A DNA stretch of 64,000 bases from Marsupella aquatica. Lineage: Eukaryota > Plantae > Marchantiophyta. Below the pieces are notes generated by a model that saw only the letters and a list, made by a program, of their open reading frames with translations, had not been told where the DNA came from and made no database searches. Below, one piece after another: positions 1 through 64,000 of this stretch. The position numbers and the translations under genes are program-made. Within the stretch, counting starts at the first letter, position 1, and the number at the start of each line of letters is the position of its first letter. The stretch lies in contig OZ316899.1 in assembly GCA_973895155.1 (NCBI GenBank), forward strand, positions 8,063,241 through 8,127,240, in the 5' to 3' direction.

Positions 1-3000
1 CTCCCCCGTCAGAGCGTGGCCCAGGTTAAACGATTTATCCATCCCAATGGTGTACTTCCGGTAGTGCTCCTTCCTGATGACTTCAACCTGGTTCCGCAAG
101 CTCGGGTCCAGGCTCGCATCAAGTTCAGCTAACCGAACTCCTCCGTACATGGGTGGAACCGGGATTGGTCTCAGGATTGGAGTTACTTCCTCCAACTACG
201 GGATGGACAGATCCCAGGAGACTCGTTTCTTATGTCTCGGTCTCGGGTTTTCGGCCTCGGGCGGTTGCTTGGCTGGTTCGTGGTCACGAGGCTCTGCTCT
301 GGTAGAAGCAGCATTGGCTCCCTACTTAGCTAGAGTCATGTCCTCCGTATCGATGAGTCGTTTTTGCGTTTCCTCATACCGGGCAGTCGAGGTGCTCGGG
401 GTGGGCTCAATAGCAGCCGTCGGGTAATTCAGGAGATGTGTTTCGCGGGTTGCCTCAACTCCAAAGACATCTTCCTCGGACAGGGACGAGATGGGTTCAA
501 TCATGTTGAGTTCCTCTTCCTCCGAGGTCTCCGAATCATATTCCTCGGGTCCTTGTGGGGTTTCGCCCTGATAATCGTCCATTGCCCATGATACCCATAC
601 TGTGGGTGTCCCAAACCGTAGCTCCTTCTTTCCCCAATCCGTGACCACACGGCCACCGTACAGCCACGGCCTACCTAGGAGGACCGGATAAGAGGAGGGC
701 CAAACCGGCCTCATGACTTGGAAGTTGAGATAGAACTCCACCCCTCCTACCAGAGTGAGTACCCGTGTAAGCGTGCCCAATGGAAGTACCCTTGCCCCAT
801 TTGCTAATCTGATAGCTCAGGCTGTGGGTTGATACGTGAGGTATCCTAACTTGACTGACGTTTCTTCAGTCATGATGTTGACTCCCGCTCCTCCGTCTAC
901 AAGAACCATCTTGATGGTACAATTATTAATTTCAATCAAGATATCCGGCGCTCCCACGTCCTTGCATATCATGTTGCAATCCGCGATCCCAACTCGGGGT
1001 AGTCGTCTCCGTCGTCGACCCGTAAGCAACTCCCTCAGTTGCCGTCTGTACTATGGATTGTTTTGCAGCAGTTGTCCTACCGTTGCTGTAACCGGGCAAC
1101 TCTTCACGTCTTCCTTAATATCATAGTCCTCCTTCTTTTCTTCCTTCGGCTGCTGCTTGGCTTCCTCTTGCTTATCTTGCTTCTCTTGCTCCTGTCGCCG
1201 GGCTGTCTCGGCTGCTTTGGTGTCCTTATCGATTGCCTTCTGGTATTCCCGAGCTTCGTAGGCCTCCAACTGTTTCTTTACCAATTCTTTGATGCGGGGG
1301 AAAAATAGCTTCGGGTCATCCCGTCGGTAGTCATCATCCTTCTCCGGGTGTATATCTATTGCTGGTTGCACCGGAGTAGTATCTTGCTTTTTCCTGTGTT
1401 TCTCCTCCTGCTTCTCTTCCTTCCGTTCGGCTCTTGTTGACACACGATAGCACTCAGCCTCGTCAGATGGATTAGGGTGTTCCGCCACGTCCACCAGATT
1501 CACCCACTCGGTGTTGTCATCTTGCCATTCCACCGCAATCATTTGGACGACCGCATCACTCATGGCCGGTGCGCCCTGGGCTGGTCTTGCTGCATTTGTT
1601 CGAGCGGCCATTACCAATGGACAGTTGGCCATGGAATGAGCTTCCGTTTTGCAGACTTGACAAAGTGGCGTGCCACGGCCATCCCCCTGGCATCTTGGTT
1701 CTGTGCATTCCCTCGCGAAATGGCCGGGCTTCTCACAGTTGTAACAAACCGGGGATCACCAAATCCCTGGTTTAGGAGGAATGCTAGGGTTACTGATAAC
1801 TTGAAAGCCTCGGCCATTGTTTGGGTAGGGGTATGCAGTTCTACCTGCTAAGTTACGCGGACCCACCGGTGAAATCTGATACACCGAATCAGGAGGGTCT
1901 TCAAAGAAATACTCCGTGGACTCCGCTTCAGGTCCCGGGTTGTCAACATCATCTAAGCCCACCTGGTGGACTCGGTTCTTCCATCTTGGGCATTCTTGCA
2001 CGACATGCCCGGATTGGAAGCACTTTGAACACCACGCATGGGCTCAAATCTCAGATGGTTTCTTCTTTTCCACCAACTTTTCCGCGAGATGTACTGATAG
2101 TGCTTTAAGTCGATCCGTGATTTCGTTAAGCTTGTCTGCTTCGGCAGCCTTTGCATCGGGTATCGTTCTGCGAGTACAAGATTTGATTTTCCCCTCCTTC
2201 CTAACCCGCCTTTTCTTCTTCTTGCTCCGGCTCTCACTCTCCGAATCACTTTCTGATGAGCTGGAGGTGGAGGACCCGCTGTTCAAAGTTGAATCCGAAC
2301 TAGATTCAGTCTCCGAACTGGACGAGGTCGAACGATGTTTCTTCTTCTTCTTCCGTTTCTTCTTCTTCTCGTCGTCTGATTTGGAGTCACTGTCATTGAA
2401 GGTCTCGTACTTGCCCTTCTTGCGGTGTGCCCGTTGGCTTCGCCGGGAGTTATAGGTGGACTCCCGGTAGGTTTTGGCGCACGCTATGGCTGCTTGCATT
2501 GAAATTGGATTATTCTGGTGCACCCAGAATTGCATATTCGTGGGCAAACCATGGAGGAACCATGTAAGCTGGAGTGCATCACCAGGCCTGGGCCGTATTT
2601 TGGCAGCAAGTTTTTGAAACTTCTGAATGAACTTTCGCAGGGACTCTTTTTTTCCCATGCGGAGCTGGCCGATCTTTAATAGAGAGCGCTGCTCGGATCC
2701 AATAGCACGAAACTCTTGCAGCAACGCAGCTTGGAATTGTGCCCATGTAGTCCCGGGTGGCAGTGAGTTGTACCATGGGCGAGCTTCTCCCCGCATCACT
2801 CCGGGGAGGACGGTTAACTTAATGGCGTCTTCCCCGTTAGCCTTAGCAATGGCTTCAAACTCATCCAACCATTCATCCGGATCATCCCCATGACGCCCTT
2901 TGAAAGGTTGATAATGAAACCGCGATCGTTGCGATATTTGTGGAGGAGCTTGGGCAGCGCGGGCCATCGGTGGGGCGGCTGCCATAGGTGGTGGCGGTGG

Positions 3001-3189
3001 TGGCGGTGGTGGAACAGGAACCGCAGTAGGACCGGTCGAACCGGACCCCGAAGGTCCCGGTGGTATGTTCATTCGTCGGGGTGATTGCGAGTCCTCCGAG
3101 CCCGAAGAATCGGAGCTTGTTGTGGTTGCACCTTCTCGTTCGCTAGTCAATCTCCTGAAGTAAGCTGCTTGAGAATGAGTGACGGGCAT
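1..3189 (-). pseudogene. Degenerate gag-pol of element A (capsid, CCHC knuckles, aspartic protease, linker before RT)
   Basis: ORFs 2044-3189, 1051-1632, 817-1029 and 322-780 are collinear with the intact 54271-60252 polyprotein (FKGRHGDDPDEWL, CYRVSTR, PKLFFP, TATVGQL, VLVDGGAGVNIM, LGRPWLYG). They are broken by stops and frameshifts. Confidence 0.9.
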
Positions 3190-3282
3190 TTACTCGTGTA
3201 AATGCGATGGTTAGTACTAGGGCCTGGTGTACTCTGCCCAGGCGAATACGCACATGTCTCCCCTCTATGATATGTAGAGTGC

Positions 3283-3300
3283 CCCCTCCATCTAGCGTCA
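3283..3300 (-). promoter_or_regulatory. Primer binding site, tRNA-Asn type
   Basis: TGACGCTAGATGGAGGGG has 2 mismatches to TGGCGCTAGAAGGAGGGG, the complement of the plant tRNA-Asn 3' end as recalled. It lies 12 nt after the LTR end and about 95 nt before the gag ATG. Confidence 0.75.
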
Positions 3301-4211
3301 AAACAAAGGCTATGTCACGTCATCAGCCTTGGCCTTAACTCGGGCTTCAGCTTTAAACGGGCACCTCCTTCGTAAATATGAGGGTTCGGGCAGGGAGGGA
3401 AGCGCATAATGCACCTAATTCACGTAAACTAGCACTAAGTGCGCCTACTGTTAGATACGGACATCTCCTAGGTATGGTTTATATTCCGCCGCCGGAACGT
3501 ACCTTAGTCGATAATAGGATCGACCCCGGCTTAAGGACTTCTAAGCCTTCGTGTTGTCCGCCTTCGATCCGGATTCAATGATACAGGTCCTCAACCCGTG
3601 CTCGCAACCACATACCCGCAAGCTACACCCCGTGCACGACTCGGGTAGTGCGTTCGGCCTGGCGTTGCCACCTATACACGAGATTCACACACACATACAC
3701 GCGTACAAGCATACAATCTTGATTTACACGAAGGAAATAATGGGAAAGGATTTTACTACATAGGGGACATGTGCGTACACTTGGTTGACCTGACAGCTCC
3801 GGAATGAATAGGTTCAAGGCCGAGAGAGTATACTACAACGGAGCCCGGCTCCGCACTCGCCCGATGAGCTTAGTCCTACCCCCTCCCCTTGGTACTCTTT
3901 CACTCCCAGAGGTCGGGACTCCCCGCGCATACCACGGATGTCCAACTCTGAGACTAAAAACCCCCCCTTGCCTCTACCGAGGGGTGCACTAAATACTAAG
4001 GGCCGGGGAACGGAGTGTCCTCCCGCCCAAAGATTCATTGACTTAGGTCCTAACTAATCTGTCTATCAGGCCGAAAAATGGCTGTGTCTTATTAGAAGAT
4101 CCTAATCTACGCAGGCTGGACAGCATGGCAGTGCTGCTGTAACTAAGGCAGGTGCCTGTCCCAATAGCCTGACTTAGCTACTCCTAACCCTATTCTATTC
4201 CTACTCCGCCA

Positions 4212-6817
4212 TTAATGCCTGGCACGCTTGCCAGAGCCGCCCGAGTGGGAGCGGCCATCCCGTTGCTTACGAAGTCTGTCGTTGTCTGCCTTGAGGAGCT
4301 GGACCTGGTCCAGCAAAGATTCGTTCTCTCACTTCGCCGCATCCGTCTCCTCCGCTGCCTCCTGGCATGCCTCCTCCAGCTGCTGGGCGTCGCTGGTCCT
4401 GCTTCTCGGCTTTGGTTTGGAGCCGTGCCACTTCGGCTTGTAGCGTGGCTATCTCCGCAGTGTCCCGCTGGGCCTGTTCTTCGGCCTCCTCCAGGTCCTT
4501 TTGCCAGATGATAGTTTGATTCTTCAAACTGTCAATCTGGTTCCGGAGTCGTGCAATCTCGGCCTTGTTCCCAGCTTTGGCCTGCTCGGCTAGGGCGGTA
4601 AGGGCGTGCGCCTTTGCTAACAAATCATCGGCGGCTGCAACTTTGGGTCGTAGTTGCAGAAGCTCAACCTCTTGAGCCGCAACTTTGTTCTTTAAGTATA
4701 CGGACTCCACCCGGTACCGCTCTATCCTCTGAAGGGCCTCTGACTGGGCCCAACCTGCCTTTACTACGGCAACTAACTCCTGATTGAAGAAACAGGCTAC
4801 CTTCCGAGCCATGAACTCCCCGGTATCCCGGGCAATTTGATGAGAGAAATTTCTCAGAAGCCCGTTCAGAAATGTACCCGGTACGAAGAGTTCCGGGTGG
4901 TCCAGGTTGTGCCTGTCCGGAGTTGGGCACGGGCAGATGTCAACACAAGCGGGGGCCGGGGCAGTGACATCCAGCCCTGGGGACGTAATGTTGGAAGGGG
5001 CTGGAGTGTCCTCCTGCAGCAATATCCGGTTCTCCGGAATAGCCACCGGTGGGTCTTTTGGAGACCCGGGCTCGAGTAAGACCTCCGCTGTACCAACTTC
5101 TGTACTTAGCCCGGCTTGTTGGATAGCATCAACGGTTGCGATAACCGACCCATCCGGTACCTCCTCGGTTACGATTACAGCTACTTGTGGAGGTGGGGTG
5201 GGTGAAGCTTGCGTGTCCGCTGGACTTTGGGCCTCGGGTTGGGGCCATCTCTCCAAGGCCGAAAAACCCATCTAGCTGGGACCAGCTTTGTAACGTTGAC
5301 ACGGGGAAGGGTTCGTCGATCAAACCAAGCGTACCACTCAAGAATGATCTCGATGTGGCTAGCGAAATACGCCTTCCCGCCAATGTACAACGTCTTCCTT
5401 CGCCGCTCCATCTCTTCATGGAATTTCTTAGCGAAGTACGACGCCCACTTCCTAGGTCGATAGTTCTCGACCTGGATAACCTGGGCGGCGGAGATCTCCC
5501 CCCGGGGCTCCATCATGTGGAGGGCGTACCTTTGGAACTCCAGTCGCTCAGCTATCTCGGGGATGAGGCAGGTCCTCATCACAAACCCGTTGTCCACTGC
5601 TCCTTCTGAGGGAAAACTCGAGGATTGGTACTTGGCTCCCTTGCCCCCGGGAGCCCGTGATTTGACTCGATGGTCACCTTCGGGTAATCCGAAGATCATC
5701 TTGAGCCGTTCTTCCTTAGGGACATATTCCTTCCCCGTAGCCGAGTATGCTGACGTGCGTCATCATAATTCTTGACGAATTCTGTCATGTCCTCCCCGTA
5801 GTACCTGCAAGTGTTCTAGGGCAGAGCGGCGAGGTGCTCGAATCCCTGAGTCTTCAGGTACACCGCATGCTTGGGATGGAGGATGTTCTTATGCACGTTT
5901 TCCCCCATGCGGTGCATTGTCACCTTGGCCACGGCTACCGTGGCCAATGGTAACCCGGATGCAGTGGCGGGTTCCTTCCTCTTCTTCCCCCGTGATTGGC
6001 TCGGGGAAGGTGACACCTCCCCATCCTCTCGATCGGGCATAGGTAGTGCTACCGCCGTTAGTATTGGTCCCGAGGCGGCCACGGTCACCGTGTTGTCTGC
6101 TGGAGCCGCTCCTTGGGTCCGAGCATGGGGAGGGGATGATGTAGTGTCGGCCCCCTGAGTGTTTGCTCCTCTGGGCCGCCTGAGCAAGGGTGGGGTAGCC
6201 TCGTCGTAGTCGCTAAGGTCCACAGCGTTGATGACAGAGCGTACTTGTACTGCTGGCGGGGCGATCGGCGGTGGGGGTTGGCTAGGCTGAGCCTGAGCCT
6301 GAGTCTGCGTTGGTACGGGTACGGGTATGGGGTCCACTGGGCTGGCGCCGGTGGTTGCGGGTCTAGTTCCCATGAAGCTCTGCAGGTGCTGGTAGAAATT
6401 CTCCGAAGCAAGTGCAGACAACCTTGTCAAACGGGTAGTGCTGGACTCGCTGTTGATGATAGCCCAAACCTGAGTAGGGATGTGGTCGAAGTGATGTCAT
6501 TGCAAATCGATCGTACCCGGGATATTGAAGAACTCGTCCGGAAGCCGAAGCAATGCTTCCCAGAAACTGATATATTTGTCTCTGTTGAAGAAGTACCCAG
6601 ATACCTCTGCTGGTCGGTAAAGCTCGCTCTGAGACGGGTAGTCAAAGTTAAGGATGTAGTGGTGTCGTCCTGCTAGGCGGATGGCTCTCTCATACTCGCG
6701 TTCGATTTCGTATCGGCATGGGTTGGCATGTTTCAATGAGTCGGCCAAGTGTCTTCCGGTAGATAGGAACTGCGTCCAGAATCGAATGGCCGAACTGGAG
6801 AGGATCGTGTGCGACAT
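4212..6817 (-). pseudogene. LTR-embedded accessory gene (about 860 codons): N-terminal domain, conserved central domain, coiled coil
   Basis: ORFs 6497-6817, 5816-6430, 5181-5699 and 4267-5271 join through two in-frame stops and several 1-bp frameshifts. Homologous by eye to the LTR-C protein (FNRDKYISFWEA~FCKDKIVGIWEA, IFGLPEG~VFGLPMG, EPRGEISAAQV~LPRAEIGKAQV). Confidence 0.8.
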
Positions 6818-6917
6818 TCAGAGGAGATAGTAGTGGCGACTTAGAGCGAACAAGAGAGCTGGGGTCGAAGCTAGCGCGTGGACTGATGGACTGGTGCACT
6901 CCAAAGGGTCGGCTCCC

Positions 6918-6925
6918 TTTTTATA
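6918..6925 (-). promoter_or_regulatory. Putative TATA box for the LTR-A embedded gene
   Basis: TATAAAAA about 100 nt upstream of the ATG at 6817. Confidence 0.45.
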
Positions 6926-7283
6926 CCTTGAGGGCTTGTCGATCCCCCGACATCTCCTCGTTGCCTATAGGCTGAACCGTTCACGTTTGTAGTGTACCGG
7001 CCACTCCGCCGGTCTGAGTCACTGCGTGTCAGTGGACGCCTCCTGAAGTTTGTTATACGGACCAGAGGAGGGGCCCCTCCACGCTCGTAACCCGGGCGTG
7101 CGAATGGCGACGCGCCGCCAGCCCAAACATGAATTCCCTTTATTGACTAATGATTTCCTACTCATAATGGCTACCTAAATACTGTCGTTATGCTAATCAT
7201 AGCGGCCTAAGATACCCCTAACGCGCGTGCTAGGCACGGTTTAGACCGAATTACTCATTACTCGCCGTACCGGCGGCGTCACA

Positions 7284-7661
7284 TGAACATCAAGCAACTT
7301 TACAACTGTGCACTTCTTTGCTACTTTACGGGCAAAACCCCTCTCCTATCTGTCTTTTGGGAGTGGGTCAAAGATGTGATGATGAGCCATGGGAATTGGC
7401 CGGTCCTGCAAGTCAAATATGTGGGAAAAAGTTTTTACATGATAGTCTTTGAACACCCAGACCATCGGGACCTGGCGCTGCAATTGGCCCCCTGGTTTAT
7501 GGAACGCCGCTTTGTGTACACATTTGCATGGGACCCATCATTTGACGTGAAAAGTGAGAGCTTCACTAAACTCCCAGTATGGATCAAAATTCCGTTTCGT
7601 GCCCTTACACTCGAAGGGTGCAGGCGCAAGATAGCTAGCTCGCTGGGACAACTGCTATACT
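7284..7661 (+). pseudogene. LINE ORF1 fragment (DUF4283-like)
   Basis: VKYVGKSFYMIVFE...APWFMERR...WDPSFD...KLPVWIKIPF...IASSLGQLL follows the plant L1 ORF1 pattern. Confidence 0.8.
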
Positions 7662-8716
7662 ATGATTGTTGTATTTACATGAAGGATGTGGAGAATTACT
7701 CACGTTTTGGTTACATTGTGCTGGCATTGTACGTGGATGACATGCTGATCCTAGCTGAGAATAAGTCTGATGTTGCCCATCTGAAAGCAATGCTGAGTAA
7801 GGAGTTTTCAATGAAGGACTTGGGTCAGGCCAAGAAGATACTAGGGATGGAGATTCATCGTGACAGGGAGCAAAGGCAATTATGGTTGTCTCAGAGGCAG
7901 TATTTGGAGAAGGTACTTGCCAAGTATGGAATGGAGAATGCAAAACCAGTTGGTACTCCATTGGCCTCCCACTTTAAACTCTCAAAGAATGATTGCCCTT
8001 CTAGTGAGAGTGATAGACTGGCGATGAAACATGTTCCCTATGATAGTGTTGTGGGTAGTTTGATGTATGCAATGACATGCACTAGACCTGACATTGCCCA
8101 CACTGTTAGCATTTTGAGCAGATTTATGGCAAATCCTGGTAAGCTTCACTGGGAAGCAGTGAAGTGGGTTTTGCAGTATCTGAAAGGTACCTTAGATTGT
8201 GGGATCTTATTTGACGGTAAAGCAGACTCTACATTAGAGTTGGAAGGTTTTGTAGATTCAGATTATGCTCGTAACTTGGATAACAAAAAGTCTACTACAG
8301 GCTATGTGTTTATGTTGGGTGGAGGTTGTATCAGCTGGAAGTTGGCAACTCAATCTTGTGTTGCGTTGTCTACTACTGAGGCTGAGTACATGGCTGCATG
8401 TGAGGCAACCAAGGAGCTGATCTGGCTACGGAGATTGGTGAGTGATCTGGGTCTTTCACCTGAAAGACCGGTGCTGCTGTGCGACAGTCAAAATGCTTTG
8501 CATCTGGCTAAGAACCCTGTGTTCCATGCCAGGACAAAGCACATTGATATTCGTTATCACTTCATCCATGAGGTGATTGAGACGAAGCAGATGTTTTTGG
8601 AGAAGGTGGCTTTAGAGGAGAATGCAGCAGACATGCTTACCAAAGTTTTACCTAGCAGTAGCTTTAGTCATTGTGTGGATATTATTAATGTTAGGGCCAA
8701 ACCAGTGACTATGTAA
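7662..8716 (+). pseudogene. Copia reverse transcriptase (C-terminal part) and RNase H
   Basis: LYVDDML, GSLMYAMTCTRPDI, FVDSDYA, STTEAEY and TKHIDIRYHF. 5'-truncated and fused in frame to LINE ORF1. Confidence 0.92.
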
Positions 8717-8783
8717 ATATGTTACTTAGTTACATATTGTATATCACCTGACTCATTGTGTGAACTTGAGTCAAGGTGGAGAT

Positions 8784-9078
8784 TGTTAGGAATTGACTCT
8801 AGTTTCCGACATAGTTAGCTTGGCCTTACTAGGGTTAGTTTTAACCCTAGATTACATTAGGATAAGATCCGCTTAGTTTAGGCCCACTCATCTTGGCCCC
8901 CTTGGGGGGTATAGGCTGGAGGGAGAGCACTCTCTCCCTCATTCTTCACATGTACTCTCATTTGCTATGGAGCCTTCAGGAGTTTCTCCACTTGGGGTGT
9001 CTCGTTGGTGTAGCGTTTGATTGAGTGTCTCTCATGTTTCCGCATTGTTGTCTAGTCTGGAGCCGACGGTTTCTTACA
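8784..9078 (+). repeat. Copia LTR
   Basis: TGTTAGG...CTTACA preceded by PPT CAAGGTGGAGAT. Matches the LTRs at 21359-21651 and 27450-27742. Confidence 0.92.
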
Positions 9079-9148
9079 AGTGGATCTCATTTCACTGCAT
9101 GTGATGGTGCGCTCTTTGTCATCAAAGATGATGTATCTTTGATTAAGG

Positions 9149-11597
9149 TGTCACGCGATTGACATGGGTCTTAACACCAAAAACGTCACTATGGGTGCCA
9201 AAACCATCTCCTTGTACCTGAGGATCACGAAGGGATGTTGTGAATGCCGATAAACACCAGTTTATGCCCTTAACACCAGACTATCATAGCAAGACTCTAT
9301 CACACATCACCCAAGCTCAATCCCAAGGAACCAAGGTTGGGGATCAGATCTGCGCTCATGATAGTTCTGGTGAGAAGGGGTCTTCATATCGGGCCCGTAC
9401 ACACAGGGCCTAGCACTACGGTGCGCAATAGGTCTATACATATGCTTACTGTCATAGGTATGTTTCTATTCCGCCGCCGGAATGTACCCATAAACCAGTG
9501 ACTCCTGACTGATTCCCGGCTTAGGGACTTCTAAGCCATTGCCCCACCACTCTGCCATTCCACTCTCAACAATCAGAGCTATGACAGTCCTCACCCAGCC
9601 CGCTTCAATGCACCCGGTACACCTCTCAGTGGCGCTGCTAGTTCCATCATACACTCAGATTGCCTCACACACACACACATCCATGAGAGAAATGAGGCCT
9701 GAGAGGAAAACTCAATTAGATTCAAAGATGTGCACAATAGTTCACTGAGAACACTTGATCCGAATACTAGGGCCGAAGGCTGTCTCCTCCAGATTGTGAC
9801 GTGCTTGCCCTGCAAGCCCCGTGCTTGCCATGCAAGCTCAATCCTGAACCTGAGCCCGGCTCACTCCAGATTGCGACGGCAGATTGGACTCGAACCAATC
9901 CCGTACTTGCCTTGCAAACTCAATCCTGAACTCAACCTCCTTCACTGCACTTCATTCTTGGGGGCACATACAGATCTCACACCTCCAATTCAGAACGTCA
10001 AGTTACGCATGCATAGTTGACTCGACTTCAAAGCTGGTACCAGGCCTAACGGCGATCTACCCCAGACTGCAATGAGGCCCGGCCTCATGCTTGCCCTGCA
10101 AGCTCAGCTCTGGCCATAGATCCCTTAGTGCTCTCCACCAGACAAAGGCCGGGACTCCCCATGGATCACGTAGCCTTGCCAGACTGAATTGTAAATGCTC
10201 CTCCTGCTGCCCCTTAATCAGTACCTCAGCCTCCCTAATGTGCCCACCGCAAATCGAATTGAAATCCTCCCCACAGTTTACAATCACCAATACATCACCT
10301 ATCACCAAGGCTCTGTATCGGGGGAAAAGAACCCAGTTGTGCTGCCCACTAGAAAGAGCCACAATCCAGCTCGCAAACCGAGCAACCCGTTGCTGTGAAG
10401 CTTGGCTGATTACTCCCTGAGTAATAGCACAACCAAGCTCTCCCCAACACGCAGCGTCCAAGTCCAGCCTTGCTTGCACAGAGCTCCTCCCCGCTGCTCA
10501 GTCTAAGTGAGATCACACAACTGAAGTCCCCCCCCCCCCTTGCCTCTACCGGGGGCTGCTCTATATACTCTCATACTGAGCCCAAATGGGTGGATACTAC
10601 GCTGCTGGAGCCCCATCCCAGCCCTAACAGAGCCGCCACTATCTCTAACTACTGAACCCTAACTCGCAACTTTATTTCTATCTCGAATTGGCTATGTACT
10701 TCGGATTCGGCCCTCCTCCATAGTTTTCGCGAGCTTGCGCCTCCTCTCCCGATTTCTCTATTTAACCATTTTCTGCGTGGATAGCACCGTTGGAAGCGGC
10801 TTGAGCTCCTCTTTCCAACGAGGTCAATTATAGCCGATTTGGTCAAATACACAGAGAGTTATGCCCCCGCAACCGAGAGGGGGTACTCACTGCTGCGCTA
10901 ACCCGAGTTACATAGCTAACCCGAATTTGGCTAACCTAGCTATCCTATCTAACCCGAGTAGAGCTAACCCGTGGTCTCGGGTTAGGCCGCTACCCGCTAT
11001 CCGCTATCCGCTAACCTAGCCTAAGCTGAGCCCGAATCCGAGCTTACCTATGCTAACCTGAGGCCGCGCTGACCTGAGCTAAGCTGAAGCCGTGTTGACC
11101 TGAGCTAAGCTGAAGCCGTGCTGACCTAAGCTAAGCTGAAGCCGTTCTTACCTGAGCTAAGCTGAAGCCGTGCTTACCTAAGCTAAGCTGAAGCCGTGCT
11201 GACCTGAGCTAAGCTGAAGCCGTGCTCACATAAGCTAAGCCGTGGTTAACCCGAAACTGAAGCCGAATCCGTTAATTTCGGCCACAAGTTAACCCGTCAC
11301 ACTAATCAGGCCGTATCTTTCTTAATACACCTCCGTTTCTCAAGTGTTTTATATCGATTTTACTCGCCTTGACCAGATCTTTCCAATGCTCTTTACAGAT
11401 CCGGATTTGGTGACATATTGAAAGAGATATGGTCGTCGACCACCCGCGACATAGCTTTTATTTCCCTACTCTTAACGCCATGATTGCCCTTATTCTTGCC
11501 ATCTTGCTAATTGTTATGCAATATCAATAGCTACTCCTTGCATACAGCAACCTACTTAATCAGATTACAAAATAAGGACCACGTCATTGGCGTCACA
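9149..11597 (-). mobile_element. Gypsy solo LTR-B (2449 bp)
   Basis: TGTGACGCC...CGTGACA termini and TSD TAAGG (9144-9148, 11598-11602). Removing it restores the Copia sequence GATTAAGGCGCTACG. Confidence 0.88.
11069..11244. repeat. 26-bp tandem repeat (about 6.5 copies) in LTR-B
   Basis: Unit CTGACCTGAGCTAAGCTGAAGCCGTG with minor variants, preceded by degenerate GCTAACCCG-type repeats from about 10895. Confidence 0.9.
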
Positions 11598-11760
11598 TAA
11601 GGCGCTACGACAAAATAATTTGTACATCTTGGAAGGAGATGTCATTGCTCCTAGACTGGAGCATGTGGATTCTGTGGTGGAACGTTTGGATGCAACGTCT
11701 GATTGAGTGTCTCTCATGTTTCCGCATTGCTGTCTAGTCCGGAGCCGACGGTTTCTTACA

Positions 11761-14700
11761 GGGGGATCTGCCTTGTCCGATCATGACCCTGTGATTTTGA
11801 CAATGCGACTCTCTGAGAGGCCTTTGGAGGAAGGGAGAGGTCACTTCAGATTTTTCATGGCTAACCCGGCTCTTCTGAGGAGAGTGGAGGACGTGCGGCT
11901 ATTGGAGGCGGCTTGGATGGAGGATCGGGAAAGATTTGTGGACCCGCACATCCGGTTTGCACGGGCTAGCAGCAGGCTAAGGAGGACCTACATTAAATTG
12001 CAAGCCAAGCCCAGAGAATCTGAGGAGGAGATGGCGTTCTTAAGGGCGCGTTTGAGGACTCTTAAGACGTCTATTCTCGACTCACATTCGGAGAGCCATA
12101 TGGTGGAATACATGGAAGCAAAAGACTCACTACATGCAGCAGAGATAGAAGAAGCTCATAGGGGTCGGCGTCTAGCGCGGGTTAAGTGGCTTGGGGAAGG
12201 AGATGAATCCACCAGATTCTTTTTCGCCACTGTGAAGGCAAAGCGCTCTAGGGAGACCATGTCCTCTCTGACAAAGAGTGACGGTAGCTCTATCACGGAC
12301 CCCCAAAAAATTATAGAAGAAGTGGAAACCTTCTGCACAACACTCTACTCGCCCCCCAGACTATCCCAGGCTGAGAAAGCGGAGCAGTTACTTGCCCGGG
12401 AGCGGCTTCTGTGTCACACTCACTTTGCATTATCAGCCTTAGAAATTGAGAAGATGGATGCACTTCCAACTGCGCTGGCGGTGAAGGAGGTCTTATGGCT
12501 CCTCCCCAAGGACAAGTCCCCTGGACCAGATGGATTGACAGCAGAAGTGTATAGGACGTGCTGGGAGTTCCTTAGCGAGGATCTTGTGGAGATGATCCAG
12601 GCCTTTTGGCTCACGGGAGAGCTTGACCCTGACATCTGCAACGGAATCATCAAGCTCATCCCTAAGAAACCTGAGAAGCGCTATCTGAAAGACTGGCGCC
12701 CACTCACAATGCTGAACACGGTCTATAAGGTAATTGCTAAGATCCTGGCTTTAAGGCTGAAGCCCATCTTGCATAAAATCATCAGCCCACAGCAAACTGG
12801 TTTCATCCCGATGCGGCATATTCTTGAGAACATCTCCCTAGCCTGGCTCACATGTGACTGGATTAATAATAGGAAGTCAGAAGCTCTTTTTCTGAAGCTG
12901 GATTTCAAAAAAGCTTTTGACAGGGTCTGCCATGATTACATTTGGGAATGTATGCACTTGCTAGGAATCAGCGGCCGTTTTATTCTACTGGTGAAAGCCT
13001 TGTTGACGCAACCTTCCTCTAAAATTCTTGTGAATGGACTTCTCTCGGGCCCTATTACTCTCAAACGTGGGGTCAGGCAGGGGTGCCCACTCTCACCGTT
13101 ACTTTTTGTGATCTCCACTCAACCGTTGATGGACTTCTTGGCCGCCGAGATAGAGGAGGCAGACTCAGTGGACTGCAGATCTCAGACGAGCTCACCATTT
13201 GCTACCGACTTTTTGCGGATGACGTGGGTATGTTCATTCCGGCTACTGAGGAGGATTTCGACAATACAACACAGGCATTAGGTTGCTATGAGATGGCCTT
13301 GGGGGTGAAGCTGAACTTGGAGAAGTCTGTGGTGATACCGTTGGCTATGGAGTTGGTGCCAGAGTGGCTCAAGAACACCGGTTGCCATATCAGCAGGCGC
13401 GGTGAGGTTCAAAAATATTTAGGAGCTCCTTTGGGGGTGGGCTTGCTTACGGAACAACTCCACCAATTCTGCCTGGACAGGATTAGTCTGCGGTTGTCGG
13501 CTTGGACAAACAAGCTACTATCATTCACTGGTCGATCACTGCTAGTTAAGCATGTCTTGCAAGCAATTCCCATTTATCATGTAATGTATCTTAAGTCCTC
13601 TGCAGGGCTGGCCAAGAAGCTGACTGCACTATGTCGGGACTTCCTTTGGGGATACAACCCTGCTGGGGGTCGAAAGGTACCGCTGGTGGCATGGGCCAAG
13701 ATGTCTCTCCCAAGAGCTGAAGGGGGACTTGGCTTTAAAGATTTTTGCAGTCACTCTGATGCTTTACTATCACAATGGTTCACTAAGGCTCTGAACTCTC
13801 CTGACCTGGAATGGGCAAGAATGCTGGAGGCCAATTTGGCTTTGATGGGTTGGCGTAACTATAAAGTGATCCGTAGGAACCAATATTCATTCCAGGACAT
13901 GTTGCTACTGTGTTCTCCACGCTCCTTTTGCGGATTGCCATACACTGGGGGGCTTTGGAGGTGCTGGGAGCTGGTGCGGCCCACCTCTCCTTTGTCCCTG
14001 GGAGGTTGGGGACTCCGGCACGTTGGAGTATTCATGACACTCTTCGTTGCCTGCAGGGGTTTAATTCTCTCCCGAATGACGACTTGGTTGGGATTACTGC
14101 TCTTTGTGGGAGACTTGGCTTGAGATCAATCGAGGATGGCTGGTCTAGAGAGGACGTTGGTTGGAGAGACCTGCCACTAAGATGGCAAACAATGAGAGGT
14201 TTCACATCTGAGCACAGGAGACTGGCTCTTGAATTCGTAGAGCTCCTTTGGAGCTCAAGTGCTTGCAGGTTTGACTGCTTCCTCTATGCCAAACAGTGGC
14301 GGTGGGTAGACAAGCCTGAGAATTTGAAGGACTTCAAGATTGCTAATTGCCGCGTCTACCAATTTTTGAGGCCACAAATCTCAGTTTTCTCTCGGTGGAA
14401 CCACATTTGGTCTGTGGCACGCTCTGAGAGCGAATGGGGCTCTGTCTGGTCTCAGCTTTGGAGTTCTGACTTGCCGGCTAGAGGCAAGACGTTTATCTGG
14501 TGCATTCTTGTAGGTGGCCTTTTTACTCATGCGCAGGCACTGCATTTGGAGATGAGCAATGGGGACTGCAAGCTCTGCTGTGGCACGGTGGAGACCATCC
14601 CTCGCCTATTCGTCTTTTGCGTCCATGCTGATTGCTGTTGGCGGTTATGCCAATCATTCCTGTGTGTACTCTATTTGCCGTTTGGGCAGGGTTTGCTGCC

Positions 14701-14764
14701 TTTGCTAGATGTTGCTTTCGGGAAAGACCCTGCCCATGTTGCAAAGCTTTTTTATCTTGTATAA
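11761..14764 (+). pseudogene. LINE ORF2: endonuclease C-terminus, reverse transcriptase, zf-RVT
   Basis: SDHDPV, KSPGPDG, WRPLTMLN, KLDFKKAFDRV, GVRQGCPLSP, LFADD, YLGAPL and CKLC..ET..LF..C. Frameshifts near 13150 and 13975. Confidence 0.93.
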
Positions 14765-15200
14765 GATCTTGTGGTCTATCTGGCTGGGCCGGAACACGCA
14801 CATGTTCTAGGCTGGTGGCAGTAGAGTCTTTGACTTGGGCCTGGTTCTCTCGGAGACGGCTGATAACCTTTATGCGGCTAACCGGGGGCTTCCTCTGGGC
14901 CGGAAAGGTACCCGCATCCTTAGAGCCAAAACATGGATTGATGCCCTTCGTAGGAACTGGATACAACACGGCTGCGGCCGTATCACATCTGGCTTATGAG
15001 CTGCTTGCCGCAGGGGCTACTTTCAGTGCTTCTCTTATTGTATTGGGCCTTTTCACACTGTTGCTTTGGCCCCCATGTGCTTGTTTTCACATTGTTGCTT
15101 TGGTCCCCTTGTTGATTGGGGTCCTGGTTTGTGGCCTGTTTGGCTGTCTGTTTGCCCAGGCCGTGGGGCTTTTTGCGGCCGCCTTTATCTTTATAAAAAA

Positions 15201-16422
15201 TCATTTCAAGGAATTTTTCTGCTTACCATCACCTTCTTCTACGATCTTAATCATGAATCGCGGGTACTCTGACCTTGGGAGCTTCCAGTGCAATGCATGA
15301 GTTACAAACTCCAATCTCTCTTTTATCCTATCATCTGTGCACTGTCGCATTTGATATCCTCTTGTATCATCAACTTCCTTGTGTTGGGGAAACAAAGCCG
15401 GTTGCCATGTTTTCCCCATCCTCTTCTTGATCTCAGCTCCTCTGGTTGGTAATCTGAATAGTTCTCGAAGTGTCCCTTGATCAGTCTTGATTAGTTGTCC
15501 CCTGTAGCTCCCTTGATTCCCTGAAGCTGTCCATGTTGTTATGAACTCGTTGTAATCTTTTGGTTTCAGGTTGGTGATTGTCGCCCATTTTGAATGAACA
15601 AATTCCCCGAGCCCCTGGTTTATCAAGAATTGCTTATGACTGCTACCTCGCATGTTCTCCAATATATGTGGCTCCATCCCTTTGAATTTCAGAACATGTT
15701 TTCCCGTATTGTGATCCTTCTTAACCCCACCTCTTGTTCCCGTACTTTGCCACTGGTTCCTCCTCCTCTTCAGTAGACTCCTCCTCAGTTTTGTCCTCAT
15801 CCGATTCGATCACTCGACTCTGCGCTTTACCCTTACTTCCGTTAATCGTTATAGCACGCCTCAATCCTATCCTTTTGGAAATTGTCATGTCTGGGCTTGG
15901 TGGTGTTGCTTTGCTGATTGCCATGATCTCCACATCCACATCTGCTCCTTTGATCAAATCATCCATTGTGGTCTCCGGTTCTGCTTCTTCAACTCTCTGC
16001 TTGTCCTTGGTCTTCTTCAATAGGCTCCCATCCATGATGGTCGATTTCTCCTTTGAATCATCTTCATCATCCTCCTTCTGCAATTTGACCCGATTACCCC
16101 CTTTTAACAACATTTCTTCTTGCATCCTTGCTTCCAGCAAGTCCGCAGTTTGCTCCTCCTGTATAGCTGTTACCTCCTCCGTTCCTTGTTCTTCAATCAG
16201 TTCCTCACCTTCTTCGTAATCCTCTATTTCTTGTACCATCTCTTCCACTCTTGTGGAACATTCTCCTTCCTCACGGTCCATAGTTCCCGCGCTGAGTTCT
16301 TCCTGTGGAATACTACTTCCCATTTCCGGTGTTTCCAGCAACTCGGCCACTGTCAATTTCTTCATTGGTGTATCGTCTTCAAATGACCCTGATCGTTTGA
16401 GTGTGATCAATTTCATTTTCAC
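15201..16422 (-). pseudogene. Accessory ORF of element D: acidic N-terminus plus the conserved central domain of the LTR-gene family
   Basis: ORFs 15721-16422 and 15201-15800 are joined by a frameshift. QGLGEFVHSKW, EFITTW, LFRLP, GYQMRQC and RLEFVTHALHWKLPRSE align by eye with the LTR-A and LTR-C proteins. Confidence 0.75.
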
Positions 16423-16615
16423 CGGTATTGAATAGCGATTAGCATCAACCCTAATCCACTTGAATCTTAGTTCTCTCTGATAATCGCTCCACTCTGCCGA
16501 TGCTCACAATTTCTTGGTTGGGCATAAATAGGATCTTTGATCAAGCAATGTCCTTATAATTGCCAAGGTCTCTCTTCTTTTTCCCTGTGCCCAATTGCCA
16601 TGTGCTTTTAACAGG

Positions 16616-19600
16616 TGTGATGCCTAGCCAGGAATCACTAGGCCGGTTTACATGGTAAAAGCAGGAGTGTACCCTGGAAACACCTTAGTATAGTAACAAG
16701 ACAAGGAAAATATAAACAATTAAGGGTGACTATGGAACCCGGGCCGAGGCCAAAAGTAAGGACGCCGGGGGAGAGAACACGATTAGGGTTAGGGCGCACT
16801 AAGCGTCGGCGGCTAGGGGTGACCAACGGGAGGGAAGACCAGAGGAGGAGAGGGGTAAGGACCGCTCGCAAGGAATAGTGGCTCATTTGCAAGCACAAAC
16901 TGAGTAGACCACTACGGGAGGCCAAATACTGTAGCTGCTTAGGCAAGCACTCTGGGTGGGAACAAATACCAACGATCGAGTCAAGGAGGGTATGAGCAAC
17001 GTCAATCAAGCGACACATTTTTGGGGATGCTTGTTCGAACGGGCAACTGAGTACATTGGGACTTACGAGGACAAAGAATTGGAGAGAGCAGCTCAAGAAC
17101 GGCAGGAGCTCGCTCGACTGTGGGAGTTGCAGAAGTCTGCCTTCTTAGGAGGAGAACTCATCAAGGCCGAGTTCTTGTGGACTCCTACTGCCAATCAGCT
17201 CGATGACCTTCTGTTTTGCAAAGACAAAATCGTCGGCATTTGGGAAGCCATCAACCGCTGCAACGACGCGCACTGGGAGTTGAAGGGTAGCACGGAAGGG
17301 TGGACAAAGGCAACTGTGTTAGAAGAAACATCCACGACAGCCGAGATGAAGAGGAAAGGAAACAACAACAAAGAGGCCACCCCGGCAAAAAGAACGAGGT
17401 CGGCGGCACCAAGGAAACCAGCAAAGCAGCAGAACAGGAGGCAGGGAGAAGCCAAAGAGGAGGAGGTCGATCCCATCAATGCCATTCCAACAAATGATGA
17501 CACTTGGAAAGGCTGGGCGGCAACCCTACCAGAGGAAGTGCAATTACATTTTGCACGGGAGGAGGATGCATGCTTTACGGCCATGTAGACCAAGAAGTAC
17601 CAGGGCTTCATGGCCGGATCCGGCTTGGAAGCCTTTGTAAGATTACCATGGCTGAAGCCGGAGGTGCCGGACTCAGACTTATTAGAATTCGTGGGATCAT
17701 GGGAACCCGAGACCAATTCCATGAGGGTGTATGGGAAGGATTTCTATCTCACTCCCTGGGTGATTGCCGAGGTGTTTGGCTTGCCGATGGGTAATAAGAC
17801 CAAGGTTGATACCAGGAAGACCTTACCTGACAAGGAGTTCCGGTTGTTCCCAGGACCATCAACGAAGAATGGCTTCTTCCGAAACACCTACACCAACCCG
17901 CACATCGGAGAGATGATCGATTTCTTGCGGGTGACCATGCATTGTAACTTGCCGAGGGCAGAGATCGGCAAGGCTCAGGTCTACCTGGCAAAAAGGCCAG
18001 ACCCAAGCCGGGATTACAACGGGTACCTCCTCAACCAACTGAAGAAAAACTTGAAGGAGGAACAGCAGGTGATCGGCGTGGGAAGCATGTCCCGGCTTGG
18101 CTATCACATGCCGCTGTTGTGCCGGTATGCCAGAAGTCAAATCTTTGTCCCAGTACTTCCCCTATCGGCAAGGGCACCGGAGGAGGTTCCGGAGCAGAGG
18201 CCGGCAACAGAAGAGCCCAACCAGCCTGTCAGTCCTACGATCGAGCAGGTGTTTTGGCCAAGGAAAGAAGACTTGCCGATGCAGCAATCAGGCATGCAGA
18301 ATTTGCTGAAAATGCTGGAGAAGGAGAGAACGGCACCAGCAACGGCAACGGCGCCGGTACAAGACACTGCCCCAGAGGCCGGCCTAAGCCGACTTAGGAG
18401 GGAAAACCCCTTTACCGGAGCAGAGGAGAGAAGGAGGCCGGAACACAAGCCGGGAGTGTGAATGTATGTGGGAGCCTCAAGCCCCGAATCGGAGGCAGAG
18501 CAGCCTAAGGCTCCTTCCCGCGGAGAGCAGAGGGAGAGGACAGCCTAGAACCGAGAGGAGGAACAACGGCCCGTGATCTGTGAGGCCATTTTCACGGCAG
18601 GACCAGGGGAACAGAGGGGGAAGCAGGGAGTCCAAGCAGTGGAGGAGGCGGTGGAGGACTACAGCAATGATAACTCCGGCTATGGGTCGGATCATCATGT
18701 TCCAGGAGTAAGGACCTATGGCCAATTTATCCCCACGCTTCCAAGAGTAGTTTGAGGGGACCCCACCCAACAGAGTAGCCCCGAGTCTCCCCCACCAGAG
18801 GTTGCTCCCCCGAGCTTTGACGGCATAAAACAGACGGCACAAGAATTTCAGGAGCGACTTAGGGAGGAAGAGAAAGCAGCCCTGGCTAGGGAGAAATATT
18901 TACCAGGAGGAGATTGGCCGGAGGACATCAGGCGGCTTGCCAAAAAAAGAAGCAACCCTCTTGCCACCGTAGAAGAAATCCGCAAGGCGGCTTGGGAACA
19001 GAGGCCGAGGTGGTTGATGCCGATGAATTCTACTTACTCCACCTATGCTAAGGATAGAGCCATGGAGTATGGGGAGATGTGTGGGGACCTGGCGCTCAGC
19101 ATCTTTGGGGAGGAGTTGGAGCAGGGACCTTTCGTCCAGAAGGAGAGGTTGGAGAAGCACCGATTAGAAGAAGCGGTGGCTTTGGAGAGAAGCAAGAAGG
19201 ACGAGGTCATTCGGCGGCTTAGGGAGAAGGAAGCCAAGGTGGAAGTCCTGCAAGCGGCCAAGAAAGCCCAAGATGAGTTGCGGATTAAGCGGCATGAGCT
19301 AAACATCATGCAGGGGCAGTTGGATACCGCTTAGTCTGACAATCAGATTATCAAAGATAAACTGACTCGGACCCAAGGAGAGTTGGCCGGCACAGTCAAG
19401 GAAAGAGAGAAATGGAAGCGGGAGCTAAGGGACGTAGAGGAGGCCCACTTAACTGCCAACAACCGGGCCATGGCGGAGACTTAGAGAAGGGAGAGGGCGT
19501 TGAAAGGAGAGCTCGAAGATATCCACGGAGCCCTTGAGTAGAAGGAAGCAGAGTTAGGGAAATCCTATCAAGGGATTATTGCGCTGTAGCAGGAGCTTGC

Positions 19601-21293
19601 GTCCCTGACGACCAGCTTCAAGGCCAACCTGCGTGAAAAGGATGACCAGCTCGACCAGACTTATGCCAAGATGAATAAGATGGAGTCTGTGGTCGTAGCA
19701 GAGCTCGACAAGGAGCTAAGAGCAACCCAGGAGGAGAGGGCTACCTTAAAGAAAGAATTGGAGGAAGCCAAAAAGGAGCTGGAGGCGCGCAAGGACTTGG
19801 ATGAGACCCAGGAGGAGTTGGAGGAAATCATGAGGAAGATGGAGAACCTACAGCGGCGGGCCGACAACCAAACGGAGCGGCTGAAGAAACAAGCCACAGT
19901 ATTTAAATGCTTGGCTTCATCAGGTCCAACTCCAATTGGGGCAACCTAGTTACTAGGGGTAGTATTGGCCGAAGGACAAGCCGAGACACTCACCCCGGTG
20001 CCGGAGGTAAGTGGTAAGGGGAAGGAACCGGCTGTCAAAATAGGGAAGAAGAAGAAGCGGAAACCTTCTAGGTCTGGGAGTTATACGGCTTCTCAAGCCG
20101 TTGTGACCAAGAAGATAAACCCGGCACCAACCTCCGGCATTGGCACGGCGGTGGATCCACCAGTCCTAGGAAGTGGGGATGGCAAGGTCGAGGCCGGGAC
20201 AACCAGTTATGAAGCCGAGGTACCAGATCCTCCACTAGAACATGCCGGGGAGGCCGTGGCCGATGCTGAGGCCAAAGCCGATGGTGGACCCAGTCAGGCC
20301 GATGAAGAGTTGACTCGGTCCGGGGCAGGTAATCTGTCAGAAGACGGACCAATGATAGTGGTTGCGGAGGAGGCGTTGGGGGCATCCATTGAGGACCAGC
20401 CACCGGGGTCGTGACGGTGTAAGGGAGCCGTCCCTTTTAGGGAGGGCGGACGTGGAGGTAGGAGGCGTGAGTGGGCAGGGCAGGCGCTGATCTCCAAGTT
20501 TAGACTAAGGATCAGGATCAGGAGACAGCCCTGACACTTAGATTAGTGGGATTGCGGATCCACGAGTGAGGGCGACACTTGTGCTCCTGCCTTGCTGTAC
20601 ATAGGTAGATTACAGTTAGGTAGATTACAGTAAGTAGATTAGGCGTACGCTGCAAGGAATCAGGCGGATCCACAACCAGGATAAGTACCTAGGCTGTAGG
20701 GAGTTCAGGGCCTCTTCTTTAACAAGTTTCTAGTTGCACCAGCAAGGCTGGGATCAAGTAGTAAGAGAAGCTCTCGGTTAGTTATACAGTGACCCTTGTG
20801 TATATTCATGTTTCCTCATACCTAAGAACTGAATAGAGTTGGCCTCATGGCTTAGTTTGCAGAGCTTGTGTATGAGATGTACTGTTTGTATGGCAAGTGC
20901 ATGGTATAACTCAGTCAGAAGGAGTCATTTTGTTATTTGTGTGTCGCATTAACTTGTGTGAAGAGTGCCCACATCAATGAAGGGAAGTAGCAAGGGAGTG
21001 AGAGATGGATGTGTCAAGCTGAGAGAGATCTTAGCGGCTTAACCAAGCCAAATTGGGGATCATTCCGGTGGCGGAATCCAAACATACCTAATGGAAGACC
21101 AGGTATGTATCTCATGACCCGATGAAGGATCTGTCCAGTATATGTGTGTAAGATGTTAATCGTAGTAGTAGAGGAGATTAGAAGCGTCCCATGCCGCTAA
21201 GCCACGGAAACGGCCTCATCGAGGATCAAACCTGCGGGAATCGGCTTGTGCGGGGGGGTTTCTTGGGTTTGGGGCGCCATGGGAAGAACCACA
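16616..21293 (+). mobile_element. Gypsy solo LTR-C (4678 bp), protein-coding
   Basis: TGTGATG...CCACA termini and TSD ACAGG (16611-16615, 21294-21298). No gag/pol and no internal direct repeats seen. Carries the 3' hairpin motif of LTR-A and LTR-B. Confidence 0.85.
16992..20414 (+). pseudogene. LTR-C embedded accessory gene (about 1100 codons, long coiled coil)
   Basis: ORF chain 16956-17588, 17610-18461, 19014-19334, 19671-19949 and 19965-20414, with stops and frameshifts. The TAG at 17586 is CAG in the second copy. Confidence 0.8.
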
Positions 21294-21358
21294 ACAGGAC
21301 ATGCAACTTTCCCGTTAAATGATTCTCAATACAAGGAATGGCGTTGTGGTTTAGTATG

Positions 21359-21651
21359 TGTAAGAAACCGTCGGCTCCAGACTAGACAGCAATGCGGAAA
21401 ATGAGAGAGACTCACTCAAACGCTACACCGACGAGACACCCTGAGTGGAGAAAACTCCTGAAGGCTCCATAGCAAATGAGAGTACATGTGAAGAATGAGG
21501 GAGAGAGTGCTCTCCCTCCAGCCTATACCCCCCAAGGGGGCCAAGATGAGTGGGCCTAAACTAAGCGAATCTTATCCTAATGTAATCTAGGGTTAACTAA
21601 CCCTAGTAAGGCCAAGCTAACTAAGTCGGGAACTGGAGTCAATTCCTAACA
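21359..21651 (-). repeat. Copia 3' LTR
   Basis: TG...CA ends with adjacent PPT. Differs from the 5' LTR by 4 substitutions and 2 single-base indels, counted by eye. Confidence 0.95.
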
Positions 21652-21718
21652 ATCTCCACCTTGACTCAAGTTCACACTATGAGTCAGGTGATATACAATA
21701 TGTAACTAAGTAACATAT

Positions 21719-24700
21719 CTACATAGTCTCCGGTTTGGCCCTAACATTAATAATATCCACACAATGACTAAAGCTACTGGTAGGTAAAACTTTGGTAAGC
21801 ATGTCTGCCGCATTCTCCTCTGAAGCCACCTTCTCCAAAAACATCTGCTTTGTCTCAATCACCTCACGGATGAAGTGATAACAAATATCAATGTGCTTTG
21901 TCCTGGCATGGAACACAGGGTTCTTAGCCAGATGCAAAGCACTTTGACTGTCGCACAGCAGCACCGGTTTTTCAGGTGAAAGACCCAGATCACTCACCAA
22001 TCTCCGTAGCCAGATCAACTCCTTGGTTGCCTCACATGCAGCCATGTACTCAGCCACAGTAGTAGACAACGCAACACAAGATTGAGTTACCGACTTCCAG
22101 CTGATACAACCTCCACCTAGCATAAACATATAGCCTGTAGTAGACTTTTTGTTATCCAAGTTACCAGCATAATCTAAATCTACAAAACCTTCCAACTCTA
22201 ATGTAGAGTCTGCTTTACCGTCAAATAAGATCCCACAATCTAAGGTACCTTTAAGATACCGCAAAACCCACTTCACTGCTTCCCAGTGAAACTTACCAGG
22301 ATTTGCCATAAATCTGCTCAAAATGCTAACAATGTGGACAATGTCAGGTCTAGTGCATGTCATTGCATACATCAAACTACCCACAACACTATCATAGGGA
22401 ACATGTTTCATCGCCAGTCTATCACTCTCACCAGAAAGACAATCATTCTTTGAGAGTTTAAAGTGGGAGGCCAATGGAGTACAAACTGGTTTTGCATTCT
22501 CCTTTCCATACTTGGCAAGTACCTTCTCCAAATACTGCCTCTGAGACAACCATAATTGCCTTTGCTCCCTGTCACAATGAATCTCCATCCATAGTATCTT
22601 CTTGGCCTGACCCAAGTCCTTCATTGAAAACTCCTTACTCAACATTGCTTTCAGATGAGCAACATCAGACTTATTCTCAGCCAGGATCAGCATGTCATCC
22701 ACGTACAATGCTAGCACAATGTAACCAAAGCGTGAGTAATTTTCCACCTCCTTCATGTAAATACAACAATCATGTTCACTTTGTGTGAACCCCTGAGATA
22801 ATATGAAGGAATCAAAACACTTATTCCATTGTCTGGGACTCTGTTTCAATCCATATAATGAGCGCAAGAGCTTACACACCAAGTGTCTGGTCTTCTCGTC
22901 AATAAAACCTGGAGGCTAAGTCATATAAATCTCCACATCAAGCAATCCATGCAGGGAAAGCAGTAATTACATCCATCTGATCTAACTCAAGATCATAGAA
23001 TGCCACAATCGCAAGTAAAACACGGATAGTAGCGAGTTTGACAACTGGTGAGAAAATCTTTGTGTAGTCCAAGCCCTCCTTCTGGGTGTACCCTTTGGCC
23101 ATAAGGCGTGCCTTGTAAGTGCCATCCTGCTTCTTCTTGTACAACCATCTACACGGAACCAGTGTTTTCCCGCGAGGCATGTCAGTTAAGCGCCAAGTTG
23201 AATTCTTCTTCAAAGAATTCATCTTCTTCAACATTGCCTCCATCCACTTATCCTTCTTTGGAGAGGCCATAGTTTCTTCATAGCTAGAAGGGTCTCCATC
23301 TTCAGTAAGCAAAACAACACCGGAATCATCGTCATGTTCAACAACGTGAACACGAGCATCTGCAAAACCAAATCCATTAGGGGGTTGGCCAAAATTGGCC
23401 CTGGTGGAGCGCCTTGGTTGAGGAATTGCTCCTCTACCAGAGGGGCCAACAACTTCCTCATCACCACCAAGCTCCACCGCAGTGGGTTCCTCCACCTGTT
23501 CCTCCTGAATATCCCGGGGTCTTGATAACCATTCTTCGTCAAAAACAACATTTATGCTCACAACTGCCTTGCAATCGACAGGATCCCACAATTTATAGCC
23601 CTTCTGCCCAGGACTAAAGCCTAGAAAAATACATTTCTTAGACTTGGGATCCAACTTAGACCTGTGTGTCTGCTCAATGTGAACATAGGCAGCACAACCA
23701 AAAACTCGGAGTCTAGAGTAATCAGCAGGTCTCTTATACCACAACTCAAATGGAGTCTGCATCAACTTACTACTATGCGGTGACAGATTGTAGACGTATG
23801 CAGTTTGGTTGACAGCTTCAGCCCAAAAGTTGTTGGGCAACTTGGACTTACATAGCATGTTGCGTGCTTTCTCCAGTAATGTCCGATTCAACCGTTCTGC
23901 AACTCCATTTTGCTGCGGGGTCTTTGGTACAGTGTAATGACGCTTGAGGCCAAGGTCCCAACCAAATTGATCAAACTCATTGGATTTATACTCGCCACCG
24001 TTATTTGACCAAACACACTTCAACTCCTTCCGAGTTTGTAGCTCTACCATGACTTTCCACTCCTTGAAGATCTCAAAGACTTGAGACTTCTCCTTCATGT
24101 AGTACATCCAACACATTCGAGAGTAATCATCTACAAACGTCACAAAATATCTGGCTCCACCCAACGACGACTCCGACGCTGGACCCCAAACATCCGAATG
24201 TACATACTCAAGAATCTCATGAGAATGGTGTGAACTAGAGCTGAAACTCACTCTCCTCTGCTTGCCAAAGATGCAATCTTCATAGAAAGAGAGTTTACCA
24301 GATTGAGCGCCTTGCAACAAATCTCTGTTTGCCAAGGCTGCCAATCCTTTACCACTCAAGTGCCCCAACCATGTATGCCACAAATCTATGGCTTGTGTGC
24401 GACCAGATGTTGAGGGTGCTTCAATTGAAGCAACCAAAGATGATTCTGCGGCAGATGTTGCCGCTGCATCCAAACGTTCCACCACAGAATCCACATGCTC
24501 CATTCTAGGAGCAATGACATCTCCTTCCAAGATATACAAATTATTCTGCCGTAGCGCCTTAATCAAAGATACATCATCTTTGACGACAAAGAGCGCACCA
24601 TCACGTGCAATGAAATGAGATCCACCAGCTTCCAAAGCACCAAGAGAAATCAAGTTCTTAGAGATGTCTGGTATGTGTCTGACTCCCGTCAATGCTTGCA

Positions 24701-25896
24701 CAACACCATCAAACATCCAGAATTTGATAGTCCCCATGCCAACAATCGCACATCGGACACCATTTCCAATTTCCACAGTACCGGTACAAGGTTGGTAAGT
24801 GGAGAAATACGATTGCGTTGGACACACGTGATAAGAGAAACCCGAATCCAACATCCATTTATTGTCATACATAGAATTCACAGCACTAATACATAACACT
24901 TCAACAGCATCCTCATTATCAGCAATCATGGGGGATCTCTCCGTGATAGCAAATAGCAAACAGCAAACAGTAAACAGCAAACTCATACCAGCAAATGTGC
25001 ACCCAAAAAAGGACACCAAATGATAAGACAATATAGTCACATATATTGGACCTGAAGCGGCCATTGAGTACATTTATACTAGCAATCACAATACCAGCTG
25101 ACGATGAGGATGCACCATTGGAAGCAGGATGCTTTTGCTTTGATAGAGAAGGACAATTCCACTTGGTGTGGCCCTTCTCATGGCAATGCCAACACTAAAC
25201 TTTCTTACTACGGGACTTAGATTTAGATCTATTGTGTGATTTAGACCTAGACTGATCCGTAGTACGCTCCATCGATCTGCCTCTAACCACTAAGGCAGCA
25301 GACTCATTATCACGGCCAAAATGTTGTCGCTTGCCCCATTTTGCAAGAACGGTAGCCTGCACCTCATCCAACTTCAACTTAGAATTGTCATGTGTGATGA
25401 CCATCACCAACGTTGAATAGCTCTGAGGAAGCGACATCAACAAATGCATCGCAAGATACTCATCGGTCAACTTGTCTCCTACCGTGACCACCTCGTGCAC
25501 AATCTCATCGAAGAGACTGAGGTGATCACGCAAGTTGCCACCATCCTTCAACTTCAACCTTAACAGCCGCTCCAAGTGATAAATGCGAGTAGTCAATGAA
25601 GTACTCTGGTAGAGTTGAATAAGCATATCCCAGATCTTCTTGACATTACGATCCACTCCCGACACGTTCTTGAGAATGTTGTTTGCCAAGAACAACTCAA
25701 TTGTGCTACACGCTTGCACCGACATGTCCTCCCACTCCTCATCTGTTAGATTCAAGGGTTTCACTCCAGTGAGGGTCTTCTCAAGACCCTGCTGGATCAA
25801 CACATTGGTCACCTTTCAAGTCTAGAGACTGAAGCTGACCTTCCCGTCAAACTTCTCCACCTCAAACTTTGGCGCTGCAAGCTTTCTTGAAGTCAT
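21719..25896 (-). pseudogene. Copia gag-pol polyprotein, disrupted
   Basis: KFEVEKFDG, WMLDSG, HSDVWGP, TPQQNGVAER, YKARL, SLYGLKQSPRQW and YVDD. Contains several stops, frameshifts and a 152-bp insertion. Confidence 0.95.
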
Positions 25897-27434
25897 TGAT
25901 GCTGCCACAAACACACAGGAAATACACAACCAAAATATTTCCACCCAAAAATTCACCAAAAAATGAAAGTTGGTGAAATTGGAAATAGAATGCACCGCTG
26001 CATAGCCTGCAAGGTACATTGCCCAGATCTGAAAATGATTCGGCAAAAAACTTGTTCAGCAAAAACTTATTCAACCCGGACCAAAGGGGGGTCAAAATGG
26101 CCATTTTGACCCCCGTCGGGTATCTTACGTCCCGAAAAAATTCCGCAATAGTTAATTGCAAATTGATTTCATAGGCCTGTGCTCAACTCCCTTGAGCATC
26201 CCCTTGCAAAGTCTTACAAAAAAATTCTTCCTTGACGGCTGCCGAAATTGGAATTTTTGGCCGAAAAATAGCTCTCTAGAAAAGTATCTTTTGGAGGGAA
26301 TAAAAATACAGTCGAATTCTGCAGCAGAAGGAACATGGAACTGACACCTGTCCAATCCCAGAAAGAAAAGAAGAACAGCGAAAGAAAGCCCCTTGTATTT
26401 AAACAAGTGACAAAAGAACCAAGGGCGACAAATCGCCCCTCCAGGCCTTCGAATTCTTTTGCAAAAATATGCCCCCTTGTGCATAGGGCAGCATGCCGGC
26501 CCTCAACTCGGATCTTGAACGAGGTGCAATCTAATTAAAAAACCAAAATACTTGGCTCTCCTCAATGCCTCAAGCCTTAGTAAAAGGCTCCCAAAGGAAA
26601 GGAATCATTTTAACTCCCCCATGCCTCCACTCCACTACGTAGTTGTTGTATCGGGCCTATTTAATGCCTCATCGTACCTTCCAAAGCCCTTAAATGCCCC
26701 TCACCATAGTGCCCAAAAGGATGTGAGCACATACACTCTTTCCCTCTCCTTTAATGCAGTCAAGTACAAGGTACCAGACATTTACTTTATGCTCCTTTAA
26801 AGACTAGTGTACCACATTGTACCTTGTGCTCCACCAGGCCTCGTACCTGCTTGCCTGTACTATGCTAGTACAGTCCTCCACAAGCCAGGTACAAGCGTAC
26901 CAACTTCTTCAAAGCTCGATCCTCCTTTAGTCCTTTGTATTCCGAGCCCTCCTGCCTCACTCGCGTGCATAGGGCAACGTGCCAGGGCAAGAAAAAAATT
27001 GCAACACCGGTCCCTCAACGCACGACCTTTTTACAAAGAAAACAACTTTTTTGGCCCCACACAATATTAAGTCGAAACATATACAAGCCATAACCTAGAG
27101 CATCAAGCTCTAAACAACAACCTCAATCTACAAGATTACTCGGCACACCAATGATGAAAAGCAGTGAAACCTTCACCAAAATGTAGTGCCCACTGACGCG
27201 CATAAGAGATCGCTAGACTGTCCTCTTGATAGTACTTCAAAGAACAGAGACACATCCGACACTCCAAGCTGAAGTTTCAATCGGGAAACCGTCACCGTAT
27301 TCAAGCACGAAACCTTCAATGCGAAACGACCAGTGGAACAATCACGCAATCATTGACGACGATTCAATCTTCCACCACGATCCAACACAGCAAACGCTCT
27401 CACCACTGCCCAGGCCACCAAACCACAAACACGA

Positions 27435-27447
27435 GGCTTTGATACCA
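27435..27447 (-). promoter_or_regulatory. Copia PBS (initiator tRNA-Met)
   Basis: TGGTATCAAAGCC, 2 nt after the 5' LTR. Confidence 0.9.
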
Positions 27448-27449
27448 CT

Positions 27450-27742
27450 TGTAAGAAACCGTCGGCTCCGGACTAGACAGCAATGCGGAAACATGAGAGA
27501 GACTCACTCAAACGCTACACCGACGAGACACCCTGAGTGGAGAAACTCCTGAAGGCTCCATAGCAAATGAGAGTACATGTGAAGAATGAGGGAGAGAGTG
27601 CTCTCCCTCCAGCCTATACCCCCCAAGGGGGCCAAGATGAGTGGGCCTAAACTAAGCGGATCTTATCCTAATGTAATCTAGGGTTAACTAACCCTAGTAA
27701 GTCCAAGCTAACTAAGTTGGGAACTGGAGTCAATTCCTAACA
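27450..27742 (-). repeat. Copia 5' LTR
   Basis: Direct repeat of 21359-21651. Confidence 0.95.
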
Positions 27743-28247
27743 GTATGGTATCTGCGGCTATCCATGTCGAAGTATGTTTGTTTGTGTAGCCTATAACCAC
27801 TGCCTGATAAGGAAACGGTTTTCTTCTATTCTCACGCCAGCTAGTTGCTATACACCTCTAGTCATTAATGTGAAAATTTTCTGATAGATCTTCCTTAGAT
27901 AGTGTAACAGACTGAATTTACGTATTTATGTGAATCGGAGTGTTTAAACCTGATGTCGATTCATTCACGTACTTCACCGTTTCCACGTGTTTCCCGTTTG
28001 GTTCTTTTCCCATTAATCGTTGTGTGTCTTTGTAGGATCGTGACTCTCCTATAGCTCGTGCAATCGTACTTTTCTCTTTCTTTCCATGTGATAATTTTTC
28101 TTTTGTGTATCCATCCTTTATGCATTGATTAGTAATAGTGACACAAGCTACCACTCAATTGCTTAACTCGTCCTTCCGTGTGCCCTGTCATTTTGTGATT
28201 GAACATCCCATTTTTTTCAGTCCAATCTGTAGAGTTAGTTGTAACGA

Positions 28248-31200
28248 TTAATGTTTGCACAATTTCTTTGCTATCTTCTTCATCGTAGCGTTGACGATAT
28301 TCTCTACTTCCCTTAAGTACACATCATTTTGAACGTGATAGGATTTCAGTTTGTTTTCATTAACCAATTGTCGTTCGCTTCCGTCTTGACTAGCAATATC
28401 AAAAGTCCCATTACCCCATACCTTATGTACAATAAATGGTCCTTCCCATTTGAGTTTTAATTTTCCTTTTTTTATACGAGCTCTTTTCTTGCACCACAAC
28501 ACCAATTCTCCTTCAGAGAATACTGTAATATCCCTTTGATCATCTATTCTTCTTTTACGTTGCCCTTGTACATGCTCCAAATGTTCTTTTGCGTTCTTTC
28601 TCTTCTCTGTAAGTTCCATCAACTCCCTTAGTCGCTGTGTTAAACTTAGGTTTTTGTTGATATCATAATTTGTAGCCACTTGTAGACTTGGTAATTCATA
28701 TTCTGATGGCATTCGAGCCTCTACTCCAAACATAAGTTGAAATGGAGTGTGTCCTGTGGTTACTTTATATGCCGTACGAAATGCCCATACAGCGACAGGA
28801 AGTTGTACATCCCAATCGTTCTGCTGCTCGTTAATCACTTTCCTTAAAACATTGAGTAGAACTTTGTTTGTGGATTCCGCCTGGCCGTCGCATTGTGGAT
28901 GATAAGGAGTTGAAAATCGATGATTTATATGATAATTTTCAGTCAACTCCTGAATAGTGTTATTCAGGAAATGTGTCCCCTGATCGCTTATTAACTCCCC
29001 TGGTAATCCATATCTTGTAATAATATTTTGGTATAAAAACTTTGCAGTTACCTTAGCTGTGTTCACACAAGTTGCTATTGCTTCCACCCATTTAGTGTTG
29101 TATTCCGTTGCTGCTAAAATGTAATGATTCTGACTGAACCTCGAAGGTGGTGTTATTGGTCGAATAAAATCCAATCCCATTTTTGGAAAATATAAGGGGC
29201 AATAATTGGCCTAAACTCCATACTTTCTTTGATTGGCCCTGTACGTTGACACAAATCACAAGTTTTAACGAATTCTCGGGTATCCTTGTGCATTGTTCTC
29301 CACCGTCATCCTTGTTGCAATATTTTCCTCAAGGTGATTTATGCACCAAAATGACCTCCTCCTAAACCTTTGTGAGCTGATACAAGTGCTTCTTGCTTCT
29401 CATCATCAGGTACCACTCTTCTAAGTATGTCATCTGATCCTTTGTAATAAAGCATATGATTAATTAAAGTGTAAGGCTTGGCCTTATATGCATATATTTC
29501 TCTTTCCTTACTGGATAATCCTTCCAAAAACTCAGCTGTTCGTAAATATCTTTCCAAATTGGTTTCATCATCCAGAGTAACCAATTTTACCGGGTATTCT
29601 CCTTTTTCCTCTTGGAATAACCCCATGTCAGGTAGTTGATCATCTACCACTGTTGATGCTTCCCCTGATTCTAGCCTACTCAAATAGTCTGGTATAACAT
29701 GTGTTCTTCCTGGTTTGTAAATAATAGTGTAATCAAACTCTGCTAACAAAAGAATCCATCTGGCTATCCTCCCTGATAGTTGAGGTTTGTTCACTAACTT
29801 AACTAGCGCGATGTGGTCCACAAAGAATACAAAACGGTTACCTAAGAAGTAGTGCCTGAATTTCTTCACAGCAAAAATCATGGCCAATGCTTCTCTTTCA
29901 ATGGTGGTATAATTCTTTTCATGCACGTTTAGTAACCTACTTGCATAATAGACGGGTAAATCTATACCATGTTCTCCTGTTTGCGCCAATATCGCTCTAA
30001 CTGCTACCAATGATGCGCCGGTGTGCAAATGAAACTCCTTCTTCCAATCCAGCTCTTTGAGTATTGGCGTGTAACACAGTCGCTCCTTGATTTCTTCAAA
30101 AGCCTTCTGACAGTTGTTATCCCAGTTGAAAGTTTGATGGTTACCCGTTAATCGCGCTAAAGGAGCGCTGATTTGCGAGTAACCTTTAATGTAACGTTGA
30201 TAAAAACCTCCACTTCCCAAAAACCTTCTTACTTGTGTTGCGCTTGTGGGTATTGGCATGTCTTTTATAATTTTAATTTTGTCAGGATCTACTAATAGAC
30301 CCTGTTTGCAAACAATATGACCCAATATTTTCCCTGATGGTACAAAGAATGTGCATTTGTCTGGGTTTAAACTGACCCATCCTTCTCTGCATCTTAAAAG
30401 ACATAATCTTAAGTGGTTTATGTGTTGTTCTTCCTCTCCATAGATTGTAAAATCATCAAGAAAAATTTGCATGAATTGACTTAAGTATTCATGGATAACA
30501 TCATGATCATAAGCCTCTGAAATGTGCTGGGCCCATTACATAATCCAAAGGGTAACACCAGGCATTGGAACGCACCCCATTCCGTGATAAATGTTGTTAG
30601 TTCTCTAGCCTCCAAAGCTAATCGTACCTGACTATACCCACTGTAACCATCCAGAAATGAGTATGCAGATTTACCCGCTACGACGTCTAATACTGCTTCA
30701 AGAAAAGGTACAGGAAATGGATCTTTAATAGTTGCTGCATTTAGCTTGCAGAAATCAATGCATACCCTGAGTTTCCCATTTTTCTTTGGTACCACTACTA
30801 TGGGTGATAACCATGTGTACAATTAACGGGTTTGATAAATTTTGCATCCAGTAGTCTTTGTATTTCCTCTTTGACCTTCTCAGCATAATTCGGATTCATT
30901 CGATACCATTGAGTCTATACTGGTATAGATCCGGGTATTAATCTTATCCAATGCACCCCAATTGTCTCCGGTATACCCTTTAACTCTGTATAATCCCAAG
31001 CAAAAACGTCCCTCAATTCCTTGAGTAAAGTAATAAGTTGTTGTTTGATATCCTGAGTTAATTGCTTCCCGATTTTAACCTGGCAAGGTTTATCATCGTC
31101 ACCTAAATTAATTCTTTGAGTATGTTCATCTTCTGTGGCACTCCAACTAATTACTTTTTCTGGAATGTTCTTCAAGGTTGCGGAAGCTTCTTCTTCTACC

Positions 31201-31830
31201 AGAGAGCAATCTTGAATACCTTGCGGATCACTTCTCAAATCATGGTCCATTTTCTCTCTGGTCATTGCTTGTATGTCGTCCAACTTAACTACTTCTACTT
31301 CACTAATCGGTATCAAGTCAGGACGACATTTCATATAAGTTTCTTGTTCTTCCTCATTCAATCCTTCGGCCCAGTTGAGTGTACATACCCTAGCCATGGG
31401 TGGTGTACTATCATCGATGGCTTTGGTACGAATCTTGAATATTTCTCCGCGATGTTCGATCTTAATATAATCTTTATCTTCACCCCAGTGTTGCTTAACT
31501 TTGGCCTGTCTTAACCATGGCCGGCCCAACAGCATTGGTTGCCCCATGGTTGAATTTGCATCTCTCAGTACTACTACGCCTAGATTATACTTAATGCCTG
31601 AGATTAACATGGGCAAGTCCTGCACATAGCCTAGTGGATGACAGCTGCTCTGATCAGCCATTACTAGATTAAAAGGTGTCGGTAACAATTTCACTTTTCC
31701 CAACATTCTATATGTCTGTTCACTCATAAGATTTACTGCAGATCCCTCGTCCAATAGGACATTCTTTAATTTAATTCCTTTAACACTTATTTGTACTATT
31801 GCACCTTTATCAATTAAAGAAATTTTTCTT
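28248..31830 (-). pseudogene. Gypsy D pol: protease, RT, RNase H, integrase
   Basis: LDEGSAVNLM, LGRPWL, SPIVVVPKKNGKLRVCIDF, FLDDF, YYASR, GLDF, SDQGTHF, YHPQCDGQAE and WEGPF. Stops and frameshifts present. Confidence 0.93.
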
Positions 31831-32398
31831 GCTTGCTTGATATAAAGGTACTCACGGTAATGTTGTAGGAGTGGTTTTCCCTTCCAACTTCCTTAACATT
31901 GCTTCCACTAGTAGAAATACCCCCTATTTTTGACCATAAAATACGACTGACTATGACTAAAACCGGTCATGTATGACTGAAAATCACTGACGTCGTTCTT
32001 GCAACTAGTAGTCGTAAAAGTGGTGACTTGGATTGACTTAGTCATATTATTCACTAGTGTCATTAGTCATTTTAGTGACTAGTCAAGTATTTGGAACCAT
32101 ACATCAGTCAAATATAAGTGTTTAGAATGACTTAGTTCGAGTCATATGGGGTTTTCTGTGAGTGATTGATAACACTCAATTGACTGCACTAGTTTCCGTA
32201 GACAATGATGTCATTCATAGTCGAGACTGAGTCATTAATGTCACAAAAGCACCAATCCAACTAACAATGGCATGATAATAACTCAAAATATGAGCAATCC
32301 ATCAAAAAATAGAGTATTACCCAACATCATGTACTCCAAATTGTGGTCATATATTGAAACAATCCTTCACATTTTGAGTCTCAAATTGTACTTGGTAC

Positions 32399-35210
32399 CT
32401 AACACTCTACAAATTTCTCAGGCCACATCACAAATGATTCCACAGCATCCACAAGATGGATGTGTGGCGGATCATCTCCCTTGTTTGGAAAGGGTAGAAG
32501 ATATTTGGGCTTACTGACAGTAGTCAACAACAGCACAACATGATCAGCAAGTACCTTCTTTCCATGGAAAGTACTTGCTTCAATTTGAAGTATGCCTTGC
32601 CCAACACAAACACCAGAATTATCAGTTGCCATTAGCCTAGAAGACTGTGCTACAATGCTCACTGCTGTCCCTTTTGGAGAAGTGTTATTCCTCTTCTTCT
32701 TTGGTGCCTTGTAAGGCAAAGTCTCATTCCCACTGTTTCTGGTCCTCATCTTTCCCATGTTCATCAGTGGTGGGGATTGAGAAAACTCATCTCCAATACC
32801 TGGGGGAGGCTGAGAGTCTATGAAAATCACATCATTGTCATCACTCTGCTTCTCCTGTGAATCTGAAAATTTGGTAGCCTCTAAGTTTCGTCTCCTCTTC
32901 CTGCCTGCTGGATTTGGTATGCGCACCTCCTCCTGTGCTGGCTCTGTACCTCAATAGCAACCACAAATTCCTTCATTTACAACTAAGCATATAGGCACTG
33001 AAGCTGTCAACAAACCATCAAGTTTGCACTAATTGAACGTACATGGCATAGATACTCAACCACATTAATAGGCCAGACAGAGTCTTCAAACCAACATTTA
33101 CTTACTCTCAATGACAGTTGTACCAGGTTCGATGATCTTTGGATCTGCTACAGTCACTGCAATCTGATCACCTGATGCACAATGTAACAAACCTTCAGGG
33201 TCTAGAACCTGAACCTGAACCATCCTGCATCCATGAACCTCAAATTCCTAGGTAAAGTCACACTACACTAAACATGATTTCAGATGACACGTACCACTCT
33301 TCTTTGTAGGCACAACTTCCACAATATTTGCAGGCTCTTCATATGGATGTGCAATTGGGTGCTCAACCCTGCCAGCAATGTGCATCACCCGCAACTCACG
33401 TAGTTCAGCTTGTACTTCCCTTAAGGTTGATCCTTGGCTTTGAAGAAGACTAGCTATGTCCTTGAATTGACTCTTGATCTCAGTCTCTACTGATGGCCAA
33501 GCATTCTCCACAGTCTTCAACCGGTCTGATATCTCTGTAAGGGTAGACACTGCTCCCTGCTATATATCACATACACCAACCAAACGGCTCTTCTCAGTAC
33601 TGTATAACAGATTGTCCATCAATAATGCTCCTAAATTACCTGTTTAGATCCAATGCTGCCTTCATCACACTTTACCCTTTTTATTTCTGCCACAACCTCC
33701 TCTTTTGTGGGTTTCTCTCCAGTAAGCTTTTTCTGGAGCACCTAAACATTGCAAGACACGTTCCTCAATGTCAATCTTGCCTAAACGTAGCATGCTGCTA
33801 CAACTATATACAATCCACCCAAATATTGAAATGTAAATAAAGATATGTATGGCATGGGAACCCAACCAATTTGGCTACTACTGGTGCATGTCCTTCCCTC
33901 CCTGTAAGCGTAGGATTCTTCACTGCATTTCTAGCAGCAATCATTTGTGCAGACTTCTCCTGTCCTGCCCTAGACAGGAATGTCCCTCTCAGTCGAGCCC
34001 ATTGTTCTACATGAACACTTGGGGGTGCTTCAGCATGTGGTTTACTGCCATCAGCAATCCATGCTTTGTGCAATCGATGCCTCTCTATTTTCATGATAGT
34101 TCGTCCATACTTTGCAAGACAATCAGCACTGACCCCTTTCCCATAATTCCCCAAATATTCCCACTTGTCTCGCATATATTTGCAAACCAGTTCCATGTCA
34201 GATGGATGTTGACAATTAAAGTTAGTACAGCTAATGTCCAACCACCGTAGACACTCCATTCGCAAGTCATTGTGCCATCTATTCTTTCCAGCACTCATCG
34301 TTGTGATCCGGCCTTCATCATCAACTTCAACAGTACCGAGCTTCACATTCTCACCTCTCCCAGTGCTCCCTGACGCACTACTTGGTGTTGAAAATCCAGG
34401 AGTTGCTCCCCCATGGCCTGAGCGGGGTGTGATAGGGTTATCTGAAAAGAGAAATGCAATTAACACCATTAATATCATATGGTCTCTGTGAACTACCTGA
34501 TTTCAATACTTTACTTAGAACTGCTGTAGAAAATACCTCCTCCCCTCTGCAGACTCTGTGTCGGTTGGACTGAAGGTGCTGGTGCTGGTGCTGGGTTCCC
34601 ACCATAACCTTGCCATCCTGTTGCCATTGGGAGAGGACCTCCCATGAATTTCCCCGATGGCCCCATTAACCCTCCTTCATACATATTTGTGGGCTGCATA
34701 CGGTCCCACATTGGGTCTGCCATTCACATCAGACCAGGCAAATTGTCATACTCGGACCCACATCTATTGAGGAAAACAATCAGCCAATTTGAGCTCAAAA
34801 TACACTTGTCCACATGAAACAAATTAAAATGTTCACACTTACTTGGCCAACTTGGACCTATATAGTTGGCAGAAGGGCCTACACCCATAGACCCGCCATA
34901 GTTATTGCCCCCCTGTCGTGCTTGCGACCAGTTATAGTTGGGGGCATTAAATTGCGGGTTGTTGCAATTGCTGTTGCTTGGGGCTTGGGCTGAGTATACA
35001 GAGGGCGTCGGTCAAGATCTCATAGAAGTTCCCCCAGTTGCCTTACTGCAAGCAGGCTTTGGTGGAGGGGTAGGATTTGGCATGTCATCATCCTCTAACA
35101 TGCTAGCACTTGCATTCGGATCTTGGTCAGGATCATATTCTGTATCACCAACATCAGGCATGCAATCCTCTACCTCATTCTTCTCAGGAGATTCAGCCAT
35201 TGAAATAGGG
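32399..35210 (-). pseudogene. CACTA TnpA/Ptta-like gene, multi-exon
   Basis: Exon-like ORFs 33804-34478 (PPSVHVEQWARL...KSAQMIAARNAVKNPTLTGREGH), 33263-33550 and 32399-32926. Exon boundaries not resolved. Confidence 0.65.
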
Positions 35211-35890
35211 GTCTTTGAAGTCAACCTCTCACTGCGTCGCCTAGGTCCATCAGGATTATAGAAGGTCTTCCGTCTACACTGACTCCGCTTTGACAGTGTT
35301 GGGATACTTTTGTTACTGCAACACCCACATGAAATTTGACATAGGTTATGTATGTAGTAGTCCATTACAGAACCTACACAATGAACAGACGCACACAACG
35401 AGATACACATACAGCTCATACTATGCACAGTCCCTTACATATCCAAAATAGCCTCTTGCACATCACCCAACAGGGCTGTGGCACATTGGCAAACCCATGC
35501 TCGGTGTTTCACAGCCTGCTTCTCATACTCACACATGCCATTTTTGTCTGGCATCCTACTCACCAAGTTATTGCGGTTGCACAAACAAGTCATCCATTTA
35601 TTGCTCATACTTGCTACTCATTGCACTTCAAAGAGTCACCTACTCACAACAAAACAAATCCAACTACTCATCATCTTCGTCCATGTCAGATTCAACCTCT
35701 CCCTCATAAGTCTGTCTCACTGTCAAGGGGATGTACTCCCTGGTCCCCTGGCCCCGATGTACAACGTCTACTGCCAGATGTTCAAAGGCTCCATGTGCAT
35801 CCAAACTGAACTCTATTTTAGTACCCTCCATCCTTCAAACTCTAGGTGAGCTATGGCAGACTACATGCCAACCACGAGACTCCTCCACAT

Positions 35891-38800
35891 CTAAAAAAAT
35901 ACTTGCTCAACTTGACTTGGGAACACAAAAGGCTCCATCCATTCTGCCAGTCTTTGGTTATAATTGACCATTAGAAAGCCATCCATGTCTCGTTTCATGG
36001 TCGCTCTTGGCCCATGCCAATCTGGCTTCACCCATGAACCTTTCATTAGGATGATTTGTTGTGATGTGTTCCCATAATTCAGTGCCCAGATGTCTGCCAA
36101 CTCCCCAACATATCCCATCTCCATCCAGCCCCTGTTTCTCTGAGCATCTATATGCTCAAACATAGATATTACCCCCAAATTATATGTCACTAAATGCTTG
36201 TCCTCATCATCATACACACGGTACTGATTCCCATATGCTTTCATCCGTTTATACCGCTGTACAATACGTCTGGGAGGCACAGACAAGAGGAGAACATCTC
36301 TATCCATGTTTGGATTCTGCCTGCTATGCTCTCGAATTGTTGTCCTGGTCCACTCAGGAAAAGTAGGGAATGCCTGGTGATTTAACCCTAATTGGGCGGC
36401 CTTCTGCACATTGTATTCCCTGCATGATGACAATGAGAACAATTTCTCAATACAATGTACATATCCTACCAAAATGGATATGAATAAAGAAGGAATGCAG
36501 GGAGGGTGCGGAAACATGAGTACTCACTGCCACCAAGGTTGCATCATGACTGTATTGTGTAAGACATATAAGTGTGATGCATCACAAACTTCTGCAGACA
36601 ATTGCAAGGAAGTAAAAGCGCCTTGAAGAACCTCTCCAGCCACCCCCTCTTCTTCCTCAGCATCCCACACCCTGCTCCTAACACTGTCTACACCAGCCAT
36701 GTACTCTGTAAGGAACCCCAAGGTCTCTTCTTGAATGTAACCGAGAGCCATGCTTGCTTCAGGCCTGTAATAAGTATGTACATGGCCTTTTAGCAACTTC
36801 ATGTACCGTTCCATTGGATACATCCACCTTGTACTCACTGGGCCGTAGTGGCCCAGATCTTCAACCGCATGGATGATCAAATGAGTCATGACATCAAAAA
36901 ATGCTGGCGGGAAATAAATCTCCAAGTCACAAAGCACACGCATAGTATCTGCCTTTAATTGAGGAAATGTTGTAGGGTCCCACACCTTCACACAAATACG
37001 ACGAAAGATCTGACACAGTCTCAAAATGACATTGCGAACTGGTTTTTGCATCAATCCCCTCAGACATACTGGTAGAATGTCTTGCATCATAACATGGAAG
37101 TCATGAGTTTTCATGCTTCCTAACTTCTTCTTCCTTATATGCTTTGCAAAGGCTCCAGCGTACCCAGAGGGTACTCTGAACGAACTCAGCCTAGACAAAA
37201 CTGTGTTCCACTCATTTTGGGTGCAAACATATGGAGCTTAGTACTTGAAAACCACACCCGACCTATTCTGGGATTCTTGCAGCCAAAGTTGAGGACGAAT
37301 GCCCTTCTCCTGAAGGTCCTTTCGTACTGCTGCAGTATCATTGTCCCCCGACAAAAACTTCAAAAGACTTTTGCATACATTCTTCTCAATGTGCATTACA
37401 TCAATGTTATGTTTGCTTGGCTCAAAATCCTGCACCCATGAAGTACGCATGATTGCCACAATTAGGTTCAGACACAAGAACTAAAAACTGTTGTGCATAG
37501 GATCTGAAGAGGTTCATTGAGTACAAGTGAATATGCAAATGTTACCTTCCAATAATCCAATGATGTGTCCATGATTGTCTGCCTTTTGATGCCATGAGTC
37601 TTTGCTAGGTCGTCTGGCACGTCTCTACAAGCACCATATTCATCATAAGACACCTTGTTCAGTCCCCACTGCAGAAGTTGGTCTCTACTAACCAACACAG
37701 GAGACTCTCGAAGCTCCCTCTGGTTGTTGAAGCGGGCTATGTGGGATTGCCTGTGCCTGAAAGGGTGGTCGGCAGGAAGATATCGCCTGTGGCCCTGGAA
37801 TTTGATACTGCCCAAGGAAACGGACCGTTCAGATGTAACATCTGGGCCACATCGTGTGCAACCCAGATATCCCTTCCCTACCTGCCCAGATATCATGCTA
37901 TGTCCAGGGTAGTTTGCTATTGAATTAACACACATCGCACGTAGGTTGAATGTCCTTGGTCTACCAGGTCCACAAAGTGCATCAACTGTCATAACTCCAT
38001 GTGTCCATAGAGTAACCCATTCCTCCGCCGCAAGGGCCAACCAAACATCTATGTTTGCACTTATAGCAGAGTTTGGGCCGGGAATCATAAGACACAAGAT
38101 CACAAAAAAACGCTTGGTGGATATCCAAGGCGGGAGATTATAATTTATCAAAGTCACTGGCCAGCAAGAATACACGTTGTTCTTGTCTCCAAAAGGATTA
38201 GCACCGTCAAGGCTTAGACCAAACCTCACATTTCTGCTCTCTGCTGCAAAGTCCAACCACTTCTCATCTATGTACTTCCAGTGGTTGGAATCTCCAACGT
38301 GACGTTGCAACCATCTGTACTCTTCTGATCAGAGATCCAAGTCATCATCTTAGAAATGGATGGACACCTACAGAGGCGCTGCAATCTTGGAATGAGAGGG
38401 AAATGCCGTAGGACCTTAGCAGGTTGAGTTGACTTCCCCACGTTCTTATATCTGTGCTTTCCGCAGATAGGGCAGGATAGGCAATCAGCATATTCTTTTT
38501 TGAAAAGTACATGGCCATCTGGGCATGCATGGATGGACACATCATTCAAACCAAGTTTGCTCATCACCTTCTTTGCCTCATACATGTTCTTAGGAGCAAT
38601 GTTTCCAGCGGGTAGTACTGTCCTCTGTAGGAACATCAACAACTCTGTTACACGTATGTTGGGCACACGGTGACATCCACATATATTGAGGAACATCACT
38701 ATGAACCCTAGTTTGGAGCAATTTGCACCACCATACAATGGGGACGTAGCTTCCTCCAAGTAGGCCCCAGTTCCCAAGAATTGACCATCATCTCCAGCTC

Positions 38801-39250
38801 CTTCTCCAATGTCAAACTCTTCTTGGTCCGATGGATTTGCACCATGCATGTCTGGTTCTTCGTCCCCCTGTGCCTCTGCATCTTCATAAAGTGCATCCAG
38901 GTCTTGAAAAATGTCTGAAACCATCCTAGGAACATCTGCCTTGTCCTCATTAGAAGTCTCGAGACCTCCCTGTGGAACATACTCATCTTTGGCATTGTTG
39001 CCTACATGATCAGTGACGTTATGAAAGAATGCAGAGTGTCTTGCTGTATTCACATTTTCAAAATCTGCTTTCCATTCATCATCCGATGAATCCTCTTCCT
39101 CTGGCACATTCCACACCCTGCGGATTGGATGTCTTCCATGCCTTTGAAGATGAGAATGCACTTGGTTCAGGGTCATCGAGTGGTATCCTCATTTGCCTGA
39201 TCCATACCTTCAGCTGTCGTAGGCACCACTTGGCTATGTACCCTTTGCAC
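35891..39250 (-). pseudogene. CACTA Tnp2/TnpD transposase
   Basis: IHACPDGH..CPICG..RY, VLRHFPLIPRLQRL, GLSLDGANPF, YNLPPW, IDVMHIEKNV, GSMKTHDFH, FFDVMTHL, RWMYPMER and EPFVFPSQVEQVFF. Confidence 0.93.
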
Positions 39251-39615
39251 TAAACAGGCTTATACAATTGCATATTCTAAGTACATGGAGGGACACATGC
39301 AAGTTTCATGAAGGAAATATCACAGACGCTAAACACACTCACTATCAAGTTCGCTCTGTGCTGCGCCCAACCTGCCCACGTATCATCTGCTCACTACAGG
39401 CAGCAACATCATAACAGACTTGCTATAATCAGTGAAGTGCTTGGTCGTTGACCAGTCAATGGTACAACGTACATCATACACGGCCATACATCTCCACATG
39501 CAAAACCAAGACATTTGGAGGATGAAAAGGAGTAATGTCTTGTAGACCAAAAATAACACACAAGAGTTTATTTCAAAAATGTAACCGTCTAGCATACAGA
39601 CAGTTGAGACCTTAC

Positions 39616-40629
39616 TTATTCATAATCATTAGGGTTAACAGAATCATACGCACTATCAAAAAACTCTTCATCTGTGGTCTGGAACTCAGAAGTAACATAT
39701 TCTGGGTTGTCATAGGGAATGAATGGCTTTGTTGGCCATATTTCATATAAATCATATTTATGCTCATCTAATCGCATATTTGTTGAAAGTGACTGCCTGA
39801 CCCATTCAGGGCAGACCACACGCAGCCCATGTGTGATAAGCCATTGTACTGTGGACTTTCCATACTCTCAGCATGCCTTAGAATATGAATGAGCAATGAG
39901 ATGGGTGGTCTCATTAGTGAGCTTCTCAATTACTGTACCACCTCTTCTACTGATCTCCCTCTTGAAACGACAGACCCTATATGGCTTGATAGACTTGTCA
40001 AGTATAACAGCCCTCACACCTCTGAACATGGTACGGTTTGGGATGGGTTCTGTCTCATATGGGAGAATGTTGTTGTATACTTTTGTGATCTGGTCAATAG
40101 ACGAAACCCTACTCCCACCTCTCCCTGCAATTCTACGAGCCTTGTGCCAATCTCGACTGTCTTTCATCATTTGGACGCTATTGTACTTTCTCTCAAACAA
40201 ATTGTAATCATCAGGATCTTGGACAATCCCTTTTCTAAGGGAGTCAGACATCCATTCTGCTGAAAGTATTTTGACATGCCTCAAGAAGACTTTGTCATAG
40301 AAAACCGACCAAGATGCCATTTTCAGACAATGTTCCCATGTTTCTGCAATAATATGGGTGACTTCAGTGTCCTGTAGTTGAGATTGTGTCTTTGTACCGT
40401 GACGCTCAATGAGTTTTCTCCTAAGGATATCCAATCTTGCACTCTGAATACCCGGGACAAAAAAGACTCTGACCCCTTGGAAGATGGGAGCACATTGGGA
40501 AGTTGGAAGGGGGACAGGTTCACGCTTCCGTTTGGAAGGCAATACATGCAGTAAATCCCAGCACGGAGTCAATACATGCAGTAAATCCCAGCACGGAGTT
40601 ATAGGACAAACCATATACTCTTCAGTCAA
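39616..40629 (-). pseudogene. Tandem BRCT-domain protein with one in-frame stop
   Basis: Two BRCT-like units: IFQGVRVFF...VTHII...AEWMSDSL..Y and MFRGVRAVIL...RRGGTV...TTHLI...PEWVRQSL..Y. ORFs 39868-40629 and 39616-39819 are in frame across a single TGA. Confidence 0.75.
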
Positions 40630-43600
40630 ATTATTTTCACCATGTGTTCATGTAATTACATTGATGAAAGTAGAGCGACAGCCTACTTCAGTATACACAT
40701 AGCATACATGTGGCCCTTTATATTGTCTTGTCTGCATATAGCCTGAATTCACATTTGAATACCTGTATCTTACATGACAGTGGTGGGGACTGAGAATGAT
40801 ATCATTCAACTGCCCAAATTCCAGTCACATCTGTAATTGTACAAATGTATGGGGCATCACCACCGAGACAGGAAAACAGGATTCTTGTTAACAGGAAAAT
40901 AGGAACTGTTAATTAACAGTAAAGATATGAAGTTTTTGGCCCACTTTTGATGGAAAGGTAAGACTTGATCGGGTTCCTTGCAACAACAAAATTCACATGC
41001 TATCTCTGTAACTGAATTACTTGTCCAGCATATATGCGTAAACCATAGAGTGGGTCCCACCATACACAGGCTACTGAGGTGAGGCACACTCCAAAAATAC
41101 CAATCTTAAAAATATCATCGGAATCGGTAAGGTACTATGTAATAGCGCTAGGCGCTAACAAAAAAACCAAGGGGTTTGAGATGAGACCAAATGGATTGAA
41201 CGGTGTTCATAAATAAATAATTAAGTACACTTCAATGAAGTGTGACCTGGAAGGGGAAGATTTATATCCCACGAGAAGAACTCAAATATAGGAAAGTTCA
41301 CAAACGGAGATTCCGATCGCAAAGATAAGTACTGGAAAGCATTCGGACCATAATCAAACAAGATTCACTCAGAAAGGGACAAACTGAAGCTAGCGCCCGG
41401 CGCTAGCCATATGTTATAACAAAATGTGTAAAGAAAATGAGTATCTGATTAGGTATCATTGAAAAGATGTGAAACGTTCCAATGCGACAAATCAGTTTGG
41501 AGCCGTTGAACGTTACTAAATGTCTAGTCTATAAGTCCAAAGAATTCTGCCTAGCTAGAATGAGCCTCACCTCACCTACAGTCAGAATTGGCTGACTAGC
41601 CAAAGTTGAATCCACCACATCTAGTTTTAGGACGTTGGTATACACCCAATAGAGATGCTTGCACGGCATGAAGGGCCTACCATGAGAATGGCGACGATAG
41701 AAGTCCTCACAAGAACAACATGGGAAAATGCAAATCTGTACCCAATAAGTGTTTGTCGTGTGAAGTCTCTCTTGGGTTTGGATCTGAAATTGTTTGCCCC
41801 AAGAGTTCCCGATAGAAACATCAAATTGTTGAACGAGAGTCATTGACTCCTTGTTTGCGGATTCAATTCTTTTGTTGTGCCCTTGCGAAAGATTTGAACG
41901 TGGGATTGTATTTTTACCATTCCTGCTCCAAAGGCGGATATTTGGCTCAAGGAGATTGATTTTCTCCGGGAAAAGGTTCACATTGATTCGCAAGTCAAAA
42001 GGAGATGGAGCAGCCTGACGTCCGGCCTCTAGATTGATAGCAATCCCTTGCTGAGTCAGGAATTGGACCTCAGCCTCGGAAAGATTCACCACATTATGAC
42101 GGGGCCGGCTCTTATAGCATGCACTATTGGGACAAAACCAAATCATCTCAGGGTGTGGTTCTCCCCTGAACATGCGATATCCTTTGACAACAATGCCAAC
42201 TACACCATCCGTTGACGGGTAACCAACCTTTTTAAGATGATTGCGACAGTCATCTCGATCCGATTATTTTCCACCAAGAGATCCATTACACTGAGGCCCT
42301 GCACCATGTCTCGTCACTCTTCGTAGGTGCCACGCCCCTGGTCGCACATCTGTCTCCAACATAGGTGAGTCATGGACAACCTTTTGGAGGTTGGGAGGTG
42401 CAGACCTTTTGGAGGTTGGGAGGTTGGGAGGTTGGGAGGCTGCAGACGACCTTGTTGACCTCCTCCAGGGCGGAGTACTCCAATGTCTGCCTTCTTCAAT
42501 TTCACTTTCTGACAGGTCCACAACGCCAATGTCATGGTGAATAGGACCCGATGCAACGGGGGAGAATTCAGTCTTGTTTAAGTTTTTCTTTTTCATGCCT
42601 CGAGTATTTGGTGATGTTACAAGAATAGTGTCATGCCGATGGGAGTCTTGTGCCGAGATGTTCCCAGAGGCTTGACCTTTCCTCTTCATAGACTTTGTGG
42701 TAACATCCCCATTGAGAGGGCCACTCCTTTCCAGGTCGAATTCAGCCGCACCGGAAAGAAGCATATTGGAAGCATCTTGGAAAAGTTTTGAAGAACCTGC
42801 CTGGTCTGCCGAACGGAATGCCAATTCCCAAATTGTAGGTCCGGTTCCTCGGTTAAGACCTCTCTTATACGTCGTATACGTAGCAACTTGTGAAAGAGCC
42901 CTATTTTGATCCATCTCACATGCTTCAAATAGACCAGCCTTTTTCTTAGTTTGCCAAGCCTTCATCATGGAATGTGCCGCCTCTGAAGTAGTACAGTTAG
43001 GAATCATAGCGCTTTCCTCTACGCTTTTGTTCTGCATAAAACATTTGGAGCACAGTTTAGGAAATATGGCTTAGTCACTGCATTCAATAAAGAAACATTT
43101 GAACCAAATCATTTGGTTAGATTTTCGGGTTTAATCAATGCCAGCGCCTGGCGCTACCACCATTCACACTAGAATATGGACAAATACGAGTAACAAGTGG
43201 TTCATAAAACTAGTGTCGGGTGCTAGTATCAAAACTCGGGCAAATATTGGAGTGGAACTAGGACACGGAAGTCACTGGAAATAATGATAGCGCCAAGCGC
43301 TAGTATGACTTTGTTTGATTCCTTCTTTTAAAATGTTGATTCGTGTGTTTACTTGTTTATGGATGTTGAAACTCACCAAACAAATAAAATTTCCCCATTG
43401 ACGCCATCGGACCACCCACCACGCAAGCCAACCTTGGAGCATCCGAAGCTTTCCTGGAACACAATTCCCTGATCTCCACATGTCAATTTCCCTGGAAATT
43501 CTGTAGGCTCCAAGAAATGTTGACGCGTTCCTTAAAGAGTCCCACATCTTCCGGTGCTCTTCTCGTTTTTCTTCCAATACTCCTTCAATTGAATGACGAT

Positions 43601-44232
43601 GAAACGATTGATAGAAGTGAAACGCATCCGATCGCTCCTTTTCCGGGTTAGGATGTCCACCAAAAAACACGTTCCGGACAACATTCCATCCAGCTTGAGC
43701 ATTGTCAGCCATGAATCCATGGATTACTGTGATATAGCAATTATTCAGAATTTCTGTGAAAACTTTAAAATTTTCAACTTTTTGAGATAAGTAGTGATTC
43801 GCCTCAGGTTATCTATATTAATTAGGAGCATTAGAGTAGTTAAGCCATCCTCAAGTACATCCTTGTACTCTCCTAAAACTAGTTCCTTTTACAACCATGT
43901 CAAACCGGAGTCACAATAGCAGCTTATACGCTTACGCGCTGATGCTTCCAGACGCTTATACGCAGCCCACCCTGCCGGTAACCGAAAGTAACCGTTGACA
44001 ATGAGGAGGGAGTGACAGAGTGACTTACTGGACCACCTGCTCGCGATGAATATTTCCACTTCCCTGTTTGCTACCAAAGGCCTCGACGATCATACGCCCA
44101 TACGTAGAGACGCTTGAGCGCTGTGGCATTTATACGCTCATACGCAATCACGCCAATACGTCCGACATTTTGCAACTTAGATTTCTGTGGCAATAGTGAA
44201 TCAAATTCCAAGAACCGTGGCTACAACTTGCC

Positions 44233-45810
44233 ATGGCGGGCGTGGAGGAGATGAGTAGCGATTCCCCTATTCCGAAAGCTGTACCTGTGAAGTACCCCGC
44301 ACTGGAGAGGGATTTGATGTTATTGACCGATGCTCTAGAAGTTATGCACCTGGGAAAACTTCTATCCATTCCGTGGTCTTCTATGTGTCCTACCTACTTG
44401 CGCGAGTTCGCTGATGAGTCTCAGATTCCAGAAGCTTTTCAAGAGACTGTTCGAGCAAATCCCGAAAAATGGGACTTGGAATTCGTGGCCGACGCTTTTA
44501 GTTGTCCATCAAAAGGTTGTGGTTTACAATCTGGAAAGAGTACTCTATCTGATCCAATGTTCGCTGGGACGATAAATACGAAGGCTGGATGGAAGCTAAA
44601 TCAATGTATTGATTATACCTTCAAAATTATCCTTGAGTTTTTAGTGCCGATTTTCCATCCCACTCGACCTTACATGGTACCTGTATCTTTGGCGAACACA
44701 TTTGTTACTTCATGGAAGGGACTTGCTGAAGTTAATTGGGGATTGTTACTGAGACACACCATCCTCAGTCAAATCAATGCTGTACAGAATGAAAAACCTA
44801 CATACCTCCCAGCTTACCTCAGTCAGCTTTACTGGTATGGAGACTGTCTACTCCCACAAGAGAAGCTCGAAAGGATTGCACTATTGGAGGAATTAGATGT
44901 GGAACATTCAGAGGCTGATTCGAGACTCGATGATCTGAGAATGGAGGAAACATCAGAAGCCAATCATCAAGAAATTATACCACCTGCTCTGGAACTTATG
45001 GATGAGGATATTAATTCTCACGTTGAGATTACACCTTACCATACTAATAGTAGTCCGACCGACCACTCTCCTCTCCCTGTTATCCCTGCCAGTGAACACA
45101 ATCATCCAGAGAAATTGATTGATGATGAGAAGGCTATTTTTAATCAGGATATAGTAGACAGTTTGTCCAGAATGCTGACCTGTGATCCAGAAGAAATCCT
45201 CCCTATTGTAGATAGATTAAGGACTGCTTCTGTTACTCAACCCTCACCAGCCTATAACTGTATTACTCCATACAATCCCACTTCCATTTATTCACCCACC
45301 CAGAGTCCTATCCAATCAAAACATCCATTCACCGAAGGACAATCAGAAGCCCCTAGGACTACACATCACCTCTCTCTGACAGACATCGAGTATCCAGACA
45401 CTATCATGGGATCCCCAATGGATGAGAGATTACCACCACTGAGAACAGATCTTCAACAAATTATGAATACTTCACCCCGACATCCAACTGAGTACTATTT
45501 TAATCTTGTGGGTGAGATTTGCAAGATGTTGGAATGTGATCCCGGTCATTTGATCGAAATATTAGATGAGATTATGTATAGATTATCACGTATTTCAAGC
45601 CACGACCAGCACTTGGAATACTATGAAGATCTCGTCCACAGATTCACTCAGATGTTTGGCTGCAACACCAAACAAGTTTATTCTGCAGTTCGCTATCATA
45701 CCTCAGCATCAGGCTCTCCCATTTCTTATTCTAGTTCTCCTTCTAGCCATTCACCTACTTCTCCTTATAGTCCTTCAAACCAACCAACCAACTTTTCCCT
45801 AGTTTTTTAG
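44233..45810 (+). CDS. LTR-E embedded accessory protein, 525 aa, distant member of the LTR-gene family
   Basis: Uninterrupted ORF. HLGKLLSIPW, LREF, VADAFSCP, GWKLNQC and ILEFLVPIFHPTRP correspond in order to the central domain of the A, C and D proteins. Confidence 0.75.
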   Translation: MAGVEEMSSDSPIPKAVPVKYPALERDLMLLTDALEVMHLGKLLSIPWSSMCPTYLREFADESQIPEAFQETVRANPEKWDLEFVADAFSCPSKGCGLQSGKSTLSDPMFAGTINTKAGWKLNQCIDYTFKIILEFLVPIFHPTRPYMVPVSLANTFVTSWKGLAEVNWGLLLRHTILSQINAVQNEKPTYLPAYLSQLYWYGDCLLPQEKLERIALLEELDVEHSEADSRLDDLRMEETSEANHQEIIPPALELMDEDINSHVEITPYHTNSSPTDHSPLPVIPASEHNHPEKLIDDEKAIFNQDIVDSLSRMLTCDPEEILPIVDRLRTASVTQPSPAYNCITPYNPTSIYSPTQSPIQSKHPFTEGQSEAPRTTHHLSLTDIEYPDTIMGSPMDERLPPLRTDLQQIMNTSPRHPTEYYFNLVGEICKMLECDPGHLIEILDEIMYRLSRISSHDQHLEYYEDLVHRFTQMFGCNTKQVYSAVRYHTSASGSPISYSSSPSSHSPTSPYSPSNQPTNFSLVF

Positions 45811-45998
45811 AACCTGAGATCACTCCTACAGATGCACATCTTGCCATTTCTTTCCCTGACACTCTTCCATCCAGTCAAGACAAGTCATGCCAAGTCAATT
45901 TTATCCCTACTCTGCATATCGATCCAAAAACCCCTCAGGAGAGTATTAAACAGTTTGTTGAGTTTGTTAGAGTCTCAGACCTTAGATCCCCTCCTATT

Positions 45999-46694
45999 TT
46001 GGAGTTTTGGAAATATTACCATAAGAAGAGAGTTGAATGCCTTTATATCTTGAAACTTCATCTGCTAGAGGTCACTCGCTTGGAGATAGCAGAGATGGAT
46101 GAGATCTGGACAGAAGCTGAGCATTTTTTCCCTGTACTCGCTGTCATGATCCTCGTTGGACACCTTGTATTGGAGAATGGAGATCTGGCTCTAGCTTATT
46201 TCGGGAATTTACCTGCTTATGTCCTGGAGTTCATCATTGTCTTCTTAAGACAAACCAAGAGGAGATTTCAGATGAATCATGAAGCTTCTCCAGTCCAGCC
46301 TGTTGTCCTCCAACGATTTGTTACTCCAGTATCTGAGAAGCAGAGGATTTGGAATAACATCACTTCTCAGCGATTAACAGAGTATACTCTGAAGTGGCGT
46401 GAACTCCTACCATTCGCCAGAGACTCCGAGGTATTCATGGCCAAGTTTCCTCAAAACTACCATGCTACTTGCTGCACTTACGACTTCATTGGTATTTACA
46501 TGCAAGCTAGCAAGGTAAATACCATGCTACATCGGAGGCTACTTCCTGTACTTGATCTTGAACGACAGCGGAAGTCCTTACCTTTCTATCGGCATCACAC
46601 TCAAGATATGGATGCAATTCGAGAAGCTATGCAGACCAACACCTACACCAGAGCTCAGCAACCAGATCCGACGGCACTACTCCAACAAGATTAA
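45999..46694 (+). CDS. Second LTR-E ORF, probably the -1 frame continuation of 44233-45810
   Basis: The frame is already open upstream of the first ORF's stop (..QLFPSFLEPEITPTD..PILEFW). Confidence 0.55.
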   Translation: MEFWKYYHKKRVECLYILKLHLLEVTRLEIAEMDEIWTEAEHFFPVLAVMILVGHLVLENGDLALAYFGNLPAYVLEFIIVFLRQTKRRFQMNHEASPVQPVVLQRFVTPVSEKQRIWNNITSQRLTEYTLKWRELLPFARDSEVFMAKFPQNYHATCCTYDFIGIYMQASKVNTMLHRRLLPVLDLERQRKSLPFYRHHTQDMDAIREAMQTNTYTRAQQPDPTALLQQD

Positions 46695-47854
46695 CTCTAC
46701 TACGACCATAGTTAAGTTATATAGATCCACGCAATTTTAGTTAAATAGTTAAAATAGTCAGAAAAGTCTCATACTTTTCCAAGAGATAGCCCTTACGTAG
46801 TAGAACCTACCTTGAAAATCTCAACTCAAACCGACATGTGTTTTGAAAGTTAAAAATATTTTAGTTTTGTTGTTTTCTGCTTAAACGCAAAAGCGCTAAT
46901 GCGCTTATGCGCCTATGAGCTTATGCGCGCATGCGCCCAACACTTAGAAAATTTTCCAGTTTTCATTTTTCTATAACATTTTTAACACTTTTACCTATTT
47001 TATTGAGACACTTAGGCACCTCAGAAAAGTCTCATATTTTACCAGCATGAAGAATATACAAGCAAGCAAGCACTCTATGTTATTGATGAGTACTTAATAC
47101 AAAGAATTTATTCCCCTTCCTTGTGTTTGAATGTTGAGATTTCAGACCAGAGAAGTAAAACTTTATGATTGATGAATCTTTTGAATGTGTGGAGATAGAT
47201 TCCTTAATTGGTGAAGGCTATACATTCTTGAGTTCTTGATGCATATATTTTTGGCATAACATTGCTTGTGCACGAAGTGCAAAGAATGGTATCACCCAAT
47301 TACCTGTGACTTTAAGTTGTTGATGATGGCGCTTGATATTCGTGACTCAAAGTACCGATTGGATGCTGAAGTGATTGGTTGTTAATCCTAACTTAGTACC
47401 TCGGAAAGAAAGGTTGAGATGTGTAGACGGCACCCTAACAACCATCCCAGTAAAGTATTCCATTCCAGAAATGTCCTTACAAGTTCAATACCTTAAATCA
47501 TCTCAAATTAAGTTATGTTGAGAAGTTACCTTGGTATTTTCCAGACTCCCTCACCATACCTCAAGATTTTATTGTGTTTTGTTAATTGTTTCCATTTTGT
47601 TATTTTATTTACAATGTTAAGCAAACATTCAAAACTATGCCTTACTGAGCAACCATAGTAAAAGACTCACCTTTGTGTTTTTGTTACTTAAGTCATTCAA
47701 AAGTGCTAAATCATAGAAAATCATTTCTTACATGTTCTTCCATGGGAACGAATACCGAGTTTTGGATCTTAAATGTTTATTTATGTTCCTAGTGTGATAC
47801 TACAATTACTACGTTGTCTAACCCATTTTCATGGCAAACCTCAATCATAAATTT

Positions 47855-50800
47855 CCTTATGTTATAAAACCGGACACCATAAAGACGCATGTCCTAAACT
47901 TAATACTAGTCATGTTCGGCATGTGGCTAAGGTCAGACCATGTCAGGGAGAAGTAGAGTACTTTTTAGGGGATGCCGCTGATAGTGTTTTCGGCATCAGT
48001 GAGACTGGAGCACGAGACCTATCCAACCGACCTGCATCTCTCTGGTCAGGATTAAGAAACAATCCAGGAGAAATGTATCCTCGGATTATTCAGAATCCGT
48101 CAGTACCTCCTAGGCCAAATGTGCAAAGATTTTTGGCATGCTATAATTGTGGTCAACCTGGCCATTTTGCTAGAGAATGCCCAAATGCACGCAAACAAGG
48201 TGATGGACAACCAGCTCAGCTATGTATGGGATGCCGACAGGAGGGTCACATGCTAGGACAATGTCCTACTTGGTTGGCAGGACTTGCCACAAATCATAAG
48301 CTCTTGCCGGTCAAGGTTTTGCCTCCGGGTACTACCCCAGGAGGAGTTCAAATCAACCACATCGAACTCGGATGGCAAGTGGATGCCGAGGCAGAGTTTG
48401 GACCATCTGATGATGAGGCCGAGGCCCTATCAACATTTTCAGAAGAGGATTTGAATCATGATTGCTACCGGGTCTCTACTCGATCCACCAGAAGGAAGGA
48501 AAGGTAGGATGGGCTGGCCAAAAATAAGGGGAAGGTTAAAGAAGAAAAGATCGACTCTTTGTCAACATCAACAGAAGGAGAAGGAAGGGCGCCGGCAACA
48601 CAGGTAAGCCATGAGCCCGCAAGTGAGCCCAATCCTTCACAGGACAACGACTTCAATCAAGACCACCCTAAGTTGTTTTACCCCTCTATTACGGCTAGTG
48701 TTAAGGAACAACTGCGAGAATTGGAAACCCTGGAGAATACCGAAGCCATAGCCAAGGATGTGAAACGAGCAAAAGCATTGTTTGCTTTGGAGGATCCAAG
48801 GGCTGTGGAAACTAGCGTGAAAAAACAGGCCGAAGCCAATACAGAGACACCGCCAGAAGAGAAGCTGATAGTCCCCTATGACTTGGCTAAAGATGTACCA
48901 GAATCTAGAGTCTCGGCAACAGTAGGTCAACTATTGAAAAATAGCCCATACTTTCGGAAGCAGTTAAGGAAGGCCATTCTCGGCAAGCCAAGATTACCCA
49001 AGGTAGCAACCAAATCCGACGTGCTGATGATAGAAGAAGATCAAGGAGCCCCAACATTACCATTAATGATTCAAGGAGAAATATTACTAAGGGTACCCAT
49101 CAATGGAGGATCAGGGGTACGTATTATGATTGATTCAACAGCAAAAGGATGGGGACTAACGCCAGAGATGACTGGAAGAGTGTTGAACATGGCCAATGGG
49201 TATCAGGTCATTCCCACGGGAGTGTTAACCGGCATCAAGACTGAGATAGGAGGGATCTTCTTTAGCATTAACTATGTAGTAATGAAGCCGGTAAACCCTA
49301 CGTCATTTCGGCTATTGATTGGCAGGCCATGGCTGTATCTAGCCAAGGTAATAGAAGATTGGGGGAACAAGGAGTTCACTTTTGGAACCCCCGCTATCAC
49401 GGTATCTTGGGACACCAAGGATGACCGTAGGAGAAGCATCAAGGAGGTAGACGGGTATGACAGTGGACTAGAGTCTGCAAATGAGGTACGTTGGCTAGAA
49501 TGCCTCACTAACCTGACCGAAGAAAGTATCTTTGGACCAGAAGTATCCCCCAATGGACTATGGCAAGAACCTATGGAGAGTGACTTGGAGGAATGTGAAG
49601 ACGAAACCAAGGACTGCTTTGCCATAGAGTCCACCTTTTTAGCTTCAATTCCGGAGGAAGCACAAAAAGTGGACCAATTGAATGAAACGGCTAAGTGGGG
49701 AGATGCACCCAAGCCAGTGGATTTTCCTCAGGCGTTGTGGCAGAGCCGGCAGGATCCACAACGCCATCTATCATCGGCAATAAATTAAATACCAAGGAAT
49801 CGGCATACAAGCCAATTATGAGGACAAAACAAATTGAGGCCCTATTAGAAGCCGGAAGAGCACAGCGACCTGACCCTCAGGAGGCAGGAATGGATGAGAT
49901 ACATAGAAACAAGCCAGAGCCGAGGCCGGAAGGGAAGTCGACCACAAATTTAAAACCAAATAGTCCGGCAAGGGGACACTCTGCGCATAACCAAGGAGAA
50001 ACCGACTCGGCTAGTACGGCCGAGATTCCAGTTTATGGAGGTATGAGACTGGAGAGGCTGGAAGCCGAATTGGACCCAAACTTGAAGAAGCAGATTAATA
50101 TGATCCAAGCACGGCAATACCGAAAGCTCAACTTAGGAGAAGGAAGGGAACTGAACTTGGGACGGGACCTAGCACCTGAGCTTGAGAAAGAAATCAGTGA
50201 ATTACTGATTGAATTTCAGGATGTGTTTGCATGGAGTCACCAAGACCTGAAGGGAGTAGACCCAAAATTAGGAGAACATCGAATTGATCTCATGTTAGGG
50301 GCCAAATCATTTTGACAACCAATTCGAAGGATGAACCCTAAGTATTCCCTGATGGTCAAAACTGAAATTGACAAACTAGTGGAAGTCGGATTCATCACTC
50401 CAGTCCTACATTCAAACTGGGTGTCTCCAATTGTGATAGTTCCCAAGAAAGCTGGATCCGATGGTAAACCCAAGATCCGGGTTTATCAGGATTACAGGAA
50501 GTTGAATGAGGCTACGTTAAAGGTCAAGTGCAAGCTAGAGGGGTACTGAAAGGATCTCCATTTTCTCCACCAAAAGGACATAGGTCCTTGGTAAAAGCAA
50601 TCACTAGAGGACAAAAAGACCAAAATGTTACATGGAATGGCCAGGATTGTTTTGGTGAGATTGAAAGGTAAGATCTTGCATGCCAAATCTTTGGAAGTGT
50701 GTCCACATATTTCGGAATTTAAGAAGAGTGCCCAATCTTTTTGGAAGTGTGCCCAACCTTTTTGGGAGTGTGCTCAGCTAAATCTTAATGACATTTATAC

Positions 50801-53008
50801 TCCTTTCACTCTCCTTTTTGAGCTAGTCCTTGGGGACTCCTTTGGTACCCCTCTAGCTTGCTTTTGACCTAAAGGACCATTTTCCTTTACCCTTTACTGA
50901 TATGGTACTAGACATGGTAGCCAATCATGAATTATACTCATTCATGGATGGGTACTCTGGTTATAACCAAATCAGGATTAGGCAGGAGGACCAAATCAAG
51001 ACGGCCTTCATCACGGAATGGGGGATCTATGTCTTCAATCGTATGCCGTTTGGACTCTGCAACGCACTAGCTATGTTCCAACGATTAATGGTGAACATTT
51101 TCCATGACTACTTGAGAAAGTTCATGGAAATCTTCATTGATGACTTTGCAGTATTTGGGAAAGCATCGAAACATGCTAAATACCTAAGGAAGACCTTCAT
51201 GAGATGTAGAGAGGTAGGTCTCAAGTTACACCCAGATAAATGTTTCTTTGGAGTAACAGAGGGTGTGCTGCTAGGGCACAAAGTATCAAAGAAGGGCATT
51301 GAGATTGACAAGGGTAAGCTAGCAGTATGGCTTGATATCATGCAACCTAAAAACATAAAAGATGTGAGATCCTTCTTGGGGTGCATTGGGTATTATCGCC
51401 GGTTCATCAAAGATTTTGCCAAGTTAACTTTACCATTAACCAACATGCTCAAGGCAGGCGTAGACTTTGAACCTACAGCAGAAAGAGTAATAGTTGTGGT
51501 GGAATTAAAGCAAAAGTTAGTAGAGGCCCCAGTCATGATAGCACCAAACTGGAACAAGAATTTTCATGTCTTCGTAGATGTCTCAGGCTTCTGTATCGGC
51601 TCAGTACTAAGTCAGTTAGATGAGAAAGGAAGGGACCATCCCATATACTTTGCAAGCCGCCAACTTGCCGATGCCGAACAGAACTACTCCACCACAGAAA
51701 AAGAAGCTTTAGGAGTCATTTATTCATGTAAAAAGTTTTGACATTATTTGCTAGGGTACAAAGTAATCTTTCATACCGATCATGAAAGTTTGAAGTACCT
51801 AGTAAATAAGCCGGACCTTACAGGCAGGGTAGCAAGATGGATTTTGTTATTACAGGGATTTGACTATGAGCTAAAAATCAAGGTGGAAAAGCTACACGCC
51901 AATGCTGACTTCTTTTCAAGGATGACAGGTGAACCTGCCACAGATTGCATCGATGACCGATTTCCCAACGAAGAGCTATTCGTTGTGAAAATAGCTGATA
52001 CATGGTACCCTGAGATTTTGCAATTTCTCAGCAGGTCCAGATTACAGCCAGGGCTAACCCGAGAACAAGCGGTAGTCTTTCTGTGGAAGGTCAGACAGTA
52101 TCAGCACATTAAGGGTGTGCTACACAAGTATGGAATCAGCGGCACGATTCAAAGGTGTTTGGAGAAGGGAGAGGTAAAATGAGTCTTACGAGCTATGCAT
52201 GGGGAGGAGGCCGGCGGACATTTTGCTCCACTAACCACGTCTAAAAAGATATTAAATGCCGATTACTGGTGGCCCACCTTGCACAAAGATGTCTATCAGT
52301 TTATCAAACAATGCGATCCTTGTCAACGAGCGGGAGGACCAAGGGCATCCACAAGACATCCTCTGCACCCTATTCTACCTCTGGCACCATTCGAGAAGTG
52401 GGGTATTGATTTCATGGGACCTCTGAAACCATTGACCCATCCTCGGAGAAACAAGTACATAATCCTGGCCATGGATTATGCAACTAAGTGGGTGGAGGCC
52501 AGGCCGACGACAAAGGATGATGCAATTACTACGGCTTGATTCATGTATGAGCAGATCTTCACCAGGTATGGAGCACCCCTAGAATTAGTTAGTGATAGAG
52601 GAACCCATTTTCTGAATGATATAATTAGTCGTTTAAATGAGCAGTATTTAGTTAGACATAGACCTACTACTCCTTACCACCCAAAGGCAAATGGGTTGAC
52701 AGAACGAGCCAATGGGATTATAGGAAAAATATTAAACAAGACTGTTGCTCAGAACAAACTCGATTGGGATGATAAATTGTTTGCTGTTGTTTTTGCTTAC
52801 AATTTAGCCTATAAATCCACTACCGGTCATACACCCTTTTTCTTAACCTTTGGACACGAAGCTCTGGTACCCATGCAACTTGAGATTCCTACATTTCAAG
52901 TTACAATTGAGGAGAGAGTCTCAGAGGAGGAAAGCCTAAAGGAGCGAGAATATAGATTAGAGGCCTTAGAAGAGGCAAGAATGATTTCAGTCGAGAGAGT
53001 AGAATATA
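47855..53008 (+). mobile_element. Ty3/Gypsy element F, degenerate gag-pol truncated at both ends
   Basis: CYNCGQPGHFAREC, DHPKLFYP, IGRPWLY, YGGMRL, FIDDF, WGIDF and SDRGTHF, collinear with element G. Many stops. Confidence 0.92.
50522..50869. mobile_element. MITE (348 bp) inserted in the RT of element F
   Basis: 25-bp TIRs GGTCAAGTGCAAGCTAGAGGGGTAC matching at 23/25, flanked by TAAA. Removal restores NEATLKDHFP. Confidence 0.9.
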
Positions 53009-53865
53009 GACGATCTTATGTTTTGTGAGAACAAAATAGTCGGCATCCGGGAGGCCATCAACCGCTGCAACGACATACACTGGGAGTTGAAGGGTAGCAT
53101 GGAGGGGTGGACGAAGGCAACCGTGCTAGGAGAAACATCCACGGCAGCCGCTATGAAGAGGAAAGGGAACAACAACGAAGAGACCACCCCTGTGAAGAGA
53201 ACGAGGTCGGCGGCACCCAGGAAACCAGTAGAGCAGGGAAGTAGGAGGCAGGCGGAAGCCAAAGAGGAGGAGTTTGACCCCGTCAATGTCGTTCCAACAA
53301 GAGATGACACCTGGAAAGGCTGGGCGGCGACCCTCCCCGAGGAGGTGCAATTACACTTTGCACGGGAGGAGGATGCATGCTTTACGGCTATGCAGACTCG
53401 GAAATACCAAGGTTTCATGGCCGGATCCGGCTTGGAAGCCTTCGTAAAGTTACCATGGCTAAAGCCGGAGGTGTCAGATTCAGACTTACTAGAATTCGTG
53501 GGATCATGGGAGCCCGAGACCAATTCCACAAGGGTGTATGGGAAGGATTTCTATCTCACTCCCCGGATGATTGCCAAAGTGTTTGGCTTGCCGATGGCCA
53601 ATAAGACCAAAGTAGATACCAGGAAGACCTTGCCAGACAGGGAGTTCCGGTTGTTTCCAGGGCCATCAACAAAGAATGGCTTCTTCCAAAACACCTGCAC
53701 CAACCCGCACATAGGAGAAATGATCGATTTCTTGAGGGTAATCATGCATTGTAACTTGCCGAGGGCAGAGATTGGCAAGGCACAGGTCTATCTGGTGGAG
53801 AGGCCAAACCCAAGCCGAGACTACAACGGGTACCTCCTCACCCAACTAAAGAAGATTTTGAAGGA

Positions 53866-54132
53866 TGTGGGATGGCTCAGTGTCAGCTAGTGTAGAGAAA
53901 CATGACATTCTTTCGTTTAGAAGAGGAAATAGTTAGGGAAAAAGTTTTAGTGCTATCAGAGTAGCTAGGTTTAGGGCACTTAAGTAAGAAGGGAAGCTTA
54001 GTAGAGGTAAGAGGGAATTTTAGTTATGCAAAGTTATCTAGGGGTAAGCAAGTTACTATAGGAGGGGCAGGAAACTAGTTCCGTCCTTAGTTATAATAGG
54101 CGACTAAGTCGGGACCGAAAAATGACCCGACA
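53866..54132 (+). repeat. 5' LTR of G, internally deleted (267 bp)
   Basis: Identical to 60293-60559 by eye. Confidence 0.92.
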
Positions 54133-54146
54133 CCCACCCTTGTTTT

Positions 54147-54164
54147 TGGCGCCGCTGCCGGGGA
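54147..54164 (+). promoter_or_regulatory. PBS, tRNA-Asp type (Athila-like)
   Basis: TGGCGCCGCTGCCGGGGA has 1 mismatch to TGGCGCCGTTGCCGGGGA. Confidence 0.88.
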
Positions 54165-54270
54165 CAACTCTTTACAGTTTTTGTTGGAGTGGAGCCACAA
54201 GACTTGGAGGTGTGTTTGCAGGTTTGCTGTTCAAGAGAAGAAGGGAGATAAGAAGGTGATTGTGAGTGGC

Positions 54271-57200
54271 ATGCCCACTACAAGGAGTCAAGCACTAAAA
54301 GAAGCCTCTCTTAGTTTCAACTTTGGTGACCAGTTGGAGCAACCAGATTGGGTGGACATTCATTTGCAAGCTGAAGCGGAACCTGGTGTAGGGTGGAGTG
54401 ATACATCTTCTTCCACTACCAACACAAGTGAAGATCAAGAAGCAGCCATGGTGGTGACTCAAAGAGCAAGATTTCAGTACAAGACATTCCATGGCAAGCC
54501 CAAGGAGGATCCTGATGCTTGGTTGGAGGACTTCATTGGGACAGCCCAAGCCAATGGAGAGTTTGATATTAAGTTGACCACTTTGGCGGGGGTCTTGAGA
54601 GGAGAAGCAAGACCTTGGTTCAATAGCCTATCAAATGCCATCAAGAATGATTGGGATGCCTTCAAGCTAGCATTCTTGCAGGAGTTTAGGAAGGTGGGAG
54701 AAGAATCGGAAGCTCTGATCAAGATGGGAGAGATCAGAATGGGATCCAAGGAGTCAGTAAGGAGGTTTCTGCAAAGGTTTCAAAGGTTAGCTACCAAGCT
54801 TGACCCCAGACCAGTAGACTCCATGTTGTTGGCTTGGTTTGTGGCAAGCCTACCCAAGAAGATGGGTGTCTCAGTAAGGCAATCTCACCCTAATACGTTG
54901 GATGAGGCCATTGAGGCGGCTCAGTCTTATAGGAGTGCTGAGATCTCTAGTTCCAAGAGTAGGAGAAAGAAGAAGCGATTTGCTTATAGTGATTCTTCTT
55001 CTAGCTCAAGTGAATCAAGTAGTTCAGTTGAGGATACTTCTGAGTCGGAATCTGAGGAGAGTAGTTCCAGTTCTGATTCAGAATCTGATTCTGAGGAGGA
55101 CTCCGAGAAGAAGAAGAAGAAGAAGAAGAAGAAGAAGGCAAAGAGAAAAAGCGACCAGAAGAGGAGAGCCAGCAAGAAGAAGCCAGGTGGTAAGCACCAC
55201 AAATCTGCAACCTTCAACTTGGTGGAAGGTTCTACACCAGCAACCAAGGAGAAGAAGGTGATGGATAACAAGATGAGTGAGATCACCAACCAACTCAAGG
55301 CCCTATCAGTTCACTTTGCTGGTGTGCAACCTGATAGGAGAAAAGTGCCGGTGAATAGAGCCCATGTATGGTGTGTCAAGTGCAAGAGTTTTGGCCATAC
55401 ACCTCAAGAGTGTCAAGGTTGGAGGAATCAAGTTCAGTATGTCAATGAAGAGTCCAACGATGTTTATCAAGCAAGTGAAGTGGTGGACTACTTCTATGAA
55501 GAAGCCCCGGAGATGGTGTACCAGATTTCAGGAGGCCCAAGAACTTTGCAAGGAAGACCAGCTCCACCCATGGCACCTCAACTGATGCCTGGTCTTCAAC
55601 CAAGGATGGTGGATCAAATGGGACCTCAAGGACCTGGGGGAGTGGCAAGAACTACCGTGGTGATCTGCTGGAACTGTCAAAAACCAGGGCACTATTCCAA
55701 CAGTTGCCCCGAACCAAGGAGGCAGGGACAAGGAGCTCCCTATCCTCTTTGTGCTGTGTGCAAAAGGGAGGGTCATACCACAGCCAACTGTCCTATTGGA
55801 TCTGCTGCCAAGATGATGATAGGAAGGATAGAAGCACCACCACCAGCGGTTGCCAAGGCTCCCGGTGAAGCCACAGTGAACTTCTTGAGTATGGAGTGGC
55901 AAGAGGAGGCCAAAGATGGAGTGACACAAGTTGCTGGTGGGGAGAACCAGCCAGATCTACCAGGAATGGAGACACCTGAGGAGGAAGCTGTGTGTTACAA
56001 GGTGTCTACCAGGTCCACAAGAAAGAAGGAAAGAGTGGAAGAGAGGAAGAAGAGGAAGGAGAGAAAGGAGCACTCAACGGAGTCACCAATCGAAGTTGAA
56101 GTTGGAGCAGAAGTTCAAGTCCCACCAGCTGAAGATAGTGACTACAAGAGAGACCATCCGAAGCTCTTCTATCCCAAGGTGAATGAGGAAGTCAAGAGGC
56201 AACTAGAGGAGATGGAGGCTAAGGAGCATCAAGAGGCCATCAACAAAGACCTGAAGGTTGCTAAAGCTTTGAAGGAAAAAGCTGAGGTGGAAGAGAAGAA
56301 AGAGACCAGCAAGGTACCCTCTTATGACATCAAGAAGGATGTGAAAGATTGTTTGGTTACTGCTACAGTGGGGCAGCTGATCAAAGACAACCCTTTGTAT
56401 AGGAGGCAACTGAAGGAGATGTTGGTAGGAAGGAGAAGAAGGAAGCTTCCAAAGGTTGGTACCCCAGCTGATGTGATGATGGTTTGTGAAGACCTTGGAG
56501 CACCTGAGATTGATGTTCAAGTAAATGGGTGTGTACTCTCGTATGTACCAGTTGATGGAGGCTCAGGTGTGAATATCATGATTGAGGCTACTGCCCAACA
56601 ACTAGGTTTCAAGAAACTTCAGCCAACAGCAAGGACAATGAGGCTAGCAAATGGAGCAAGAGTGCTACCGGTGGGGACACTTACTCAAGTACCTACTCTC
56701 ATTGGGGGGCAGGAGTTCTTGTTGAATTACTTGGTGATGAGACCAGCAAGGCCATCTACTTACCCAATCTTGATTGGGAGGCCTTGGCTATATGGAGCCA
56801 AAGTAGTGTCTGATTGGGGCAAGAAGGAGTTTAGGTTTGGCAAACCAGCCACTTCAGTTTCATGGGGTCATGACAAGCATCAAGGAGAGACTACTGATGA
56901 GTTGGATGAATATGATTCTGAACTTTCCGATGAGTTGAGTACCAAATCTGAATCTGATGAGGATGAGGTATACATGTTGAACATGGTGAGCCAATGGACT
57001 GAAGAAGAAGTGTTTGGAGAGGAGCAAGAGCAGGAGGCTCTTACCAGCCATTCACCTCTGCCCAGTCTCAGTGAAGTGACCAGTCTCGAGGAGGTGAAGC
57101 AGGCTGAGACCTCAGCCAAGGAGAGCAACCAAGAAGACACTATCACAATGGCTCAGGAGGTTGATCAGACCAGCAAGGGTGCTGCCCAAGTTGAGATCAA

Positions 57201-60200
57201 GACAAGGAGTAATGACCAGAGTTTAAAGGCTAAGCACTTAGCCTTGTTAAAGCTCAAGATAAAGGAGCTAGAGGACCAATTGAAGGCTGCAAACTCAGAG
57301 GAGGATGAGACTCAGGAAGACCAGCATTCAAGCAAGGAGAAGGAGGAGTTAAGTGCTGAAAATGCACCCGTCTATGGAGGCATGAGGTTGGCACAACTTG
57401 AGGGCACTTTTGACTCCACAATGAGGAACAAGATGGAGGTGATTCGAGCTGAGCAGTACAGAACCATCTCTGTCCAGCAAGACAAGACCTTCAACTTGGG
57501 AAATGCCCTGGGATCAGGTGAAGAGAAAACTATCCAAGATTTGCTAGGTGAATATGTGGATGTGTTTGCTTGGAGTCACTTGGATCTTACTGGTGTAAAC
57601 CCTGAACTTGGTGAGCATAGAATCGACTTGATGCTAGGAGCTTCACCTGTGAGACAAAGGCAATATCGGATGAATCCCAAGTACTCCTTGATGGTGAAGG
57701 AAGAGATAGACAAATTGCTGGAAGCAGGTTTCATCTATCCTGTGTTGAATAGTGAGTGGGTTTCTCCAATTGTCATAGTACCAAAGAAACCAGGCTTGGA
57801 TGGTAAGCCTAAGATCCGAGTTTGCCAAGACTTTAGGAAACTCAATGAGGCCACTAAGAAGGACCACTATCCCATTCCATTTACTGATATGGTACTTGAT
57901 TTAGTAGCTGGTTGGGAAGTGTATAGCTTCCTAGATGGGTACTCAGGTTACAACCAGATTTGGATAAGGAAGGAGGACCAGTTGAAGACAGCCTTTACTA
58001 CTGAGTGGGGGATTTATGCCTTTCGGAGGATGCCTTTTGGTCTTTGTAATGCCCCTGGTATGTTCCAAAGGTTGATGATGAATATCTTTCATGACTACTT
58101 GAGAAAGTTCTTGGAAGTATTCATAGATGACTTTGCTGTTTTTGGAAGGGGGAAGGACCATGTTGAACATTTGAGGATGACCTTCCAAAGATGTAGGGAA
58201 GTTGGTTTGAAGCTTCACCCAGGGAAGTGCTTCTTTGGTGTGGAAGAAGGGATACTACTTGGCCACAAGGTATCCAAGAAGGGCATAGAAGTGGACCAAG
58301 AGAAGGTTGCTGTTTGGATGGCTGTCAAGTTTCCAACTTCAGTGACAGAGTTGAGGGGATTCTTGGGATGTTTAAACTACTATAGAAGGTTCATTAAGGA
58401 CTTTGCTAAAGTAGCTTTACCCCTAACCAGCATGCTTAAGAAGGGGGCTGAGGTTGAACCCTCAGTTGAGAGGCTAGCAAGTTTTCAGGAGTTGAAGAAC
58501 AGGTTGGTTGAAGCCCCTATCTTGATAGCACCAGATTGGAGTAGAGAATTTCATGTGTATGTGGATGTGTCTGGCTTTTGTATTGGTGTGGTGCTTAGTC
58601 AACTTGATGACCAGAATAGGGATCACCCTATCTACTTTGCAAGTAGACTATTGGCACCAGCTGAAAAGAATTACTCACCAACCGATAGAGAAGCTCTAGG
58701 AATCATCTACTCTTGTAAGAAGTTTAGGCACTACTTGTTGGGCTATAAGGTGGTCTTTCATACTGATCACAATGCTCTCAAGTATATGGTGAATAAACCT
58801 GATGTAACTGGTAGAGTGGCAAGGTGGATCTTGTTGCTCCAAGAGTTTGATTATGAGGTGAGGGTCAGGCCTGGTAAGAAGCATGGGAATGCAGACTTCT
58901 TCTCAAGGATTGAAGGAGAAGAGGACTTGAAGGAGGTGGATGATCAGTTTCCAGATGAAGACCTCTTTCATGTGGGAAGTGGAGGAGATACATGGTATTT
59001 GGATATCATCCAATTTCTTCTCACAACCCGGCTACCAAGAGATTTGAACCAAGAGGAGGCTGCTGTTTTCCTGAGAAAAATCAGACCTTACTTATTGGTG
59101 AAGGGTGTCCTTCACAAGGAAGGAGTTGATGGGAGACTAAGGAGGTGTTTGGAGAAGAAGGAAATCTCCATTGTGATGAGAGCTATGCATGAGGAGGAGG
59201 CTGGTGGCCATTATGCAAGTGCAACAACAGCAAGGAAAATTCTTGATGCAGGGTATTGGTGGCCAACACTTCATAAGGATGTAAGTCTTTTTGTGAGGGG
59301 ATGTGACCCTTGCCAAAGGACAGGTAAGCCAGCTCACTCAAGGCATCACCCTCTTACCACCATCTTACCTCTTGCACCTTTTGAGAAGTGGGGTATAGAT
59401 TTCATAGGTCCCATCACTCCTGTGACCAGGTCTAGAAGGAATCGATACATCCTTCTTGCAACTGATTATGCTACTAAGTGGGTAGAGGCAAGACCAACCA
59501 GCAAGGATAATGCTCTCACAGTAGCAAGGTTCATGTATCAACAGATTTTTACCAGATTTGGGCCACCTCTAGAGCTGGTTAGTGATAGGGGGACTCACTT
59601 CTTGAATGAAGTTGTGGAGGAGCTCACTAACCATTACTTGATTAAGCATAGGAAGACCACCCCCTATCACCCCAAGGCCAATGGATTAACGGAGAGAGCT
59701 AATGGCATCATTGGCAAGATCTTGAACAAAACCGTGGCGGCACACAAGACTGATTGGGATGACAAATTATACTCAGCTGTGTACTCCTACAACCTTGCTT
59801 TCAAGACCACAACCGGCCATAGTCCTTTCTACCTAGTATTTGGACAACACTCCCTTGTACCTGTTGAGTTTGAAGTGCCTACTTTGAGGGTAAGTGTGGA
59901 GGAGAGAATGGAGGCTGACCAGAGTTTAATGGAGAGAGCTTACCAGCTGGAGGAGTTGGAGGAAATCCGGGAAGAGGCAAGCAAGCAAGTGAAGAAGAAG
60001 CAAGCTCAAGTGAAGCAACATCATGACAAGAAGTTGAAGAAGCCAACTTCTTTACTTGCTGGACAACTGGTATTACTCTATGACAGTAGGTATGCTCATT
60101 TTCCAGGCAAGTTGCATACTCGGTGGTTGGGTCCTTATGTTGTTCACCAGGTTTATGCTAATGGGTCAATTCAGCTTGCTACTCTTGAAGGAGAGGTGTT

Positions 60201-60252
60201 CCCTACTAGAGTGCATCATGATAGGTTGAAAAGGTACTTTAATCAGGAATAA
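54271..60252 (+). CDS. Intact gag-pol polyprotein, 1993 aa from the first ATG: capsid, 3 CCHC knuckles, protease, RT, RNase H, integrase; no chromodomain
   Basis: Single open frame with VPVDGGSGVNIM, FIDDF, YVDVSG, HEEEAGGH..CDPC, WGIDF, SDRGTHF, NGLTE and WLGPY. Confidence 0.97.
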   Translation: MPTTRSQALKEASLSFNFGDQLEQPDWVDIHLQAEAEPGVGWSDTSSSTTNTSEDQEAAMVVTQRARFQYKTFHGKPKEDPDAWLEDFIGTAQANGEFDIKLTTLAGVLRGEARPWFNSLSNAIKNDWDAFKLAFLQEFRKVGEESEALIKMGEIRMGSKESVRRFLQRFQRLATKLDPRPVDSMLLAWFVASLPKKMGVSVRQSHPNTLDEAIEAAQSYRSAEISSSKSRRKKKRFAYSDSSSSSSESSSSVEDTSESESEESSSSSDSESDSEEDSEKKKKKKKKKKAKRKSDQKRRASKKKPGGKHHKSATFNLVEGSTPATKEKKVMDNKMSEITNQLKALSVHFAGVQPDRRKVPVNRAHVWCVKCKSFGHTPQECQGWRNQVQYVNEESNDVYQASEVVDYFYEEAPEMVYQISGGPRTLQGRPAPPMAPQLMPGLQPRMVDQMGPQGPGGVARTTVVICWNCQKPGHYSNSCPEPRRQGQGAPYPLCAVCKREGHTTANCPIGSAAKMMIGRIEAPPPAVAKAPGEATVNFLSMEWQEEAKDGVTQVAGGENQPDLPGMETPEEEAVCYKVSTRSTRKKERVEERKKRKERKEHSTESPIEVEVGAEVQVPPAEDSDYKRDHPKLFYPKVNEEVKRQLEEMEAKEHQEAINKDLKVAKALKEKAEVEEKKETSKVPSYDIKKDVKDCLVTATVGQLIKDNPLYRRQLKEMLVGRRRRKLPKVGTPADVMMVCEDLGAPEIDVQVNGCVLSYVPVDGGSGVNIMIEATAQQLGFKKLQPTARTMRLANGARVLPVGTLTQVPTLIGGQEFLLNYLVMRPARPSTYPILIGRPWLYGAKVVSDWGKKEFRFGKPATSVSWGHDKHQGETTDELDEYDSELSDELSTKSESDEDEVYMLNMVSQWTEEEVFGEEQEQEALTSHSPLPSLSEVTSLEEVKQAETSAKESNQEDTITMAQEVDQTSKGAAQVEIKTRSNDQSLKAKHLALLKLKIKELEDQLKAANSEEDETQEDQHSSKEKEELSAENAPVYGGMRLAQLEGTFDSTMRNKMEVIRAEQYRTISVQQDKTFNLGNALGSGEEKTIQDLLGEYVDVFAWSHLDLTGVNPELGEHRIDLMLGASPVRQRQYRMNPKYSLMVKEEIDKLLEAGFIYPVLNSEWVSPIVIVPKKPGLDGKPKIRVCQDFRKLNEATKKDHYPIPFTDMVLDLVAGWEVYSFLDGYSGYNQIWIRKEDQLKTAFTTEWGIYAFRRMPFGLCNAPGMFQRLMMNIFHDYLRKFLEVFIDDFAVFGRGKDHVEHLRMTFQRCREVGLKLHPGKCFFGVEEGILLGHKVSKKGIEVDQEKVAVWMAVKFPTSVTELRGFLGCLNYYRRFIKDFAKVALPLTSMLKKGAEVEPSVERLASFQELKNRLVEAPILIAPDWSREFHVYVDVSGFCIGVVLSQLDDQNRDHPIYFASRLLAPAEKNYSPTDREALGIIYSCKKFRHYLLGYKVVFHTDHNALKYMVNKPDVTGRVARWILLLQEFDYEVRVRPGKKHGNADFFSRIEGEEDLKEVDDQFPDEDLFHVGSGGDTWYLDIIQFLLTTRLPRDLNQEEAAVFLRKIRPYLLVKGVLHKEGVDGRLRRCLEKKEISIVMRAMHEEEAGGHYASATTARKILDAGYWWPTLHKDVSLFVRGCDPCQRTGKPAHSRHHPLTTILPLAPFEKWGIDFIGPITPVTRSRRNRYILLATDYATKWVEARPTSKDNALTVARFMYQQIFTRFGPPLELVSDRGTHFLNEVVEELTNHYLIKHRKTTPYHPKANGLTERANGIIGKILNKTVAAHKTDWDDKLYSAVYSYNLAFKTTTGHSPFYLVFGQHSLVPVEFEVPTLRVSVEERMEADQSLMERAYQLEELEEIREEASKQVKKKQAQVKQHHDKKLKKPTSLLAGQLVLLYDSRYAHFPGKLHTRWLGPYVVHQVYANGSIQLATLEGEVFPTRVHHDRLKRYFNQE

Positions 60253-60280
60253 GTGTGTTTGCGGGGACGCTGCACACTTA

Positions 60281-60292
60281 AGTAGGGGGCTA
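60281..60292 (+). promoter_or_regulatory. Polypurine tract of G
   Basis: AGTAGGGGGCTA directly before the 3' LTR. Confidence 0.75.
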
Positions 60293-63200
60293 TGTGGGAT
60301 GGCTCAGTGTCAGCTAGTGTAGAGAAACATGACATTCTTTCGTTTAGAAGAGGAAATAGTTAGGGAAAAAGTTTTAGTGCTATCAGAGTAGCTAGGTTTA
60401 GGGCACTTAAGTAAGAAGGGAAGCTTAGTAGAGGTAAGAGGGAATTTTAGTTATGCAAAGTTATCTAGGGGTAAGCAAGTTACTATAGGAGGGGCAGGAA
60501 ACTAGTTCCGTCCTTAGTTATAATAGGCGACTAAGTCGGGACCGAAAAATGACCCGACACCGGACATCTTATTTTTGGCTGATATTTCTCCCATGGGTGC
60601 TGGGAGGTCCCTAGGGAACCCTGAAAAAGTATGAAGTCAAGTGGGGTCTTAACCTAGGAGTTATAAGTATTTTGGCAAAAATCAAAGTTACCAAATAGCG
60701 GGTCCCGGGAAAAATAGCTGATGGGTAAATGTAGGGGTTCCAAGTTTGGAAGTGGGTTAAGTATGGTCCCCTCTATCCCTAGAAACTTGTGGGACAACTT
60801 TGTCACACTTGGTTACTTTTTGGGAGCATCTCAAAGTTGAGAAGAATTTTGGAAGACATAAAGACTTGACCCTCTTTGCCTAATTTTAGAAAAGTTGTTA
60901 TAGGGTTTTGTTTATATCTTAGTAAACCCGGACATAGTCCTATGTCCATAGAATCAGTGGAGCTACTCAGAAGTCCTTTTGGACTTATGTGTGAGTTTTG
61001 GAGGGGGGTCCAAAATCGCCCCAAAATGCTGTTTTTCCAAAAAAAAATGTATTTTTTTCTAAGTGTAAACCGCGTGGGCGACGATCACGCGGCGAGCACG
61101 AGGCAAGGAGGAGCGAGCACGAGGCAAGGAGGAGCAAGCACGAGGCTGGTGAGGACGTCAAGCACCGGGAGGCTGTCCAAAGGTGCTGCATGATTACTTG
61201 AGGAATCAATTGAGCACAAGGGCGGCTGAATTGAAGGAAGGGCGGCTGAATTGAAATGGCTGCTGCTGATTGAAGAAGCAAGGGCTGCTGCTGATTGAAG
61301 AAGCAAGGGCTGTTGCTGATTGAAGAAGCTATGGCTGCTGAGAAGGAAAAGAGCTATGGCTGCAAATTAGGATCGCTGCTGGCTTTGAATTGGGAAGGCT
61401 GCTTGCTGCTATGACAGCTGCACACTAGATTAGAGGTGCTCCTACTAATCAGGCACGAGATGCTCATGAGAATTGGCTGGCTGCTGCCTTGATGCTGCTG
61501 AATTGAATGATGCTGCTGCTAGCTGCGAAATTGCAAAGGTGGGCAGCTACGAAATTGAGAAGAGAGACCTGCTTGACTGAGAAGGAATCAAGCTATGGTT
61601 GCTGCTGCTGTGCTTCAAATCTGCTGTTGTTGTGCTGTAAATGCGCTGATGTGACTGTGCTGCTAGCTGCGAAATTGACTGTGTTGCTAGCGGCAAAATT
61701 GAAGAGGTGAGCTAGCTGCGAAATTGACTAGGCTGGCTGTGAGCTATGGTGGCTGTGAAATTGAGGGGCTGGCGGCTGATCAGCTGGACTGCTGCACAAG
61801 AAAGAATCCAATAGAGAATGCTGTGGTTTTAGATTGAATTCACGAGAGAGAAATGGCTGCAAACATTGCTGTCCTTACAATTTCTTCATAAGAAACATGA
61901 GTATAATGAGAGTGCTCTCCCCTCATGACACGTGGAATCCCCATAAGGGGCATGTAAGGTAAGTGTAATCGGGCCGCCGCTTACACCCGCTTTACACCAA
62001 AAACAGGCCTTGGGAGAATGGGCATAACTTTGGCTAGAGGTATCCGTTGGGGCCCAAATTTTTTTGTGCTGAGTTAGGGGAAGATAAGGCACCCCCTGGT
62101 GAAGGTGGAACCCCAGAAAAGTAATCACTCAAATATATTTTTAACCGAGGCCACGAGGGAGTCCCGACAACTTGCAAACCAAAGTCGGCATAGGGGAATG
62201 AATACCAGATTTAGGGGCTGACCTTTCTTGCACCCATACCACTTGAGTTAGGCTCTAGAGAAGGGTACTTACCTTTGGCCAAAGGTGTAAGGCCATCAAG
62301 TTAAGAAAAGTAAATATAGGGGGTAGTTTACTTAGGGTAGTAAAGGGGTTACAAGTAAAATAAGGCCAACTTTGACTAGGCACAACTTGAGACTCACTCA
62401 CTCTTTTTGCGAGCTTTCAAGTGGGTTGGTAAGCTGGTGAGGAGGACCATAAGTGGGAGTAGGTTTGGAAGTCAAAGCATACCACTCATGTGTGGCATAT
62501 TCCAGGGCTTGGAAGGAGGCAAAATAGCAAGTAGTAGGGTGGGCTATGAACTATAGAGTTGGACTTTGTGTGTTAGGAGGACTTGGGGGAGGTATAGTTG
62601 GACCCCAGGTCAAGCTTGGTGTGATGTGGAAGGAGATAGTATATAAGGAGGAAGTTTTCATTTGTTAGGGACCGGGAGTCTCATCTCTTAAGTGAAATCT
62701 CTACCTTGCCAAGGTAGGGCTAAGCTTGAGAAAGGAGAGGTGGTCCATGCTTAGTGTGGAGAATGTGTAGTGAACTTTTGTTGTAAAGGTGATGCAATAA
62801 AAGGAGACTTACCAATCTTCATTGTGACCATTAAGTGTGAGTGCATTTGAAGTATATGAGAGCAAGAGAAGAGTCCATGCTATGGTATAATCTTGGTCTA
62901 AGCTTGAAGGGGATGTGCTAGTACAAAACCAAGGCCAAGGAGGCAAGGTTAAGGTATAGCATTACTTTGAGACTTAGAGAGGATTATAGCTTGAGGGTGG
63001 AAAGTACTTTGCTTGGTGTGTGGTGTTAACAAGAAGTAAGAACAAGAGGAAGAGTCCTTAGATAGAGGAGCCTTCTCTAGGGCTCAAAGGGGATGTGTGG
63101 ACCCAAACCAAGGCCAGGGGGGCAAGGTTGAGGGGTAACACTACTTTGAGGGTCTTGAGGAGACTTAAGCTTGAAGAGGAAAGTACTTTGGGTTCTTGGG

Positions 63201-63482
63201 TGTTTGTGTGAGAATCTACTCTAAGGTGACAGCTTGGAGCGGAGATCCCCCTTGCTGATCCTTGGAGTAGAGGAGAGGGGAAGGGGTGAGTACAAAAGTA
63301 GTCAAGGGGACTACCTCTCTAGAAGTGGAGAGTTGAAACTACTTATGTATGGAGTGATTGGACATTGTAAGCACACTTCAGAAGTTTTGTCAATCCTTTG
63401 TGACCCTGGTATGACATGGAGCAGGTATTAGGTAGTCTTTTGGGGAGAAAAGCCGCTTAAGCTCCTTGGCAAGTGTTTGACA
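60293..63482 (+). repeat. 3' LTR of G (3190 bp, no long ORF)
   Basis: Starts after the PPT and ends at the CA followed by TSD AAGGA. TATATAA at 62640-62646. Confidence 0.88.
61092..61340. repeat. Short tandem repeats in LTR-G (21-, 20- and 25-bp units)
   Basis: GCGAGCACGAGGCAAGGAGGA about x2.5, AAGGGCGGCTGAATTGAA x2, and GGCTGCTGCTGATTGAAGAAGCAAG x3. Confidence 0.85.
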
Positions 63483-64000
63483 AAGGAGGAACAGCAGGTG
63501 ATCGGCGTGGGAAGCGTGTCCCGGCTTGGTTATCATATGCCGTTGTTGTGCCGGTATGCCCGAAGTCATATATTCACCCCGGTACTGCCCCTGCAGGCAA
63601 GAGCACCAGAGGAGGTTCTGGAACTGAGGCCGGCAACAGAGAAACCGACCCAGCCCCACAGTCCTACAATCAAGCAGGTGTTTAGGCCAAGGAAGGAGGA
63701 CTTGCCGATGCAGCAACCAGGCATGCAAAATCTGCTGAAATTGCTGGAGAAGGAAAGGAGAACGGCAATGGCAACAAACTGGGACCGGTACAGAATACTG
63801 CTCCCAAAGTCGGCCTTAGCCAACTTACCAGGGAAAACCCCTTTACCGGGGTCAAGGAGAGAAGGAGGCCGGAACACGAGCCGGGAGTCTGAATGTATAT
63901 AGGAGCTTCAAGTCCCGAAGCCGAGGAAAAGCAGCCCGAAGCTCCTAGTCGCGATAGGGAGAAGATGAGATCAACGTGGAAGCCGGAGGAACCAGGACCA

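Follow-up and report, generated by a model that had tools for sequence, protein, structure and literature searches.

In the parts of the literature available to us, the non-chromovirus Gypsy retrotransposons of plants (Athila, Tat, Ogre, Retand) are described with one long extra gene, encoding a globular domain and a low-complexity or coiled-coil tail, and with a non-Met PBS, a 5-bp TSD and LTRs of up to about 5 kb. According to the same partial sources, the extra ORFs carry PMD, Transposase_28, ATHILA ORF-1 or Transposase_32 domains (PMC6317226, PMC4408406, PMC11963269, PMC7264820), what these ORFs do is posed as an unanswered question (PMC7264820, PMC11963269, PMC4408406), and Tat-like moss elements are reported without extra ORFs (PMC4408406). 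The elements described here share the gene layout, the PBS type, the TSD length and the LTR size, and two of them, gene D and the relative L001, show the usual sense position at the 3′ side. As far as these sources go, extra ORFs are placed only in the internal region; in units A, C and E of the present locus the gene lies between LTR termini instead.

The accessory protein also invites comparison with VANC21 (PDB 9LNK/9LNJ), the DNA-binding anti-silencing protein of VANDAL21, a Mutator-like element of Arabidopsis (PMC5735166, seen in part). The likeness comprises a predicted fold over 180–194 residues, a conserved domain with a variable tail, and oriented motif clusters, here in L001. VANC structurally resembles PMD proteins, which counter silencing, and the PMD-C proteins MAIN, MAIL1 and MAIL2 counter Polycomb silencing at motif-bearing loci, as the available portions of two reports state (PMC13547354; bioRxiv 2024.09.27.615353). 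Through this likeness to VANC, rather than by direct comparison, the accessory protein probably belongs to the same fold class as the three PMD-C proteins, which are, however, host genes, whereas it has no PMD Pfam match. From VANC21 it differs in sequence (9–11% identity), in its host, an LTR retrotransposon, and in that neither DUF1985 nor DUF287 is matched by the accessory proteins of the window or their homologues. Genes within LTRs are familiar from retroviruses: MMTV sag and HIV nef lie in or overlap U3, are duplicated in each provirus and are kept in solo LTRs. The gene described here likewise sits between LTR ends, but its protein is unrelated, it spans 820–1,140 codons, and the 4–5-kb LTRs belong to a plant retrotransposon.

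Results

Three units with independently fixed ends

The initial annotation of the window, the whole 64-kb stretch analysed here, described three units with TG..CA ends, dissimilar in DNA, each holding a gene of about 820–1100 codons. Their coordinates and ends proved to be as claimed, and their DNA is unalignable. The genes span about 850 (A), 1,140 (C) and about 820 (E) codons, and none of the three is intact. The units and associated features are as follows.

3313..7283, minus strand: unit A, 3,971 bp, likely the 5′ LTR of a Gypsy element, with the accessory gene within
4267..6817, minus strand: accessory gene of A, broken, about 850 codons from 6817 to about 4267
3285..3300, minus strand: PBS of element A, non-Met type
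1..3189, minus strand: gag–protease region of element A, extending past the left window edge and containing several stops
9149..11597, minus strand: unit B, 2,449 bp, a solo LTR without a gene and a relative of A
15201..16615, minus strand: gene D, fourth member of the accessory-gene family (profile match E 5e-39)
16616..21293, plus strand: unit C, 4,678 bp, likely a solo LTR, TSD ACAGG
16992..20414, plus strand: accessory gene of C, a single reading frame spanning 1,140 codons
43728..47804, plus strand: unit E, 4,077 bp, likely a solo LTR, TSD ATTAC
44233..46694, plus strand: accessory gene of E, about 820 codons, broken by one frame shift

TSD-TG..CA-TSD pairs 3.5–5 kb apart number 636 in the window, and stricter TGTGA..ACA pairs number 8, of which 3 are on the plus and 5 on the minus strand; shuffled sequence gave a mean of 4.5 and a maximum of 9. 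Because such pairs occur at chance level, the end criterion of the initial annotation proves nothing by itself, and we rejected TSD plus TG..CA as stand-alone proof of LTRs. The ends of A, C and E are instead fixed by split genes, a LINE junction and contigs.

Beyond its 3′ end, unit A is followed by a short spacer, the PBS and gag, as had been annotated. The PBS, presumably complementary to tRNA-Asn, was the sole probe match with at most two mismatches when both strands of the window were scanned, and gag matches Retrotrans_gag (Pfam, E 1e-8). The outer end adjoins LINE ORF1 (DUF4283), and beyond it contig depth drops more than 100-fold in all four sequencing runs, which come from two studies, one of them possibly the source of the window. 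Depth inside the unit, as summed contig depth and not copy number, is more than 100 times that of the LINE flank. All 24 bins inside unit A exceed both gag-side bins in each of the four runs, with the reservation that gag-side depth may be underestimated, those contigs being close to the 85% cut-off. One 1,751-base contig tracks the LINE from 7282 onward without unit A. Contigs cover the unit fully, gene and non-coding parts alike, with low-depth skips in the tiling; 24 of 1,615 loose contig ends, inspected by eye, all read as local variants of unit A rather than foreign DNA, and none of these 24 had a PPT adjoining the outer end. The other end of element A, with TSD and partner LTR, lies beyond the window. 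TATA-like sites flank the gene on both sides, which fits a position of the gene in U3 as well as in R/U5. The gene itself has two in-frame stops and at least three frame shifts; its shared domain lies at about 5929–5322 (profile matches E 1e-28 and 0.0017), and its 3′ part is predicted to be coiled-coil-like, with weak coiled-coil-type Pfam matches under the cut-off.

Unit C interrupts gene D, whose reading frame is in register across both flanks: in this frame the 20 codons of the right flank hold 0 stops and the 65 codons of the left flank hold 1, whereas the two other frames have 3 and 1 stops in the right flank and 4 each in the left. This continuity confirms the TSD ACAGG. Near its 3′ end C carries a 30-bp block that is also present in B (90%) and is common to A and B. 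The gene of C has nine in-frame stops, the shared domain at 17583–18203 and a long coiled-coil-like region; a purine-rich run 3′ of it, at about 20435–20450, may be a PPT relic.

The TSD ATTAC of unit E was confirmed by a homologue. The unit is inserted in a Mutator-like transposase whose homologue P0166 continues in register across the flanks, residues 523–640 matching on the left and 507–523 on the right (the latter weak alone, E 5.9). Unit E starts with TGTGAT and ends with ATACTACA, as does the LTR of L001. Its gene has 525 open codons with the complete shared domain, then a frame shift near 45771–45807; the two parts correspond to residues 1–443 and 544–808 of one open 808-aa homologue (P0005/P0156). 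A repeated motif spotted by eye in the non-coding parts of E was not above simulation (4/25).

An inner PBS, a lineage PPT signature or a repeat of the unit's own ends was found in none of A, C and E. Neither the 64-kb window nor the short contigs showed any of the three as paired repeats around gag-pol, and PBS and gag, present after A, were seen after neither C nor E. In the window and the 24 inspected loose ends, no PPT was found immediately ahead of the 5′ end of any unit. A search of Rfam gave no match.

Other members and neighbours of the family

A second C copy had been annotated at 53009–64000. Only two stretches match C, a 1.3-kb remnant (C2) whose 5′ end is gone and which is split by a 9.6-kb nested insert:

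53009..53865, plus strand: first remnant of C2, 87% to C 17202–18058
63483..63946, plus strand: second remnant of C2, 83% to C 18054–18515
47860..53008, plus strand: element H, a decayed gag-pol, its integrase truncated directly against C2

C-like sequence of C2 probably extends to the window edge, and H and C2 are possibly one element. The hexamer TGCCGA occurs 8, 4 and 11 times in C, C2 and H, and at 0.27 per kb elsewhere; we dropped this sharing as evidence on H and C2, because two of the remaining 35 pairs had higher scores.

Unit B sits in a Copia coding region with the TSD TAAGG, and this region is uninterrupted in another Copia copy; A and B have three blocks in common. Gene D lies about 0.5 kb downstream of its own pol (28248–31892) and is split by unit C and a Copia and truncated by a LINE. 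The 505-bp gap between pol and gene D contains no lineage-type PPT, and D is probably internal to its element. The neighbouring element F, whose gag-PR is resembled by that of element A, has the order gag-PR-RT-RH-INT by Pfam, no chromodomain and a PBS taken to be of non-Met type, features of non-chromovirus Ty3/gypsy elements (OTA, Phygy, Selgy). The best named matches of its RT-RH are angiosperm proteins (about 42–51% identity). Its polyprotein has RT_RNaseH families only and lacks the archaeal-type RNase H (aRH) of the Tat clade, a search that covered F, the pol of element A itself being beyond the window.

The accessory gene was under purifying selection

Although the DNA of the units is unalignable, A, C and E share one gene family, defined by a domain of about 190 aa for which no Pfam family attains the cut-off. 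Relatives of this domain form 257 clusters at E ≤ 0.001, the named ones coming from the liverwort Calypogeia. Between C and C2, dN/dS is 0.18 over 433 codons and 0.12 within the domain, with shifted-frame controls at 1.29 and 0.94; the synonymous excess holds in transversions (17/25, p 3e-8). The accessory gene was thus under purifying selection, and the initial annotation, which would have been refuted by a ratio of about 1, is borne out here.

The PMD, Transposase_28, ATHILA and Transposase_32 Pfam domains are absent from the window proteins and 50 homologues; one of 110 homologues matches Transposase_32 (E 0.005), and Atlas leads to Transposase_32 (0.83) and ATHILA ORF-1 (0.82) both fall under the 0.9 level. 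No related locus was found for the accessory family or the gag-PR of F in viral contigs, or for the domain of A in prokaryote genomes. A metagenome scan gave 2 loci out of 123 candidates, and a word-based protein search with the domain of E gave 1 relative among 1,323 candidates. A quick domain tree suggests that placement changed between LTR and internal region at least twice; it holds 60 of 155 rows, the other 95 having been removed by thinning or because their coverage was short, and with 6 labelled rows shuffles were uninformative.

The shared domain has a predicted VANC21-like fold

Among 48,161 chains, VANC21 was the only one with Z ≥ 5, and this held for the models of both E and C, which share most alignment rows. 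For E (pLDDT 97), Z was 7.3 with rmsd 3.9 over 194 aligned residues (next match Z 4.1), and for C (pLDDT 89.5) Z was 7.6 with rmsd 4.1 over 180 (next match 3.3); both values are below 8, a range that the comparison tool flags as common. Foldseek ranked VANC21 first for the C model (prob 0.87, TM 0.53, E 0.17). With the E model it found nothing at E ≤ 0.001 in PDB or BFVD and missed VANC21, and re-scoring its candidates gave a best Z of 3.4. A profile search of PDB sequences returned 12 matches at E ≤ 10, low-complexity or weak, without VANC21. We regard the VANC21-like fold as a structural match of moderate strength between predicted models. It lends moderate support to the earlier suggestion of an anti-silencing function.

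In L001 one 7-mer occurs 15 times on one strand, against 0.61 expected, in four clusters, and 0 of 25 simulations were as extreme. Oriented clusters are the layout reported for VANC targets in the available part of PMC5735166. In A, C and E, 1, 1 and 4 of 25 simulations were as extreme, no clear excess. The accessory protein is predicted to be a factor of the VANC/PMD structural class that acts in trans and binds DNA sequence-specifically.

In L001 the same gene is internal

L001 carries the same gene internally, upstream of a 991-bp LTR and between two PPT-like tracts, and ties it to Gypsy pol in the order gag-PR-RT-RH-INT, with no chromodomain and a PBS that we take to be of non-Met type. 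From the upstream PPT-like tract to the LTR end it measures 3,794 bp, with 451 bp to the ATG and 1,114 bp past the stop. Units A, C and E match this geometry, with 376–505 bp before the gene and 879–1,110 bp after it. Since the gene is internal in L001 and probably in D, residence in the LTR characterises certain families rather than the gene family as a whole; the general LTR-resident architecture initially annotated stands in so far as A, C and E behave as gene-containing LTRs.

Discussion

We conclude that A, C and E are probably giant LTRs (4.0–4.7 kb) of non-chromovirus Gypsy families in what is likely a bryophyte host, each containing a broken copy of one conserved gene, whose predicted VANC21-like domain likely serves in anti-silencing. 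This gene is likely the 3′ extra ORF of the lineage, moved into giant LTRs. We found no report in the literature of a gene inside a plant LTR, although the tables of extra ORFs in PMC6317226 may be relevant to this point, and none of sequence-specific anti-silencing by a retrotransposon; such anti-silencing is already known from Mutator-like DNA transposons. A VANC21-like fold makes the role of extra ORFs directly testable, through the bound motif and the silencing of the cognate family.

The gene likely came to lie in the LTR through a PPT switch, and the layout of L001 is the state that such a switch needs. Plus-strand priming sets the LTR start, and a switch to the PPT upstream of the gene would place the gene with its own promoter in the U3 of both LTRs; LTR-LTR recombination would then leave it in the solo LTR. 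The change between internal and LTR placement may have gone in either direction. The domain likely binds short family-specific DNA motifs and would shield the family from host silencing. Young LTRs that are still intact would make the factor; the copies in the window are dead. It had been suggested that solo copies could keep supplying protein; the solos here supply no full-length protein, because all copies here are broken. That several bryophyte Gypsy families moved a VANC-like anti-silencing gene into the LTR by a PPT switch, and that solo LTRs still make the factor and unsilence the family in trans, is a tentative idea, more doubtful than probable. If true, each insertion would hold two gene copies, and the host's main deletion route, LTR-LTR recombination, would leave a source of the factor. 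An LTR-resident gene would outlast solo-LTR formation, so that a solo LTR need not be inert, and surveys limited to extra ORFs between LTRs, or capping LTR length, would overlook such families.

The units might be gene-bearing LTRs whose protein is structural or RNA-handling (a coiled-coil multimer of the env-like or ATHILA ORF type) or a plain transcriptional activator. This is unlikely. In its favour, the fold match is only moderate, both Atlas leads are to domains of unknown function, and units A, C and E show no clear excess of clustered motifs over simulation. Against it, the single solved structure that both models match is that of an anti-silencing protein bound to DNA, the motifs of L001 form oriented clusters, and PMD-type folds are linked to chromatin in the available parts of two reports (PMC13547354; bioRxiv 2024.09.27.615353).

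Less probable still is that in these families, too, the gene has the usual internal place of a 3′ extra ORF. Units A, C and E would then have arisen by deletion or recombination that fused the LTR start to the gene and removed the PPT, or would be a non-autonomous derivative without gag-pol. The internal layout in L001 and probably D, the position of C2 directly after the pol of H, the purine-rich run behind the C gene, which may be a PPT relic, and the lack of paired repeats in the window or short contigs would fit such an origin. However, it requires a second LTR-start copy after the gene, seen in none of A, C and E, and the same double loss in three unrelated families; moreover, contigs tile A with low-depth skips only, and PBS and gag follow its 3′ end.

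It is very improbable that C and E are not LTRs but units that move as DNA and have TG..CA ends, like integrase-type DNA transposons. In favour of this reading, they lack gag-pol, have TSD flanks only and were not seen in PBS-linked form. Against it, neither a transposase nor long terminal inverted repeats occur in them, C has its 3′ block in common with solo LTR B and E both termini with the L001 LTR, and both D and L001 link the gene family to Gypsy pol.

The gene-less solo LTR B and gene D, which follows pol, had been left out of the initial annotation. In B a repeated same-orientation motif takes the form of a tandem array, with 8.5 copies of 26 bp in the 5′ half of the unit.

Ends and flanks of the gene-bearing units

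The window consists of nested plant transposons, with pieces of Gypsy, Copia, LINE, CACTA and Mutator-like elements. Three units in it carry a related gene, and a fourth member of this gene family stands next to one of them:
3313-7283, minus strand, unit A
15201-16615, minus strand, gene D
16616-21293, plus strand, unit C
43728-47804, plus strand, unit E

In the initial annotation these units were delimited by TG..CA ends, in C and E together with a target-site duplication (TSD). Because TG..CA ends with a 5-bp duplication are at chance level in the window (636 pairs; a stricter end form occurs 8 times, versus a shuffled mean of 4.5), other evidence for the ends was sought, and the flanks do support them for all three units. 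Homologue comparison identifies the insertion site of E as a Mutator-like transposase: the translated right flank resembles the residues ahead of a conserved GFMAD motif in four homologues, and the homologous protein P0166 aligns to the left flank with residues 523-640 and to the right flank with residues 507-523, the latter match being weak alone. Unit C is inserted in gene D, where only the in-register frame remains open, or almost open, to either side of the insertion. Beyond the 3′ end of A come a short spacer, a PBS and then gag; a LINE ORF1 adjoins its 5′ end. In four runs from two studies, summed contig depth, which is no measure of copy number, was 8,000-460,000 in 24 bins inside A versus 9-243 in two LINE bins, and one contig tracks the LINE from 7282 onward without A. 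Depth across the A gene was similar to that across the non-coding parts of A, and both exceeded two gag-side bins, whose contigs are close to the cut-off. A, C and E all lack an internal PBS, a PPT signature of the type found in the nested Gypsy element F and in the metagenomic relative L001, and any repetition of their own ends. Collectively, this makes it highly probable that A, C and E are LTRs containing a gene.

Among retroviruses, MMTV sag and HIV nef are genes in or overlapping the LTR. Our search of open-access main texts turned up no description of a plant LTR with a gene inside it. The accessible text of four papers describes non-chromovirus Gypsy elements with extra ORFs, with LTRs that can reach 5 kb and with proteins combining PMD and coiled coil (PMC6317226, PMC4408406, PMC7264820, PMC11963269); there, the extra ORFs are always placed internally, whereas the genes of A, C and E probably lie in the LTR. 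The terms ORF, sag and nef are absent from the accessible part of PMC3601003, and the portion available of PMC12885004 lists Tat, Phygy, Selgy and Athila for one liverwort, without LTR detail. The initial annotation, which proposed giant protein-coding LTRs whose solo copies could supply a trans-acting factor, is confirmed in part as an observation and supported in part as an interpretation. With the structural models described below, the gene of A, C and E likely represents a Gypsy extra ORF with a predicted VANC/PMD fold, located in the LTR.

The gene is internal in a relative

The layout that was named as contradicting this reading, with the gene in the internal region, was found in L001 and not in A, C or E. 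L001, a collapsed, circularly permuted assembly of the whole relative, has the order pol, accessory gene, PPT, 991-bp LTR, PBS, gag. Gene D starts ∼0.5 kb downstream of its pol, the intervening sequence lacks a PPT signature, and the gene is probably also internal in its element.

Two near-identical PPT-like tracts flank the L001 gene (3752-3770 and 6557-6573). The upstream tract lies directly past the integrase and has GG behind it, in place of the TG that comes after the second tract. The stretch from the upstream tract to the LTR end measures 3,794 bp, of which 451 bp precede the ATG and 1,114 bp lie beyond the stop; in A, C and E the start-to-ATG distances are 466, 376 and 505 bp, and the stop-to-end distances 954, 879 and 1,110 bp, respectively. 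Both termini of E resemble the L001 LTR. Given these similarities in spacing and termini, a PPT shift would interconvert the layouts, turning an internal gene into a gene in the LTR or the reverse. In a quick tree of the domain shared by these genes (60 of 155 rows), two groups were strongly supported, one of E and L001 and another of A, C and D; placement would therefore have changed at least twice.

Conservation and decay of the accessory gene

One domain of ∼190 residues is common to A, C, E, gene D and the remnant C2, a second copy of C. It matches no Pfam family at the family cut-off but has 257 related clusters; 5 of the 29 clusters checked in the accessory family bear a species name, in each case the leafy liverwort Calypogeia fissa, which makes a bryophyte host likely. 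CAM6090539.1 is one homologue. Between C and C2, dN/dS was 0.18 over 433 codons and 0.12 within the domain (shifted-frame controls, 1.29 and 0.94), as against the value of ∼1 that had been named as speaking against the initial interpretation. A full gene had been claimed for the units; A, C and E do contain the gene, but none of the window's copies is intact: A has two stops and at least three frame shifts, C nine stops and E one frame shift. The first 525 codons of E, including the entire domain, are open, and one open homologue of 808 aa covers both parts of the E gene. What had been taken for a second C-type copy at 53009-64000 is just two remnants (C2), separated by a 9.6-kb insert.

Predicted fold and likely function

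Models of the domain were confident (pLDDT 97 for E and 89.5 for C). Against 48,161 solved chains, DNA-bound VANC21 was the sole match with Z ≥ 5 for both E (Z 7.3, rmsd 3.9, 194 residues; next 4.1) and C (Z 7.6, rmsd 4.1, 180 residues; next 3.3), a moderate match by two models that have most alignment rows in common. With Foldseek, C had VANC21 as its top hit (prob 0.87, TM 0.53, E 0.17) and E had no match. The likeness is invisible to sequence profiles. Atlas leads for the domain, Transposase_32 and ATHILA ORF-1 (both < 0.9), are compatible with a remote relationship to known extra-ORF domains.

According to the text available of each source, VANC21 binds a short motif that is densely arrayed in one orientation and strips methylation from its own family (PMC5735166), VANC is similar to MAIN/PMD proteins (PMC13547354), and the latter act against Polycomb silencing (bioRxiv 2024.09.27.615353). 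Provided that the LTR reading holds, the modelled fold makes an anti-silencing or chromatin role of the protein reasonably probable. In L001, a 7-mer occurs 15 times on the sense strand (0.61 expected; 0 of 25 simulations as extreme), in four clusters:
637-700, same strand, PR-RT linker
5069-5131, same strand, accessory gene
6748-6803, same strand, LTR
7992-8031, same strand, leader

These clusters are candidate binding sites of P0007, a homologous protein with an open frame. In A, C and E no motif was clearly above simulation.

A solo LTR without the gene, and neighbouring elements

Unit B (9149-11597, minus strand) is a 2,449-bp solo LTR without the gene (TSD TAAGG), inserted in one of two Copia copies that belong to one family and are ∼96% alike:
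7662-11760, partial Copia, inside the LINE, containing B
21359-27742, complete Copia, TSD GTATG

The termini of B are the same as those of A, with which it has three blocks in common, one of these also in C. At the position where A carries the gene, B has an array of 26-bp tandem repeats (11020-11240), an 11-mer of which occurs once near the A 3′ end in opposite orientation. This might mark B as a non-coding client of the encoded factor, or it may be due to chance. A 16-base hairpin-like motif occurs just twice in the window, the two copies differing once: in A (6904-6919, minus strand), after a TATA-like site ahead of the gene, and in C (20421-20436, plus strand), after the gene.

The insert in C2 (53866-63482, TSD AAGGA) starts with F and ends with unit G. 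F has identical 267-bp LTRs, an open gag-pol of 2,050 codons and a CpG o/e of 0.13-0.16; it lacks the accessory gene, and its own TSD does not match. Unit G (2.9 kb) contains several short tandem arrays and has a CA end but lacks its own TG start. Within 47860-53865, the pol of the decayed gag-pol H breaks off within the integrase, where it meets C2 at a point ∼590 bp into the C unit. H and C2, both TGCCGA-rich, may belong to a single element that has undergone a deletion across the PPT.

A further ORF is possibly transposon cargo:
39868-40647, minus strand, two-BRCT-domain ORF (Pfam E 6e-12), flanked by a CACTA transposase (37.5-39.2 kb) and by a Mutator-like gene

In this lineage a T-rich spacer of ∼11-14 bases separates LTR end and PBS, as at 3301-3312 and 54133-54146 of the window and at 7565-7575 of L001.

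What the first reader, a model, noticed from the sequence alone, without database searches (positions are those of the whole stretch)
3469..21090. Conserved multi-hairpin motif near the 3' end (putative U5) of three different giant LTRs
Seen at 3469-3547 (A, minus), 9455-9537 (B, minus) and 21036-21090 (C, plus), each 150-390 nt from the LTR 3' end. In element sense, hairpin 1 is GGCTT(AG)-loop-(CT)AAGCC. A middle hairpin differs in sequence but keeps pairing (GTCGAT/ATCGAC in A, CAGT/ACTG in B; absent in C). Hairpin 3 is TTCCG-G[CT]GG-CGGAA, followed by AAAC(C)ATACCTA. The flanks are unrelated. Inference: a structured cis RNA element for packaging, dimerisation, primer activation or poly(A) control, or a protein-binding site.
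Basis: partly seen in the sequence, partly recalled or inferred. Interest (0 to 1): 0.7.

Follow-up and report, generated by a model that had tools for sequence, protein, structure and literature searches.

The report
Conserved hairpin motif in giant LTRs
Three distantly related retrotransposon families in a probable liverwort genome keep the same small hairpin-and-tail motif near the end of their long terminal repeats, and it likely acts as an RNA signal, most likely the one that the element's Gag protein would use to pick its own RNA for packaging.

Summary
The motif is real at all three sites. It lies 156-306 nt from the 3' end of three giant Ty3/gypsy LTRs (A 3.97 kb, B 2.45 kb, C 4.68 kb), probably of a liverwort, that align at DNA level almost nowhere else. 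The core is hairpin 3, a 6-bp stem with a G[C/U]GG loop, plus an AAAC(C)AUACC tail. Its closing pair is A-U in B and C and G-C in nearly all A-family contig depth. One metagenome contig (L031) carries two tandem units with further paired changes. Hairpin 1 is shared by A, B and C. Hairpin 2 varies, with one paired change in a relative. Rfam finds nothing, and no known ribozyme core was matched. Structure is supported (about 0.8); function is inferred. Best guess (0.4): a sense-strand leader element bound by Gag zinc knuckles for packaging. The main rival is splice control, because the tail reads as a 5' splice site on the opposite strand. Covariation rests on few sequences, and no RNA data were available.

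The parts
3313..7283 (-). LTR A (5' LTR of a non-chromovirus-like Ty3/gypsy element), 3,971 bp, with an in-LTR ORF
   Evidence: TG...CA ends, no matching TSD, gag follows; one X7 contig leaves at 3313
3528..3547 (-). A hairpin 1 (7 bp, 6-nt loop)
3506..3525 (-). A hairpin 2 (variable; a paired U-A to G-C change in one X5 contig; loop positions 3514/3515 vary)
3483..3498 (-). A hairpin 3 (6 bp, GCGG loop; closing pair G.U in this copy, G-C in nearly all family contig depth)
3469..3482 (-). A conserved tail; can pair with 3500-3504; reads as a 5' splice site-like string on the + strand
3284..3300 (-). Degenerate PBS-like site 12 nt after LTR A; its match to a tRNA-Asn-type Tat PBS is recalled, not tested
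   Evidence: sequence; the same spacer-then-PBS layout follows the 5' LTR of element E
1620..3189 (-). gag of element A (broken by a stop and frameshifts) with three CCHC zinc knuckles starting at 2031, 1746 and 1662
   Evidence: Pfam PF03732 and PF00098; knuckle scan; best homologues from Calypogeia fissa
3961..3997 (-). Promoter-like box (TATA-like string then a G run) shared by A and B; function inferred
   Evidence: blastn E 4e-8 to 10533-10569
9149..11597 (-). Solo LTR B, 2,449 bp, TSD TAAGG, inserted in a rearranged copia copy; no ORF of 150 aa or more
9455..9537 (-). B motif: hairpin 1 9518-9537, hairpin 2 9492-9515 (8 bp, different sequence), hairpin 3 9468-9483, tail 9455-9467
10533..10569 (-). 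B copy of the promoter-like box
16616..21293 (+). Solo LTR C, 4,678 bp, TSD ACAGG, with a decayed in-LTR ORF (about 16935-20414) distantly related to A's
21018..21090 (+). C motif: extra hairpin 21018-21035, hairpin 1 21036-21049, hairpin 3 21062-21077 (GUGG loop), tail 21078-21090

Best explanation
The motif is a conserved hairpin-and-tail element near the 3' end of three diverged retrotransposon LTRs that likely folds in the sense RNA and is most likely a packaging or RNA-selection signal bound by the zinc knuckles of the element's Gag protein. Shown: the sequence, its conservation against eroded flanks, paired changes in two stems, and three CCHC knuckles in A's Gag. The ORF-less family B would keep the motif because it borrows Gag in trans.
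For: Conservation is patchy: hairpins 1 and 3 are kept and hairpin 2 is rewritten but still paired. The in-LTR proteins of A and C are only 23% identical, which argues for selection rather than recent exchange. Hairpin 3: 30 of 30 cells paired in 5 rows; 2 of 6 pairs change on both sides; closing pair AU/GU/GC/CG; 8 of 500 shuffles reach the covariation score; slid controls pair only 13-70%. Independently, position 3483 carries the G-C-forming letter in 361,446 of 361,630 depth in X1, 384,118 of 386,040 in X2, and all depth in X5 and X7, against A-U in B and C. The loop is G[C/U]GG in 5 of 5 rows. C family: 1 of 55 motif positions varies at the 8% threshold against 34 of 279 other positions, Fisher p 0.016. 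Tight segments fold better than shuffles on the sense strand (z -2.1, -2.7, -1.3, -2.9 with C's extra hairpin, -2.8 for L031) than on the antisense strand (-1.5, -1.7, +0.2, +0.1, -1.2). Retroviral NC binds a G-rich tetraloop in the HIV-1 Psi hairpin (PMC7599994, passages).
Against: No binding, RNA or packaging data. Only 5 rows were aligned. Both double-sided changes come from L031, which was picked after the fact from 14 pattern hits, and whose identity as an LTR element is inferred: its Elf1 is 54-56% identical to named plant proteins. In wider windows the folding signal weakens (A z -0.65; B sense -1.09 against antisense -1.59, with hairpin 1 lost in B's best fold). Within the C family the segment 21108-21151 is equally invariant (0 of 44). 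The helix enclosing hairpin 3 is absent in C and more continuous on the antisense strand in A. Element E, a relative with knuckles and 68% DNA identity to A in its protease region, has no significant match. Retroviral Psi usually lies 3' of the PBS, and in HIV-1 replacing the GGAG loop hardly affected packaging (PMC7599994, passages).
Confidence: 0.4

Rival explanations
1. Splice control. The tail is a 5' splice site on an antisense LTR transcript, or in the sense RNA a U1-like strand that pairs with and hides a splice donor, keeping genomic RNA unspliced. The hairpin would be the adjacent regulatory structure.
For: On the opposite strand the tail scores 7 of 9 to a recalled donor consensus in B and C and 6 of 9 in A (by eye). 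Both L031 units also read as donors, and unit 1 varies at the degenerate +4 position (by eye). In the sense strand, A's enclosing helix starts with an 8 of 9 donor-like string, and window C has an 8 of 9 string downstream that pairs with the tail. A's inferred 902-nt leader holds 13 ATGs. Antisense ORFs are common in the related Retand lineage (PMC11963269, passages).
Against: Strings scoring 7 or more occur about 2 per kb, and the reading was made after the fact. The sense donor is absent in B, and C's downstream donor is replaced in several family contigs (table 5c). The accessory ORFs here are sense to gag, so no antisense gene that would need a donor was seen. Splicing would not obviously fix a tetraloop sequence.
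Confidence: 0.2
2. A TAR/RRE-like or translation element: a host factor or the element's in-LTR accessory protein binds the hairpin to promote elongation, export or translation of a long, ATG-rich leader.
For: A and C carry a homologous ORF inside the LTR. It has 10 relatives at E <= 0.001, no significant Pfam match, and only weak Atlas leads to PMD/DUF1985 (0.87-0.88). L031 has an Elf1 elongation-factor ORF upstream of its motif. The leader is long and ATG-rich.
Against: The upstream ORF differs between A/C and L031, and B has none. The motif lies about 400-1000 nt 3' of the inferred promoter, not at the transcript start as TAR does. No binding evidence.
Confidence: 0.15
3. Primer activation or reverse-transcription control: the motif pairs with, or is remodelled with, the primer tRNA, like the HIV-1 PAS in U5.
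For: It lies about 170-250 nt upstream of A's PBS-like site. Element E, which has a different PBS, lacks it. HIV-1 PAS lies in U5 (PMC7599994, passages).
Against: No tRNA gene is in the window, so complementarity was not tested. The distance to the LTR end varies (156, 306, 203 nt). PAS is a short linear site, not a tetraloop hairpin.
Confidence: 0.1
4. No RNA function: a palindromic DNA protein-binding site, or a patch spread between families by template switching.
For: Contigs show mosaic subfamilies switching flanks around shared boxes, for example B-type sequence continuing after 3997. All three LTRs are homologous.
Against: Paired changes keep base pairing while changing sequence, and hairpin 2 is rewritten between two conserved blocks. 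A single transferred patch would be continuous.
Confidence: 0.1
5. A self-cleaving ribozyme of a new or permuted class.
For: Multi-helix layout with a conserved A-rich strand. B's tail and linker loosely recall the hairpin-ribozyme loop B (recalled). Ribozymes occur in retrotransposons (PMC6765202, passages).
Against: Rfam gives 0 matches up to E 5. The recalled residues are paired in hairpin 3 and not kept in A or C. Cleavage between R and the PBS would cut the genomic RNA (inference).
Confidence: 0.05

Closest known systems
Retroviral Psi hairpins (HIV-1 SL3 GGAG tetraloop bound by NC; PMC7599994, passages; the RSV tetraloop analogue is recalled)
   Same: Short stem with a G-rich tetraloop in the 5' leader of an LTR retroelement whose Gag has CCHC knuckles; multi-hairpin scaffold
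   Different: Lies inside the LTR, upstream of the PBS; no sequence similarity shown; invariant A-rich tail; no binding shown
HIV-1 U5 primer activation signal and SD hairpin (PMC7599994, passages)
   Same: Inferred U5 position near the PBS; a donor-like string sits in a helix in A
   Different: No tRNA complementarity tested; the sense donor is not conserved in B and C
OTA (Athila/Tat) non-chromovirus Ty3/gypsy elements (Neumann et al., PMC6317226, passages)
   Same: Very large LTRs (up to about 5 kb), 5-bp TSD, extra ORFs, non-Met PBS
   Different: Here the extra ORF lies inside the LTR in sense orientation. No conserved LTR hairpin was seen in the passages read. A's RT lies outside the window, so the lineage was not placed.
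Ribozyme-bearing retroelements (retrozymes, R2, L1Tc; PMC6765202, passages; PMC7761336, search listing)
   Same: Conserved structured RNA in a retroelement terminus
   Different: No hammerhead, HDV, twister or hairpin model matches

Membership tests
Any Rfam family | Covariance-model match | tested here: not met
   0 matches up to E 5 over the whole window
Conserved structured RNA motif | Compensatory base-pair changes | tested here: met
   2 of 6 pairs in 5 rows; G-C against A-U closing pair between families, and a paired change in hairpin 2; small sample, not R-scape
Conserved structured RNA motif | More conserved than neighbouring LTR sequence | tested here: met
   Across families only the motif and one promoter-like box align at E<0.05; within C, 1 of 55 against 34 of 279 variable positions, but 21108-21151 is as invariant
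Conserved structured RNA motif | Transcribed and folded in vivo on a defined strand | not testable with these tools
   No RNA run listed; folding favours sense in tight windows, mixed in wider ones
Retroviral-type packaging signal (Psi) | G-rich exposed loop in the 5' leader | tested here: met
   G[C/U]GG loop in 5 of 5 rows; leader position inferred
Retroviral-type packaging signal (Psi) | Cognate Gag with CCHC knuckles | tested here: met
   Three knuckles in A's gag; element E also has knuckles but no motif
Retroviral-type packaging signal (Psi) | Necessary or sufficient for encapsidation; NC binding | not testable with these tools
   Needs bench work
Dimer initiation site (kissing loop) | Conserved palindromic loop | tested here: not met
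   Loops of hairpins 1 and 3 are not palindromic; the near-palindromic linker in C varies at 21050-21051
Known self-cleaving ribozymes | Catalytic core consensus | tested here: not met
   Rfam blank; cleavage itself not testable
tRNA-like or tRNA-derived element | Cloverleaf with T-loop | tested here: not met
   ARAGORN 0 genes; third arm has a tetraloop; C lacks the middle arm
5' splice site (antisense) | Consensus match | tested here: inconclusive
   7 of 9 in B and C, below 7 in A; background about 2 per kb
5' splice site (antisense) | Used in spliced RNA | not testable with these tools
   No RNA runs
OTA (Athila/Tat) Ty3/gypsy | RT/RH/INT phylogeny | not tested
   A's pol lies outside the window; B and C are solo LTRs; gag and large LTRs are compatible

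The most novel reading that the evidence does not exclude
A lineage-wide RNA motif of early-land-plant Ty3/gypsy elements with covariation support: a G[C/U]GG hairpin plus tail that works as a Psi located inside U5, or as the response element of an LTR-encoded accessory protein. It would be a first concrete, testable packaging or trans-activation signal for a plant Athila/Tat-type retrotransposon, shared by autonomous and ORF-less families and extending to an Elf1-carrying element.
Probability: 0.35. Interest if true: 0.72.

Novelty: new variant of a known kind. Interest (0 to 1): 0.5.

Why it matters
How plant LTR retrotransposons select their RNA for packaging, and how non-autonomous families borrow that machinery, has little direct evidence (own knowledge; one targeted paper search returned nothing). 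A 40-nt core with paired changes and an invariant loop gives a small RNA to probe, bind and mutate. It would also serve as a marker for classifying solo LTRs that share no other alignable sequence.

Tried and rejected
No own genome is held, so no genome-wide collection was possible. Rfam: 0. ARAGORN: 0. Viral contigs: a loose pattern gave 19 loci, none with hairpin 1 or LTR context, judged chance; a strict pattern gave 0; gag relatives 0. Prokaryote genomes: 3 hits, about what chance would give by my rough estimate. Metagenomes: 14 hits, 13 dropped as chance (no hairpin 1 or second unit) and L031 kept. Those dropped loci also score with model R1 because they were found by the same pattern. No RNA holder was listed; this says nothing about expression. 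Contig depth peaks over the motif were not used to rank conservation, because summed contig depth is not copy number. I first placed A's end at 3273 and moved it to 3313; a self-priming check from the first position found only a 7-nt match. A protein search with C's in-LTR ORF found nothing in the word-index search but 10 relatives by phmmer; Pfam on 7 of these 10 named only one weak, probably unrelated hit. The Atlas on L031's second ORF was uninformative. Model R1 found no further significant copy in the window, including E's 3.2-kb LTR. Four look-ups of earlier findings returned nothing. Eight paper searches listed no description of this motif. Subscription papers, repeat databases and supplements were not seen and may hold one. 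Hairpin-ribozyme, tRNA-like and kissing-loop readings were rejected as in the membership table.
Full report
Setting. The window is a nest of plant transposons: copia, gypsy, LINE and CACTA domains. The best homologues of the gag next to site A are Calypogeia fissa proteins (43-49% identity) and one Riccia protein, so the host is probably a liverwort. No genome is held for the window.

Observation. B (9149-11597, minus, TSD TAAGG) and C (16616-21293, plus, TSD ACAGG) are solo LTRs. C's end is confirmed by contigs from three runs that leave at 21293-21294. A (3313-7283, minus) has no matching TSD and is followed by a spacer, a degenerate PBS-like site and gag, so it is a 5' LTR. One contig leaves exactly at 3313. 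All three begin TGTGA[C/T]GCC. The motif ends 156, 306 and 203 nt from the LTR 3' ends. Among the three LTRs, blastn finds at E<0.05 only hairpin 3 plus tail (all three pairs), hairpin 1 (A-B) and a 37-nt promoter-like box (A-B). A and C also share a decayed in-LTR ORF at 23% amino-acid identity. The LTRs are therefore old homologues in which the motif has outlasted nearly everything else. The core pattern occurs 0 times in 200 shuffled windows.

Evidence from relatives. Seven public runs were listed as holding the A/B region, none on record as RNA; I laid 4 of the 7. Their coded organism labels differ, but I cannot say they are different species, and X1 may be the source. On A (40 of 205 difference rows shown), positions 3481 and 3483 differ from the window in almost all depth of all four runs. 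The change at 3483 makes the closing pair of hairpin 3 G-C, against A-U in B and C. Changes at 3514/3515 fall in the loop of hairpin 2. One X5 contig end shows hairpin 2 with its last pair changed on both sides. On C (complete table of 39 rows at 35 positions), only linker position 21051 varies within 21036-21090: 1 of 55 against 34 of 279, p 0.016, positions not independent. The neighbouring 21108-21151 is just as invariant (0 of 44), and the stretch between tail and 21108 is replaced by longer purine-rich inserts in several contigs. Three X5 contigs join hairpin 3 at 21058 with unrelated upstream sequence, hinting at further families.

L031. A metagenome scan gave 14 hits, of which 13 look like chance. 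L031 carries two tandem hairpin-3-plus-tail units, only one of which the pattern required. It also has an Elf1 ORF upstream, a TATA-like string, and a weak match (E 1.3) to the LTR of window element E. Its LTR nature and host are inferred, not shown. On the five-row alignment, 30 of 30 cells pair and 2 of 6 pairs change on both sides. The closing pair occurs as AU, GU, GC and CG; 8 of 500 shuffles reach the covariation score and 41 of 500 the pair count. Both double changes come from L031. The loop is G[C/U]GG in all five. Hairpin 1 is not in L031, so hairpin 3 plus tail is the core.

Folding. Tight segments give sense z of -2.1 (A), -2.7 (B), -1.3 (C; -2.9 with its extra 5' hairpin) and -2.8 (L031), all better than antisense. 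In wider windows A falls to -0.65 and B favours antisense slightly (-1.09 against -1.59), while C and L031 stay sense-favoured (-3.27, -2.87); hairpin 3 forms in 8 of 8 folds. Several stems contain G.U pairs in the sense strand, but the helix enclosing hairpin 3 is more continuous on the antisense strand in A and missing in C. Sense is favoured, not proven.

Mechanism. By inference from the promoter-like box and the GU-rich tract upstream, the motif lies in U5 and so in the 5' leader of genomic RNA. An invariant G-rich tetraloop on a stem that tolerates paired changes suggests protein contact at the loop. A's Gag has three CCHC knuckles, and NC binding to a G-rich tetraloop is the retroviral precedent (PMC7599994, passages; the same review says the loop can be replaced with little effect on HIV-1 packaging). 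I put a Gag-read packaging signal at 0.4. Against it, relative E has knuckles but no motif. The tail also reads as a 5' splice site on the opposite strand and could pair with donor-like strings in the sense RNA of A and window C. With 13 ATGs in A's inferred leader, splice or translation control is a serious rival (0.2 and 0.15). Primer activation (0.1) could not be tested. A DNA site or recombined patch (0.1) and a ribozyme (0.05; Rfam blank) are least likely.

Novelty. The motif is absent from Rfam and, beyond chance, from viral and prokaryote collections. It was not found in eight paper searches or four look-ups of earlier findings. Papers read as passages only: PMC6317226, PMC12885004, PMC13468544, PMC11963269, PMC7599994, PMC6765202; no supplements were read. 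Structured leaders are a known feature of LTR retroelements, so this is a new variant of a known kind: real, probably structured, function untested. Interest 0.5.

Noticed in passing
window 4267-6780 (-) and about 16935-20414 (+); second C-type copy 53009-53865 and 63483-64000: LTRs A and C carry a long sense-strand ORF inside the LTR, with its own TATA-like box in A (about 6925). No significant Pfam family; weak PMD/DUF1985 leads; 10 relatives by phmmer. An accessory gene inside an LTR is unusual.
   Followed up: partly
L031 1124-1414 (-): Intronless, diverged Elf1 (transcription elongation factor) ORF directly upstream of an LTR-like segment that holds the tandem motif; close relatives (73-98%) exist in other metagenomic assemblies.
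   Followed up: partly
window 53866-63482 (+): Element E: intact-looking 2050-aa gag-pol ORF, TSD AAGGA, 3.2-kb 3' LTR but only about 285 bp of 5' LTR, apparently deleted between short GACA repeats. It lacks the motif and shares a hairpin with a GUGACAG loop with L031 (63220-63238).
   Followed up: partly
window 3300-3312 and 54133-54146: Both A and E have a 12-14-nt spacer ending in a T run between the LTR end and the PBS-like site, longer than the 0-5 nt used as the search range in PMC6317226.
   Followed up: no
window 3422-3445 (-) and 9410-9428 (-): A and B share a further short GCAC/GTGC hairpin downstream of the tail.
   Followed up: no
window 21108-21151 (+): A segment invariant among C-family contigs but not shared with A or B; possibly a second, family-specific element.
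   Followed up: no
window 11008-11266 and 61230-61354: Tandem arrays of 26-nt and 25-nt units inside the 5' parts of LTR B and of E's LTR.
   Followed up: no
window 39868-40647 (-): BRCT-domain ORF next to a CACTA transposase region (35891-39188).
   Followed up: no
window 44200-46694 (+): Two long ORFs without a significant Pfam match upstream of the gypsy gag-pol at 47851-52990, possibly a 5' extra ORF.
   Followed up: no

What the first reader, a model, noticed from the sequence alone, without database searches (positions are those of the whole stretch)
4212..45810. One accessory protein family shared by four divergent elements
Seen, aligned by eye: a domain of about 170 aa with ordered motifs G[LF]xx[FL]xx[LI]PW, EF, FGLP, NG[FWY]xxxxC, L[ED]F and H..PR.E occurs in LTR-A, LTR-C, LTR-E and the 3' ORF of element D. 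A and C also share an N-terminal domain (A.xFW...F..DK...WEA..R..D) and a C-terminal coiled coil. D instead has an acidic N-terminus, and E has its own C-terminus. Motif conservation without obvious DNA similarity implies long purifying selection. Inference: it may be a remote relative of the Athila 'env-like'/putative plant transposon protein or of the plant mobile domain. I saw no signal peptide or transmembrane segment.
Basis: partly seen in the sequence, partly recalled or inferred. Interest (0 to 1): 0.75.

Follow-up and report, generated by a model that had tools for sequence, protein, structure and literature searches.

The report
Liverwort transposon protein family, VANC21-like fold
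Five decayed copies of one transposon-borne protein family lie in this liverwort-like window; its core is predicted to fold like the DNA-binding part of VANC21, a plant transposon's anti-silencing factor, so it likely binds DNA to regulate its own element.

Summary
A core of about 190 aa occurs at A 5181-5759(-), C 17589-18461(+) and D 44200-45810(+).

A profile built only from 20 outside proteins scores A, B, C and C' at 99.5-99.7% hhalign probability and D at 90.8%. The other 47 long ORFs score 3% or less.

The family has 56 relatives among 1.84 billion representatives. All ten that carry an organism name are from liverworts. No member reaches any Pfam threshold.

C and C' give dN/dS 0.15. 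The family is a high-copy repeat.

Best reading: a new, sequence-divergent branch of the VANC / plant-mobile-domain-like transposon accessory proteins, with a basic core and a C-terminal coiled coil. It is predicted to be a nuclear DNA binder. Any anti-silencing role is inferred.

Which element carries the ORF is unresolved, because no LTR pair encloses any copy.

The parts
6500..6817 (-). Copy A, N-terminal piece. It holds the motif F..DK...WEA..R..D that it shares weakly with copy C.
   Evidence: Translation. BLASTP against the C N-terminus: 41 aa, 27% identity, E 2e-5. One in-frame stop separates it from the next piece (same frame by coordinates).
5816..6496 (-). Copy A, proline-rich and basic linker. 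Its last ~37 residues are the start of the core domain (QGFEHLAALP).
   Evidence: HMM of outside proteins: domain E 6.8e-6 on residues 159-226. hhalign 41.7% over 37 columns. A frameshift follows.
5181..5759 (-). Copy A, core domain (FGLP ... NGF....C ... LEF ... H..EPR.E ... W..YF).
   Evidence: HMM E 9.1e-42. hhalign 99.7%. Closest outside relative is P0013, 56% identity.
4267..5271 (-). Copy A, linker and C-terminal coiled-coil-like region, in a third frame.
   Evidence: Weak hits to the coiled-coil families FlxA (E 4.5e-4) and ADIP (E 2.1e-3). Translation.
15204..15809 (-). Copy B, core domain of a second subfamily.
   Evidence: HMM E 8.4e-47. hhalign 99.7%. Closest outside relatives are P0007 (56%) and P0001 (40%).
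16935..20414 (+). Copy C. One frame of about 1160 codons with 9 in-frame stops and no frameshift. Order: N-terminal region, basic linker, core domain (17589-18200), proline-rich linker, long coiled-coil-like region (about 19140-19946), low-complexity tail.
   Evidence: Frame and stops. Core: HMM E 4.8e-46. 19590-19946 hits 11 Pfam families, mostly coiled-coil or long-helix ones, best E 1.8e-5. At 6 of the 8 stops within 16935-19946, nearly all other laid contigs carry another letter.
53003..53890 (+). Copy C', same subfamily as C. It lacks the 5' end: the match to C begins at 53009, inside what reads on from an integrase ORF. An insertion cuts it at 53865.
   Evidence: blastn 17202-18058 against 53009-53865, 87.3%. 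HMM E 1.5e-41. dN/dS against C 0.15 over 284 codons.
63432..63902 (+). Copy C', continuation after the 9.6-kb insertion. It runs towards the window end.
   Evidence: blastn 18054-18515 against 63483-63946, 83.3%. The 5-bp duplication AAGGA flanks the insertion.
44200..45810 (+). Copy D, the most divergent member. The first Met is at 44233 and the core domain is at about 44329-44802. An acidic, serine- and proline-rich tail follows.
45771..46694 (+). Second ORF after D, in another frame. No family was found. It has one hydrophobic stretch.
   Evidence: No Pfam hit at E up to 0.01; at E up to 0.05 only one sub-threshold hit, BrxL_N, E 0.021. Hydropathy maximum 1.88 at residue 116. Whether it belongs to D is not shown.

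Best explanation
The window holds five decayed copies, in four subfamilies, of one high-copy protein family so far named only from liverworts. Its ~190-aa basic core is predicted to fold like the DNA-bound region of VANC21, the anti-silencing factor of the Arabidopsis VANDAL21 transposon, so the protein likely acts in the nucleus as a DNA-binding accessory factor of the element that carries it.

Shown:
- The family is real.
- Its copies here are pseudogenes.
- Copies C and C' diverged under purifying selection.
- Other copies of the C family differ from the window at most of C's stop codons.

Predicted:
- The fold.
- A basic surface.
- A basic, NLS-like linker before the core.
- A C-terminal coiled coil that would make the protein oligomerise.

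Inferred by analogy only:
- It recognises short motifs in its own element.

The carrier element is not identified. Copies A and D sit 1.1-1.3 kb upstream of Ty3/gypsy gag-pol on the same strand, but no LTR pair encloses any copy.
For: Family.
- Profile search: 56 relatives at E of 1e-3 or less, 22 at 1e-10 or less, among 1.84e9 representatives.
- The outside-only profile recovers all five window copies, with clean negative controls.

Fold.
- AF2 model of the C core: pLDDT 86.7, pTM 0.81.
- Independent leads: ESM neighbours named DUF1985 and plant mobile domain.

Selection and copy number.
- dN 0.069, dS 0.473, ratio 0.15 over 284 codons.
- 5,113 to 17,235 contigs per run lie on copy C at 85% likeness or more.

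Chemistry.
- The core has pI of 8.6 or more in 15 of 20 outside members.

Literature (passages read).
- VANC resembles MAIN in structure and has a predicted coiled-coil oligomer (PMC13547354).
- 'PMD plus coiled coil' extra ORFs occur in seed-plant Tat elements (PMC4408406).
Against: - No sequence or profile search links the family to PMD, DUF1985 or VANC: Pfam gave 0 of 5 window copies and 0 of 56 relatives, and a PDB profile search gave nothing at E up to 10.
- The D model used the family alignment, so its VANC21 match is not independent.
- DNA binding, nuclear location and any effect on silencing are untested.
- A shared fold does not show a shared function, and PMD proteins and VANC act in opposite directions on silencing.
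- 5 of 20 members have a neutral or acidic core.
- Carrier element: summed contig depth rises 4- to 6-fold at about 3342 in all four runs, and 4 contigs of one run diverge at 3353. This hints that A's ORF and the neighbouring gag-pol are separate repeat units. The tool warns that such depth cannot rank parts.
Confidence: 0.6

Rival explanations
1. A lineage-specific retrotransposon protein whose likeness to VANC21 is only a common alpha/beta arrangement. It would serve another step of the element's cycle, for example as a nucleic-acid chaperone, in nuclear import of the pre-integration complex, or as an assembly scaffold through its coiled coil.
For: - No sequence link to any known family reaches threshold.
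- Coiled-coil tails and basic regions are common in many kinds of TE proteins.
- 19590-19946 weakly hits a phage scaffold family among other coiled-coil families.
Against: - Language-model neighbours independently name DUF1985 and PMD clusters.
- 3 of 56 relatives hit the same part of Transposase_32, a family of plant TE accessory ORFs.
Confidence: 0.25
2. The family is in essence a 5' extra ORF of Ty3/gypsy elements, sense-oriented and upstream of gag, like ORF1 ('PMD plus coiled coil') of Ogre-type Tat elements. The copies here would be pieces of such elements.
For: - A lies 1.1-1.3 kb upstream of a gag-pol on the same strand. That gag-pol is 40% identical to the intact element's polyprotein, residues 119-1141.
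- D lies 1.26 kb upstream of gag-pol E on the same strand.
- The domain-plus-coiled-coil architecture matches the Tat extra ORFs described in PMC4408406 (passages read).
Against: - No LTR pair, and no primer-binding site of the types searched, frames any copy.
- There is a depth step and loose ends at about 3342-3353 between A's ORF and the gag.
- E lacks the capsid part of gag next to D.
- The intact relative F has no such ORF.
- C faces a gypsy pol tail to tail, and C' follows a truncated integrase at an evident junction.
- One Riccia relative is fused to a DDE_Tnp_4 fragment.
Confidence: 0.35
3. A host gene family (domesticated, or never mobile) that happens to lie as pseudogene fragments in a repeat-rich region.
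For: Calypogeia fissa and Riccia sorocarpa annotations list members as ordinary protein products.
Against: - Thousands of contigs per run match copy C and copy A at 85% or more.
- There are five copies of four subfamilies in 64 kb, all among gypsy, copia, LINE and CACTA sequences.
- Four of the five carry stops or frameshifts.
Confidence: 0.05

Closest known systems
VANC21 (VANDAL21/Hiun anti-silencing factor, Arabidopsis; PDB 9lnk and 9lnj; carries DUF1985 and DUF287 according to PMC5735166)
   Same: - Both are transposon-encoded accessory proteins, not enzymes.
- Both have a coiled-coil region. For VANC21 this comes from passages of PMC13547354.
- Language-model neighbours include DUF1985 clusters.
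   Different: - No detectable sequence similarity: Pfam DUF1985 gave 0 of 61, and the PDB profile search gave nothing.
- The host here is liverwort-like, whereas PMC13547354 calls VANC dicot-specific.
- The neighbours are gypsy gag-pol sequences, not a MULE transposase.
- DNA binding and loss of methylation are untested here.
Plant mobile domain (PF10536): MAIN/MAIL1 and the 'PMD plus coiled coil' extra ORFs of Tat/Ogre Ty3/gypsy elements
   Same: - TE-borne domain followed by a coiled coil.
- Found with more than one TE type.
- Two copies lie upstream of gag in sense orientation, as in Tat lineage IV (PMC4408406, passages).
- An ESM neighbour cluster is named 'plant mobile domain'.
- VANC is reported as structurally homologous to MAIN (PMC13547354, passages).
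   Different: - The Pfam PMD model hits none of the 61 sequences.
- The core here is about 190 aa; my recollection, not from a call, is that PMD is about twice as long.
- PMC4408406 reports no extra ORFs in moss Tat-like elements, and PMC7156037 describes PMD as widely spread in angiosperms.
- No PMD structure was available for comparison.
Transposase_32 (PF20167) and Athila ORF-1 (PF03078): 'putative plant transposon protein' of Athila-type extra ORFs
   Same: - It is the only Pfam family hit repeatedly inside the core: 3 of 56 relatives, all in profile positions 3-87 of 177.
- ESM neighbours of D include PF20167 and ATHILA clusters at 0.81-0.82, which are leads only.
- A sunflower Athila 3' ORF with this domain is predicted to be nuclear (PMC11728184, passages).
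   Different: Scores of 14-17 bits lie far below the 45-bit cut-off, and only the first half of the profile is matched. No window copy hits it.

Membership tests
The liverwort family itself (profile of 20 outside proteins) | Significant, collinear profile match over the core domain | tested here: met
   A, B, C and C': HMM E 1.5e-41 to 8.4e-47 and hhalign 99.5-99.7%. D is weaker: hhalign 90.8%, P 1.2e-6, 150 columns; HMM E 0.006. Controls: 47 other ORFs 3% or less, reversed and shuffled D 0.2% or less.
Plant mobile domain, PF10536 | Match to the Pfam model at or above its gathering score | tested here: not met
   No hit in the 5 window copies at E up to 10, nor in 56 outside relatives at E up to 0.1.
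Plant mobile domain, PF10536 | Fold shared with a PMD protein such as MAIN | not testable with these tools
   No PMD structure appeared among the PDB matches, and no AlphaFold DB library was on hand. The only link is indirect, through VANC21 and the statement in PMC13547354.
VANC / DUF1985 (PF09331) | Match to the Pfam DUF1985 model | tested here: not met
   0 of 61 sequences. ESM neighbours named DUF1985 at 0.91 are leads only.
VANC / DUF1985 (PF09331) | Fold of the DNA-bound VANC21 crystal structure | tested here: met
   [not shown]
VANC / DUF1985 (PF09331) | Sequence-specific DNA binding that removes DNA methylation from the cognate element | not testable with these tools
   Needs DAP-seq or ChIP and bisulfite sequencing.
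VANC / DUF1985 (PF09331) | Encoded by a VANDAL-type Mutator-like element | tested here: not met
   No MULE, SWIM or other Mutator family hit next to any copy. The neighbours are gypsy gag-pol, copia, LINE and CACTA.
Transposase_32 (PF20167) / Athila ORF-1 | Match at or above the 45-bit gathering score | tested here: not met
   Best 17 bits. 3 of 56 relatives at E 0.0058-0.059; 0 of 5 window copies.
Extra ORF of Tat/Ogre-type Ty3/gypsy elements ('PMD-CC') | Domain followed by a C-terminal coiled coil | tested here: met
   A: FlxA and ADIP hits. C: 11 coiled-coil-type hits at 19590-19946, and 35-residue windows with 0.7-0.8 E/K/Q/R/L/A and no P or G. No dedicated coiled-coil predictor was run.
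Extra ORF of Tat/Ogre-type Ty3/gypsy elements ('PMD-CC') | Lies inside an LTR-bounded element, between the 5' LTR and gag or between pol and the 3' LTR | tested here: inconclusive
   A and D lie upstream of gag-pol on the same strand. But no LTR pair or primer-binding site was found, and there is a depth step at about 3342.
Env-like ORFs (Athila and retroviral type) | Signal peptide and transmembrane segment | tested here: not met
   Maximum 19-residue hydropathy is 0.35-1.35 in A, B, C and D ORF1. Only the separate ORF 45771-46694 reaches 1.88. No dedicated signal-peptide predictor was run; only the 19-residue hydropathy scan.

The most novel reading that the evidence does not exclude
Transposon-borne VANC/PMD-like DNA-binding factors are as old as land plants. 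On this reading, liverwort repeats carry their own sequence-specific chromatin regulators, built as a basic core plus an oligomerising coiled coil, that counteract silencing of their cognate copies.

That would make the long-enigmatic extra ORFs of plant Ty3/gypsy elements anti-silencing genes. It would also reverse the proposed origin of VANC from a captured MAIN-like host gene.
Probability: 0.2. Interest if true: 0.8.

Novelty: new variant of a known kind. Interest (0 to 1): 0.55.

Why it matters
The function of the extra ORFs of plant LTR retrotransposons (PMD, Transposase_28/32, Athila ORF1) has been open for some twenty years. The review PMC7264820 (passages read) still calls their roles unknown.

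VANC21 is the one TE accessory protein of this structural kind with a known activity and a solved DNA complex. A liverwort family that has the same predicted fold, is under purifying selection and is present in very many copies matters in three ways:
- It extends this class beyond seed plants.
- It gives a concrete hypothesis, DNA-motif binding that alters silencing, testable where liverwort transformation is available (recalled: Marchantia; no call supports this).
- It bears on whether host PMD genes such as MAIN derive from transposons or the reverse.

It also supplies a profile for annotating ORFs that are now labelled 'unnamed protein product' in liverwort genomes.

Tried and rejected
Sequence searches that found nothing useful:
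- Word-indexed search with C: none at E up to 0.01.
- With alignment A3: only two proteins already in hand.
- With D residues 1-230: none at E up to 1 among proteins of 288-919 aa (after a time-out).
- PDB sequence-profile search: nothing at E up to 10.

Resources not available:
- The window's own genome is not held.
- Earlier findings of the scan returned nothing.
- The VANC21 structure paper (Tanaka et al. 2026) is not held. So I could not say which VANC21 residues contact DNA, or which Pfam domain covers residues 320-533.

Search for the carrier element:
- No LTR pair around any copy.
- No similarity between the 5' and 3' flanks of A, C or D.
- No primer-binding site like that of the intact element elsewhere in the window.
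- Recalled tRNA primer-site motifs gave nothing convincing.

Ideas considered and dropped:
- C as an antisense 3' ORF of the minus-strand gypsy at 28329-31796. I judged it unlikely, because the intact relative F ends about 40 bp after pol (ORF end 60252, 3' LTR start 60292) and because B would then also lie inside that element.
- A Mutator/SWIM reading of 41529-43808(-). Pfam does not support it.
- Short tandem arrays near the ORF ends as VANC-like target repeats. This was post hoc, and one array probably lies within B's decayed frame, so I did not pursue it.

Expression: no RNA holder is listed for copy C.

Not run: complex prediction. Profile-profile comparison with PMD, DUF1985 or Transposase_32 could not be run, because no member sequences of those families were available from the tools. 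PMD motif sequences in a supplement of PMC7156037 were not used.


Full report
WHAT THE WINDOW IS

The 64-kb window is a mosaic of plant transposable elements. Pfam on 45 long ORFs and self-comparison show the following.
- Four different Ty3/gypsy gag-pol stretches:
  - 'A-pol', 2937 to 1 on the minus strand.
  - 'G', 31796 to 28329 on the minus strand.
  - 'E', 47953-53022 on the plus strand.
  - An intact young element 'F', whose 2050-aa ORF spans 54100-60252 and whose 286-bp LTRs are 98% identical.
- A young copia at 21359-27742, plus an inverted fragment of it at 7662-9083.
- A LINE-like RT at 11707-14764.
- A CACTA transposase at 35891-39188 on the minus strand.

The named relatives of the family under study come from the liverworts Calypogeia fissa and Riccia sorocarpa. 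The window is therefore most likely liverwort DNA. Its own genome is not held.

CHECK OF THE OBSERVATION

I found five copies.
- A: the core is at 5181-5759(-). Its first motif lies in another frame at the end of 5816-6496(-), an N-terminal piece is at 6500-6817(-), and a coiled-coil piece is at 4267-5271(-). That makes at least one stop and two frameshifts.
- B: 15204-15809(-).
- C: one frame, 16935-20414(+), with nine stops and no frameshift. The core is at 17589-18200.
- C': 53003-53890(+), continuing at 63432-63902. It is 87% identical to C in DNA and lies outside the finding's range.
- D: 44200-45810(+).

Apart from C and C', the copies share no DNA similarity.

Protein similarity is far above chance.
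- blastp among 785 six-frame ORFs gives A-C 1.5e-9, A-B 3.5e-8 and C-B 6.5e-6, but D-B only 0.073.
- A profile built only from 20 outside proteins scores B, C, A and C' at E 8.4e-47 to 1.5e-41 and D at 0.006.
With that outside-only profile against all 54 window ORFs of 150 aa or more, hhalign gives 99.7% for A, B and C, 99.5% for C' and 90.8% for D (P 1.2e-6, 150 collinear columns). It gives 41.7% for the A fragment that holds the first motif and 3.0% or less for the other 47 ORFs. Reversed D scores 0.1% and ten shuffles of D score 0.2% or less.

D is therefore a genuine, though remote, member.

The other parts of the observation hold to different degrees.
- The shared N-terminal motif of A and C is real but weak: 41 aa, E 2e-5.
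- Both A and C end in coiled-coil-like sequence.
- No membrane-like segment occurs in A, B, C or the first D ORF.

THE FAMILY OUTSIDE THE WINDOW

A profile of the window copies finds 56 proteins at E of 1e-3 or less, 22 of them at 1e-10 or less, among 1.84 billion representatives.

Of 20 looked up, nine are 'unnamed protein product' of Calypogeia fissa and one is a Riccia sorocarpa protein fused to a DDE_Tnp_4 fragment. Two are unnamed metagenome or NCBI entries, and eight occur only on Logan contigs of 2.7-4.9 kb.

Each window subfamily has its own closest outside cluster: A with P0013 at 56%, B with P0007 at 56%, and C with P0006 at 43%. The subfamilies therefore appear older than the species split; no tree was built.

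It runs on through W..(Y/F)F and a final helix (..H..iiL).

Many members have a basic stretch before the core and low-complexity sequence plus coiled-coil-like sequence after it. The core is basic (pI of 8.6 or more) in 15 of 20 members.

SELECTION AND COPY NUMBER

C and C' differ at 12.7% of bases but give dN 0.069 and dS 0.473, a ratio of 0.15 over 284 codons. Their lineages therefore diverged while the ORF was under purifying selection.

Contigs of four public runs were laid on copy C at 85% likeness or more. They number 5,113 to 17,235 per run, so this is a very high-copy repeat.

At six of the eight in-frame stops within 16935-19946, nearly all other contigs carry another letter inside the stop codon. 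The places in table 3 are 17586, 18547, 19332, 19482, 19539 and 19587. The two remaining stops are not among the 40 rows shown. The stops are thus private decay of this copy.

In both laid regions the window copy has A or T where the others have G or C far more often than the reverse. For region A in run X1 the counts are 181 against 60 places. That is the pattern expected from deamination of methylated cytosines in a silenced copy. This cause is inferred.

No RNA run is listed for the stretch, so expression is open.

WHAT IT RESEMBLES

By sequence it resembles nothing known.
- No window copy hits any relevant Pfam family even at E up to 10; the only rows were two unrelated sub-threshold hits, p12I (E 0.35) and Zein-binding (E 0.21).
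- Among all 56 outside relatives none hits PMD or DUF1985.
- The only family hit more than once inside the core is Transposase_32 (PF20167). Three relatives hit it at E 0.006, 0.0058 and 0.059, always in the first half of the profile and far below the cut-off.
- A PDB profile search is empty.

By predicted structure there is one clear neighbour.
- The AF2 model of the C core is confident (pLDDT 86.7, pTM 0.81).
- Foldseek ranks the VANC21-DNA crystal structure first, though weakly (E 0.41).

VANC21 is itself a transposon-encoded accessory protein.
- Passages of PMC5735166 say VANC proteins carry DUF1985 and DUF287, bind a short DNA motif and cause loss of DNA methylation of their own elements. 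PMC10398659 agrees.
- The language-model search had already named DUF1985 and 'plant mobile domain' clusters among the nearest neighbours of the C core (0.91). It named Transposase_32, DUF1985 and ATHILA clusters for D (0.81-0.82, leads only).
- Passages of PMC13547354 report structural homology between VANC and the PMD protein MAIN. They also predict coiled-coil oligomers for VANC and for the Athila domain.
- Passages of PMC4408406 describe 'PMD plus coiled coil' extra ORFs in seed-plant Tat elements and none in moss Tat-like elements. PMC6317226 gives PMD in 57% of Ogre elements, Transposase_28 in 23% of Retand and Athila ORF-1 in 16% of Athila.
- PMC11728184 finds Transposase_32 in a sunflower Athila 3' ORF that is predicted to be nuclear.

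HOW IT MOST LIKELY WORKS

Shown: a conserved, selected, high-copy, transposon-associated protein family.

Predicted: a VANC21-like fold, a mostly basic core, a basic linker that looks like a nuclear localisation signal (for example 17355-17460 in C), and a long C-terminal coiled coil.

Inferred: the protein enters the nucleus, oligomerises through the coiled coil and binds DNA of its own element family. It thereby changes that family's chromatin state or transcription.

The direction of the effect cannot be read from the fold. It could be anti-silencing as in VANC, or a role in silencing or gene regulation as in MAIN and MAIL1 (PMC7156037).

WHICH ELEMENT CARRIES IT

- A and D each lie 1.1-1.3 kb upstream of a gypsy gag-pol on the same strand, as Ogre-type 5' ORFs do.
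- Against that, no LTR pair, flank similarity or primer-binding site frames any copy.
- E lacks its capsid region next to D.
- The intact relative F has no such ORF.
- C meets gypsy G tail to tail, with a copia inserted between them.
- C' begins at a junction inside a truncated integrase.
- Summed contig depth rises 4- to 6-fold at about 3342 in all four runs. Contig counts per variant place are roughly 2- to 3-fold higher on the ORF side. Four contigs of one run diverge from the window at 3353. This is a weak hint, given the tool's warning about depth, that A's ORF unit and the gag-pol beside it are separate repeats.

I therefore leave the carrier open.

NOVELTY

My searches for a prior description found none for liverworts. 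The searches were 'plant mobile domain', retrotransposon and bryophyte, 'plant mobile domain' with Marchantia (2 of the 3 matching papers were listed, titles only read), Transposase_32, and the reviews read in passages. These searches are not exhaustive.

The family is best called a new, sequence-divergent variant of a known kind: the VANC / PMD / Transposase_32-like accessory proteins of plant transposons.

Noticed in passing
53866-63478: Copy C' is split by a 9.6-kb insertion with TG...CA ends and a 5-bp target duplication (AAGGA). It starts with the intact gypsy F: LTRs at 53865-54150 and 60292-60579, 98% identical, around a 2050-aa open gag-pol. After the second LTR it carries a further 2.9 kb (60580-63478) with no LTR similarity and several tandem arrays at 61092-61729. 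The structure LTR-internal-LTR-tail is unexplained.
   Followed up: partly
43926-44160 and 46893-46936: Short CG-rich motifs cluster on both sides of the D ORFs. Five of the window's eight ATACGC lie within 300 bp just upstream of D's start codon. A tandem array GCGCTTAT x5.5, a near variant (CTTATGCGC), lies 200 bp after the second D ORF. It is reminiscent of the motif arrays that VANC proteins bind, but this is a post hoc observation.
   Followed up: partly
1-7700 and 16935-19946: Against thousands of other copies, the window copies have A or T where the others have G or C much more often than the reverse. In run X1 the counts are 181 against 60 places for 1-7700 and 147 against 99 for copy C. 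This is the signature expected of cytosine deamination in silenced repeats.
   Followed up: partly
39868-40647(-) and 41529-43808(-): An ORF with a BRCT domain (E 5.8e-12) lies between the CACTA transposase and D. Next to it are ORFs with no Pfam hit, one of which holds a CxC...CxH pattern that looks SWIM-like to me (recalled resemblance, no tool support). Whether this is a host gene or transposon cargo is unknown.
   Followed up: partly
7211-8716(+): One open frame joins a DUF4283 domain (E 5e-10) to the end of a copia-type RT (RVT_2). It is probably a chimeric junction at the edge of the copia fragment.
   Followed up: no
11020-11240: A 26-bp tandem repeat, 8.5 copies with 86% matches, lies about 470 bp upstream of the LINE-like RT ORF (11707-13281).
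   Followed up: no
45771-46694(+): The ORF after D has no detectable family. It has one strongly hydrophobic 19-residue stretch (mean hydropathy 1.88), the only membrane-like segment near any copy.
   Followed up: no
P0052 (Riccia sorocarpa KAL3679715.1): One outside relative carries the core domain directly after the C-terminal end of a DDE_Tnp_4 (PIF/Harbinger-type) transposase domain. This is either a fused gene model across two repeats or a sign that the domain also travels with DNA transposons.
   Followed up: no
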